Source: Octopus vulgaris (lineage: Eukaryota). Taken from it: a stretch of 64,000 bases of DNA. The position numbers were made by a program, and so were the translations under genes. The stretch is taken from NCBI GenBank assembly GCA_951406725.2, contig OX597831.1:1674001-1738000 (forward strand). Direction: 5' to 3'. Of this stretch, positions 1-64,000 are shown one piece after another (position 1 is the stretch's first letter; every line of letters starts with the position of its first letter). The notes below the pieces were generated by a model. It was not told where the DNA came from, made no database searches, and was given only the letters and a program-made list of their open reading frames with translations.

Positions 1-370
1 ACTTCACCAACCCCAATTTCTGGAGTCCTAATACCCCCAATTGTAATCCCATGGATTACTATGTATGGGGCATGGTTGAGAAAGACATCAACCACTCTGC
101 CTGCAACACCAAAACCAAGCTGGTGGCCAAGACCAAGGATGTGCTCAAAGATCTTCCCAGGGACATAGTGAGGGATGCATATGTGCTAGGTTCTGGAGCC
201 ATCTTGAGGCTATGGTAGAAGCTGAGGGTAGCTAATTTTAGTAAACTATTGTCTCCCAGTCATAATCTAGTTGATATTTATTAATTTTTTTAAATATTTT
301 TTTTTCGGGATGAGATATTGTGTTTGCTTTTCCTTTATGCAAACTGTCAAATTTAGCTGAAAATACTCTG
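1..370 (+). mobile_element. Tc1/mariner-superfamily (maT/DD37D-like) DNA transposon 3' end: degenerate transposase C-terminus plus right TIR
   Basis: Frame from nt 3 reads FWSPNTPNCNPMDYYVWGMVEK...DLPRDIVRDA, then after a frameshift RFWSHLEAMVEAEGS*. This matches the WPPNSPDLNPLDYxxW motif and the RLEAVVxAxG end of these transposases. The end ...gctgaaaatactctg reverse-complements to a CAG(A/G)GT-type TIR start. Confidence 0.8.
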
Positions 371-480
371 AACACACACACACACATACCACACGTACAA
401 AAACATACATATATATACATATATATATATCTATTTGTATCACATCGAAACTAACTGTGACTTAATTTTTCCTCTCACAC

Positions 481-537
481 CATCTCCGATGAAGGGATAT
501 TATTATTAATTAATATTCTAGAAACAGCTGTATGACC
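481..537 (+). ncRNA. Degenerate minimal hammerhead ribozyme motif in a Penelope-like fragment (~445-610)
   Basis: CCGATGA (486-492), stem II gggatatta/taatattct, GAAA (521-524), palindromic CAGCTG, TA. Stem I is poorly paired. Confidence 0.5.
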
Positions 538-649
538 TTCTATCTATAAATGCTCTAATATCTATACAGCCTTGGTTTTTATCTCATTATGCAAAAAATT
601 CATATAACATGAGTTCATGGCTGTTTCCTGCAACAGCTTCACATAGAAG

Positions 650-1108
650 CCCCAGCCCATCCAAAGTACCTTGGATTGCAAGACAGCCTGCTGTGCTTAC
701 CTTGGATCATAGGGTGACCTGCTGTGCTTGAGGAGACCTATTGAGTCAAGTACATCAACATCAAGAAATCAAATGGAAATTGTAGTAGTGATACCTGTGC
801 CAGTGGCATGTAAAAAGCACCATCCGAACGTGGCCGATGCCGATGCTACCTTGACTGGCTTCCATGCCGGTGGCATGTAAAAAGCACAAACCAATCATGT
901 CCATTGCCAGCCTTCACTGGCACCTGTGCCGGTGGCACGTAAAAAGCACCCACTACACTCACGGAGTGGTTGGTGTTAGGAAGGGCATCCAGCTGTAGAA
1001 ACACTGCCAGATCAGACTGGAGCCTGGTGCAGCCTCCTGGCTTCCCAGGCCCTGGTCGAACTGTCCAACCCATGATAGCATGGAAAACAGACATTAAATG
1101 ATGATGAT
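650..1108 (+). mobile_element. SINE family C (internal GGCACGTAAAAAGCACC subrepeats, (GAT)n tail)
   Basis: GGAAGGGCATCCAGCTGTAGAAAC body, CCCATGxTAGCATGGAAAACAGACATTAAATGATGATGAT tail; >12 homologous copies in the window. Confidence 0.8.
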
Positions 1109-1139
1109 ATACATACTCATATATGCACACACATACATA

Positions 1140-1303
1140 GTACGGTCTTCTTTTAGTTTGTTCTATGAAATCTACTCACAAAACTTTTAATCAGCATGGG
1201 GCTATAGTAAAAGTCACTTGTCCAATGTACCAGACAGTGGGACTGAACTCTCAAAACCATGTGCTTATGAAGCAAACGTCTTGACCACACAGCCAAGCTT
1301 GCA
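1140..1303 (-). mobile_element. SINE family A head, degenerate
   Basis: Similar to the head of the intact copies at 25836 and 39813 (CAGTGGGACTGAAC, ACCACACAGCCA). Confidence 0.65.
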
Positions 1304-1321
1304 CTTTTACCTTAATCTTAA

Positions 1322-1708
1322 CCCTTTTGGGACACCTGGGCCAATATATCAGCCCAAGTGATACTAACTGAAAGGACTTTGAGGCCTATCCATCAGCCTG
1401 ATGAAACAAACGTTGTGAGTGGTTAGTTTTGAAGTGTAATAGCCAATCAGAGAGTGTCTTTCAGTGTATTTTTTGTTTTTTTTTCTACAGAAACATTTAT
1501 GTTTATTATTTTATTTATTTTTATGTATTGTGTTGTTTCAGGTTTTCTTATCCTGATAAAGCTTTCATAATATAGTTTTACATACTGATAAAGTAGTTTT
1601 AGGTACTTTATCCTTCGTTTTCTACATGCACCCATGAATTCCAATCTCAACAGAAAAAAAGTTTGGTCTTTTTGGCCACATACCAAAACACCTTGTATCT
1701 CAAAAGGG
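1322..1708. mobile_element. piggyBac-type MITE
   Basis: TTAA|CCCTTTTGGGAC ... ATCTCAAAAGGG|CTAA: imperfect TIRs starting CCC, TTAA-like target site. Confidence 0.55.
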
Positions 1709-1996
1709 CTAAATAAAGGAAAAGCTCTTTAGATAATGATGTGCACTTATAGTGCTTCAGAATACAGAAAATGTGATTGATGGTCATGGTTAGAACGTCT
1801 TTGATCATTGTGTCTGTTGGATCAGATCAACTGAAGGGGAGAAGGGGTAGGAGGTAGACAACAAAAACAACAATAAAGATCAGAACATTTACTCCCTTTC
1901 ACTCCAAAAACAACAATAACAGAAAAAAAATTGCAGAAGCCTAAATGTCTTGATTTTTGTAGAACCAAGGTGACAAGGTCATATCTTTGGATTTAA

Positions 1997-2368
1997 AATA
2001 ATAATAATAATAATAATAATAATAATTGTGTACAGTGCTCAGGTGCACTACAACTCATCTAAAGTGTATATATAATCAGGTGTAGTTTCGGCGGATTTCG
2101 GAAAGCATGAGGGCCTTAAAAGATGCAGTGTCATGGCAGTCAACAACTGACGCAGGCAGTTTATTCCATGCTTCAGCAACTCTGAGCGTGAAAAAATGTT
2201 TCCGAAAGTCATGGGAGCTGTATTGTTTTCTGACTTTGTAGGCATGTCCACGTGTGTTAGACACATGGAGATCAAAAAGGTGTTCAGTGTTGTTGTTGGT
2301 GAGGTGGTTGATAACTTTGTGGGTGTTTACCAAGTCCCTCGCCAGACGCCAGAGCTTCAGTGACAATT
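1997..2368 (-). mobile_element. CR1-clade LINE, 5'-truncated (ORF2 C-terminus, 3'UTR, (ATT)n tail)
   Basis: ORF 2076..2366: RDLVNTHKVI...TRGHAYKV...RKHFFTLRVAEAWNKLPASVV...SFK, the canonical CR1 ORF2 end. Confidence 0.9.
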
Positions 2369-2384
2369 TTATTGTTGAAATAGT

Positions 2385-2605
2385 GCTGGTAGTAGTAGTT
2401 GTGGTGATGGTAATGGTCAGGTGGTGGTGGTGGTGGTGGTAATTGTAGTAGTGGTAGTGATGGTATTATAATTGTTAAACTAGTTGCAGTAGTGGTAGCA
2501 GATTGGTGTGGTAGTAGCGATGGAAGAGTGGTGGTGGTGATAGTAGTAATGGGAGAGTAGTGGTATTGTCATAGTATTATTTAGTAGTTGTAGCAGTGGT
2601 GGTTG
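2385..2605. repeat. Degenerate (GTA/GTG)n trinucleotide tract
   Basis: Directly visible. Confidence 0.85.
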
Positions 2606-2865
2606 TCTGAAAGCTAAATAAATAAAAAATAAACGAAGAAAATAAACACATAGTCACAAATAAATAAAAAAAAAGAAAAGAAAAAAAGACTTCATATTAT
2701 TAATCCTTCTTTTATGTTAGGTTATTGGCCTAAATTCAGAAATTCTACAACTAATTGTGACCTCCTCATTTGGGACAGAGTGGATAGCAGAGTGGGGGAT
2801 GGGGAGAGGAAAGAAAGCAGCTGGACAGCTTGTCCTTACTTCCTGGGTGGTAGTAATAGTTGTGT

Positions 2866-2899
<34 letters not shown>

Positions 2900-3861
2900 T
2901 TTTTCATTTTATGGCCACAAGAGTGATTGGTTGTGGAGTGGGGACTTTACAAGGACACATAACAAAACAATGTTGGGTAGGGGTAGGTATATGTGGTGGC
3001 GTTTGTTGCATATTGGAGTATGATAGGAAATTGTGATTATATGGAACTGCAACATGGTCAGTCAATATGCTAGAAACAGCAGCCAAGTCCTTGTACTTCT
3101 ACTATCTTAAAGAAGGTTAAAATGAGGATCAAATTTTGATGAGTATGATAAAGAAAGAACACTAGTGAACTTGCAGTCCACAGGACTTTCTAGTGGTTGT
3201 CACATTTTCTTCCATTATTGCCATCTCTAAAGAGTATAGGGTTACATAATTGAGCTGCTATCTAACGTCCTGTTGAACACTCCCCATGTAAAACTAATTG
3301 GTAAGATCACCCATAATAGATGTATAATACTATACACTTTGATTAATATATATATATTACAGGTTTCCAGAGTTTCCCCCACTACCAAATTCTCTACAAA
3401 ATTTACTCATGAAGCATTAACCTGCTTGGAGTCAAAGTAAAAGACACTTTCCTAAGGTGCTATGCAGTGGGATTGAACCTAAAACCATATGATTGCAAAG
3501 CAAGCTTTGTAACCACACTGCCATGCCTGCACCTGACTCTGTAAATAGGGGAAATAAGTATCAGATCAGTTGGGAATATTATCTGTGATGGACATCCTGT
3601 CCATGGAGACGTGTATCTTGCATTTTCTTAAGATGTTAAAATCAAAGCAACTCCTTGACTCATCAGAAGGTGCTTGAGTTGCCATCAGAGGTGTTTAACC
3701 TCTGCACCTCACTATATGATAAGATGTTACGTAAAGAGAACCTCTATGTAGTTATTTTACATACTAGAAATTGTAACCCTGTTCTCTCTTAAGCTACACT
3801 GCATATTATATAACATAATAGCTAAGCATCATATCTATGTAGCTTCTTCCTTCCTAGCATA

Positions 3862-4301
3862 CTAGTATAGCCTGGCGTTGCTCGGGTTTGTTTTTAGTTG
3901 TGCTTAAAACGGCAGACTTTGATGTCACATTAACAAAGTTTTGACATAGTTTCAATCTTTTTTGAAAAGTGAAAATTTTGCATTATGTAGCTTGTTATTC
4001 TCTTTAAGTGAACATTTTTCTAGTTGAAATACACCGAAAAATGGCGACACAGCAGTAAAAAAAATCGTAAAAAATAGGGATTTTCATAGAAAAAAAAAGC
4101 ACCTTTTTGATGTAAATAATTTTTGGTGTTAACATGGTCTGATTTGAATTTTTTTTTCTACGGAATGAAGAGCAAGCCTTCTTCTATCATACTCTCAATT
4201 TTGGTCAACTTGCGCCACGAGGTCTCGGAGGAGATAGTGTTAGTTGAAGGCTATCAAACCTGCCACACACACACAGACAACCTTAGCTTTATATGTATAG
4301 A
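3862..4301 (-). mobile_element. Non-autonomous Helitron (~440 bp)
   Basis: Minus strand reads A|TCTATACATATAAAG...CCCGAGCAACGCCAGG hairpin...CTAG|T: 5' TC, 3' hairpin plus CTAG, A|T insertion site, no TSD. Confidence 0.75.
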
Positions 4302-5254
4302 TTAATTACTGGCAAGGATACTGTATCTTGTTTTGCAGCCATTACATACTACCAAGTGTATTACAGGTTTGCAAGTCAATATTGTGCCTCACTTTGTGTT
4401 AGCAGTGTGATATACTCACTATTAAGTTTATCTCTACAGCTTTTTTATAGAATTCAGTGCTAGCACTGCAAATTAAGTTTCATAAATGAATACGTCTATG
4501 TAAACAATGTAATTGAAGATAAAGAAAATGGGTAATGAGTGTATATGCATATTTCAAGAATTATTTTTCTTTCATCAGTACCACACTACAATTTAAGGAA
4601 AAGTAATATGTCTTTGATCATACAATTTTGTACCTGTTCAGCAAACTGTGAACAACTCTTGTATGATGAACAACTCTGAGTAAGGATGCGTGTATGACGT
4701 CATTCAGTATGCTAGAAACAGCACCCAAATCTCCATCAAATCAAACCCTCTTGTTTTAAATATCTGATGAAGCAGACATATAATCAAAGACCTTCCAGGC
4801 ATGACCATCATGTCTTTTTTTTTTTTCCAATACACAGGGAATCAAAAACCTCATTAATGGGATCTTTTTATTAAGACAGTAAGGTGTTATTGCTTGAGAG
4901 TTAGAGATCTGCTATTTCTAGCAGGTCAAGTGTCCACATATCAGACCCCACGTTGGTTCAACACCTGTATGTTGGCAACATCTGGTTGTTGGTATCGCTG
5001 CTAAATATATTGACGTAATTTTCAGGTAGATTGGATAGACATCATAAATTTAGAGAATTTATATTATTTTGAACATCAAAAGGAGTAACAATATTTCAGC
5101 AAAGGACAGTTCTTCTTTTTCACTGTCCTTTTTTTTTCTTCTTCTTTCAAAGCTAAAACATATATCCCTACCTTACCACCACCACCACCACACTAACACC
5201 ATGAGCTTAGGCTGTGTGGCTTCCTTTCATGTCATTAAGGTTGGTTTGTTTGTT

Positions 5255-5425
5255 TAATCATCATCATTAACAACATCATTGACAGTGTCATCATCATCAT
5301 CATCACCTCTGCTACCATTACTCTCACCACTGCCATCACTATCATCATCATCATCACCATCACTGTCACCTTCACTGCCACCATCACCACCACCACCTCC
5401 TCTGTATTCACTGTCATCACTTCAT
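5255..5425. repeat. Degenerate (CAT/CAC)n tract
   Basis: Directly visible. Confidence 0.85.
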
Positions 5426-5861
5426 ATCCTCCCTCCACCCATCCTCCTTGACATCAATGTTCTAACAACCATCTTTAAGCATCTGTTTATATAACTGTAA
5501 CAAGTAATATGGCTGGAAGAGCAGGGTGGTGAGGAGGGCAGTAAATGGATTAAATTAAGTTGGTTCTCACACTACTTGGTTTTATTTAAGTTTTCTTTTA
5601 TATTTATTTAAAACTATCTTCTTTGAGTTGGGTTCAATTCCCAAACAAGTTCATATACAGACCCTTGATATCTGTATTATCAAAAGGAGGGAAGAGAGGG
5701 TGAGGTAGATAAAGATGAGAAGCCCATTTCATTGTACATAGAATTATTCTCTAAGCGCTTATTTCTTGCCCCATCCCCCACCAAAAAAGAAATACATAGT
5801 GTGATCTTGTAACACAGTGGTTCTCAACATGGATCTCAATAATAATAATAATAATAATAAT

Positions 5862-6181
5862 AGGGAGGCAGTTGTCGGCAACCATGGAGACTGGCGACAT
5901 ACTGTAAGAGAGGGAATATAAAGGAGTGACAGAGAGAGAGAGAGAGGAGAAATGGAAAGACAAGAAAAGACGTCAACAAGAAACTATGGCATTACAACCA
6001 GCCAGGAACAGTCTTCGCTACATTTGCGGTACCTGCCAGAGGGAGTGTTTGTCCAGGATAGGACTACACAGCCACAGCAGGAGATGTATCAGGACATGAA
6101 ATGTAAAAGCCGGACTAGACTACTTTATGCGCAATTCCATTGTCTCCCGAGACAAAAAGGATGCCAACCAATAATAATAAT
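5862..6181 (+). mobile_element. RTE-clade LINE 3' end inserted in an (AAT)n tract
   Basis: Translates EAVVGNHGDWRHTVREG...YICGTCQRECLSRIGLHSHSRRCIRT* (CxxC-R-C-SRIGLxSH zinc knuckle typical of RTE ends). Short 3'UTR, (AAT)n on both sides. Confidence 0.85.
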
Positions 6182-6447
6182 GAAATTATTGTATACAGTG
6201 CTCAGGTGCACCACAACTTGTCAAAAGTGTGTAATAAAGCATATGCAGTAATGTACAAATGTCTTGGAAGTGAACAGTGTACGAGTCAGATGCATGCTTG
6301 TGCATGTATGGAGGGGAGAAAAATCAGGTGTAGTGTTGGCGAATCTCAGGAAGCATGGAAGTTTTGAAGGATGCAGTGCTCTGACAATTAACAACTGATG
6401 CTGGCAGTTTGTTCTATGCTTCAGCAATTCTTAGCAGGAAAAAATGA
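6170..6447 (-). mobile_element. CR1-clade LINE 3' fragment (subfamily related to 1997-2368)
   Basis: Shares CAGTGCTCAGGTGCAC 3'UTR and GGCAGTTTGTTCxATGCTTCAGCAA (AEAWNKLP) with the copy at 1997. Confidence 0.85.
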
Positions 6448-6577
6448 CCCCTGGGGTTCCATATAAGAATTTTTGGGGTCCATACTAGAGGACTTGTAAA
6501 TTAACTTGGAATTTCAATGGAAGGTTTTAATTTAGATTATCCTTTTTGATATCAACCCATTTTTAGGATACAACTTC

Positions 6578-6801
6578 ATAACTCTTTTGTTACCATATTT
6601 CTGTTAAAAGACTCTATCTTTATTTCAATTAACTTTTAAAGCAAGATTTAGTAAAATAACTTTGTTATTATTAAGCTAGTGTTCCTAACACAAATGAACA
6701 TGACATTTTGATGGAAAATTTAATTTGGATTACTCTTAATCAGGAAATTTGCATCATAGAACCAGGGGCAGTATCGGACAGGTTGGTTTCAAAAGGGTTA
6801 A
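6578..6801 (+). mobile_element. piggyBac-type MITE family 1 (~220 bp)
   Basis: ...CTTTTGTTACCATATTTCTG...GGTTGGTTTCAAAAGGG|TTAA; many homologues in the window. Confidence 0.75.
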
Positions 6802-7638
6802 TACAAGAGTATGGAAGATTCAATATCATCTGTCCATTGCTGATTAGATATCACCTTATCTATTCTATATTATGCCATTTATTATCTTTTACTGGCATGC
6901 CATCAGGAAATTTTTCTGACCTTGGGTCATTTAATTTTGGCAGCTATTTAAAATTCTCAAGAGATACGAGTTAAACCAAGGCTCTCTCGAAATTTCATTA
7001 TCTTTCTTTTGATTTGTTTCGTCTTGCAGCCAATAAATTTTAAGTAAGACTCTTCACTATTTTGCTTTCCATTCTAAATTCTGACAGCAATGGTTCTTGT
7101 TATCAGTTGTATTTTATGTTGTTACAAGTTAGCTTTGGGTTACTAATCCTCAGTTAACCCATTAACCCATCGCTAGCATTTTAATGTATTACAAATACTT
7201 TGGTAACCCTTGATAACTTTATTTTATTAATTAATTCTTTCTTTTATTAACCCATTTGTTGCCATATTTCTTATGATGTACTTTGCCTTTTGATAGATCA
7301 CTTCAACTTTTTTTGATAACCGACCAATCTGAGACTGTTCCTGATTCTAAGATACAAACTTCTTAACTCACTTGATACCGTATTTTTGTTGAAATACATT
7401 ACCTTTTGTTTCAATTAATTTCAAAACTAGTTAAGAATTTAGTAAAACACTTTGTTACTGTTAAGGTAGTATTTGGAACATAAATTAACATGAAATTTTG
7501 ATGGGAGGTTTTAATTTAGGCCACTTAACCTTTTAGCATTCAGACTTCTTTGTCAAAGGTATTGCTTATTTATTCATATTGTTTTGGAATTAATTATGCA
7601 TTATCTTGTAGTTTCAAAATTTTTATGATGTAATCTTG

Positions 7639-8016
7639 TTACCTCCGCCTTAACGAAGGTGGAGGTATTCTTTTCAGTTGTGCTCGTTTGCTTGTTTGTC
7701 CACGGACAAGGTATTTCAAGAACTGCTGGATTCAGATGAAACTTTCAGGGCTGTTTGGCCTCATGACTGACAAGAACTGATTAGATTTGGGGATTGATTT
7801 AGTACCAGACAAGGATTCTGGATTATTTTTCCTGCCTTTTTTTTTTTTTTTTTTCACTTAATTTTTGAGAGCAGTCAGGTTCATTTTTAGTATTCTCACT
7901 TGTGAGAGCAGTCAAGTTTATTTCAGACATTCTCATTTTAAAAATCATCTCTGGCTAATCGTTGAGAGGATATTGGTGTTGCCTTGGCGGATGTTTGTGC
8001 TCTCTGACTGCTCGTT
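7639..8016 (+). mobile_element. Helentron-associated non-autonomous element (HINE/DINE-1-like)
   Basis: 5' palindrome ACCTCCGCCTT-aacg-AAGGTGGAGGT, GTTT-type microsatellite, 3' subterminal inverted copy TTGGCGGA plus small terminal hairpin. Confidence 0.65.
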
Positions 8017-8216
8017 ATATTTTGGGATAGTCATTTCGTTAAAAATATTTTTTTTCTGCCAAATAAATATACACTATATATTCATTCTTCACTTCAGATT
8101 CATTATTGTTCGTATTTTATGTCCTTAGTCTGAAAATCTTTCGTCAACACATCGTGTGGCCTCTTCAGCGACTCTCCATCCCATGTGTCTCCTCCTGTTC
8201 TGTTTAGTCCATTCTG
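8014..8216 (-). mobile_element. Short Penelope-like element with hammerhead motif (8127-8173)
   Basis: Minus strand agtcg-CTGAAGA-g..cacac/gtg..ac-GAAA-gattttc-agact; homologous end to end with 36083-36282. Confidence 0.6.
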
Positions 8217-8931
8217 ATGATGTGATTTTTTAATAAAGAATGACATTAGGATAGGTGTGAGAGGCCAGATCTGGTCAGTTTAAACATAAAATAGGTAGAA
8301 TATTTTGACCAGATCTGGTCAGTTTAAATGTTAAAGGCTTCAAGTAGGAAGCTTGTCTCATAAAATTAAGGGTGGTTTCAAGTGGGTTGGTATCAAACAG
8401 TTTAAACCATTATGTCAGGATTCCCTTGATGATGATGATGATGATGATAATTTGAGATGTAGTGAAGGAAGAAGAACAAGTAATAGATTTCCACCGTAGA
8501 AAGCATTCAGTTTTTCTCAAGTTGCTCTGTTGTGTTTGTTTCAGCACGGACTTCGTTAAAGGTGTTTATGGGCCAGGTGGTTGTGCGAAAATGGATGACA
8601 GAATGAATACAGTCCATCTGACAGGCTTCTCCTCAGTTTCAGTCTTCCCAGTTTCACCTAACAAAGCTTCAATTGATTTCAGACTATGGCAGAAAACACT
8701 TGGCATTGCCATACCGGCACCCATACCTGTTTCAAATACTCTCAATATTACTCGGGCTACAGTTCTTCACCTAGCTGCTGGAAGTAGACACCAGATCATA
8801 TGACAATGCTATTTAACCCTTTAGTGTTTAACCCTTTCGTTACTGTATTTATTTTGAGATACTCTGTTTCTTTCAATAATTTTAAATATAACAAAGAATT
8901 TAGTAGACACCAGATCATATGACAATGCTAT

Positions 8932-9415
8932 TTAACCCTTTAGTGTTTAAACAGGCCATATGTTTCTTTATTACCCACAAGGGGCTAAACATAGAGGGGA
9001 CAAACAAGGACAGACAAACGGATTAAGTCGATTACATCAACCCCAGTGTGTAACTGGTTCTTAATTTATTGACCCCGAAAGGATGAAAGGCAAAGTCGAC
9101 CTCGGCGGAATTTGAACTCAGAACGTAACAGCAGACGAAATACGGCTACGCATTTTGTCCGGCGTGCTAACGGTTCTGCCAGCTCGCAGCCTTTTTTTAA
9201 ACAGGCCATATCCAACCAAAATATTTTACCTGTTTTATCTTCAAACTGGTCAGATATTGTCTTTTATTGCTACCTTACAGTGTCAATTTAAAAATTAACA
9301 ATCACATCGTTGAAATCTCAAAGCCATGAAATAATGCATTATTGATTTTAAGATATTATTAATTCTTAATTTAAGCTTTACATTTGACAGAACCATCTGA
9401 ATGCTTACGGGTTAA
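8932..9415 (-). mobile_element. MITE family 2 interrupted by SINE B
   Basis: TTAACCCTTTAG ... CTGAATGCTTACGGGTTAA termini. Confidence 0.7.
8962..9195 (-). mobile_element. SINE family B, young, full length
   Basis: B-box-like GAGTTCAAATTCC and core GTCGACTTTGCCTTTCATCCTTTCGGGGTC; 16-bp TSD TTTAAACAGGCCATAT (8946-8961, 9196-9211). Confidence 0.9.
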
Positions 9416-10329
9416 GGCAGAGACTGGCTTCTAAACCATGTGGTCACTCAAACTGCTAGAAATAGCAGGTCTCTAAATCGCTCTCAATCACACCCCACTA
9501 TAACACAGTGCAGTCTTTGGGCCCATTGGTTCTTGTCAGACCATTCAACATGTGTTAGCATGGAACATGGACATTAAATGATGATGATGATGATTTATAT
9601 TAAGTTGATTTGTAATCAAATGACAGTTCATTTAAACAATTCAATAATTTATCATTTGATCAGTTTTGTTTTTCTATGAACATGTCTTTTGACAAATTCG
9701 TCTTTCAACCAATATGTATTCTCAATGAATTATCGTTTCGATAAGTGCTCTTGGATTCTTACATTTCACAGATGTTGCTTGCTAATAAAAGGTGCGAAGA
9801 ACAGCAAAAATAACATCTGATCTCCCTACCACCTCTAAATAAAAATTCAGTTACTGTCTTTAGTGAAAGCAAATCAATAAGTTAGATTATATAAATAAGA
9901 TTTGTATCAATTCTATCCACGTTGCTACACCAGCTGTTATGAAACCAACTCTGTGACATGTATTAACATTGAATGTGGTACCAGTAAGACTGGTTTTTAT
10001 CCATTTCTATGGAAGACCACCCACCTTTAGAACTCCTAACTGCTTTCCCTTATTTATCTCATTCAACTTTCATCATACTTCTGCACGTAGAAATTCATCA
10101 TGCTCACCCCATGGTGTATACTTACTCTTATATATTACACATGCAAACACACACATACAGAAATGAGTGTGTATACACATTTGCATATGCCTGTACATTC
10201 ACATATGTGCATGCATTCACATACACACTTACATGTATTAAATGACAAAGAAATTGATAAGGTTACATATAGTCATTAAAAATTTATAGTAAAATTCAAG
10301 TATAGGCATGCATACACACCATACATCCT

Positions 10330-10369
<40 letters not shown>

Positions 10370-10636
10370 ATGCTCTTGCATAAAGCAACATTAAAACACA
10401 CCAAAATACAATTACATACACATTCAGTAGAATTCATGCACACACACACCACCCGCACACATAAACATGTGTCAATCAAAATAGTAAAGAATTTTGGGGT
10501 TTTTTTCTACTTTTGGTGCCAGCTGACTGAATAATCTTCACTGTTTGAACTGTAACATTTTCCTTCCTCTCTACAAGTCTAAAATAGGACCCACAATGAG
10601 GTACTGCTCTATCTATGACAGTGTTGTTGCTATTTA

Positions 10637-10859
10637 GCTGGCAGAAACGTTAGCACGCCGGGCGAAATACATAGCCGTATTTCGTCTGCCGCTACGTTCT
10701 GAGTTCAAATTCCGCCGTGGTCGACTTCGCCTTTCATCCTTTCGGGGTCGATAAATTAAGTACCAGTTACGCACTGGGGTCGATGTAATCAACTTAATTC
10801 GTTTGTCTGTCCTTGTTTGTCCCCTCTGTGTTTAACCCCTTGTGGGTAGTAAAGAAATA
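10637..10859 (+). mobile_element. SINE family B
   Basis: Near-identical to 8962-9195; TSD GCTATTTA (10629-10636, 10860-10867). Confidence 0.9.
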
Positions 10860-10954
10860 GCTATTTACTCAAACCTAATCCACCTCAGAAATATATATTC
10901 CTCATTTGAACATAAAGATACTTCAGCTCTGATCAATTACTGACTCTCTACAAA

Positions 10955-11383
10955 GTTTTAAACTGGCCATATCCAGCCTAAACATTCTTTACTTTAGGCA
11001 CAAGGCCTGAAATTTTGGGTGAGGGGACCAGTTGATAAGATTGACCCGAGTATGCAACTGGTACTTAATTTATCGACCCCGAAAGGATGAAAGGCAAAGT
11101 CGACCTCAGCATGATTTGAACTCAGAACAAAGACAAAATAGCACAAAGTATTTCGCTCGGCGTGCTATCATTTCTGCCAGCTCACCGCCTTATCCAGCCT
11201 GAATATTCTACTTGTTTTATATTCAAGCCAGCCATATCTGGCTTCTCACACCTACCCTACAATGTCATTATAAAAATAAGCAATCATATCATTGAAATCT
11301 CAAAGTTACAAGATAATGCATAGCTCAAAACAGTGTGAATAAATATCACATTTAACAGAGTAATCTGAATGCTAAAGGGTTAA
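10955..11383 (-). mobile_element. MITE family 2 interrupted by a SINE B copy (~10990-11191, minus)
   Basis: Ends AATGCTAAAGGG|TTAA; SINE flanked by the duplicated TATCCAGCCTRAAYATTCT. Confidence 0.75.
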
Positions 11384-11789
11384 ATGTGTAGGCATAAGAC
11401 CTAGTCGTAAGGTAATTGTACTCTTGATCAAAAGGTCAAGAGTTCAATTCCTATTCCAGGAGAGTTGTTGTGTTATGGATAAAGCAACTTCACTTCATGT
11501 TGCTCCAGTCCACTCTGTTGGCAAAAATAAATATTAAGACTGATAGAGCACCCAGTCCATCCTCTTACTACTACTACTACTACTACTATTACTACTACTA
11601 CTACTACTACTACTTGTTTATCCTTAGGTCAGCAACTCTGATTGGGCATTCCAGCCATAACCATCCCATCCCATCCTGTTATTTTTTGTCTGAGATATCA
11701 TTTGAGCTATCATTTGAAGCTTATTTAGCTGCCATTTCTAACAAGTCAACTAACTATTATAGAGTCTTTTAACTGTTGTCATAGATATT

Positions 11790-12014
11790 GATTCCAAATT
11801 TTAGCACAAGACCAGCAGTTTTGAGGATGGGAATAAGTTGATTACATCGACCCCAGTGCTCAACTGGTACTTATTTTATTGACCCCTTCCCCCCAAAAAA
11901 AGGACAAAAGGCAAAGTCAACCTCAGCAGGATTTCAGCTCAGAACGTAAAGACAGATGAAATGCTGCAAAGCATTTTGCCTGACATGCACATTATTCTGC
12001 TAGCTTGCTGCCTT
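11790..12014 (-). mobile_element. SINE family B, older copy
   Basis: GGCAAAGTCAACCTCAGCAGGATTT, CAACTGGTACTTATTTTATTGACCCC. Confidence 0.75.
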
Positions 12015-12454
12015 GGTTGTCATAGATATTGTTGTTGTAATTGTTGTTTATTATCATGATACTTGAATCTACCTAGTTCAAATGTAGGGAGAGAGAAGAG
12101 TTGAGTCTGATAGTCAAAATAAGGCAGGGAAAAAAAACAATGGTTTTTAGATTAATTACACAATAAGAACAACTGCAACACTTAGAAATCCAGAGAAGAC
12201 TCCTCATTGTTATTAAAAGAACAATAGAGACATAAACACAATTAAGAAGATGAAAACATACTGTATTAAAGATATCTGCCCAACTGTCTTCACTTGTCAC
12301 TTAAATGGAGAAGAATTACACAGGGTGAGCACAAAAAACCTTGGTATGGAATATTAGTTTCATTCATTCATTCATTCCTACATAAATACATATTATGTAT
12401 ACATACAAACAAAAAATACTGAATATGAATGTGCTTATGTATATGTCTGTGTGT

Positions 12455-12813
12455 AGCCTGGTGCAGCCTCCTGGCTTCCCAGACCCTGGTCGAACCGTCC
12501 AACCCATGCTAGCATGGAAAACAGATGTTAAACAATAATGATGATGATGTATATATATCAAAGCATTTGCTGTTTATATAAATGTGTGTATGTATGGGTA
12601 TGAGTGTGTATATATTTATATATATATATATGGGTGGGATACCATGCAAAAAACACAGTCCACTCTGTAAGGTGGTTGGTGTTAGGAAGGGCATCCGGCC
12701 ATTAAAAAACCCTGCCAAAGCAGACAGTGGAGCCTGGTGCAGTCTTCTGCTTGCCTAGCCCCTGTCAAACCATCCAACCCATGTCAGCATGGAAAACAGA
12801 CGGTAGATGATGA
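12455..12813 (+). mobile_element. Two SINE C 3' fragments separated by a microsatellite
   Basis: Two CCAACCCATG..AGCATGGAAAACAGA...GATGAT tails. Confidence 0.75.
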
Positions 12814-12825
12814 TATATACACATA

Positions 12826-13332
12826 CAATACTGGACCAATTATCCAGCAATTTAGAATCAGAAGTGTCCCAGATTTCTGGTTTTCTGAAGATAGTCCAAT
12901 TATATACTAAAAATATTAAACAAACTATGAAAAGTACAGAAGTAAACTGTATTAAACAGATTCAAATCATTACACTCCTAAAGCAGAGTCTATTTGATAT
13001 TTATTAATCCACTTAAAATTCTTAAAATACATCGTACTGTTAACATGTACACAGTATAATGTTTATAGGATGAAAATTATTTGAAGGAAAATAAAGAACA
13101 TGATTTTATTTAAGAGACACTAATACAAATTAATACAATATTAAAGCAGAGTGTGTTTAATCTTTAGCAACCCTCTTAAAAATGTAAAGGACAAAACTGT
13201 TTTTAACATGCTGTATGGAAATTAACCAACTTTGAAACCAGGGTCTGTTTACTCAGTACAGGGTATAGTATATTGCACAGCACTGCACAGTCTTCCTGTA
13301 TTTCTGAAAGCTGGATAAGAGCTCCAGTACTC
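12826..13332. mobile_element. pogo/Tigger-like MITE
   Basis: TA|CAATACTGGAccaaTTATCCAGC ... GCTGGATAAgagcTCCAGTACTC|TA: imperfect ~23-bp TIRs with TA duplication. Confidence 0.55.
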
Positions 13333-14016
13333 TATACATGTATGTAGTGTTTGTGGATTCAAAGTCTGCAGGGATTTCTTACTTTGGTATTGTTTTGTTT
13401 TCTTCTTAAATAATCTAATTAGGGTTGGATAATGCTTAAATATTGGTGTCTAGTTTTGGGAGGATTTGTAGCATATATATATATATATATATAATAAAAA
13501 AAAGAAGAAAATGGAGAAATTGACATAAAGACATTAGTTTATTTAAAGATATTCAAATCAATGACATTCTTATCCCTACACCCGTTTCCATAACCAATTA
13601 ATTCAATTAGGAAAATTAAATTAAAGAAAAATAAGATGGAGAAATTGATACATAGATATCAGTTTATTCAAAAATTTTCAAATCAATATAATATGAAATT
13701 CTTATTCCTACAGCCGTTTACATAGCCAATTAATTCAATTAGAGAAATTAAATTACATTAAATTAGAGAAGTTCATATAATGCTGATTTGAAAATCTTTG
13801 AATAAATTGATGTCTGTATGTCAATTTCTCCATTTTCTTCTTTTTCTCATTCATGAAGAATTTAAATACCCATATTCATCAATGCAAAACTAACGTATTT
13901 AGTTTTTCACAGAACATTGGAAAAACCAGTGAGCTAGGATGCAAACATCCCTTACTGGATTATAGGTCCTTGGCGTAATCATATATATGAATACAAGCAT
14001 TTGCACACACACACAC

Positions 14017-14368
14017 AGTCATTTGACCGTGGCCATGCTGGGTCACTGCCTTGAAGGTATTTTCAGTCAGACAAATCGGCCTGAAGACTTTTTTTTTAAA
14101 CCTTGTACTTATTCTATCAGTCTCTTTTGCCAAACTACTAAGTTATGGGGACATAAACGCACCAACACCTGTTGTCAAGTGGTGATGGGGTACAAACGCA
14201 CACACACACGGCGGGTTTCTTTCAGTTTCCACTACCAAATCTCCTCACACGGCTTTAGTTGGCCTGAGGCTATAATACAAGACACTTACCCAAGGTGCCA
14301 CACAGTGGGACTGAACTCAGAACCATGCAGTTGGCAAGCAAGCTTCTTACCATACATCCACCCTGCAT
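14017..14368 (-). mobile_element. SINE family A
   Basis: Colinear with 25836-26255. Confidence 0.8.
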
Positions 14369-14734
14369 AAAATATTTTCATTAGGTACTTTAGAAGAACT
14401 GGTGTGTGCATGCATTTACACCCTTGTATATTTGTCATATTTGTACTATATATGAATACACTGGTAATTGTAAAAGTATATAACAATGTTTTGTAGGAAT
14501 AAATGGGTTTAAAATTGTATAAATCTCCTCCTCTTTTTTCTCCAAAATATGGCAATTATCTTAATTAACGAAGGAAGAGGAAAAAGAGGCAGGTGGTGCG
14601 ACTGATTTAAGTGAACTGGGTTTTGTGTGGTAGATGTTTATAAGAGCCATGGATCTGTTGAAAATAAGCCATTACAAATGTTACATTGTGTATAGGCTAG
14701 TGTTGAATTCCTCTGCTGATATTATATATTACAT

Positions 14735-14885
14735 AGGTGCAGGCATGGCTGTGTGGTTAAGAAGCTTGATTCCTAACCTTTGAGTTCAGTCTCACTGTAC
14801 AGTATCTTGGGCAGATGTGTTCAGCTATAGCCCCAGGCTGACCAAAACTTTCTTCAGTGGATTTGGTAGATGAAAACTAAAAAAA
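14735..14885 (+). mobile_element. SINE family A head
   Basis: GCAGGCATGGCTGTGTGGTTAAGAAGCTTG...GAGTTCAGTC...TTGGGCAGATGTG...GGATTTGGTAGA. Confidence 0.7.
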
Positions 14886-14918
14886 GAGAGAGCATGATAA
14901 TGAACATATATATATATA

Positions 14919-15100
14919 GTTAATCCAAACATGAAAACACAAAGAGAAAACACAACAATGCGAGGACGTGGAACAAGTATAGTATTATTGGATGCTTAGG
15001 AAAGGAGGGTTTAACGTTTCGAGCGGAGCTCTTCATCAGAAACATAGGAAAAGGAAAGATCCAAAGAAGAGAAGACGGAGGAAAAAATAATCGCCAATGG
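14919..15100 (-). mobile_element. Short Penelope-like/retrozyme-like element abutting (TA)n
   Basis: Homologous to 58198-58408; carries a hammerhead; 3' end ...GGATTAAC joins (TA)n. Confidence 0.75.
15009..15043 (-). ncRNA. Minimal type I hammerhead ribozyme, intact core
   Basis: Minus strand gttt-CTGATGA-a-gagc(tcc)gctc-GAAA-cg-TT-aaac: stems I and II paired, palindromic AACGTT stem III. Confidence 0.8.
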
Positions 15101-15234
15101 TGGGCATCCAGCTGTAGAAACACTGCCAGATCAGACTGGAGCCTGGTGCAGCCCCTGGCTTCCCAGACCCCGGTTGAACCGTCCAACCCGTGCTCGCATG
15201 GAAAACGGATGTTAAACGATGATGATGATGATGA
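15101..15234 (+). mobile_element. SINE C 3' part
   Basis: GGGCATCCAGCTGTAGAAAC...GTTAAACGATGATGATG. Confidence 0.85.
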
Positions 15235-15292
15235 TATATATAGTTGAAATTTACAGGAAAACAAGACAAAGACTGGTGTATGAACAACAAGC

Positions 15293-15344
<52 letters not shown>

Positions 15345-15632
15345 TTGCTGCATAGAGTATGTGCAGTTCTGTATGCAACCTGCAATATTCTGCTATGCAC
15401 CTTCAATCAGTCTTTCCACAAGCATTAAATTCTCTGTAATCTTTATAATTGCTTTGGATTTACATTCCTGAAAATATTTAAAATCCACCAAAGAAAACCT
15501 GTACTTACCCATCAGAATACAGTGGAATTGCTCATCCTAAGAAACCCTTGGTGCTTCTTACTATTTGATGTGGTTAGTTGGAACCTGGATTATAGCAGAG
15601 AGCTCTCAGAGTACCTGCCTGAATTATTCATT

Positions 15633-15674
<42 letters not shown>

Positions 15675-15775
15675 TAAATTTCAGGGTAGCAAAAGAATTT
15701 AGAAAAATTCTTTGCTACCAGTAGTCTAGCGAGAAGAAAAAAATCTAGTCAATAGACTATATATTATTCATATAA

Positions 15776-16011
15776 AAATACTGTGTACATTTAAACACAT
15801 AAGAGATGGCCATAACAGGACATCTGACTCGCTAGGGAATGAAAAATAAAAAACATTTACCCTCTATTTCCTGTACCATAGTACAGGAAATAGAGGGTAA
15901 ATGTTTTTATTTTTCATTCCCTTTAGAAACTACCCCTAATAGTGGTATGGAGTAGCAAGTCAGATGTCCTGTTATGGCCAGCTCTTATGTGTTTAAATGT
16001 ACACTGTATTT
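15776..16011. repeat. Long nested palindrome
   Basis: Inner arms 15835-15876/15881-15921 and outer arms 15776-15834/15953-16011. Confidence 0.9.
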
Positions 16012-16249
16012 ATACACACATACACACACTGTCTTGACATCATATGGTAGTTCTAAATGAGCATCAGTCATAAAAGTGATGTTCATTTTGAAGCTTCTGG
16101 CTATGCAGAAATAATACTCTACTTCGAAACGGGTGAATTTGGCAACAAGAAGGACAACTAACTGCAGAAAATCTGTGTCAACAATTTCCATCTGACCCAT
16201 GCAAGCATGGAAAAGTAGATGTTAAAACAGTGGTGATGATGTTGAAGTG

Positions 16250-16640
16250 ATCTAAATCAAACCTTCCATTAAAATTTCATGTTAATCCATGTTCCAAATA
16301 AGGTGGCATGGTGAGTTGGCAGAATCATTTGCATGTCAGACAAAATCCTTAACAGCATGTCTTCAGGTACCTTACATTCTGAGTTCTGATATACCAAGGT
16401 CAACTTTGCCTTTCACGCTATTGGGGTCTATAGACTAAAGTATCAACCAAATTCTAGGGTTGAATGTAATTGACTAATCTTCTGCCCCCTTGCTGACTTT
16501 GTTTCAAAATTTGAAGCAATTTATGTTCTAAATACCAGCTTAATAATGACTAAGTATTTTACTAAATTCTTTAGTTTTCGAGATTAATTGAAACAAAGAT
16601 AACAAATTTTAGCAGAAATAGAGTAACAAAAAAGTCAGTA
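16250..16640 (-). mobile_element. MITE family 1 interrupted by an old SINE B (~16300-16520, plus)
   Basis: ACCTTCCATTAAAATTTCATGTTAAT...TTTACTAAATTCTT; SINE core CAACTTTGCCTTTCA. Confidence 0.6.
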
Positions 16641-18314
16641 AACCAGAGCAAAGTTATTTATAGCTGTTTGAACATAATATAGTGAGTGGAAAAGCTTTGA
16701 TTAACTGAGCTTATTCATGCAATTAGTAGAGAAAAACTCCCTCTAGGAGGTAATAAAAAATAAAACTAGTAAAGGAGTTAAATTTGATAAAATCGAATTT
16801 GTTTGGAAACTAACGAATGATTTCGCAATTAGTTTTGTTCATATGTCCTTGAACAGAGAATAAGATGGGATAGCCTGCAAAGAATGGCGAGAGGGATGGT
16901 GTTGTAAGGGTATGGATTTAAAGAAGCAGTTGATCTATTTCTAGTGGGATTTCTTCCTTTCACCTCAACCCACCTGAACTTCTTTCTTTCAATGACCTGC
17001 AAAAACTCTCTCTCTCTCTTCCTCCTTAAAAAAAAGGAAGAGTATTGTGTATTGTATGGAAGAATGTCATGACATACCTCCATTACCTTTTTTTTTGTCA
17101 TTTTTTTCTTCCTTTTTTCTTTTTACTTAATTTTCTTTTTTTCATTCTTTTTTCTCCTTTTACTTCCTTTTTTTGTTTGTTCTTGTTACAATGTACTATT
17201 ACTGCAACTATTACTATCACTACTACTATTACTACTTCCTCCACTATTACCTCTACTACTACTACTACCACCACCTTTACATAGGAATCCATTGCAGAAG
17301 CTTTTGTGGTTCAAATCTGATTAGATTATTTTTAACATCCTGGTAGCCTTCAAAAGGGCAAGATGTTTTTATTTCTTTTGTTTTTCTTTACTTGTTTTGT
17401 TTTGTTTGTTTATCATTTGTTTCTCTTGATTCCCCCACTGCTTTTCTTTTCTTTACTTTAGAGGCAGTCGTGGTGGATATTATCTCCTTTTTCTCTCTAT
17501 TCTTTTCTTTCCATCCTTTCCTCCTTTATTTTATCATTACATGACAAGGTTGGTTATGGCAGTAGTAGTTTCTTTTTTTTTTTTTTTACCTTGTCACATT
17601 CTCCTGTGACAAACCAAAATACTTTCTTCTATTGGGAAAAAGAGGTGTGAGGGTAGGGTAGGGTGGGGCTTTACCAACCTTCACCCTCTCTCACCACTTC
17701 ACCCTCTCTTTCCTTATTTCACTCACAGTGAAAGTAAAGACAGGTGGTAGCAGCAATGATGCTGATGGTTATGTCTCTTCTCTCTTTCTCTTCTGATCAG
17801 CTCCAATCTCGTCTGGAATGCAGTGAAATTTGGACTTCTACAACCCAGATCACAATGTTGTCATTTGCAGTGAAAGATTTAGTTGATCTATGATCAAAAA
17901 GGCACTCCAACTATGACCATCTTAACCTTCTATATACCTGTAACTACATTTGGATGGTAGACTTAACCCATTGCTTGGTTTAACTTCATTAACTGATATC
18001 CTGGGTGCGTTTTGTTGCAAGTATTGCAGACAGATATCTTACGTGAACATATTTTCAGCTCTATATATAGGGATTCTCTCATGAATTTTGAACTATACAG
18101 AAATTCTAAAGTTAAATGGGAGCTAATATATTTAAGAAAAATTTCAACCAATTAAAATTTTACCTGTAATGAAAATGGGTCTTGCCTTGCAAAATACTTG
18201 GTAACCTCACTAGTGCTGGTGCCATAAAAAAAGCACCCTGTAATGTGGTTGGTGTTAGGAACAGCATCAAGCTACAGAAACCTTGTCAAAACAGATATTG
18301 AAAACCAACATAGC

Positions 18315-18571
18315 CATGGGCCTAAGAACAGGGAAGGCAAGAGATGCAAGTGAACCGCCTTAAATTTTTGAGGGGTTAAAAATCAAAATTTGTACCCTTA
18401 CATACCTTTCTCTGGTGTACAATACAGTGCACAAAAAGGGATCTGTAAAAAGTTGCTTGAACAAAGAACAAAGAATAAAAATAAATGATAATAAAAAATA
18501 AGACCTTGTTTTGTAAAAAATTCAAGACCTGGGTTTCTATCCCCTAAGCAAATTTCATTCCCAAGCCAGTG
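18315..18571. mobile_element. Putative hAT-type MITE inserted in a SINE C copy (~18170-18650)
   Basis: CA...TG ends, weak TIR, 8-bp flanking duplication AACATAGC/AACACAGC; the SINE resumes after it. Confidence 0.45.
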
Positions 18572-18964
18572 AACACAGCCCTCAGGCAAGTTGGATACTC
18601 TTGAAACTTTCAATCCATGCCAGCATGGAATATGGACATTAAATGATGATGTAATTATGATGAGGCAGCTTTCAGAGCAAGGGTCTTTCCATGTTTGAGT
18701 TTATGTGAATGTGCTTACATGATTGTTTGGAAATGTGGGTTTGAAAGAGAATAACAGTCCTAGCTTGCTTTCTTGCCTCATGCTCTGGCTTGATGGGGCT
18801 AAGGTCATCCCAGGCTAGTGGTCCCAGAGATTATCATCATGTGTAGAGCCAACCAAGTGCACCAGTGCTCACCATTGCTGGTAGTCTCATGCCAGCCTCT
18901 GTACATACACCCTTCAAAGTGACATCAAGCCTCTGGAGATCTTCCATATTCACTTCCAGTGTTG

Positions 18965-19290
18965 TCATTTAATGTCCACTTTCCATTCTGGCATGGGTTG
19001 GATGGTTTGACAGGAGCTGGCTAGGCAGAAGACTACACCAGGCTTCAGTGTCTATTTTGGTATGTTTTTTTTTATGGTTGAATGCCCTTCCTAACACCAA
19101 CCACTTTACAGAGTGTTATTGTGTATTTTGTAACTAACACTGGCACCAGTGTGTTTTATATGGGCACCATTACCAGTACTTTTTACGTGACACCATCATC
19201 GGTGCTTTTTATGTGGAACCATTACCGGTGCTTTTTACATGGCACCATCACCAGTGCTTTTTATGTGGCACCATGGTTTCTGGATTAACC
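18965..19290 (-). mobile_element. SINE family C, old copy with short internal subrepeats
   Basis: TTTAATGTCCACTTTCCAT..GGCATGGGTTGG; repeated ACCAGTGCTTTTTATGTGGCACCAT. Confidence 0.7.
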
Positions 19291-19819
19291 ATTAAAAAAT
19301 TGCTCCCAAAATAGAAACAAAAAAACTATGTGTAATGTGCCAAAAAATGCGATTGCTATGCCTAGCAGTTTGAGTGACCACACAGAGGTATCATTGTTAC
19401 AAATTTTCGGAATTTCTCATCCTCTTTGTCTCTTCCTCTCTCTCATTCTAGCCGGGCCTCAATTATTTAAGACAGTGATTTCTTTTAGGATAAAAAAAGT
19501 ATTCTAAATGTTCTATTCACTGTAGAACATTTTAAATCTATATATTTATTTTCATTAATCTGGAATTTATTCTTAGAATTCCTAAAACACCAGTGACTAG
19601 TGTCAGAGGAATCCCTAAAAATGGTGAGATGCTGTGTAAAATTCGCTTTCTCTCTCTCTCTCGTTTTTCATTTTTCTTTCTTTTTTTTTTTGCTTAGGAA
19701 TCTGTCATAGATATTTGACTTAGCAAAAGTTCATTTCCTATTCTTTTATGCAAATTTTTAATTTTACACAGAAATAGACCACATATACCCTTCTTCTTCT
19801 GCATTTGTATGTATGTATG

Positions 19820-20391
19820 TGTGCTGGTTGTATGGTTAAGTGGCTGCTTTGCAAATATCTGATTTCAAGTTCAATCCCACTGCTTGACAGCTCAGGCTGT
19901 TGTCTTCAACTATAAATTCTGGCTGACTTAATACCTTGTAAGGGAAATTGAAAGAGGGAACCTGTGAGGAATATTGTTGCATCTGTGTTTGTGTGTGGAT
20001 ATGTATGTGTGTGTGTGTGTGTGTGTGTGTGGATATGTATGTGTGTGTGGATATGTGTGTGTGTGTGGATACATGTGTATGTGTGTTTACATATTGACAT
20101 TTAAACACAATGTACATATGTATGTATATATGTGTGTGAGTGTGTCTATGTTTGTGTCTCCTTGTCTGGACAGTGTGTAATAGTTTTAAATGTATGTCAC
20201 TGTTATATAAGCTGTGTCCTTACTTTCCAATATTCCTGCAAAAACACACCTGAACATAGGGAAATATTACTTTGTTCAGAAACAGGTGAAGATTGGTGAT
20301 GGAAAGTGCATTCAGCTGTAAAAAATTTGCTTCACTAAACTCTCTCCGACCCATGCAAGCATGGAAAAGTAGATGTTAAAATGATGATGAT
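19820..20391 (+). mobile_element. Old composite SINE: family-A-like head, (GT)n, and (GAT)n family-C-like tail
   Basis: GTTCAATCCCACTG..TGTCTTCAACTATA head and CCCATGCAAGCATGGAAAAGTAGATGTTAAAATGATGATGAT tail; similar copies at ~26730-26960, 38395-38770, 59985-60405 (minus). Confidence 0.6.
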
Positions 20392-22579
20392 ACATATATA
20401 TATATATCTTTTTTTTTTTCTTATCTTTTTGCTTGTTTCAGTCATTATATTGTGGCCATTCTGGGGCACTGCTTTGAAGGGTTTCTTAGTTGCACGAATT
20501 GATCCCAGTACTTTTATTTTTTAAAAGCCTCGTACTTATTCTACTGTTCTCCTTTACTGAGCTGCTGAGTTATGGGGTCATAAACAAAACAACATCAGTC
20601 ATCAACTGGTTGTGGGGAACAAAGATACACTCACACATACATGTGTGTGTGTGTGTGTGCATATATGTATATGGAGTGGCAGTGATCTGAAGCAATATAA
20701 CAGTATATTGCTAGAACTACAATGAAATGCTTGGATTGGATTTGAACTCACATACTACGCATTGGTACTCCAGTACTTATCCACTTCACCACAATTATTT
20801 TGTTTCTTCTACCCAATAGTTTACTATCAGATAGAAGAGTTTCATGTCGGATCCCTTCAGTCAATTACAAATATGTAATTGACTGAAGCAGTTTGAATGA
20901 AGGAACATTCTGGTATTTTCCCAAGCCCTTCAACCATAATCCCCATTATGATGATGAGGATCATCATGGTAATCACAGCAATAATCATCATTATAATCTT
21001 AACATTTCTCACCATGCTCCCTGCCTCCTTTTCTGACACAGGATCAACATATCTAGCTTAATACTTTTCCTTTCCTCACACCCATTACTTGCCATTAATT
21101 TCCTCTTTAGAGTTCCCTAAAATAATTGAGAGGATGTAGGGAGGTGGGTTTAAATAAGGATTTCCTTTGGTTAGTGAAGTGGCAGGGCCCTCCCCCCATT
21201 TGTCCTAGCCCCTTCAAACTGAATTTCCTTCACTGCTCCCAAGGAGCAGGGTGGGGTGACAATTATTTCAGTAAACCAGACAACTTTTTATTAGAGCTAT
21301 AATAAGGGATTAAATCAATTGAATCAACCCCAGTATAAAACCGGTACTTATCTACTCGCCCACCACCATTACTAGATTGTTATCATCATGTATCATATAC
21401 TTTACAGCATCTTAGTGACACTACTGTGAAAGTCTTCCCAATTAAGCATGAGTTCTCTCATCAGATGAAGAGAAAGTGTTACTCCATTTGGACTTTCTCG
21501 TAGTGGTTGTGGGGGACAAACACAGACACAAAGGCACATAAGCAGACTTCTTACCATGCAGCCATGCTACATATAGTGTTTTCTTGGCAGAAAGATTGGG
21601 GTAGTTTGCCATTCCCTTCCTCAACTGGATGGCTGTTGGCCCACAAAGAGCTCATCTGGCCTTCGAAAGGTCTTGTTTTTAGTCCTGCTGGGTATCTAGA
21701 TGCCCTCATCATAACAGTAGCAAGCTATTCAAGTGAGGGAGTTGGTTTAGTCTCTGACCACTCAACCATGATTCAGGTAGTATTGGTGTACATGGTACCA
21801 GTAGCAGGTCTGATCAACTTGTAATGAGATCCCTGACCTTAGGAGCAGTGAAGGAAGACTGGCTGGAACGAGCCAGGTTATTACTTGATGGGAAGCAGAA
21901 ATTCATAGTTTGCACTTATTTGAAGATTTGAACTTATCACTCTAAGGTACAAAACTAATGTTTATTAGTTTTGTGAAGCACTAGCTAACAAAGGGATCAC
22001 TACATCATGTCAGTTTGGTAGGCTGGGAGTTACAGCAGAAGGTATTTTCTTTAGGTTCTGCACAATGGGATTGAACCCAAAATAACATGGTTGAGAAGTG
22101 AACTTCTTAACCACACAGTCATGCCAGTATCATTGGTTCCAGATGTTTTTACCTTAGAAGTGCTCCAGAGATCAAATGGAAAATTTTATTAGCTTAGTTA
22201 TGGCTGCATGGTGTTATGAGGTTTGCTTTCCAATCACGTGGTTTTAGTTTGATCCCATTGTATGGAACCTTAGGCAAGTGTCTTCTTCTATATAGCTTTA
22301 GGCTAACCAATCCTAGTGTGTGGATTTGGTAAATGTCTTGGTCTGTTACACCTTATCTGTATAGTAGAGTTTCAAGACCATAGGCTTGTATATATATAAT
22401 AATCATAATAATAATAATCATAATAATAATAAGGGATAAAACTGTTAGAGCTTTTATCAGTGGCCAGCATATAATATAGACCTATTAAGGTGAATTCATA
22501 TATAGAGATTTAAATTAGTATAAAATATGATTATAATTAAGGTATCTTCTATGCCTTTAATTATAATTGTATTTTATAC

Positions 22580-22623
<44 letters not shown>

Positions 22624-22877
22624 GATTATGGATAATTTTGGGTTAATATAATTTGCATAATCAAAAATGTTGAGAGATAATGTGTGTGTGTGTGTGTATA
22701 GTGTATGTGCACTAAATCATATGTATCTACATACATGTTTGATAAATGAATCTATATATAGTGTGTGTGTGTGTTTATATATATATATATATTCACACAC
22801 TCAAATACGCCAGTATGTGAGAACACATCTACATGTAAAGATATACGTCCATCCGTGAACATATATCTGTATTTGTG

Positions 22878-22940
<63 letters not shown>

Positions 22941-23322
22941 GTGTATATATGTATATGTAGCAGTATGCACACACACAACTATATATACATGAAGCTATAA
23001 ACACCTATATAAATTCATGATTTAATGTTCTCTCTCTCTCTCTCTCTCCTCCTCTCTCTCCCAGACACACATCTATGTAGCTGCCCAAAACTCAGTGGTG
23101 AACTGTAGTTATAAACAAATTTGTTTCTTAACTGACATACCTGACATAGTTTAGAAATCTTTCATATGAGTAATTATTTTAGGTCTAATTAAAAAGAAGA
23201 AATAGAATTTACAGAAATTATTCCAGCTTACTTTTGTGTCCTAAATGAACTGTTTATTGAGTGCAGACATGTGTGTATATACATATACATACATATATAT
23301 ATATATATGTGTGTGTGTGTAA

Positions 23323-23354
<32 letters not shown>

Positions 23355-24272
23355 GTGAGTGGACAAACAAAAGGAAAAGGAACTCAATACATTTAGTAGG
23401 AGTTACATGCATTTCAGGCTTTGGATTGCTGAATTGGCAATCCAATGCTTGAAAGAGACAAGCTCCTGTTAGGGGCTTGTGAAACTTTAAGTTTCATTGA
23501 ATCAAATCAAAATGTTTTAGATAATGTATATAGATAGATAGATAATGTATTGTTCTATGTAAATAAGATCAATAAAAAAAATGTACTCCATCTGGAGAGA
23601 GTTAAATATTATTTAATAGACACAATACATTTTATTATGTGCTACTAGTAGTTTCTTGTACTGAGAACATGCCGAATAATGAATTACAATATGACTGTGC
23701 AGAGATCTTAAGCATGTTCTCAGCACAAGAAGCTATTAGTAGCACATAACGTATTATATCTCTCAAATAATATATATATATATTCTTTTAAGGAATAGTG
23801 CATCTCAAAGCAAATAAAATTATAAATAATCCTTTCATATTTTGGCACAAGACTTGCAATTTTGAGGGATGGGGAAGTGCTTGACTTGTACTCATTTTAT
23901 TGACCCTGGAAGGATGAAAGGCAAAGTCAACTTTGGCAGAACTCCAAATGTAATGACAGATGAAATGATGCTAAGCATTTTGCTTGGCATGTCAATGATT
24001 CTGCCAGCTTGGTGCCTTAATAAAGCTGTAAAAAATAGCATATAAATAGTGAATTAAAACCCTTTTGTATAAAAGAAGTCAAAGGCTGCTTGCCAACAAT
24101 ATATAAATGTATAATATGCCAGTGTCACATTAAAAGCACCCAGCACACACTAAAGTGGTTGGCATTGGGAAGAGCATCCAGCTGTAAAAAAGAAGCCAAA
24201 TTAGGCTGGAAGTTGGTGCAGCTCTCTGGCTTGCCAGCTCTGTCCAACCCATGCCAACATGGAAAATAGACA

Positions 24273-24646
24273 TTACTTCTTTCAGTCATTTGACTGTGAC
24301 CATGCTGGAGCACCGCCTTTAGTTGATCAAATCAACCCCAAGACATATTCTTTGTAAGCCTAGTACTTATTCTATCGGTCTCCTTTGCCGAACCGCTAAG
24401 TAACAGGGACATAAACACACCAGCATCGAATGTCAAGCGATGTTAGGGGACAAACACATACACACACATATATATACATATACACATATACGATGAGCTT
24501 CTTTCAGTGTCCATCTACCAAATCCACTCACAAGGCTTTGGTCAGCCTGAGGCTAGAGTAGAAGACACTTTGCCTGAGGTGCCATGCAGTGGGACTGAAC
24601 CCGGAACCGTGTGGTTGGTAAGCAAGCTACTTACCACACAGCCACT

Positions 24647-24649
<3 letters not shown>
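24273..24649 (-). mobile_element. SINE family A
   Basis: Colinear with 25836-26255. Confidence 0.85.
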
Positions 24650-24687
<38 letters not shown>

Positions 24688-24691
<4 letters not shown>

Positions 24692-25072
24692 TCATCATCA
24701 TCATCATCGTTTAACGTCCGTTCTCCATGCTAGCATGGGTTGGACGGTTCGACCGGGCATCTGGGAAGCCAGAAGGCTGCACCAGGCTCCGGTCTTATCT
24801 GGCAATGTTTCTACAGCTGGATGCCCTTCCTAATGCCAACCACTCCATGAGTGTAGTGGGTGCTTTTTACGTGCCACCTGCACTGGTGCCAGGCGAGGCT
24901 GGCATTGGCCATGGTAGTAGGATTGGTGCATTTTATGTGCCACCTGCACGGAAGCCAGTCGAGGCGGCACTGGCTTCGGCCATGATTCAGATGGTGCTTT
25001 TTACGTGCCACTGACACGGAAGCCAGTCGAGGCGGCGCTGGCATCGGCCACGATTCGGATAGTACTTTTTAC
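24688..25072 (-). mobile_element. SINE family C with four internal subrepeats
   Basis: (CAT)n CGTTTAACGTCCG tail; GGTGCTTTTTACGTGCCAC unit repeated about every 55-70 bp. Confidence 0.85.
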
Positions 25073-25079
25073 ATTTTAT

Positions 25080-25115
<36 letters not shown>

Positions 25116-25260
25116 TTTGTGCACACATTGTATATATGTATATACATACAGATATGTTATATTGAAAATCTGATAGTATTCCAGTTAATCTATGGTCTAC
25201 TCTGGAATGATATACATTCCTAAGACCATCAGCATTTTTCGACCTTCTCCATCTATATAT

Positions 25261-25350
25261 CCTTTCCTTCCTTCCTTCCTTCCTTCCTTCCTTCCTTCCT
25301 TCCTTCCTTCCTTCCTTCCTTCCTTCCTTCCTTCCTTCCTTCCTTCCTTC
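25261..25350. repeat. (TTCC)n microsatellite
   Basis: Directly visible. Confidence 0.95.
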
Positions 25351-25835
25351 ATCATTTCTCCACCCCCATTCACTTATTCTCTTTCGTTCACTATTTCCCC
25401 CCTCCTCCTTTTTGTACACCATTCCAATTTTCACAAAGACTTCCATAATCTTCCACATTTTTTGTTGGTTCTACTACTACTACTACTACTACTAAAGAAA
25501 GGGCTAGAATGTTCCTTCCACTCGCTAAAATATCATCAGAAATAAAATGGCAGTGATATTGGTGCTGGTATTGTTTAAAATGCTGTCATTATAATTCACC
25601 TATGTACCAAAATTATTTCCTGTTAGGAAATGTCTCCTCGGAAAAGCTTGCATCTTATGAATTTCGTGTCTGGCATTTCCGTTGTAACTTCCCCTCCCAT
25701 CTCATACACCTCTCCTCTTCCTTTCTCTCCCTCATCTTTATTTTAAGTGTGCTTATATTTGTTGTTGTTGTTGGTGGTGGTGGTCATTGGTGAGGAAGTT
25801 TCAATGCCAACAGATTATTGGTTCTGGCTTTACTA

Positions 25836-26047
25836 TACTCTTTACTCTTTTACTTGTTTCAGTCATTTGACTGTGGCCATGCTGGAGCACCGCCTTTTAG
25901 TCGAGCAAATCGACCCCGGGACTTATTCTTTTGTAAGCCCAGTACTTATTCTATCGGTCTCTTTTGCCGAACCGCTAAGTGACGGGGACGTAAACACACC
26001 AGCATCGGTTGTCAAGCAATGCTAGGGGGACAAACACAGACACACAA

Positions 26048-26084
<37 letters not shown>

Positions 26085-26255
26085 CATATATACGACAGGC
26101 TTCTTTCAGTTTCCGTCTACCAAATCCACTCACAAGGCATTGGTCGGCCCGGGGCTATAGCAGAAGACACTTGCCCAAGATGCCACGCAGTGGGACTAAA
26201 CCCGGAACCATGTTGTTGGTTAGCAAGCTACTTACCACACAGCCACTCCTGCGCC
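25836..26255 (-). mobile_element. SINE family A, young, full length (tRNA-derived head, CORE-like segment, internal (TA)n(GT)n, (GAGTAAAA)n tail)
   Basis: Sense: GGCGCAGGAGTGGCTGTGTGG (A box) ... GGTTTAGTCCC (B-box position) ... CTTGGGCAAGTGTCTT (CORE-like); near-identical to 39813-40220. Confidence 0.9.
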
Positions 26256-26487
26256 TATAGATCATGTTCTATGCTCTTTAAATTTTTTTTTACTGGTTTC
26301 AGTCATTGAACCAGGGTCATACTGGGGCACCACCTTCATGGATTTTAGTTGATCATAACAAAACCATTATGTACTTCATTCAGTCTCGTGTTTATTTCAT
26401 TGATCTCTATTTGTTAAACCACTAAGGACACAACTTACTAAACAACAGCAATTTTTAGACCAGTGTAATCATAGAGATAAAGAGACA

Positions 26488-26710
26488 CATACACACACTC
26501 TGACACATGCCCACACACACACATACACATGTGCATGCATACACACACACATACACATGTGCATGTGCACACACACACACTCTGACACATGCCCACACAC
26601 ACGCATACACATGTGCATGCATACACACACACACACTCTGACACATGCCCACACATACACATGTGCATGCGTACACACACACACACACACACAGATGCAC
26701 TCGCACACAT
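26488..26710. repeat. Higher-order CA-rich minisatellite
   Basis: CACTCTGACACATGCCCACACA...CATACACATGTGCATGC occurs three times. Confidence 0.8.
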
Positions 26711-27344
26711 GCACATTTTATATTGGTTCATTGTAATGTTCACTTTTCCATGCTTGCATTGGTCTGACAGAATTTGTCGAGTCAAATTTCTTTGCATCCA
26801 GATGCCCTTCCTGTTGCCAACACTCACCTCTTTCCAACAAGGTAATATTTCTTCATGTCCAGATCCTTTTTCAAGGAAGATTGAAATGAGGGGCATCGTT
26901 CAAATGATAGCAGCACTCATTGGCAACTGCCATGCTACATCAAGATAAAGACAAATACACACACACACACACACACGTATCTTTTACTTGCTTCAGTCAT
27001 TGGACTGTGGTTATGCTGGGGCTTTACTTGGAAGGGTTTTATCAAACAAATTGACCCCAGGACTTATTTTTAAGCTTGGCAGTGATTCTATTTGTCTCTT
27101 TTACTGAGTTTTTAGATTATCAATTGGTAAACGAACCACACTGGCTCTCAAGGAGTGGTTGAAGGTAAACACACATACATGTGTGTTTGTGATGAACTTA
27201 TTTGAGTTTTGTTTGGCCCTAGGCCACAGTAGAAGACACTCTGTCAAGGTGTCAGATAGTGGGACTGAACCTACAACCATGTGGTTAGGAAGTGAACTTC
27301 ATAACCACACAGCTATCTCTGCACCTATAAATATGAATGCATTA

Positions 27345-27760
27345 TATTGTTGGCATCCTTTTGTCTCAGGAGACAATGGAGTTGCGCATAAACTAATCCA
27401 GTCTGGTTTTTACATTTCATGTCCTCTCCATTTCCCTCCCCAGTTTTGCGCAGGCCTCGGCTAGATGTAAGAAAATCCTGGGTAGCCCAGTCGTCAAGAT
27501 TCCTCTCTTGACCTTGCTGATGTAGTCCAAAGGAGTGCAGAGTATTATGTTTGGCACCAGCTTTGTTGCAGGAGCTGCTGGAAAAGTGTCAAGTCGAACA
27601 CTAAACCACCTACAGGGCTCCACTCCAGATTTCTTTGAAGGTTGTCTTTTTTCCGTAACCCTGGATAGGGGCCCATACCGGGTACTGTCAGCCAGAGCCA
27701 GCTGAACCCAGGAGTCGTGTCAGGCAGGGTCATCACTCCCTGAAGTAGCGAAGAAAATCA
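27345..27760 (+). mobile_element. RTE LINE piece: ~80-bp inverted 3' end fused to a probable RTE 5'UTR
   Basis: 27345-27425 is the reverse complement of 6091-6172. The downstream GC-richer sequence (GTAGTCCAAAGG, TTTGGCACCAGC, CTCCACTCCAGATTT) resembles RTE 5'UTRs from memory. Confidence 0.6.
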
Positions 27761-27932
27761 CTACCCACTACCTATAAATGCATTATATAAACACACTAGA
27801 ACAGACATTTCTATTTTATCATCTCCTGTGAATTTGTCTCAAAAAGCTTATTATTTTAATGCCTACCCACCTCCGTCATCCTTTGGTTCTTTCATTAAAA
27901 ACCACCCTAAATTATAATTTTATGTAAAGAAT

Positions 27933-28260
27933 ATCATCATCATCATCATCGTTTAACGTCCGTTTTCCATGCTAGCATGGGTTGGACGGTTTGACCGGGG
28001 TCTGGGAAGCCAGAAGGCTGCACCAGGCTCCAGTATGATCTGGCAGTGTTTCTGCAGCTGGATGCACTTCCTAACGCCAACCACTTCGTGAGTGTAGTGG
28101 GTGTTTTTTACATGCCACCGACACAGGGGCCAGAGTAGGCTGGCAAATGGCCACGATTGGTTGCTGCTCTTATGTGTCACCGACATGGACGCCAGTCAGG
28201 CGGCGCTGGCATCTGCCACATTCGGACGATGCTTTTTACGTGTCACCGGCACGGGTATCT
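27933..28260 (-). mobile_element. SINE family C
   Basis: Same tail and body as 24688-25072. Confidence 0.85.
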
Positions 28261-28583
28261 ACTTTTGCTATATTCCAAAAATTGATTTACGCTACTAATA
28301 TAAGTGTAATGTTAGTGGCAGTCTGTCTCCTTTTTTCCTCCTACTCCTGTGTTTGTCTCATTCCCACTACCATGCACAACTAAAATAATTATCTGCTATA
28401 TTTTCACTAGCTTTGTATTTTGTTAAAACACTAACAGGTCATTTAGTTTGTTGAATATAAAGAAGAAATGTACATATGTTTAATTGTCTATCTATAAATT
28501 ATATAAATACACACACACATATAATTGTATGTATATTTCATTATTTATTAAACAATAAAAATAATTTTATTTAATTAATTCTT

Positions 28584-28813
28584 TTAGCCCTTTTGTTACC
28601 ATATTTCTATTGAAATCCACTGACTTTGTTTCAATTAGTTTTGAAAACAGATAAAGAATTCAGTAAAATAACGTTGTCATTATTTAGCTAATGTTTGAAA
28701 TGTGAATTAACTTGGAATTTTGATGGAACGGTTTAATTTAGATTACTTTAAAATAGCAATTTCTGTCTTAGAACCAGGGATAATCTCAAGTGGGTTGGTA
28801 TCAAAAGTGTTGA
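28584..28813 (+). mobile_element. MITE family 1, full length
   Basis: CCCTTTTGTTACCATATTTC...GGGTTGGTATCAAAAG. Confidence 0.75.
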
Positions 28814-28974
28814 ATGCAGTTGCTGCAAATAATCAGTTATAAATCATAGCCACGGGTTTTACCCCCAGGTACTCACTAGTATATAAATAAATGTTGAAAT
28901 AACTAGAGACCTTTTTGGAAATCCCTTAATCGGCTAAAAATAGTAATCAAAGCTTTTTAAAATTACAACTTATT

Positions 28975-29310
28975 AATTCCTTTGACTCCATGGGAAGTAT
29001 AGATCATCAACAAGAGGTTTCTCTCTGTCTTGATCTTTGACAACTGATTACCGTTGTCCACAGCTGTAGCTACCTGCCAGTGCTTCAGTTTTTGGTCTGC
29101 CACACTTCCATTTCCATTGGGGTGTACATCAGCGGGCTTGCCTTGTAATGTTGGAAACAGATTTCCATAGGGTGTCTTGCAACCAAGTCCATTTCTACTC
29201 TTGATCTGGATTTCAGTAGGTTCTTTGTGAGTCTCTCTTGCCATTTCAATCGAAGGATGTTCTGAACACATCTATTCACAAATGTTTGGAGTAGATTGAT
29301 GGAGAACTTT
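28975..29310 (-). mobile_element. RTE-like LINE ORF C-terminal remnant
   Basis: Frameshifted QTFVNRCVQNILRLKWQE...PTEIQIKSR..., as in RTE C-termini (FxNRCLRxILxIxW). Confidence 0.65.
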
Positions 29311-30260
29311 GCATTATCTCATAGCTTTGAGGTTTTGATGAGGTGATTGTTTATTTTTACAAAGACATTATAGTGTAAGTGTGAGAGGCTAGATCTGGCT
29401 GGTTTGAACATTAAACAGGTAAAAAATTTGGGCTGATCTGACCAATTTAAATGTTAAAGAGTTAAAGGTTGTTTGGGTTTGCTGTCAAGGTAAAAAAAAA
29501 TGTCTTACCATCTTAAATAAAGAAGGATGCATTGTACAATATAGCCTCTTATATACAAATCAAATAATCACTTCTTTCATCATAGGTCTACTCTGTCAGG
29601 GTTGACCTAGGGCTAAACAAGTTGTTATTGACAAAATTAGTTAATAATAAATTAGTTATTTCACAAAAATCTCTCCAAATTCTTGATTATTTACAATATT
29701 AACTGAAACTTATTTTGCATATTCATTAAGCAATATTATGGAAGAATTAAGCTAGCGAAACAGACATGTATCAGCTGGAATAAAAGCACTGGGAAAAAAA
29801 TAAATAACAAAAAATAAATAAACCCTACAAAATGTTCCCCAAGTTTGCTTATGTCAACAGCTGAACTATTTATCAAAATCCTTAGTGTGCAATTTTTACT
29901 GATTTTTTTATTTTTTTTATTTTTTAATATTTAAATTTGATGTTATTTTATTGGCTTACTTCTTCAATACATGCAACAGGTTTTTTTTCACTCGCTGATT
30001 ACTCTGCCAACATTTATTGCAAAAAATTTATATTTGAAAACCACTTGGGTACCTCCCATCACTGTGTATTGATTCTTTGTCTACTTATATCTCACTCACT
30101 CACTCACACACATAAACAGACAAATGTATAAAAGAGCAAACACACAGTCAGACATTGTTCATAGCCTATCTTCACATACGCAGGCATCATACCCCTGCGC
30201 TTAAAACTGAAGCATGGGTGCAAATTCAACTTGTGAACTCATTGCATGTAGCTATTGTCA

Positions 30261-30780
30261 TCTATGCCTATAAAAGGCAGGATGTGTGTGTATGTACGTG
30301 AATGTACTTTATGCATGTCCACAAATTAGTATGCATGTCGCTCCAATTTTAGGAGGACATTGGTCATGACCATGGCTGTGCTTTTGTCAGCTTATTTTTC
30401 CCGAGGCACCCCCGGATAGCAGTAAAAATAGCTTTCCAACCATAACTTTTACCATTTTCACGTCGGTGAAATCCGTAAGTTTGCTAACATGAGTTAAGTC
30501 CCCTGTCTTATAGATTAATTCACCCCACTACATTGCCTCAAAAAAAAAAAAAAATTTGGACTACCTAAGCAATCTCAGTGTAGGAAAAGAGAAAGAGCTG
30601 AAGAGACTATCAACAGACCCATTAGTAAAATATAACTTTTTGGGCCGAAACCTGGCAATAAGAGCTTATGGATATTCTGCTACAAAACATTCAATAATAT
30701 CAAAGCATAACTTTCATAAATCAGGGTATCATTTTTGAAGACTGTTTCTGAACCCAGTCAACGACGGGTATTTCTGCTAG
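30261..30780 (+). mobile_element. Non-autonomous Helitron (~520 bp)
   Basis: A|TCTATGCCTATAAAA..GTGTGTGT 5' end; CCCAGTCAACGACGGG hairpin then CTAG|T at 30777-30781. Confidence 0.7.
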
Positions 30781-31166
30781 TATGTCATAAGACATAGTAT
30801 TACCCACTGGTTGCACACACTCACACACAGATTCACACACTCATATACATACATGTACAAAATGAATGAAACAAAATTAAAGAAAAATTAATACATATAT
30901 GCATAGTTTTCTTTGTCATTTGTACTCTGTGTTGGACCTATTAATATAAATATCTATACATTTATACTTAAAAAAAATTCCCCATCTGAAAGTCTCCACC
31001 TTTTCTTTTCTCTCATTTTGCATGTATACAAATATACATATTTTGTATTTCATAAGCCAGACTATTATATTTGATATATTTAATCTGTCTAAATTGTTTA
31101 TCTGCATAATTGCCTCCATATATGCATACATATACACACCTACATGCATACAGAAACGCCTATATG

Positions 31167-31206
<40 letters not shown>

Positions 31207-31889
31207 AGATATATAATCATTTGCTGTCAACTTTTCCATCTGGCATGGGTTGAACAAGTCTCACAGTACCGTACCACCTGTCGCAATCCTCACAGTCCTT
31301 CATTATCTGGTTCACAGCAACAGCAGTAGCAGTGTCAGCTGCAGCAACAGCAGAGAAAGCAACCAGTCTTTATGTTTGTTTTTAACGTTTTTAATGGCTG
31401 GATGACATTCCTGTTATCTGTTATTAACCCTTTTACAAGCACAGATTCGATGTGCATTGTGTAATGCTATCAACACCAGAGACATTGAAAAAGTTCACTC
31501 AAGCTTCTATCGGTTTTTATTCACAGTTATTTTTCTTGGTACTTATATAAGTAATTAGTAGTAGAGAATGTCAGGCAGACACAGAGGATGTGTGACCAGG
31601 GCAGCCGCCAGATGCTGGAACATATGGCATTCTGGATTTGACGAAGGCGGGAAGGTAAGACAGGGCTTAGTCAACATGCTAGTTAACCCACAGCTGGGAC
31701 CCCATTAGGTGCCGCTACTACAGGTCAGAGTAGACTTGGGAACACTAATGGTTAAGCAGTGGTTTCACATTCCTCAAAACCTTGGAATTTCCATACCAAG
31801 GTCCCATTACTGGATGCAGTTTAGTCATGTCTGAGACTCAGTAGTAGAGAAAGAAAAATATATTACATATAGGCATGGGTGTGGTTATA

Positions 31890-32048
31890 GGTGTGGGAAT
31901 GGCTGTGTCGTAAGGAGCTTGCTTCTCTACCAGATGGTTCTGAGTTCAGTCCCACTGTGTGGCACTTTGGGCAAGCATCTTCTACTACATCCTCGTGCCC
32001 ACCAAAGCCTTGTGGGTGGATTTGGTAGACAGAAACTGAAAGAAGCCT

Positions 32049-32090
<42 letters not shown>

Positions 32091-32390
32091 AAACAAGTCA
32101 AGATAGAAAATGCTAAAATAATTTTATAAAGAACATTTCAGTACCGGTTTCAGTCATTTTGAGACCTTTTCAACTGTAACGATTAAATAATTAAATTTAG
32201 AAAAATTAAAAGAAAAGTTTTTTAAAAAGAATATTTGTATAGTGTTCAAATACAAGGGGCATTTTCCTTGTTTCTGCCTTTCTCTGTCTCTCTTGTTTAC
32301 TCTTGTGAGTTCGAGACACACACATCTACGTGTGTGTGTCTTTGTGTCTGTGTTTGTCTCTCATCACTACTTGATAACTAGTATTGTATA
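31890..32390 (+). mobile_element. SINE family A interrupted at its internal (TA)n
   Basis: Head 31890-32050; body resumes GTGTGTCTTTGTGTCTGTGTTTGTC at ~32330. Confidence 0.7.
32086..32330 (-). mobile_element. Penelope-like fragment with variant hammerhead (32139-32176)
   Basis: Minus strand cag-TTGAAAA-ggtc(tcaaaat)gact-GAAA-ccgg-TA-ctg. Confidence 0.55.
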
Positions 32391-32612
32391 TAAGTTTTTA
32401 TATCTGTTTTATCTCTCACTTGTTTCAGTCATTAGACTTCAACCATACTGGAGCACCACCTTGAAGAACATTTAGTCGAATGAATCAACCCCAGTGCTTT
32501 TTTTTTCTCTTCTTTTTTAAAGCCTGGAACTTATTCTATCAGTCTCTTTTGCCTAAGTTACAGGGACATAAACATAGCAAGACAAGTTGTCAAGCAGTGT
32601 TGGGGGTCATCC

Positions 32613-32679
<67 letters not shown>

Positions 32680-33230
32680 TGATGGGCTTCTTTCAGTTTC
32701 TGACTTCGGTTGGCCCAAGGCTATACTTAGACACTTACCCAAGGTACTATGCTGTGGGACTGAACCCGGGACTACGTGGTTGGGAAGCAAACTTTATATT
32801 GTAATGTTTGACTGAGTCAAAAAAACACAAAACAACACAGAATTTAGAGGTTGGTCAGTAATCAGACAGTTTATAGTTAGAGCCCAGTGATGCTTTGTGC
32901 ACACAATCTTTACATTCTTCTGCTTGTTTCAGATGTTAGATTGGAGCCATGCTGGGATACTGTCTGGAAGGGTTTACTTGAACAAATCAACTCCAGTACT
33001 TATTTTGAGGCCAGTTCTTCTTCTGTCTGTTTTTGCCAAACCACCAGGTTGCAGGAATATAAACAAAGCAACACTTGTCAAGTGGTGGTCATGGTGGGGG
33101 AAGCATTCACATGAAGAGCTTTCATGCAGTTTCTATCTATCAAACTCATTCACAAGACATTGGTGTGGCCTAGGACTATAATAGAAGACACTTGCCCAAG
33201 AAGGCACACTGTAACACCTTGTTGTGCGTG

Positions 33231-33274
33231 CATCTATCTATCTATTTATCTATCTATCTATCTGTTTATCTCTA

Positions 33275-33307
<33 letters not shown>

Positions 33308-33500
33308 CTATATCTATCTATATCCATATCTATCTATCTATCTATATCTATATCTATCTATCTCTATATCTATCTACAGCTATCTCTATATCTATCTATC
33401 TATCTATCTATCTATCTGTTTATCTATCTCTATATCTATCTATCTATCTATCTATCTATTTGTTTATCTATCTCTATATCTATCTATCTATCTGTCTCTA

Positions 33501-33543
<43 letters not shown>

Positions 33544-33556
33544 ATCTATCTGTCTA
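33231..33556. repeat. Long imperfect (TCTA)n/GATA microsatellite
   Basis: Directly visible, ~325 bp. Confidence 0.95.
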
Positions 33557-34267
33557 CCCACTTATGTGTATGTTCAATGAACTAGTAATATTACGAATAG
33601 CTACTATCAAATAATTGGATTAAAATATAAAATCATTGAGAATAAATATTCATCAAAATGATTCATGACAAACTGCAGCCTATTTCAATATACTGATCTC
33701 ATATTGTGATGAGACATGCAGCACTTTGTCACAAATCATTAATATATATATATGTATATGTTTGTGTGTGTGTGCAATCTCAAGGAGATCATTGGCACAC
33801 AGTAACAGATACGACCTCTTGCACATCCTCAGTGAACATCATGTTTTCATCATCATCTTCTGCCACTCCTTTATGTTGCTCATTGTTGGTCTCTCTTTAC
33901 AATCTTTTTATAACTTCTTTCACTAAGAATTTGTCCATGCATGGCTATACTCACTAGAAGCAGGATGTCATGGTGCTGTGTTACATGCCCAAGCCACTTC
34001 GTTGTTCTGCCTTTTGACAAGTGATAGAGGAAAGTTTCATGATTTGAAATTTTCTCAAAAATTACTTCTCCAACAATTTTGATAGTTAATCTTCTGTTCC
34101 TTCACACACACACACATATACACACCATCACTGTCATCATTTAGCGTCTGCTTTCTCCATGTTTGCTTGGGATGGACAGAATTTGTTGAGGCAGATTTTC
34201 TACAACTTGATGCCCTTTGTGTCTCACACACACACACACATATATATATATACACACATATATATAG

Positions 34268-34314
<47 letters not shown>

Positions 34315-34324
34315 TATATATATA

Positions 34325-34634
34325 TCATCATCATCATCGTTTAGCGTCCGCTTTCCATGCTAGCATGGGTTGGACGGTTCAACTGGGGTCTGTGAAGCCA
34401 GAAGGCTGCATCAGGCCCAGTCTGATCTGGCAGTGTTTCTACAGCTGGATGCCCTTCCTAACACCAACCACTCCGTGAGTGTAGTGGGTGCTTTTTACGT
34501 GCCACCCGCACAGGTGCCAGATGGAGCTGGCAAACGGCCACGGACGGATGGTGCTTTTTACGTGCCACCGGCACGGGGGCCAGGCGAGGCTGGCAACGGC
34601 CACGATCGGATGGTGCTTTTTACGTGCCACCGGC
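34325..34634 (-). mobile_element. SINE family C, young
   Basis: Nearly identical to 45105-45357. Confidence 0.85.
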
Positions 34635-35031
34635 ATATATATATATATATATATATACGTATACAAGCACCCAGCAGACATTGTAAAGTGGTTGGTGTTA
34701 AGAAGGGCATCCAGCTGTAGAAACCATGCTAAATCAGACGGAAACTGTCTGACCCATGCCAGCATGGAAAACAGACTTTAAAGAATGATGATGATTATGC
34801 ATTTGTTCCTCTCTAATATGTTGTGTAAGTCTAAATGTGTCATAATCTAACCTGATACTTGCTGACTGCTCATTTATGATTTTATTCTGTTACATACATA
34901 CTTGCTTACAAGTAAACACAAAGACATTGAAATAAAATTCATTCACGCATACATTCTCAGTAAGATCCTATTAACACACAAACAAAGCGGAAAATATAAA
35001 AAGAGCAAAAAATGTCAGGTTTACTGAAGTT

Positions 35032-35870
35032 TATCCATCCCATCCCAGCCGTCTTCTCCGCCTACTATTCCTCGGAGGGTGGTAGGGGCAGTCCTCAGGC
35101 ACCTCGTGATTAAGATCCCATCAGGAGCAACCATCATTGCACTTTCTGGCTGGATTCCCAAGCATGGCCAACTGTGTCTATCTTTTACTTGTTTCAGTCA
35201 TTAGACACTATGGCCATGCTAGGGCACCACCTTGAAGAATTTTAGTTGGACTTATCGACCCCAGTGCTTATTTTTCTTAAGCTTAGTACTTATTCTATCA
35301 GTTTCTATTGACGAATTGCTAAATTACAAGGATGTAAACACACAAACACTGGTTGTTAAGCAATGGTGAGGGACAGACACACTCACACACAATGAGTGTC
35401 TTTCAGTTTCCATCTACCAAATCCATTCGCAAGGCTTTGGTCCACCCAAGGTTATAGTAGAAGACACTTTCCCAAGGTGCCACTCTGTAGGACTGAACCT
35501 GGAACCACATGGTTGGAAAGCAAGCTTCTTACCACACAGCCACACCTGCACCTGTGCCTATCCAACCATTTTATTCTTAGTTTACCCACTGGGTCTCCTA
35601 CCTGTTGGCTCAGCTTAAAGAATCCATCTTGTGATACTTTCCTGTGATTTTCTAATCTTATATCCATAGTACTGGAGCTATGACTCCCAATGTGGAGAAA
35701 TGGAAGTTCATCCTGGAACGACTCCCTGATCTCCAAGTTACACACTCTGTCAAGTAAGGTTTCTCCAGAGATCCTTAAGAGGAACTTCATTTCATTCTCT
35801 TGTTTTTGATGTTGTACATTTTTTGGTCATTACTCAACATCCGTGACCGCAGGTGAGGACAGGTACTAAA
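35032..35870 (-). mobile_element. RTE (Rex3/Expander-like) LINE 3' remnant split by a SINE A (~35180-35560, minus)
   Basis: EMKFLLRISGETLLDRVCNLEIRES..., then SWPCLGIQPE..., with a (GGAT)n tail. Confidence 0.7.
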
Positions 35871-35955
35871 ACCTAATTGAAGACAGTGAGTTTGGCTGTT
35901 TTCTTTTGCCAAAATCTCCTCTTTTGAAGTTTGTGCTGTTTACAATTTCTTCTAA

Positions 35956-36282
35956 ATATTGTTATATTTCAGGATGGTAATTTTTTTTTCTTTTACTTGC
36001 CAAATAAACACATGTGCTATATATTTGTTCTCCACTCATTCATTATTGTTCTTAATTTATCTTCTGTCCATTGTCTGAAAGACAGAATGGACTAAACAGA
36101 ACAGGAGAATATACAAGGATGGAAAAATCGCTGAAGAGGTTACAGATGTGTGACGAAAGATTTCCAGACAATGGACACAGGATAAAATAAGAACAATAAA
36201 AATCAAGTGAAAAACGAATATATAGTGTGTGTATTTATCTGGGATGAAAAAAAAAATGACCGTCCCAAAATATAAATAATAT
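35956..36282 (+). mobile_element. Penelope-like element with inverted partial copy; hammerhead at 36127-36169
   Basis: 35956-36080 is an inverted copy of ~36160-36282; motif CTGAAGA-g-gttaca(gatg)tgtgac-GAAA-gatttc. Confidence 0.7.
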
Positions 36283-36608
36283 CTGTTTCAACACATGGTT
36301 TCACTTCAGGAACCTCAAAGAACAAATTCATGACTATAATTCTTGTAAATAGTTTCATGAGAAGAGGAAGTGCTTGACCATTAGAAATGCTTGTGACCTT
36401 TACGTTCTCTCCACATCTAGTTGGATTGATATGTTTGATGTCTAGTTTGTATATCAGTATATCAGGGTCTGTAGGATGAGAAAATAAAGATGTAGATAAT
36501 CCCAGAGGTGAAGCTAAAACATTGAGTAAAAAGGGTTGGGTTTATTATTGGTTTGAGTAGGGGCTAGGATAGACTAAAACACACTATAGATGATGAGATA
36601 AAATAAAT

Positions 36609-37119
36609 TTTATTATTATTATTGAGTGAGAGAGCAGTGCATGCCATCAAAGTGACACTGGGGTAAAATATACAAAGCCCAGTATACCCATCATGACTAC
36701 CTGTCTGATAAGGGTACACTAGGCACATGCATCACAACCATATGTGTGCGTGACATGGTGATCTCATATCAAGATAAACAGCACATGACCTTACAGGTGA
36801 GGCCCAGTTAGAATTTTCTTCTGGTCGAGTAACCCATCCCACTCAAAAGGTCCCTGAATAAGGGTTATTTAAGGATGTTGAACGAAACACCCATGTTTCC
36901 AGAGGTGAATTATTCAAACCCCAAAGAATCCCTCTCAACACATGGCTATGATGCTCCCCCACTACTACTGCTCATGATCAGAGATGCACATATCATCAGC
37001 CACTAAGGGACATGCTCAACTAGTTATGGTCAAACAACTGACAAGCAAATCTGTGGTATTGAGCAGAATATTTGCTGTAGCCCATCTTTTAATACCAAGG
37101 CAAAACAATTATTATTATT
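36609..37119 (-). mobile_element. ~500-bp ORF-less retroposon-like insert with (AAT)n tail
   Basis: Balanced-GC block bounded on both sides by (TTA)n (TSD/tail-like); family not identified. Confidence 0.5.
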
Positions 37120-38024
37120 AAAAGGTTCTTGGTGGAGTTGATATGTAACTAGTTTGGACTGAAAAGCAGAAACTGTACTATTACTACTACTACTATGTTG
37201 CAATGAAATGAAATGTTGCACTGAAACCTAAGTTAAGGTTTGGAAATTGTTGAGAAGTAAGAGAGGAAACTGTATCTTGTTTTAACATTGGTGTCGGTGG
37301 AGAATGTCTAATAGATGATTATTTGGTTTTTGAATTTGCCTTAGATGATGATTATGTCAGTGATGTTGATGATGGTGATGATGCTAATACAAATAATAAT
37401 AATAATGATGTTGATGAAGGTGATGATACTAATGATGTTAATGATAGTGATGAGCATAACAGACAAACTGCAAGTAAAGAGATACTGAGTGGTGGTGGTG
37501 GTGGTAGTAGTGGGGTGTGTATTGGACAGGGTGTGGTCTAAGACTTTAAATAAAAAACTTGAAATAACTTAACTATCTTACTAATTATTGGTGGCTCTTA
37601 AAATGTCGGCACACCCCACACCCTGTCTTCCACCCTATGTTCTTCCACCCCCAACTCTCTTCACACAACATCCTTATTCCCTGTGCCACCCCCCCACCCT
37701 CATCCTCCATCATTTTTTATTATTACTTCTGTTTTTCGTTATCAGAACTTAGTGACCTAAACCTTATGTTTACAGAAAGCAGTCAACCCTCAAACTTTTA
37801 CTTCAGTCACTGTCTGTCTGTCTGTTTGTTATTTAATTTATTCATAGGTTATTTTTAATCATATTTAATGAGGCCATCCTTATTTTAGATTTTTTTCGTG
37901 TCTTATTTTATTAAATCTAATCTAACCTTCTTTTACTCTTGTTCGTTACCTAAACTTATTTAGTTCGTTTACTCATTATCAGATTAATGTTTGAATGCTT
38001 AGTTATTTTTGTTTATAAATCTTT

Positions 38025-38362
38025 TTATCTTTTAAGTGTTTCAGTCATTAGACTGCGGCCATGCTGGGGCACCACCACGAAGAATTTTTAGTTGAATGAA
38101 TCAACTCCTGGGCTTTTTTTTTTTTTTGTTAAGTCTGGTACTTATCTTATCAGTTTCTTTTGCTGAACTGCTTAGCTACGGGGCATAAACACACCAACAT
38201 CGGTTGTAAACTGGTGGTGATGGGACAAATGCACACACACACACGACAGGCTTCTTTCAGTTTCCGTCTACCAAATCCACTCACAAGGCTTCGGTCAACC
38301 CCACACAGTGGGACTAAATCCAGACCCATGTGGTTGGGAAGCAAGCTTTTTACTACACAGTC
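38025..38362 (-). mobile_element. SINE family A with internal deletion
   Basis: Colinear with 39813-40220. Confidence 0.75.
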
Positions 38363-39812
38363 AGATGATATTTTTAAAAAAAATTAGATGTATCATCATC
38401 TTTGGTTTAACATCTCAGTTTTCCATGCTTGCATGGGTTAGATGGAACTTGTTGAAGCAGATATTCTATGGCCAGATATCTTTCTTGTCCCAACCCTCAC
38501 CTGTTTCTGAGCAAAGTGATATTTCCCCCATGATCTGACATGTTTTTCACAGAAAATTGGAAATGAGCAACTTTTGTTTACAACCATCACATGATGACAA
38601 CACAAACACGCTCTCCCTCTCTCTCTCTGTGGGCTTCTTTCAGTTTCTGTCTACCAAATCCACTCACAAGACATGTCAGCTTGTCTTGTAGAAGATACTT
38701 ACTTGCCCAAGGCAATGAGACTGAACCAGAAACCATATAGCTGGGAAGCTTCTCATTAACAGGAACCATGCTTAGTGTGTGAACAATAACTTTCTTTTCT
38801 GTTTTTTTTTTTTTTTTAAAGAAAAGAAATGGTATTAAACATTTAATTTCTATATATTACTACTAAAAGAAACTATTCAAAACCATTTTCGTTCCTTATC
38901 TCATTGAGATCAGATTGAGGGCTTTTTAGAGACGAAACTTGAAGTTATTTGAAAAATACTTTTTTAAACTTCTCAATTTTTTTTTGGTTTGAAACTTCAA
39001 ATTGATAAAATTAAAATGCTTTCATAAACCAAAATTGGAAAGCATTGGGAAACCAAATGAAAGGAAAAAAATGGTTTTTTAACCTTTTAACTATGAAATT
39101 AAATTACATGGTTATTCTAGTAATAGTGTTAACTATCTAAACCCAACCTCACCACCCCAAAAATTGGAATTGGTATTTTAAGTCCTGTTGCCTTAGTAAA
39201 CTTGATATATTTCAACAAAAAAATAATTTCAAATGTGACATTCCTCTATGAAAGACAGATTGGTATATGAAGCTGTTTTCCACTGTTAAGTGTAATGAAA
39301 TTTTGAGTGGATATATCTGATTCCCACAGTAAATGGGTTAAGTACTTGGAAATTAAAGCAGACATATTTGAAATTCAATTAAAAAAAATTGATAGGAAAT
39401 TTCAGTTGATAGAATTTACAAAAAAGAAAAAAAGCTACCTTTTTTCCATTATTGAATTTCAATTCAGGTTTGAATTCCAAACTTTATATCAAACTTATTC
39501 ATTTTTGTTTAAGAAAATATTTCAATTTTATTTATTTAAGATTGCTATACTGAAGATTAGAAGGAGTATTAAAAAAAAAACTCCTTGAATCAGAATTGCC
39601 ATTCTTCATTTCAATAAAGTATGTACTTAAAAACCATAGACTGCTTGAATAGTTTTACTGGAAGAAGTAGATAAGCAGACTGATATAATTAGTAGTAGAA
39701 GCTGGAGTTTAGTGAAAGCACTTCTCTTAAAGGTAGGATAGGTGTGGATGGAAACAGTTCAGAGTGACCTTAATATCTGTGTTGGCAATGAAAAGGTTTC
39801 TCTCCTTCATAT

Positions 39813-40220
39813 ATTCTTTTACTCTTTTACTTGTTTCAGTCATTTGACTGCGGCCATGCTGGAGCACCGCCTTTAGTCGAGCAAATCGACCCTGGGACTT
39901 ATTCTTTGTAAGCCCAGTACTTATTCTATCGGTCTCTTTTGCCGAACCGCTAAGTGACGGGGACGTAAACACACCAGCATCGGTTGTCAAGCAATGCTAG
40001 GGGGACAAACACAGACACGCAAACACACACACACATACATATATATATGCATATATACGACAGGCTTCTTTCAGTTTCCGTCTACCGAATCCACTCACAA
40101 AGCATTGGTCAGCCCGGGGCTATAGTAGAAGACACTTGCCCAAGATGCCACGCAGTGGGACTGAACCCGGAAGCATGTGGTTGGTTAGCAAGCTACTTAC
40201 CACACAGCCACTCCTGCGCC
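39813..40220 (-). mobile_element. SINE family A, young, full length
   Basis: A box TGGCTGTGTGG, B box GGTTCAGTCCC; near-identical to 25836-26255. Confidence 0.9.
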
Positions 40221-40964
40221 TATGGTAAATTTTAAAAAGTATGTATGAGAAGTAAGGGTATTTATTATGTAAATATCAAATATTTGGAAGGAAAGAAAAG
40301 AACCCCTATCTAATGCTATCAAGCATAGAAAAAAAAAATGAAGGCAAAGTAAAAAGAATTCATGCCTTTCAGAGATTAGATAAGTTGAGTTGTGAGTTGG
40401 CTAATATATTACGAACATTTATTGAAGACAGTGAAATGACAGTATTTGTAGGCATTGACCTATATAAATATCTTTACAGTATTTATTTTTTTAACCCTCC
40501 TTGTTTTGGGTTCAAATCCTGCTTGGAATGCTTCTCTTCATTTTGTGCTCCATAGAATAAGAACCCATTACAAATTTGGAGAGTGGGGACTGATTCAGTT
40601 GAAAATTCATGAGTACAAGAGGATTTTACTAGAGGATTTAAGAATACAAAGTAGTTGAATGTTATTGATAAATTGATTACTTTCAACAGCATTTACAGTT
40701 TTACACACATGGTAAGATTTGAACTCAGAATGCAAAGAACCAGAACAAATTCCAATTATACACTGTCTGAAATTGACCTATTTTTGTATTAATCCTAATA
40801 GGATCTTTTTTATTAGGTATTTCTAGAGGCAAAGAGGGATCATGTGTTCATGATCTGCTAGAAATAACAGAAAAATCTCTCTGATATCACAATTTTTCAA
40901 CTTGGAAAAGTAAAAAAAGGAAGAGTGGTGGGCAGCAACATTGGTTTAATATAGGCAAGCATGT

Positions 40965-41178
40965 TTAACCCTTAAATATTCAGGTTATTCTGCTAAATAT
41001 AATGCTTATTTATTCACATTGTTTTGAATTAATCATACACTACGTCATAGCTTTGAAATTTTAATGATGCAATTATATATTTTTATCATGATATTGTAGA
41101 GCAGAGATATGAGGCCAAATCTGGCCAGTCTGAGCATAAAACAGGCTGGATATAGCTGGTTTAAATGCTAAAAGATTG
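40965..41178 (+). mobile_element. MITE family 2, full length
   Basis: TTAA|CCCTT...TTTAAATGCTAAAAG. Confidence 0.7.
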
Positions 41179-42409
41179 TCGAAAGCTAAAAAATAACTTT
41201 TAGTGTTAATGAATATTATTCTCAAAAAGACTAAGAGTAAGAACTCTCAATTATATGCGCTTTATCTGATGGTACCTTGAGAAAATTTCCAGTGGTATTG
41301 AGTAATGACACCCGAGATAACATGGCATTTGAATTAAAGAATTAAACATGGTCCCAACTGCAATGACTTTGATCATGGGTTTGCTCTATCAGATTTGCCT
41401 TTGGGGGCTAAGCAGCAACAACAATGAGATCTGTGTTGCCTTCAGCATATTCTCTATTTTATTTCTTTATACTTCAGACGTTGTTCTTGGTGTTTGATTT
41501 CTAAAAAATGTTCTCTTTAAAAAGAAATAACGATGTTTGTGAAAATTATCTGATATCTTCACTTTGGAATTCTTTAACTGATACGGACCACAGACCAGAT
41601 CTATTTTCGTTTTCTTATATGGCAATGCCTGTAAATCAATGTAAATCTATGAGAGAGAGAGAGAAATAGAGTTAGAAAATGTCTTCTTATTTCCAGCTTG
41701 CTATTAACGCAAACTCTAAACTTCTTTGGCTGGTGAATTAGTTTTCAGATTGGCTTTCAGAATAGAAACTTCAAACTGTTTATTTGGGGTGTTTACATGG
41801 TTTTACATTGGTGCCTTGCACTGTGCATTGCTAGTTACATTCATAGGAAACATGAGAGACATAAGTCTTATAATTCTATATTCTGGTGATGATGGTATTT
41901 TCTTTGATATATATTTTGTTTCAGAAAGAAATTCAAGAAACCATGGTTAAAAAAATACCATAACAAAAAAAAAAAATTAATAATAATAATAATAATAATA
42001 AATATTTTTCGTTGTGAAAACATTTATGTCTATATCAGAAATTAATATTTAAACCCCAAGAGAAGGATATGTTACATGAATATTTATATCATTATTGTCA
42101 TCTTAATCATCATCTTTGTCATCAGTGAACCCATAGTGGGGATATTCCATACACATGCATGCGTGCGCACACACACACACACATAAGCGCACGCACACAC
42201 ACACACGATGTTGTTTGGTTCATGTCGTCAGATGTTAACCGTTTCATTATCCAATGTTCTGTCAACTTCTTACTGTCATAACACCTTAGTGCTCTGCAAT
42301 AACTTGTATATCTACAATATATTATTTGTGTATGTCTGTATATGTATTTGTGTGTGTAATATATGTATGATGATGATGATGGTGTGTGTGTGTATATATG
42401 TGTGTGTGA

Positions 42410-42723
42410 CCTTACTGGAACCGGTACCAGTGGTATGTGAAAAAGCATTTGAGCGAGATCGTTGCCAGTGCCACTGGACTGGCTCCTGTGCAGGTGGCAT
42501 GTAAAAAAACACCATTTGAGCATGGCTGTTGCTAGTGCCACCTGACTGGCCATCGTGCCGGTGGCACATAAAAGCACCCACTACATTCTCGGAGTGGTTG
42601 GCATTAGGAAGGGCATCTAGCTGTAGAAACTCTGCCAGATCAGATTGGAGTCTGGTTCGCCAGACCTCAGTCAAATTGTCCAACTCATGCTAGCATGGGA
42701 AGCGGACGTTAAACGATGATGAT
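42410..42723 (+). mobile_element. SINE family C subfamily (also at 49354-49705, minus)
   Basis: GGCATGTAAAAAAACACC/GGCACATAAAAGCACC subrepeats and GGACGTTAAACGATGATGAT tail. Confidence 0.8.
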
Positions 42724-42755
42724 GGCTGTATTTCTAGGATGCTGATCACATGGGA

Positions 42756-44188
42756 GACTCCATCATTGGCTCATCTAAGATGGTGGGGCATATTTTTAGG
42801 GGTACATGGCTGCTATTTCTAGTGCACTTGATGACTACATAAGAGACTCCATCATTGGCTCATCTAAGATAGTGGGGCATATTTTTAGGGGTACATGGCT
42901 GCTATTTCTAGTGCACTTGATGACTACATAAGAGACTCCATCATTGGCTCATCTAAGATAGTGGGGCATATTTTTAGGGGGTACATGGCTGCTATTTCTA
43001 GTGCACTTGATGACTACATAAGAGACTCCATCATTGGCTCATCTAAGATAGTGGGGCATATTTTTAGTGGTACATGGCTGCTATTTCTAGTGCACTTGAT
43101 GACTACATAAGAGACTCCATCATTGGCACATCTAAGATAGTGGGGCATATTTTTAGGGGTACATGGCTGCTATTTCTAGTGCACTTGATGACTACATAAG
43201 AGACTCCATCATTGGCTCATATAAGATAGTGGGGCATATTTTTAGGGGTACATGGCTGCTATTTCTAGTGCACTTGATGACTACATAAGAGACTCCATCA
43301 TTGGCTCATCTAAGATAGTGGGGCATATTTTTAGGGGTACATGGCTGCTATTTCTAGTGCACTTGATGACTACATAAGAGACTCCATCATTGGCTCATCT
43401 AAGATAGTGGGGCATATTTTTAGGGGTACATGGCTGCTATTTCTAGTGCACTTGATGACTACATAAGAGACTCCATCATTGGCTCATCTAAGATAGTGGG
43501 GCATATTTTTAGGGGTACATGGCTGCTATTTCTAGTGCACTTGATGACTACATAAGAGACTCCATCATTGGCTCATCTAAGATAGTGGGGCATATTTTAG
43601 GGGTACATGGCTGCTATTTCTAGTGCACTTGATGACTACATAAGAGACTCCATCATTGGCTCATCTAAGATAGTGGGGCATATTTTTAGGGGTACATGGC
43701 TGCTATTTCTAGTGCACTTGATGACTACATAAGAGACTCCATCATTGGCTCATCTAAGATAGTGGGGCATATTTTTAGGGGTACATGGCTGCTATTTCTA
43801 GTGCACTTGATGACTACATAAGAGACTCCATCATTGGCTCATCTAAGATAGTGGGGCATATTTTTAGGGGTACATGGCTGCTATTTCTAGTGCACTTGAT
43901 GACTACATAAGAGACTCCATCATTGGCTCATCTAAGATAGTGGGGCATATTTTTAGGGGTACATGGCTGCTATTTCTAGTGCACTTGATGACTACATAAG
44001 AGACTCCATCATTGGCTCATCTAAGATAGTGGGGCATATTTTTAGGGGTACATGGCTGCTATTTCTAGTGCACTTGATGACTACATAAGAGACTCCATCA
44101 TTGGCTCATCTAAGATAGTGGGGCATATTTTTAGGGGTACATAACTGCTATTTCTAGTGCACTTGATGACTACATAAGAGACTCCATC
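42756..44188. repeat. Homogeneous tandem array: 16 full 89-bp units plus a partial unit
   Basis: GACTCCATC starts at 42756, 42845, 42934, 43024, 43113 ... 44002, 44091, 44180; only single-base differences. Confidence 0.97.
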
Positions 44189-44626
44189 CCTAGCTTGATA
44201 GTCTGATACTTGCGTTGTTATGTGAAGTTGATTAATGGTAGTCAAACTTGTCTTCAGGTTTTATTGTTTATTCCTCCCCCACTTCTTTTATTCATTTACA
44301 TCTGTCAGAATAAAGTTTCTGATTTCAGTGTCTGTTACTGTCTTGTATTTGTCTATAGCTAGAATCTCCATTTTCCTTCTTATCACCGTTTTCATCGTAC
44401 TGCAAGGTCATTTCTATTGGACATATGATGACTTGCTAATTACTGCCTACTAAAAGATAGTATTACAAATAACCACATCATTTGTTCTTGCTAAATTTCC
44501 ATTAGTCTCTTCCCCCCCCCTCTTTCTCCCCCCCCCACATATATATACAGACTAACACATTGTCTGACTACTTCAAACTCACCAGTTATCTTTGATTGTT
44601 ATCAGTTACTGCCAATGACATTCACC

Positions 44627-44669
<43 letters not shown>

Positions 44670-45104
44670 ATGATGATTAAGCGAATTATAACGATAGTAG
44701 TGTTGATTATAATTAACTGAAAAAGAATGATTGCGAGAATGATAATTTCTAATTTTGGCACAAGGCCAGCAGTCTTGAGGAAAGGCGGGGAGTTGATTAT
44801 ATATATATCTACCCCTGCCCCAATGCTCAGCTGGTACTTATTTTATTGACACCAAAAAGATGGAAGGCAAAGTCGACCTTGGTGGAATTTGAACTCACAT
44901 TTAAAGAGCTGGAAGAAATGCTGTCTGCCTGCTCCCTACTTTGATGATGATGATGATGATGATAATTCTTTCTAAGTATTGGCAGAAAGGAAAGGCTAAA
45001 TCAATTGCATTAATCCCAGGGCTTGACTGGTACTTTATTTATTGACTCCCACCCTACCCCAGAGCTGCTGATGTGGTTGATGTTGGTGATTAATGATGGT
45101 GATA

Positions 45105-45357
45105 ATCATCATCATCATTTAGCGTCCGCTTTCCATGCTAGCATGGGTTGGACGGTTCAACTGGGGTCTGTGAAGCCAGAAGGCTGCTTCAGGCCCAGTC
45201 TGATCTGGCAGTGTTTCTATGGCTGGATGCCCTTCCTAACGCCAACCACTCCGCGAGTGTAGTGGGTGCTTTTTACGTGCCACCCGCACAGGTGCCAGAC
45301 GGAGCTGGCAAACGGCCACGAACGGATGGTGCTTTTTACGTGCCACCGACACGGGAT
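45105..45357 (-). mobile_element. SINE family C
   Basis: Nearly identical to 34325-34634. Confidence 0.85.
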
Positions 45358-45369
45358 ATAATAATAATA

Positions 45370-45560
45370 ATCCTTTCTACTAAAGGCACAAGGCCTGAAA
45401 TTTTGTGGGAGGGGACTAGTCAATCGTATTGACCCCAGTACACAGCTGGTACTTAATTTATCGACCCCAAAAGGATGAAAAGCAAAGTTAACCTCAGCAG
45501 AACTTGAACTCAGAACATAGCGATGGACAAAATACCGCTAAGCATTTTGCCCAACATGAT
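45370..45560 (-). mobile_element. SINE family B
   Basis: GGTACTTAATTTATCGACCCCAAAAGGATGAAA. Confidence 0.8.
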
Positions 45561-45561
45561 G

Positions 45562-45960
45562 TGTGAATGAGAATGATCTGTTTATGGTTTTATGGGACTT
45601 TATTGTACAGACCCGACTATCAAATTCAAGCAAGGCAACCAAATCATTCTGTACAAGGTGTCAAAAGCATGCATCATCATAGATGTGGTTGTGTCTGCTG
45701 ATATGAATGTAACAGTTATAGAAAAGGTAAAATAGGAAAATACCAAGACTTCACAAGGGAATTGTAAAGACTGGAGAGTTTCTACAAAAGTTATATCAAT
45801 AGTTATGAGCATCTTAGGTACAATTACCAACAGATTTCGTAGTTTCTTTAATGAGATTGGAGTGACAATGAGACTTGCATTAATACAGAAATCTCTTCTG
45901 TTTGGTACAGCAAGGATTGCTTGAAAGGACCTTGATATATAAGGAAACTAGCTGTGACCC
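45562..45960 (+). mobile_element. R4/Dong-like non-LTR retrotransposon 3' remnant (restriction-like endonuclease domain)
   Basis: Frameshifted ENDLFMVLWDFIVQT-DYQIQARQP...CIIIDVVVSADMNV...KYQD...KVISIVMSILGT...LIQKSLLFGTARI matches the WDF..D..RPD..DV.VP..KY.DL..GALG..QK..L.GTARI pattern. Confidence 0.8.
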
Positions 45961-46472
45961 AGTATCAAGACATTGATTCCAAATGTAACACATTTGTGCA
46001 TACCATTCATTATCATCATTGAATGTCCATTTTCCATGCTGGCATGGATTGGACAGTTTGACAGGAACTGGCAAGCTGGAAGGCTGTACCAAACTCCATT
46101 CATCTGTTTTGGGATGGTTTCTATGGCTGGATGCCCTTCCTAGTGCCAACCATTTTTACAGCTTGTACTGGGTGCTTTTTATGTATCACTAGTATCATTA
46201 AATAATAATAATAATAATTCTTTCTAATTTTGGAATGCAAAGATAGCAATTTTGAGGGCAGAAGTAAGACCTTGGTGCTAAACTGGTGCTTATTTATTGA
46301 CTCCTATAAAATGAAAGACAAAGTTAATCTTAGTGGAACTTGAACCCAAGACATAAAAAAGTCAGAAGAAATGCTACTAAGCATTTTGTCCAGTGCCCTA
46401 ACAATTATGACAGCTAAATATAAGGCTAACAATTTTGAGGGGGGGCGGCTAATACCATTGGTCCCAGTACAT

Positions 46473-46737
46473 GTGGAGGTGCATGGCTTAGTGGTTAGAG
46501 TGTTGAACTCATGATTGTAAGATTGTGGTTTTGATTCCTGGACTGGGTGATGCATTGGGTTGTTGAGCAAAACATTCCACTTCATGTTGCGCTTGTCCAC
46601 TCAGCTGGTAAAATGAGTAATTCTGTGACGGATCAGCATCCCATCCAGTTGGGGTATTTGTACACCACGGAAACCATGAAAACCAGCCCTTATGAGTCAG
46701 CATGACTCGAGAAAGTAACTTTACCTAACTTTACTTT
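46473..46737 (+). mobile_element. SINE family D (variant tail)
   Basis: Head and body homologous to 56036-56301; (CTTTA)n-like tail. Confidence 0.75.
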
Positions 46738-47492
46738 AGTGCCTGGCTAGTACTTTATTTTACTGACCCTGGAAGGATGAAAGGCAAAGTTGACTTTGGC
46801 AGGATGTGAACTCAAAATGTAAAGAACTGGAACAAATACAACAAGGTATTTTTCTCATGTTCTAACATTTCTGACTGTTTACCACCTGTAATGGTTTCTT
46901 ATTTTGGTACAAAGACAACAATTTAGTGGGGAAGTAGTCAATGCCATTGATCCCAGTACTAGATTAGTACTTTGTTTGTAAAACACCACCCTCCACCACC
47001 CCAAAAAGGATGAAAGCTGAAATTGGATTTGGCAGGATTTCAGTTCAGAATGTAAAGAGTTGGAATGAATTAATAAAAACAATGACAACACCAGTAATTA
47101 GTAGCTTGATATATATCTGAACCTTTCACTCTAGCTCTGAGAGAAAGAGAGAGAGAGAGAGAGATGAAAATAAATTATGTGATCCTGAGTCACCATATTT
47201 GACTATATCCAAATATCCCATGTTAAAACTGTAGTTAATAATTCTTCCACTGTGTATGAACTGGTACAGGAGAGATAGGTATATAGAACAAGAGCTTCTA
47301 AGAAAATTGTTTTGTATTATTGAGAGCGAAAAATGAGAATATAAGAGATTAATGGAAGTTAAATGAAAGCGAGACAAAAAAAAAATCAGCTTATATGAAG
47401 GCAGTTATCTAAATCTTAAAGCTTCTTAACTTCATACATGAACAAAAGCATCATTCACACACACATGTACATATATGCATCTATCTGTCTGC

Positions 47493-47695
47493 CTGTCTCC
47501 TATTCATACACCCACACACATACACCTATAGAGGTATATATGCATTTATCTGTCTTTCAATCTATCTATCCCACCATTCACGCACATACACACACACATG
47601 TATACATTTATCTGTCTCCTATTCATACACCCACACACATACACCTATAGAGGTTATATATGTATTTATCTGTCTATCTATCTATCCCTCCATTC

Positions 47696-47726
<31 letters not shown>

Positions 47727-47746
47727 TGTGTATACATTTATCTGTC
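47493..47746. repeat. ~119-bp tandem duplication of microsatellite-rich sequence
   Basis: CTGTCTCCTATTCATACACCCACACACATACACCTATAGAGGT occurs twice. Confidence 0.8.
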
Positions 47747-48038
47747 TATTTGTTTGTCAATCAATCATTTGATATAGCCGTCTTATATGAACCTGAATAA
47801 TTACTGTATTGTATGTTGTACATTTTATACAAGCTCAGCCAAATATTGTACTTTCTGAGTATGAAACTTGAAGTAGTTCACCCGTAACTTCTGTATTTAT
47901 TATGTATTTCACTCTCACTGAATTTAGTGCTTTTTTGTTTGTTTGTCATGTCCTTGGCCCACCTCAAAGATCTTTGTGGAATTGTTACAGCATCAGACTG
48001 GTGGAATTGTTACAGCATCAGGCAAGATGCCCAGCAGT

Positions 48039-49115
48039 ATTTGTTCTGACTATTTGCATTCTGAGTTCAAATCTCATCATAACCTACTCTGATGACAGAT
48101 TTAATCCATTTATTGACATAATTCAGTAGTGATGCAGTGCCTTTATTTTAATTAAGTTTCAAAATAATGAAGAACTTTTTTAAAATAACGTTGTCATTTA
48201 CTAAGCTGATGTTTGAAACATAAATTAACATCTTGATGGAAAGTTTTAATTAAGATTGCTTTAAAACAGGATGTTTGCATCATAGAACAAGGGGCAGTCT
48301 GAGACTGGAAGTTGGTGTCAAACAGTTCAATCCACTTCCTAGTTTAACACCACCATACAATCCAGTCTTTCTCTTTCTTTGGCTGAAGAATCAACTTTAT
48401 TGCGAGCATTTGAGCCAAGTTTCCACTTTAATCTTTATTGATATCAGCCTACCTGAAACTGTCTCTGGTTCCATGTCAGGAAGAATCTTGTTTTAAAGTC
48501 ATTAAATTAAAGCCTTCCATCAGAATTTCATCTTATATTTCAGACACCAACTTAACAATAACAAAGTTATTTCACTAATTTGTTCTGACTATTTGCATTC
48601 TGAGTTCAAATCTCATCATAACCTACTCTGATGACAGATTTAATCCATTTATTGACATAATTCAGTAGTGATGCAGTGCCTTTATTTTAATTAAGTTTCA
48701 AAATAATGAAGAACTTTTTTAAAATAACGTTGTCATTTACTAAGCTGATGTTTGAAACATAAATTAACATCTTGATGGAAAGTTTTAATTAAGATTGCTT
48801 TAAAACAGGATGTTTGCATCATAGAACAAGGGGCAGTCTGAGACTGGAAGTTGGTGTCAAACAGTTCAATCCACTTCCTAGTTTAACACCACCATACAAT
48901 CCAGTCTTTCTCTTTCTTTGGCTGAAGAATCAACTTTATTGCGAGCATTTGAGCCAAGTTTCCACTTTAATCTTTATTGATATCAGCCTACCTGAAACTG
49001 TCTCTGGTTCCATGTCAGGAGAATCTTGTTTTAAAGTCATTAAATTAAAGCCTTCCATCAGAATTTCATCTTATATTTCAGACACCAACTTAACAATAAC
49101 AAAGTTATTTCACTA
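48039..49115. repeat. 539-bp near-perfect tandem duplication containing MITE-1 pieces
   Basis: Copies 48039-48577 and 48578-49115; matching ORFs at 48275 and 48814; one visible 1-bp indel (CAGGAAGAATC/CAGGAGAATC). Confidence 0.95.
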
Positions 49116-50503
49116 AATTTTTCATTATTTTTAAAATTATTTGAAACAAAGGTTGCACATTACAACAGAAAAGTAGTAACAAAAGAGCTAGGGACAGTCT
49201 CAAGAGGGTTGGTACCAAAAAGATTGATGTAATCTAAATTGAAGTCTTCCATCAAAATTTCATGTTAATTTATGTTTCAAAAACTAACTTAATAACAACA
49301 GTTATTTTTACAAAATTCTTCATTATTTTCAAAGGCAGCGTATTTCAACAGAAATCATCATCATCATCATTTAACGTCCACTTTCCATGCTAGCACGGGT
49401 TGGACGATTTGACTGAGATCTGGTGAACCAGATGGCTGCACCAGACTCCAATCTGGCAGAGTTTCTCCAGCTGGATGCCCTTCCTAACGCCAACCACTCC
49501 AAGAGTGTAGTGGGAGCTTTTATGTGCCACCGGCATGAGGGCCAGTCAGGCAGTACTGGCAACGGCTATACTCAAATGGTGCTTTTTACATTCCACCTGC
49601 ACAGGAGCCAGTCCAGCGGCACTGGGAACGACCTCGCTCGAATGTTTTTTCAGGTGTCACCAGCACAAATGCCGGTAAGGTGATGCAGGTAACAATCACG
49701 CTCATCTTCGTCCCTCCTGCTCATCTCAGAGGCCCTGGAAATAATCACTGGTATCATTGGCATTAACTTTCCTTCTGTCAGAGCTATAAAAAGAAACTAA
49801 TGTATCTCTGCACGTATGTGTATAGATAATATAGGAACCCAATCTACAATATCAATAACTGAAATCTATATCACAGTATTTTTGCTACATACAAAGTTAA
49901 AAAAAAAAACACATCATCACCAATACTATTATTATTGCATTCACATCTGTTGCCTCTAACAGTGTCCAAAAGAGTCATTTGTTGTTATCAATCATCTCCA
50001 AATGTCTAATTGAATCATCAGGTTTATATCAGGTTTATCCATTCTGCTAAACATCCCAACATCCGATCCAATTACTTTTTATTGTGGGACTCCTTCCTCT
50101 TACCTCTGGCCTCGTTATATTTTACCTTCAAAGATTGTAACAACACACCTCGTACAACCCACACCAACCATCACCCATATTTATTACATGTCCTTAGCAC
50201 AGATGACTTAAATATGCAAGCCATTGAGAGAATCCTCTACAAAGTCACTTGACTTGCAAGAAATAACAGCAAAATCTCCTTTGAATCACCTTGTAGCATT
50301 TCTCAAAGAAGGAAGGATCCAATAAACAATATTATTGTAATTATGCTATGTATAAATAAAAGATGAAATCGTTACAGCCAAAATTAATTTGACCATAGGG
50401 TCTCTCTAGATTAGGGCTGACTGGGGATAAGCATTTGAAATATATTGATGCCTGAGTTGAACCACATGGTACCATATCAATAAAGCACCAGTCTGTTCAC
50501 AGA

Positions 50504-50692
50504 CATTTCACGCTCAGAGTTGCTGAAGCATGGAATAAACTGCTTGCGTCAGTTGTTGACTGCCATGACACTGCATCCTTTAAGGCCCTCATGCTTTCCA
50601 AAATCCGTCGAAACTACACCTGATTATATATGCACTTTAGATGAGTTGTAGTGCACCTGAGCACTGTACACAATGTTTATTATTATTATTAT
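50504..50692 (+). mobile_element. CR1 LINE 3' fragment
   Basis: Reverse complement of ~2000-2195; (TTA)n tail. Confidence 0.9.
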
Positions 50693-51098
50693 CCTGCTGC
50701 CTAAATTTCAACAGAGCTGTGTCTCTTTCAACCTGTTGCAGTTGCCATTCTTCCAGCCTAACACTGTCTCCTCCAGCCTACAACCAGTTTTAGTGCTGTC
50801 TCCTCCAGTTTACAGTCAATTCTACATGTAGTTCCGATCTCCAGGACGTTCCACCTATTTCCTTTATCCTCCAACCATTTCTACCTGTGTCTCCTCCAGT
50901 TTCTGACCAGTTCCTGTTTTCTGTGCCCCATCTCCCAGCCAGTTTGAGCTGTCTTGTCCAACCAGTCCCGGCTGTGCATTCTTTGTCCAGTACCAGCTGT
51001 TATGTCTCTTCTGACTTCTTGTCTGTTTCAGCTGCATGTCTCTTCCATCTTCCATCTCCTTTTAGCTGTGTCTCCTTGAGCCAATCTCAACTGTGTAT

Positions 51099-51350
51099 GT
51101 TAGTTAGTTAGGCTCAAAAGCAAATAGCAAGGCCATGTAGGGGGACATGGAGTTAAGTACAGGGTGGTGTTCATGTATAGAGTTCAGGCCACTTGAGGTC
51201 AAGGGAGGCTTTGAACAAAGTGGTCGTCAGCATCTTCACCATCTCGTCTGGCAGCTTGTTCCACGGATCCGCAACTCGGACGGAGAAAGCTCCTCTCCTT
51301 TGATTGAGATGAAATCGTCGCAGGTAGAGCTTTTCGGAATGAGCTTTTAT
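51099..51350 (-). mobile_element. Second CR1-clade LINE 3' fragment, (TAAC)n tail
   Basis: ORF 51171..51356 AHSEKLYLRRFHLNQRRGAFSVRVADPWNKLPDEMV...FKASLD. Confidence 0.85.
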
Positions 51351-51901
51351 AGCCAATACTGGCTGTGTGTCTTTTCCACTCTCCAGCCAGTTCCAGATGT
51401 GTCCTCAAACTTACAGCCTGTACTAATTGTTTTCTCACTAATCCACACAACCCAGTTCTCAGTGTGCACATTCATAACCTCGCAATTAGTTCTAGCGCTT
51501 GCCCATCCTTCTCTGGTTAAATATTCAACCAGAAAGGGAGAAGGTTGAATATTTAATCAGATTTACCTTATAGGTAACCCATTCCATTAATTTTCCTAGA
51601 GAACAAAAGAAAGTGAAGACAATCAATCTAGTATAAATATATAAAATCTAACCAACTACATATATATATATATGTATATATAAATGCGAAAAAAGGTGTG
51701 TGTGTATATATATATGCCTCTAAATATGTGTTTGAGTGTGTATATATATATGTATATGTGCACATGTATATGTATTTATGCATATGAATATACACCACCT
51801 TAACAGCTATGCCTATCAGGGTGTGTGCTCTACCATAACCAGTTGTAACATGAATCATACAGTTTTAGTCATATGCTCTGAGAAAATTGATACAAAAGGT
51901 G

Positions 51902-51936
<35 letters not shown>

Positions 51937-52249
51937 CATGTGTCTCTCATAATTAAGGTTTACTATAAGACTATATAGGGATACAACAGTCACACAGTCA
52001 ATAGATGTTGAAACAGTCATCTTGGCTTTCATTGTCCTTACACACACACACATTAGCACACATAGCTGTGCAGATAACTAAATGATTTTGGGTTCAATTC
52101 CACTGTGTAGCACTTTGAGCACTTACTACAGCCTTGTGTTGACCAACTGCTTGTGATTGAAATTTAATTTATAAAAACTGTGCTGAATCTCTGTGTATGT
52201 GTTTGTCTATCCACATATATAGATAGATAAAAAAATAGAGAATGAATAA

Positions 52250-52417
52250 GCTGGAGTGGCTGTGTGGTAAGTAGCTTGCTTACAAACCACTTAGTTCTGG
52301 GTTCAGTCCCAATGCGTGGCACTTTGGGCAAGTGTCTTCTACTATAACCTCGGGCTGACCAAAGCCTTGTGAGTTGATTTGGTAGACGGAAACTGAAAGA
52401 AGCCCGTTGTATATATG

Positions 52418-52459
<42 letters not shown>

Positions 52460-52701
52460 CATACATGTGTGTGTGTGTGTGTGTTTGTTTGCCCCCCCCA
52501 CACACACACACATTGGTTGACAACTGATGCTGGTGTGTTTACGTCCCTGTAACTTAGCGGTTCGGCAAAAGAGACCAATAGAATAAGTACTAGGTTTACA
52601 AAGAATAAGTCCTGGGGTCGATTTGTTCGACTATAGGCAGTGCCCCAGCATGGCCACAGTCAAATGACTGAAACAAGTAAAAGAGTAAAGAGTAAAAGAG
52701 T
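52250..52701 (+). mobile_element. SINE family A, full length
   Basis: A/B boxes, CORE-like segment, internal (TA)n(GT)n, AAAAGAGTAAAGAGTAAAAGAGT tail. Confidence 0.9.
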
Positions 52702-53926
52702 CAGCAAAACATATGCCATCACTTAGAAGCATTTAATTTATAATTTAAATATAGTGTAGAGTAGATATAGTAAATAGGTAAGGTCTCTTACAATTGTTTC
52801 TAGAATAGCTAAGCATGTTGCTCTTATATTATTGAGTAAAGATTTCTATGTTGGTTAGGTATTCAGTCATTGAAGGGAAAACGGAATAAGGAATATCCTT
52901 AATCTAGGATATTATTGGTTACCACTGGTGTTGAGAGATTAAGGAGTGTCTAAACTAAATGATGATATTGGTTGGTAGATCCATGATCAAAAGATTAAGG
53001 AGAGGCATAGCAAATGTGAGTGTCAGCAAATTCATTGTTGAAGTGTCACAAAAAAAAATCCCTTGTGAAAATGATAGAAACTTATTTCTAATGATGAAAC
53101 TAGCAACTTCTGTCATTTTTTACTGTGAATTTTCTGTGATAATTCAAAATATAAAAGACTTTTCATTCTATTTTTTCTTTGACTATATTTCAGTGACTGA
53201 AACAAGTAAAAGATTAAAAAAAAAAAAAATGCCAAAAAAAAAGTTGTTTATTTTGTGGGAGTGGGGTGGGGTTTTTACTTTTTACTATTCATAACCAATA
53301 AAACTTAATTACAGTGTTCACCAAATGGGATAAATTTTTCGGTGATTAAGAAAAAAAAAGAAGCTCCAATTAGAAGTCACCTAAAATACACTAAATGACC
53401 AAAAGGGGTTAAAAAAATTAGTTGAAGTGGATGGTAATTAACGGCAATCAAAAATATTGCTACCAATATGATGCAAGCTTATCTAAAGATCAAAATACTC
53501 TGAGTACTAACACAATATAGTTATTTCTATATAGCATATATGTTATATACATATATATGCTAGCATAGCATATACAGTGTGTGTGTGTGTATAGACACAG
53601 GATCGGCTGTGTAGTTAAAAAGCTTGTTTCCCAACCACGTGGTTCTGGTTTTAGTCCTACTTCATCAAACCTTAAACAAGTGTCTTCTACAATAACCCCG
53701 GGCTGACCAAAGCTTTGTGAGTAGATTTAGTAGAAAAGAAACTGAAAGAAGCCCATCATATCAATAATAGTATGAGATTGTAATGATTTTTGGTCAATAA
53801 CTGATGAGGGGTGAGAATGTGCACGTCTTTTGTGTATTTTTTCCATGTGATGACTTTCTGTGAAATCTTTTATTCTTTTATTTATATGTGTGTGCGCGTA
53901 TGTATATATGTGTGTATATATGTGTA

Positions 53927-53991
<65 letters not shown>

Positions 53992-54439
53992 CTTATTCAA
54001 TGAGCAAATCAATAAGTTCATTGGGTGATTGAGTACCCATCATTGAAACTGTTAGAGATTTAACTTGAGATTTACAGGACTCGTTTACTGGAGGTTAACA
54101 TAACTTGTATCTAGGGGCATTGTTGTGTGGTTAAAAAGTCCACTATGCAGTACCTTGGGCAAGTGTCTTCTAATGATAATGGGTCTGACTAAAGTCTTGT
54201 GAGTGAATTTGGTAGGTGCAATTTATTAATCCAATTCTAGTATTACACAGGGTCATAAATCTGGAAGTGATAAGCCAGTTATAATATTCAACTGATAATT
54301 GTTTTATGAACATCCTCTTGCAAATCCTGGTTGAGAGATGAAGAAAATGTAAAGTAGACTCAAGTAGAATTTCAACATAGACTATAAAGAGTTGTACTTG
54401 AGTACTGAATGGTATTTGATCTTATGCTCTACCATAGTT

Positions 54440-55018
54440 GATTACATTGACGTCCCAATGCTTAACTAGTACTTATTTCATTGACCCAGAAAGGACAAAA
54501 GGCAAAGTCAACTTTGGCAGAATTTGAACTCAGAACATAAAGATGAAGAAAATACCACTAAGCCTTTTGTCCAACATGCTAACAGTTTCAGCAATTCCCT
54601 AATTTTTTAAGAATAAGCAATAATTATTCATAATTTTGAGGGGAGGGGGTAAGTTGATTTCATCAACTCCTAGCACTTATTTAATCAATTGTGAAAGGAT
54701 GAAAGGCAGAATTTGAACTCAGAGTGTGAAGAGCTGAAAAAGATGCTGCTAAGCATTTTGTCCTATGTACTAACAATTCTGCCAGCACAACACCTGAGTA
54801 ATAATAATAATAATAATGGTTTCAAATTTTGGCATAAGGTCAGCAATTTCGGGAGAAAGGGCTCATTGATTATATCAACTCCAGTACTCAACTTGTACTT
54901 AATTTATCGACCCTGAAAGGATGAAATGCAAAGTCGACCGCAGTGGAATTTGAATGTAAAGCTGGATGAAATGCCACTAAACCTAGCATGCTATCAATTC
55001 TGATAGCTTGCCACCTTA
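54440..55018 (-). mobile_element. Cluster of three same-orientation old SINE B copies
   Basis: GAAAGGA..AAAGGCA...AATTTGAACTCAG motif three times. Confidence 0.7.
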
Positions 55019-55599
55019 ATAATAATAATAATTATTATTATTATTATTATTATTATTTAACAATAAATATTTACATATGGAAAATTGCAGTTGAACCTTG
55101 CAAAAACTGTGTCATTATCATCATCAGCATCATTATCAACAACATCATTACAACCAGCATTATATGCTCTTTTCCTCTGCTTAAGAAATTGCAGTCTATT
55201 TTATGATAATTGACACAATGGAATGAAACAAGAAACTAACTAACTAGGCTTAATTATCGACAACTAATGAGTACAAACTGGGCTGATATCCTGGTTCTGT
55301 TAACTAGGTGGCGCTTGTAATTCATACTTTGTGTGGAAGAAAGGATGACATTAAATACTGCGGCTCTTTAGATAAAATAAAAGAGAATTAGTAATAAGTT
55401 TGCTTAGCAACAGAAACACAGGCTGGACATGTTTCTACACAGCTATTGATGAAGGAGAGATGAAAGCTTCCATGATGGAGATTACATGTGTGTGTACATA
55501 CATACACACACAATCATGTATATACTCAGATATATATAATATACACATGTGAAGATGTGTGCATGTAAGCATGAGAATGTGTGTGAGGTGTGCTAAAGC

Positions 55600-55630
<31 letters not shown>

Positions 55631-56035
55631 CTCTTTTACTATTTTATTTGTTTCAGTCATTTGACTGTTGCCATGCTGGAGCACCGCCTTTAGTCAGGCT
55701 AATCGACCCCCAGGACTTATTCTTTGTAAGCCTAGTATTTATTCTATCGGTCTCTTTTGCTGCACTCTGTAAATGGATTTCGTACTTGATTTTGAAAGAA
55801 TTTAAGATATGAGAGGACAGGAAGTTGAGGAAAGAGTGGAGTAGAGGTACAAGAGAGCTGAGTGAAGCTGGATGACTGAGTGGAGTAAAAAGTGGACAAG
55901 TAGATCTGAGGTGGAGCTGAGATAGATGCTGGAGTAGAGCTGGGATTTTAATATGATTAGTATCTTTGTACAGGATTCCTTTTAGCTTTGTCTGGTTGTT
56001 GCCATTGTTATTGTTTAACCTCAGGTAATTCTTCA

Positions 56036-56301
56036 GTGGTGGAGGTGTGTGGCTTCTTGGTTAGGGTGTCAGCATCATGATCGTAAGATTGTGGTTTCGA
56101 TTCCTGGACTGGGGCAACGCGTTGTGTTCTTGAGCAAAGCACTTCATTTCACTTTGCTCCAGTCCACTCAGCTGGCAAAAATGAGTAACGCTGCGATGGA
56201 CCGACGTCCCATCCAGCTGGGGAACACATACGCCATTGAAACTGGGAAACCGGGCCCATGAGCCTGGCTAGGCTTTAAAAGGGCGCATTTATTATTATTA
56301 T
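56036..56301 (+). mobile_element. SINE family D, full length (tRNA-derived head, CORE-like TTGAGCAAAGCACTT)
   Basis: A box TGGCTTCTTGG, B box GTTTCGATTCC, (TTA)n tail, 10-bp TSD TAATTCTTCA (56026-56035, 56302-56311). Confidence 0.85.
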
Positions 56302-57056
56302 TAATTCTTCATTGAATAGACGTATTTATACATCACCCACAATGTCCTTCCTTTTTCCCAGATGCTAGTTACAGTGGAATATGAAAGACTGGATTGCTAT
56401 TTCTAGCAGATTGATCAAGCACATAGAAACTTCCATGTTGGCTCATTGAGGCTTAGTCATTCCAGCTGGCACAGCATGGGGCGTAGGTACATTGCAAGAT
56501 TATTGTTGTGAGGATGGTCTTGTTTAATCAGTTAATTAGAATCTCTTTTCAATTCTTCAGAGAATAAGCGATGTGTTGTTTCCTCCTTAATTACCAGCTG
56601 TATCTAATTAACTTGTATTTTAGTCATCTCCAGTAATGGAGAATGGAGAATTATGTTCATCAGGCTGACAGACCTATTGTTTGGTTTTGTTTTCTTTATA
56701 AGGAAATTTCTTTCAACTTTCATTCTCTGTTATCCTTCACCTGAAATCTCTTTCTTTCATGCACTCACATACACACACCTATCCACAAGTATTCATTCAC
56801 TCTCATCTGCTGACTGACCTCTCTATTTCACTCTCTCCTCATTGCTTCTTATTCTCTTTCCACTCCTCTCTTTGATATATATATATATATATCAACGTGT
56901 TATCTTATGGACACAAAGAGTTTACCATTAAACTGAAGGATTACTCAATACATTTAAATCGAGTATGTTTCTTAGACTTTTTTCAAGGAAAAGAATAGCA
57001 GTAATTTCAAAGTTGTGACTTACTCACCTTTACCATGTATGGATGGATGGATGCAT

Positions 57057-57166
57057 GCATAATACGCTTACATACATATGCCCAGATATACATAGATAAT
57101 TGATACCGGTAGTAAAATGGATATTATTATCCCTTAGACAGTTATTCCAACCACTAACTCTACTAA

Positions 57167-57226
<60 letters not shown>

Positions 57227-57330
57227 TAGAGTTAGTGGTTGGAATAACCATCTAATGGATAAGAATTGTTTTACTACCAGTATAAATTATCTATGTTAAC
57301 CCTGGGCATACATATGTAAGCATATTATGC
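57057..57330. repeat. ~110-bp inverted arms flanking (TA)n
   Basis: 57057-57166 is the reverse complement of 57223-57330 with scattered mismatches. Confidence 0.9.
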
Positions 57331-57401
57331 TCATAGGATACAGACAATAACAAAGATAACAAGAGTTTATCAGGAATCAAATTTCATATATATGTATATA
57401 T

Positions 57402-57730
57402 GTAGTGAGAATTTACAAAAAAAAAAACAAAAGACAAAGACAGGTGTGTAAACAACAAACAGATGTATTAGTTTAATGCTCGGGAAGTGAGAAAGTCTTT
57501 TACGTTTCGAGCCTACGCACTTCGACAGAAAGGAACACAGAAATAAACAGGGAGAGAAAATAGAAAGATTTAGTGGCTAGTGATCTATCAAGGCAAATAC
57601 CGGACAGAGGGGTCACACAGGAGAGCTAGGAAGAAGGGGAGATAATAAAGTAATGGTGATCCCAAAACGAAGGTGTGCATGCATGTGTATGTGCATGTGG
57701 AAGGGGGCTGGTGACCTTGACATGTGCTTG
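57402..57730 (-). mobile_element. Penelope-like fragment with variant hammerhead (57497-57532)
   Basis: Minus strand cttt-CTGTCGA-a-gtgc(gtag)gctc-GAAA-cg-TA-aaag; related 3' stub at 15241-15293. Confidence 0.65.
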
Positions 57731-57969
57731 TGTATACATGTATATATTTATAAGTGTATATGTGTGTGTTTGTTGCAGTCCTTTATACAGTATGTCTGCA
57801 TGTGCACATTTTTGTGTGTATGTATCTATGTAGTGGTCTTTTGTCTGTTGTTGCTTATCCCAGATCAGCCCTGATCCTTCAGAAACCCATATTCACAGGC
57901 ATTTCCAGCTAAGACTTTTCTTTTATTTATCTACAGCTATATTATCCAGTGTGTCCTTTATTTCCTGTT

Positions 57970-58158
57970 TTAACCCTTTAGCATTCAGATTTCTTTGTCA
58001 AATATGACTCTTTTACTTGTTTCAATCATTTGACTGTGGCCATGCTGGAGCACCACCTTTAGTCGAGCAAATCGACCCCAGGACTTATTCTTTGTAAGCC
58101 TAGTACTTATTCTATCGGTCTCAAGCAATGTTGGGGGGACAAATACAGGCACACAAAC

Positions 58159-58202
<44 letters not shown>

Positions 58203-58405
58203 GTGACCTTGTGTGTACCGTTGGCGATTTTTTTTTCCTCTGTCTTCCCTTCTCTGGATCTTTCCTTCTCCTATGTTTCCGACGAAGAGCTCTGCTCGAA
58301 ACGTTAAACCCTCCTTCTTTCCTTCTTTCCTGAGCGTCCAATAATACTATATTTGTTCCACGTCCTCGCGTTGTTGTGTTTTTTTGTGCTTTCTTGTTTG
58401 GATTA

Positions 58406-58443
<38 letters not shown>

Positions 58444-58750
58444 ATGGGCTTCTTTCAGTTTCCGTCTAGCAAATCTACTCACAAGGCTTTGGTTGGCCCG
58501 AGGCTATAGTAGAAGACACTTGCCCAAGGTGCCATGCAGTGGGACTGAACCCAGAACCATGTGGTTCGTAAGCAAGCTACTTACCACACAGACACTCCTA
58601 TGCTCATTTATTTACACTATTTTCAACAAATTGTACATTATCTCATAACTTTGTATAGAGTAGATGTGAGAGATTGGATCTGGTCAGTTTGAACATAATA
58701 CAGGTAGAATATTTGAACTGGATATGGCTGGATTAAATGCTAAAGGTTAA
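57970..58750 (+). mobile_element. MITE family 2 interrupted by SINE A (58007-58599, minus)
   Basis: TTAA|CCCTTTAGCATTCAGA ... AAATGCTAAAGG|TTAA. Confidence 0.75.
58198..58408 (+). mobile_element. Short Penelope-like/retrozyme-like element inside the (TA)n of SINE A; hammerhead at 58275-58309
   Basis: gttt-CCGACGA-a-gagc(tct)gctc-GAAA-cg-TT-aaac; (TA)n on both sides; homologous to 14919-15100. Confidence 0.75.
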
Positions 58751-59218
58751 ACTGTAGGCTGTGATTTGAGGGAGATTTGGCTTTTGTTTCTAATTGGATG
58801 AATGACTCCACAGAACCCCACCACACTTTCATTGGCTTGAATGTGGTGTAGTTTTAGTGCTGTGGTGTAGAATAGAATGGTAGTTTTGCAATGTGGCATT
58901 GTGCTTGTAGTGGAGTAGGGAAGATGTGGTGTAGTATGGTCATAGTATACTGTAGTTATGCTGTAATGTGGTTGTAGTATAGTGTAGTGGTACAGTATTT
59001 CACTGTCGTAGTGATAGTGTGTCTGTGATAAACTGATATAGCATTGTTGTGGTGTAAGTGTGAAGGTGTAGGTTAATTTAGGTTAAAAGTTGTGCTAAAA
59101 TCTAGTTCAGTTGTAAGGAGTTCTGATGTGTTCAGAGGGAGTTGTAATGGTGGAGAGGAGACACGGGGGGGGGGGGGCAGATATAACAATTGGTGGGTGA
59201 GTGGCAGCCAGAGAGCAG

Positions 59219-59271
<53 letters not shown>

Positions 59272-60417
59272 TCATGATTGTGTGTATATGTATATATGTG
59301 TGTGTTTCTGTGTGTGTGGTGGAGTGTTGAAAGTATTTGTTTCAAATCTTGTCAGAGAAAAAATGTTTTCATGGTGTTTGATAATGGTGGTGGTGGTTGT
59401 CATCATTGTCATCATTGTTGTTGTTAATGTTGTTGTCATCATGGTATGGTGGTGGTGAGTGATGCTGGTGTTGAGTCAGTGGGAGTGGTAGGATTAGTAT
59501 GGTTACACAGGCCTATTGTTTGTTTGCAAATAGGATTCTTTTATTGTTTATATCAAAGTCAAAACAGAGAGAAGGGTAAGAGGGAGGGAAAGAGATGCAT
59601 TGGTGATGGTGGTGGTTGTGAGTAGGTGGAGGAGGTAAAATATGGTGTTAGAGGAAGAGAGTGTCTATGTATATTGCTACCCACCATCCTAGTTAGTTTC
59701 TCTCTCTCTATCACATATACGCCTTTTTCATATATACCTCTAGCCTGACACTTGATGATATGGTTTGATCAGAGCAAGCAGGATAGCTGTGTGTGTGTGT
59801 GCGTGTGCGTGTGTGTGTGTGTGGACTATTGGTTCGATGGAGATCAATACTATAAGTATCAAACTGAAATCAGCATTAGGGTATAACGTGATCAACTAAA
59901 CCCTTAAAAGCAGTGCTCCAGCATGGTCATAGGCTAATGATTAAAACCAATAAAAGGTGCACACATACACACCCACACACTATTCGATCATTTTATGTCC
60001 TTTCTCCCATGCTAGCATGGTTTGTACAAATATGTTATTGAGGTATAATTTTTCAGCTGGATGCCCTTCCTGTTGCTAATCCTTACCTATTTTTCAAGTA
60101 ATGGGTCTCTTATTTCACAAGTTTTAAAGGGTACAAAGCCAGCATGATGATGAATGTTTGTTTACAATTAGCATATGATGTCAGTAACAGGGACACATTC
60201 ACTCACTTATCTACAATATGCACACACACATACACACGTATGTATGTACACTTAATGGGGTTCTTTTTATTTTTCTGTCTACCAAATACACTCACACTGC
60301 TTTTGTTGGTTTAACATTACAGTAGAATACACTTGCCCAAGGTACCACAATGTAGGATTGAACATGAAACCACGTGTTTGGGAAGCAGACTTTATAATCA
60401 CATAGTAATATATATAT

Positions 60418-60932
60418 ATCATCATCATCATTTAACATCCACTTTCCATGCTGGCATGGGTTGGACGGTTTGACTGAGGACTAGCTCTACCAGGCTCTAC
60501 TGGCAATGTTTCTACAGCTGGATGCCCTTTCTAATGCTAAACATTCGAGAATGTAGTGGGTGCTTTTTACATGCCACCAGCACAGGGGCCAGTCAGGTGG
60601 CACTGGCGTTGACCACGCTCAAATGGAAATTTTTATGTGCCACCAGCACAGGAGCCAGTTAGGTGGCACTAAGCACGCTCGACTGGTGCATTTCATGTCC
60701 CACCGGCAGGGGTGCCAGTCAGGTGGCACTGGCATCAGCCACAACTACGATTTCACTTGACTCAACAGGTCTTTTGTGGCACAGCATATTGCCCAATGAT
60801 TGAAGGGTACTTTTAAACAGGCCGGTTAAGTGACACTGGCTTCAGCTATGGCTACGATCTCACTTGGCTTGCCAAGTTTTCTCAAGTACAGCATATCTTT
60901 AAAGGTCTCAATTGCTTGTCATTGCCTCTGTG
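60418..60932 (-). mobile_element. SINE family C, longest copy
   Basis: (CAT)n tail, three subrepeats, upstream part (CACTTGACTCAACAGGTCT) matching 735-750. Confidence 0.75.
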
Positions 60933-61156
60933 AAAATAAGTACTGGGGTCAGTTCATTTGGTTAAAAATTCTCCAAGGTGGTACTTCAATGGCTGCTGTC
61001 TAATGACTGAAACATGTAAAAGATAAGGATATCTATCTGTCTGTCTATCATATATATACAGACCAAATAATTGTCACATATTACATTTACAGATAAATTC
61101 CTCTGTTTACATAATATCGAGGTCTCTTTCATTCTTTTGTCTTACCATTTTTATCA

Positions 61157-61199
<43 letters not shown>

Positions 61200-61834
61200 A
61201 GGTTACAACCCTTATTCAGGGATAGCAAAATCCTATGAAAGTACAGGTTAGTTACCTATACAAAGAATGTTGAATATTACAGATTAATGCTCAGCTCCAA
61301 GGTAACTATATAAACCGTGGTTTATATATATTTATTTATTATTATAAGATAAGAAAATAGAGAGGTAATTGATAAATTATTATTTATTAATAACCCCTCT
61401 TTCTTCTTCTTCTTCTATACATATGTACCCCAGTGCTTTTTTTTCTTTTAAGGCTGGTACTTATTCTATTGGTCTCTTTTGCCAAGCTGCTAAATTACAG
61501 GGACATAAACACACCAACACCAGTTGTCAAGCAGTGGTCGGGGACAAACAGACACAAGGACACACACACACACACACACACACAAATATGGTATCTATTA
61601 GAGTACATAGCTTATAAAGTTTATTACATTCTCCCAAGTTGTTTACATTTATATGTCTGTTTGTTTGTGTGTGTGTGTGTGTATGAGTGCATGAATTGGT
61701 GTGTTTGTCTGTATACATATTCACACATCTATGTATGCATGTGTATGTAATCCTATACACGCACATACATACATACACACACATTCATACATGCAAATAC
61801 ATATGCACTCAAACCCACTATATATGTATCTATT

Positions 61835-61878
<44 letters not shown>

Positions 61879-62789
61879 TACACAGAGGCTTTCTTACACC
61901 CTGGCTGCTGCTGCTGCTATTATTTCTTATTCTGTTATTGTGTAATATATATTAATATTGGTTGTATTGTCCCATTATCTTGCTGTTTGTCTGTCTCTTT
62001 CTCTCACTTTAAATCTCTCTTTAAATCCTGAAGTAGGTCAAGATATCTTGACCTAGAGATCTTGTTGCTATAATTGCTACACCATTAAGCTATTAGACAG
62101 AGATAGGCAAGCATTTTTGGGGGAAATAATAATAACGATGATGATGAGGAGGAGGAGGAGGATAATGATTTTTCATTGGCCACAGGGCCCTGGAAATGTT
62201 AGGGACACTCCAAAGGCGAAATATTATACATAGAATAACAAAAAAAAAAAAAAAGGGGGATTTACATCAAGTAAAAAGGAGAGATGAGGAAAACAATAAA
62301 TACATTAATAAATGGTGATAATAATAATCATAATAATAAGGATAAAAGTAAAGATTTTTTTTTATTTTATACATGATTTGTTTTATTGCCATAAGCTGAA
62401 GGATTACAGGCAGAGGCTTGGTGCTTTTACAAGGACAAATTACAAAAACAGGTGGGTGTGACATGGAATATGACACTATTAATGTGGGAAAATAAACAAA
62501 TAAATAAACGAATGATGTATAATAGATGTTCTTTTTGTTTATTTTGTAAAATCTTTTAGTCTGGAGGGAAGACAGTGCCTGCGACTTCTTACATATTTCT
62601 GAAAATGGTGGGAAGGAGGCAGGGAAGATGTTATCCTCAAACTAGTGATCTGGCTCATATTCTTGCAATAGAGTGGGGTTGACTAAAGATATCCAAGGTG
62701 TCAGGTTAAGTCTATCTTCTCATGTAGGTCATGGATGGATATGAACTCAAAACACAAAGAGCTAAAGAAAATACTGCAAAGAATCTGTT

Positions 62790-62979
62790 TTAACCCTTTA
62801 AGCATTTAAACCAGCCATATCCATCCCAAATACCTGTTTTATGTTCAAACTGGTCGGGTCTTGCCTCTCACACCTATCCAACAATGCCATTCTAAAAATA
62901 AACACTCAAATCTTTGAAGTCTGGAAGCCATGAGATAATGCAAGATTAATTCAAAGCAATATGAATGTTAAATAGTTAA
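62790..62979 (-). mobile_element. MITE family 2
   Basis: TTAACCCTTTAAGCATTTAAACCAGCCATATCC... Confidence 0.7.
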
Positions 62980-63324
62980 TATTTTTAAAGTTCCTCTAAT
63001 CCACCGTCCTTGATTGGTACTTATTTAATTGACTCCTGAAAGGATGAGAAATATAATTGACCCCAGCAGGATTTGAACTCAGAGTGCAGAGACCCTGAAT
63101 GATTACCATAAAGCAATCTGTCCATCATTCTAAAGACTGACTCAGCAAATTGGTTGTCTTGTAGGGGCAAGGTTGCAAAAATAAAATCAAATGAAATGCA
63201 AAGTGATGGTTTGTTTGCACATTATGCTGTACAAAATATAGTAATATCCCAAGAGGAAGACTGTTGTCTTGGAGGTTATAAGTGGGGCTATCAAGGAACC
63301 ATCACATCTAGGATTATTTTGCAT

Positions 63325-63545
63325 ATTGGTTTTAAATTTTGGCACATGGCCAGCAATTTTAGGGGCGGGGGGGTGTAAATTGATTACATCAACCCCAGTG
63401 TTCAACTGGTGCTTATTTTGTTGACCCCCCTCCCCCCCAAAGGGTGAAAGGCAAATTTGACCTCAGCAGAATTTGAACTCAGTACATAAGTCAGACGAAA
63501 AACCATTTTGCTTGGCATGCTAACAATCCTTCCAGCTTGTTGCCA
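63325..63545 (-). mobile_element. SINE family B, older copy
   Basis: GAAAGGCAAATTTGACCTCAGCAGAATTTGAACTCAG. Confidence 0.75.
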
Positions 63546-64000
63546 TAGGATTACTTTGCAATCGGTAGGTAAAGAGTTCTCTTCCAACAGTCATTCATCA
63601 GTCTGCAGGCACATGCTGAAACTAATTCCATTCACTCAAACCTTGTTTACTACTCTCATTCACCTTTCAACAAATTAATTGGATGAAGGGCAACACCTTT
63701 CTCTCAGTGGGACTTCGAAATATCAATGAAGTCTTAACCAAAGAAGAATGTTTCAATCTTCATTCTTTTCGTCTACCACACAATATCTTCCATTTTAGCT
63801 AGCAGACAGAGGAAAACTTTCTGCCTTTCCCAACTAAAGGAAGGTAGCAGGATAATCTTCATGTTGAACTCAGCTAGTAACTAGATCTGCCTTACTTGTT
63901 AAAACAAGTGTCTGACAAAATTATAATAATGCTTTCTTTTCTTGCCACAAGGTTAAAGGATAGGGTGTTCTAAGAGGGTAAAGTATAAATTGGTCATGCA

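Follow-up and report, generated by a model that had tools for sequence, protein, structure and literature searches.

In 2014, Cervera and De la Pena (PMC4209133) reported that Penelope-like elements have minimal type I hammerhead ribozymes in their ends, for the most part in truncated copies that stand alone. For the Penelope-like element Poseidon, hammerhead cleavage is dispensable for insertion in vitro (PMC11167929), and an account of an octopus that lists 30 Penelope families with recent activity (PMC13282606) does not use the word hammerhead in the available part of its text. The window considered here, a stretch of 64,000 nucleotides of Octopus vulgaris, carries seven motifs of type I order, the coordinates and strands of which agreed with an initial annotation when they were read from the window sequence. 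As that annotation had also supposed, they sort into five repeat families with unrelated flanks, here called A to E, and lie in units that measured approximately 175 to 330 nt, within the claimed 150 to 330 bp (Table 1). The units are genuine elements of an already known kind and not independent retrozymes. They are very probably the 5'-truncated 3' ends (pseudo-LTRs, or pLTRs) of five Penelope-like families that encode a GIY-YIG endonuclease, in four cases also a reverse transcriptase (RT), and carry a predicted minimal hammerhead. Direct observation covers the continuity in sequence with coding copies, the constant 3' ends, the (TA)n junctions, and the presence of both optional tails and inverted 5' copies.

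Table 1. Penelope-like element ends and predicted hammerheads in the 64,000-nt window
Feature	Position	Strand	Remarks
Family E 3' end (pLTR), 5'-truncated, of a Penelope-like element assigned to the Hydra type	430..606	+	(TA)n on 5' side
Family E minimal type I hammerhead (predicted)	481..537	+	Core CCGAUGA (U4C); helix II long and AU-rich; helix III palindromic; cut predicted after UA; two base pairs of helix I disrupted in this copy
Family B pLTR stub, old and decayed	8030..8216	-	No (TA)n tract
Family B hammerhead (predicted)	8127..8173	-	Core CUGAAGA; this copy has a decayed helix II
Family A pLTR stub, provisionally Neptune-type element	14918..15101	-	(TA)n at its end
Family A hammerhead (predicted)	15009..15043	-	CUGAUGA in this copy, probably by CpG decay from CCGACGA, the family form; cut predicted after GUU
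49-nt 3' stub of a D-related subfamily	15244..15292	-	Between TA runs; too short for a hammerhead
Family C pLTR stub, young	32088..32315	-	(TA)n end at 32052-32086; 97-98% like the best other copies
Family C hammerhead (predicted)	32139..32176	-	Core UUGAAAA, with a U3-A8 pair; helix III palindromic; cut predicted after GUA
Family B inverted partial copy	35960..36080	-	Joined head to head with the copy at 36077, at the 5' end of the latter
Family B pLTR stub with optional tail	36077..36330	+	No (TA)n tract
Family B hammerhead (predicted)	36127..36169	+	Core CUGAAGA; 6-bp helix II; helix III near-palindromic; helix I weak
Family D pLTR with a little 3' UTR, provisionally Neptune-type element	57405..57733	-	TA-rich run at end
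Family D hammerhead (predicted)	57497..57532	-	Core CUGUCGA (A6U, as is usual in the family); single mismatch in helix II of this copy
Family A 210-nt pLTR stub	58198..58408	+	Within (TA)n tract; 5' end in family boundary zone
Family A hammerhead (predicted)	58275..58309	+	Core CCGACGA (U4C); additional A ahead of helix II; helix III palindromic

The initial annotation had proposed separate non-autonomous ribozyme retroposon families, and this is contradicted by the longer copies: when these were followed upstream, all five families ran into a GIY-YIG endonuclease frame and four of them into a reverse transcriptase as well. The description of the units as lacking open reading frames holds for the seven window copies but not for their families. 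The attribution of the motifs to Penelope-type minimal type I hammerheads was correct. In family A, the alignment of two loci (L213 and L214), 3,138 columns long and 81.7% identical, spans the RT, the endonuclease, and a 1.6-kb 3' untranslated region and continues into the unit. Two family D loci (L151 and L152) likewise carry RT and endonuclease upstream of the unit, and a third (L162) is a partial tandem, with an endonuclease, the unit, and then the start of the next open reading frame. Family C passes from the endonuclease into the unit in L156 and L157, and L213 also holds a family C RT piece, endonuclease, and unit in that order. Three family E loci (L215 to L217) have 2.4 to 2.7 kb in common, in which an RT frame is accompanied by an endonuclease whose CxCX5C linker was seen in L216; a DNA search returned 2,864 candidates for the family E 3' unit and 56 for the stretch 1 kb upstream, counts that are not copy numbers and serve only to show this gradient. 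In family B, longer copies have an endonuclease remnant upstream: the unit lies downstream on the same strand in 23 of 30 loci found by the upstream stretch, and a profile of six endonucleases from other families matches 26 of 30 (reversed control, 0/30); the RT link of this family is a weak match (E value, 0.001).

Matches to the Pfam GIY-YIG family were obtained for C (4.6e-6), A (6.3e-4), and E (2.7e-3), those of A and E falling below the curated cut-off. No Pfam match was obtained for the RT pieces of families A, D, and E, which, like the RT of C, were identified by their motifs and by tblastn to the open reading frame of a neighboring family; for family E, the RT and endonuclease were also compared by eye with a published alignment. 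The CX2-5CxxC linker that precedes the GIY-YIG domain in families A, B, C, and D fits the Neptune or Nematis clade, and A, C, and D are provisionally taken as Neptune-type. Judged by its linker and by the resemblance of its RT to published Hydra proteins, family E is assigned to the Hydra type. Family B is an older lineage. The coding frames recovered from the five families were all broken or truncated, with no intact RT-endonuclease open reading frame among the copies examined.

Across copies, the 3' ends were fixed and 5' truncation was variable. A TA run followed the 3' end in most copies taken without selection (18/19 for A, 29/32 for D, 4/4 for C, and 3/4 for E, against a background of 9.7%), and the proposed targeting of (TA)n is clear for these four families. 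Family B copies were seldom directly at (TA)n (0/2 unselected copies; 4/30 within 25 nt); a tract lay within 105 nt in 15 of 30, against a background of 24%, as measured from an anchor placed approximately 25 nt short of the true B end. In the window itself, the claim that most units are fused to (TA)n applies to the 3' ends of both A copies and of the C copy, and to D in the form of a short TA-rich run; E has the tract on its 5' side only, and neither B copy has one. Optional tails were present in C (15/30), E (7/30), and B (5/30), and no common tail was seen in A; inverted 5' copies occurred in B (24/30), C (7/30), and E (3/30). No convincing target-site duplication was found at the seven places, such duplications being hidden by the TA context. 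The density of one element per 9 kb suggested by the initial annotation does not extend to the genome: sampling at 60 preset, evenly spaced places gave 20 hammerhead-covering copies of A to E in 599.8 kb, or 1 per 30 kb. The seven window copies amount to about three times that rate, with a Poisson P value (0.006) that is inflated because the families were defined from the same window.

The possibility, allowed for in the initial annotation, that the units are only random 3' truncations of autonomous Penelope elements is essentially borne out by the longer copies, with the exception that the 5' ends of family A are not random. The hammerhead alone served to select 71 family A copies, all of them within the first 18 Mb of a single contig; with 8 members of a divergent subfamily set aside, 63 remain. 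Of these, 15 stop short of 198 nt from the 3' end, 42 stop at 198 to 217 nt, and 6 extend beyond; 42 of the 48 that pass 198 nt thus end within this zone, where the earlier rate of loss predicts 7% of copies. The boundary bears the sequence TCATTC, which we take to be an initiator-like motif. A similar pile-up of family D 5' ends at 153 to 156 nt was rejected as an artifact of subfamily divergence from the reference copy. The family A unit is covered by assembled contigs from four sequencing runs, presumably of RNA, and none shows a joint among the matches listed; contigs of this type cannot show ends, strand, or circles.

Because of this pile-up, the reading that short copies are themselves remobilized survives. 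Under it, solo pLTRs would behave as SINE-like non-autonomous elements, with promoter-bearing short copies being transcribed and then copied in trans by the protein of the parent, and many 200-nt copies would descend from other short copies. A promoter has been located in Penelope pLTRs (PMC2377424, PMC3846280), and rotifer pLTR sequences were enough for mobilization in trans (PMC3846280), both of which favor this explanation together with the boundary itself and its motif. However, the family A ends are spread over 20 nt instead of sharing one fixed position, and the subfamily of the 58198 copy includes one long member (L341, at least 696 nt; 1 of 30) that does not have the initiator-like A. 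A tree of poor resolution has short and long copies intermixed, the 5' ends of C, D, and E are more spread than those of A, and a parent transcript starting at the boundary would give the same pattern. Overall, this explanation is unlikely.

It is much less likely still that the units are animal non-LTR retrozymes, that is, tandem units with canonical hammerheads that multiply via circular RNA. The units resemble retrozymes in size (150 to 450 bp) and in having type I hammerheads (PMC7229834), and a 2026 preprint (bioRxiv 10.64898/2026.07.22.740005) derives retrozymes from pLTRs and mentions monomers. In contrast to the tandem, circle-forming retrozymes with mostly canonical hammerheads that these two sources describe, the window units are dispersed monomers that are continuous with coding parents. 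None of the seven places holds a tandem array, none of 30 family A copies and none of 30 family D copies was flagged as a head-to-tail tandem, and the few dimers that exist (L012, L021) are split by TA runs. The units have hammerheads of the minimal type, and the cut site is not where copies end.

The evidence for the hammerheads stands at the level of families, single copies being weak evidence. A strict hammerhead descriptor gave three matches in the window (two of the seven motifs and an unrelated one) compared with 0 to 1 in 10 shuffles, and relaxed descriptors gave no clear excess in the window (4 versus 0 to 4; 28 versus 16 to 34). The unrelated match, at 4578 on the minus strand, was without a relative among the loci examined and was set aside as chance. 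No hammerhead family was among the matches listed (150 of 154) in an Rfam scan of the window, these being only microsatellite-driven microRNA look-alikes, and the folding z-scores of the seven monomers were ordinary (-1.85 to +0.62); the descriptor and folding tests have little power for motifs this small. That the motifs are chance look-alikes in AT-rich repeats, as the relaxed descriptors, the Rfam scan, and the folding energies taken alone might suggest, is hardly credible, since five families with unrelated flanks all carry the motif just inside a Penelope-like 3' end, its known place, and show paired changes in helix I and at positions 3 and 8.

Exact motif matches in the genome numbered 11,312 for A and 15,782 for D, and reversed patterns gave none. 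The outer pair of stem I is swapped between A and D (GTTT/AAAC in 71 and CTTT/AAAG in 54 of 178 distinct contexts), and family C shows the double change from C3-G8 to U3-A8 in 34 of 35 copies. The core, the GAAA, the UH, and three helices in type I order are kept across copies, with family-wide departures at position 4 (A and E) and position 6 (D, with U instead of A in 96 of 100 matches). The canonical CUGAnGA core is the majority form in B only; A and E have CCGAnGA, D has CUGUnGA, and C has UUGAAAA. The E and D window copies also have helix mismatches relative to their own family majority. The motif of each unit is predicted to be a self-cleaving hammerhead RNA of the kind known from Penelope-like elements. 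A literature search for hammerheads with A6U found nothing on such a variant by title or abstract start among the matches listed; the small hammerhead variants of Lunse et al. 2017, as cited in PMC6765202, may include U4C or A6U.

For the preferred reading of the units as truncated Penelope-like ends, we propose that a (TA)n tract would be nicked by the endonuclease of the element and that reverse transcription would begin within the element RNA at the 3' border of the pLTR, the tail arising from a second start further on. Most cDNAs would end after approximately 200 nt, in family A probably at the RNA 5' end set by a promoter inside the pLTR or at a hairpin that stalls synthesis there. The cDNA would then be rejoined to the TA tract, occasionally after folding back to yield an inverted copy. 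Cleavage by the hammerheads would be weak and would require dimers or help from protein, and it is likely dispensable for insertion, because of which weakened cores (U4C, A6U) could become family standards.

A combined possibility, which we consider rather unlikely, is that promoter-started pLTR RNA provides recopyable 210-nt units in a SINE-like side cycle and that the family D fold with U6 is kept for another role. If this is true, RNA would be copied from an internal start back to its own 5' end, and the D fold would have been retained, over several waves of copies numbering tens of thousands, to serve some purpose besides rapid cutting driven by magnesium. For annotation, short repeats embedded in TA, which number tens of thousands in this genome, can be classed as Penelope-like ends from at least two clades. 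The A6U core of family D and the sharp 5' boundary of family A bear on the purpose of the Penelope hammerhead, and lend themselves to tests of the importance of cutting and of the point at which the RNA template starts.

The predicted hammerheads are similar to the minimal hammerheads of metazoan pLTRs (PMC4209133) in their type I order, short helix I, palindromic helix III, extra nucleotide separating position 9 from 10.1 (A, B, D, and E), U3-A8 variant (C), and presence as several sequence families per genome, mainly in the form of single motifs of truncated elements, and they differ in the family-wide U4C and A6U cores, which are not named in the available text of that study. The C-terminal GIY-YIG domain and its linkers, CX2-5CxxC in A to D or CxCX5C in E, are like those of the endonuclease-containing Neptune and Hydra elements (Craig et al. 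2021, PMC8557442), and heavy 5' truncation, partial tandems, inverted 5' copies, an optional tail, and a preference for (TA)n are shared with the endonuclease-containing Penelope-like elements of the same study. A search of the available part of its supplement for short motifs of A/D, C, and E found none of them. Family E is distinct from Hydra-1_Obim of that study, having a different hammerhead, and is approximately 43% identical to a further locus (L248) that resembles Hydra-1_Obim by eye. Poseidon of Anolis, studied in vitro (Frangieh et al. 2024, PMC11167929), has in common with the reading proposed for these families reverse transcription that starts internally, two starts that give the tail, and AT-rich targets. 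However, the Poseidon start site is without homology to the target, whereas in C, D, and E a short AU repeat is read through at that place and could pair with (TA)n.

The seven short units in the window are truncated ends of Penelope-like elements that carry predicted minimal hammerheads; the initial annotation made a real observation, and its interpretation is in need of correction. All seven motifs were found as described when the sequence was read at each place, and they do sort into five repeat families (A to E). Judged one at a time, the motifs hardly exceed chance in this AT-rich animal repeat DNA from a genome of 2.8 Gb. A strict hammerhead descriptor gave three matches in the window versus 0 to 1 across 10 shuffles, relaxed descriptors gave no separation from shuffles, hammerheads were absent among the matches listed in an Rfam scan of the window, and folding z-scores of the single motifs were not unusual. 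Near-chance scores are expected because helix III of minimal hammerheads is reported to be unable to form in the monomer (PMC4209133).

The evidence for hammerheads lies at the level of families. A DNA search returned first-look candidate relatives, which are not copy numbers (A, 652; B, 3,155; C, 2,997; D, 4,932; E, 2,864), and 40 candidates per family were scored and 30 fetched. Exact patterns spanning the hammerhead matched 11,312 times for A and 15,782 times for D, with no matches for reversed controls. The outer pair of helix I has opposite orientations in A and D (G-C in 71/178 contexts, C-G in 54/178), and the stem of helix II is retained while its loops differ. The C core has a U3-A8 pair in place of C3-G8 in 34/35, a variant of the minimal hammerhead already reported (PMC4209133). 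In A and E, a U4C core is the family standard; among the first 100 D matches, position 6 is U in 96 and position 7 includes all four letters. U4C and A6C both occur in nature and are described as poorly active with magnesium (PMC3088659, PMC7151607), and a literature search, incomplete for small hammerhead variants, turned up no report of A6U. The proposed density of about one per 9 kb was too high: 599.8 kb sampled from 60 preset places in the genome held 20 copies covering the hammerhead (A, 7; B, 0; C, 2; D, 10; E, 1), or one per 30 kb. The loci examined also included at least three more hammerhead-like repeat clusters of 3 to 5 copies each; in one of them the core reads UUGAUAA, and in another helix III is extended.

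The units had been read as non-autonomous ribozyme retroposons, a reading largely contradicted by longer copies, in which they continue into Penelope-type coding sequence, as found by tracing the longest copies of each family upstream. Extension into such frames held for the endonuclease in all five families and for reverse transcriptase (RT) in A, C, D, and E. Two D loci (L151 and L152) have the order RT, GIY-YIG, short 3' untranslated region (UTR), and unit, and a third (L162) is a partial tandem with endonuclease, unit, and then the next open reading frame. Two A loci (L213 and L214) have 3,138 aligned columns in common, spanning RT, endonuclease, a 1.6-kb UTR, and the unit. In C, the endonuclease is continuous into the unit at L156 and L157, and L213 adds an RT piece. 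Three E loci (L215 to L217) have 2.4 to 2.7 kb in common, with RT and an endonuclease bearing the CxCX5C linker, given as the defining mark of the Hydra clade (PMC8557442); the stretch 1 kb upstream had 56 candidates versus 2,864 for the 3' unit. Family B, with 76 to 88% identity among best matches, is by its sequence an older family; the unit lies downstream in 23/30 loci retrieved with its upstream stretch, and an endonuclease profile built from other families matches 26/30 loci (reversed, 0/30). The Pfam GIY-YIG model scored above cut-off for C and below it for A and E, Pfam gave no match for the RT fragments from A, D, and E, and no intact full-length frame was present among the copies traced.

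Copy comparison showed a fixed 3' end and a variable 5' end in all five families. Among 71 A copies chosen by hammerhead pattern alone, 8 formed a divergent subfamily whose ends could not be placed; the 5' ends of the other 63 fell before 198 nt (15), at 198 to 217 nt (42, two assigned after flank reading), or beyond (6). From the rate of loss before this point, 7% would be expected in the middle zone, and the ends depart from an exponential spread. The boundary holds TCATTC, which we take to be an initiator-like motif, within a 7-bp hairpin adjoining an AT-rich patch; any of three causes could therefore apply: initiation of transcription, stalling of RT, or microhomology to (TA)n. The long member (L341) of the subfamily to which the window copy at 58198 belongs argues against a separate short lineage within A. 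Pseudo-LTRs (pLTRs), the 3' ends of Penelope-like elements, include described examples of ~200 bp that bear an initiator as well as a palindrome at the 5' end (PMC3846280).

Attachment to (TA)n was borne out at the 3' ends of A (18/19), D (29/32), C (4/4), and E (3/4) and not of B (0/2), in copies not picked for TA and against a background of 9.7% of random places. An Anolis element is reported in vitro to nick AT-rich DNA and to begin reverse transcription inside the RNA, at two sites bounding the tail, with insertion unaffected in hammerhead mutants (PMC11167929). By analogy, the endonuclease would nick a (TA)n target and RT would start at the 3' border of the pLTR, with short cDNA as the usual product. 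A short AU repeat is read through at this border in C, D, and E and could form base pairs with the target DNA. Any cutting by the hammerhead would be weak and would take place in a dimer or with the aid of protein.

Different families often lie side by side within the same TA tracts (L248, L015, L153, L160, L161, and L213). Other repeats and elements are listed below. The short-repeat pair, in which no hammerhead was identified, probably represents the 3' end of a different retroelement that targets TA; one further copy, at L448, ends in TA. In family F, an RT-endonuclease stretch of 695 residues is uninterrupted by stops, and the predicted hammerhead has U3-A8 and a very short helix II. The L248 element, compared by eye, nearly matches the published Hydra-1_Obim protein, so an octopus is the probable source of the DNA. 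SINE-like repeats are abundant in the window and are interrupted near the middle by TA or CA tracts, in one of which the 58198 copy lies.

Locations of other repeats and elements
Feature	Location	Description	Remark
Short-repeat pair	window 57083-57303	two copies, 83% alike, tail to tail across (TA)27	long hairpin
Tandem array	window 42754-44188	16 copies of 89-nt unit	99% alike
Sixth Penelope family (F)	L159 4435-6519 (-), L153 4426-5963, L392		outside window
Hydra-1_Obim-like element	L248 5000-6540		just downstream of family B end
SINE-like repeats	window 14154-14373, 26039-26258, 35336-35555, 40004-40223, 58388-58607, others		

Retrozymes are marked by head-to-tail arrays, whereas none occurs at the seven window places, and no head-to-tail tandems were flagged among 30 copies each of A and D. 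The optional tails and inverted 5' copies of the Penelope-like elements described in PMC8557442 are likewise found here: tails in C (15/30), E (7/30), and B (5/30), inverted 5' copies in B (24/30), C (7/30), and E (3/30), and both in the family B copy at 36077 in the window. Truncated Penelope-like ends with minimal hammerheads have been a known pattern since 2014, and the families described here are further members.
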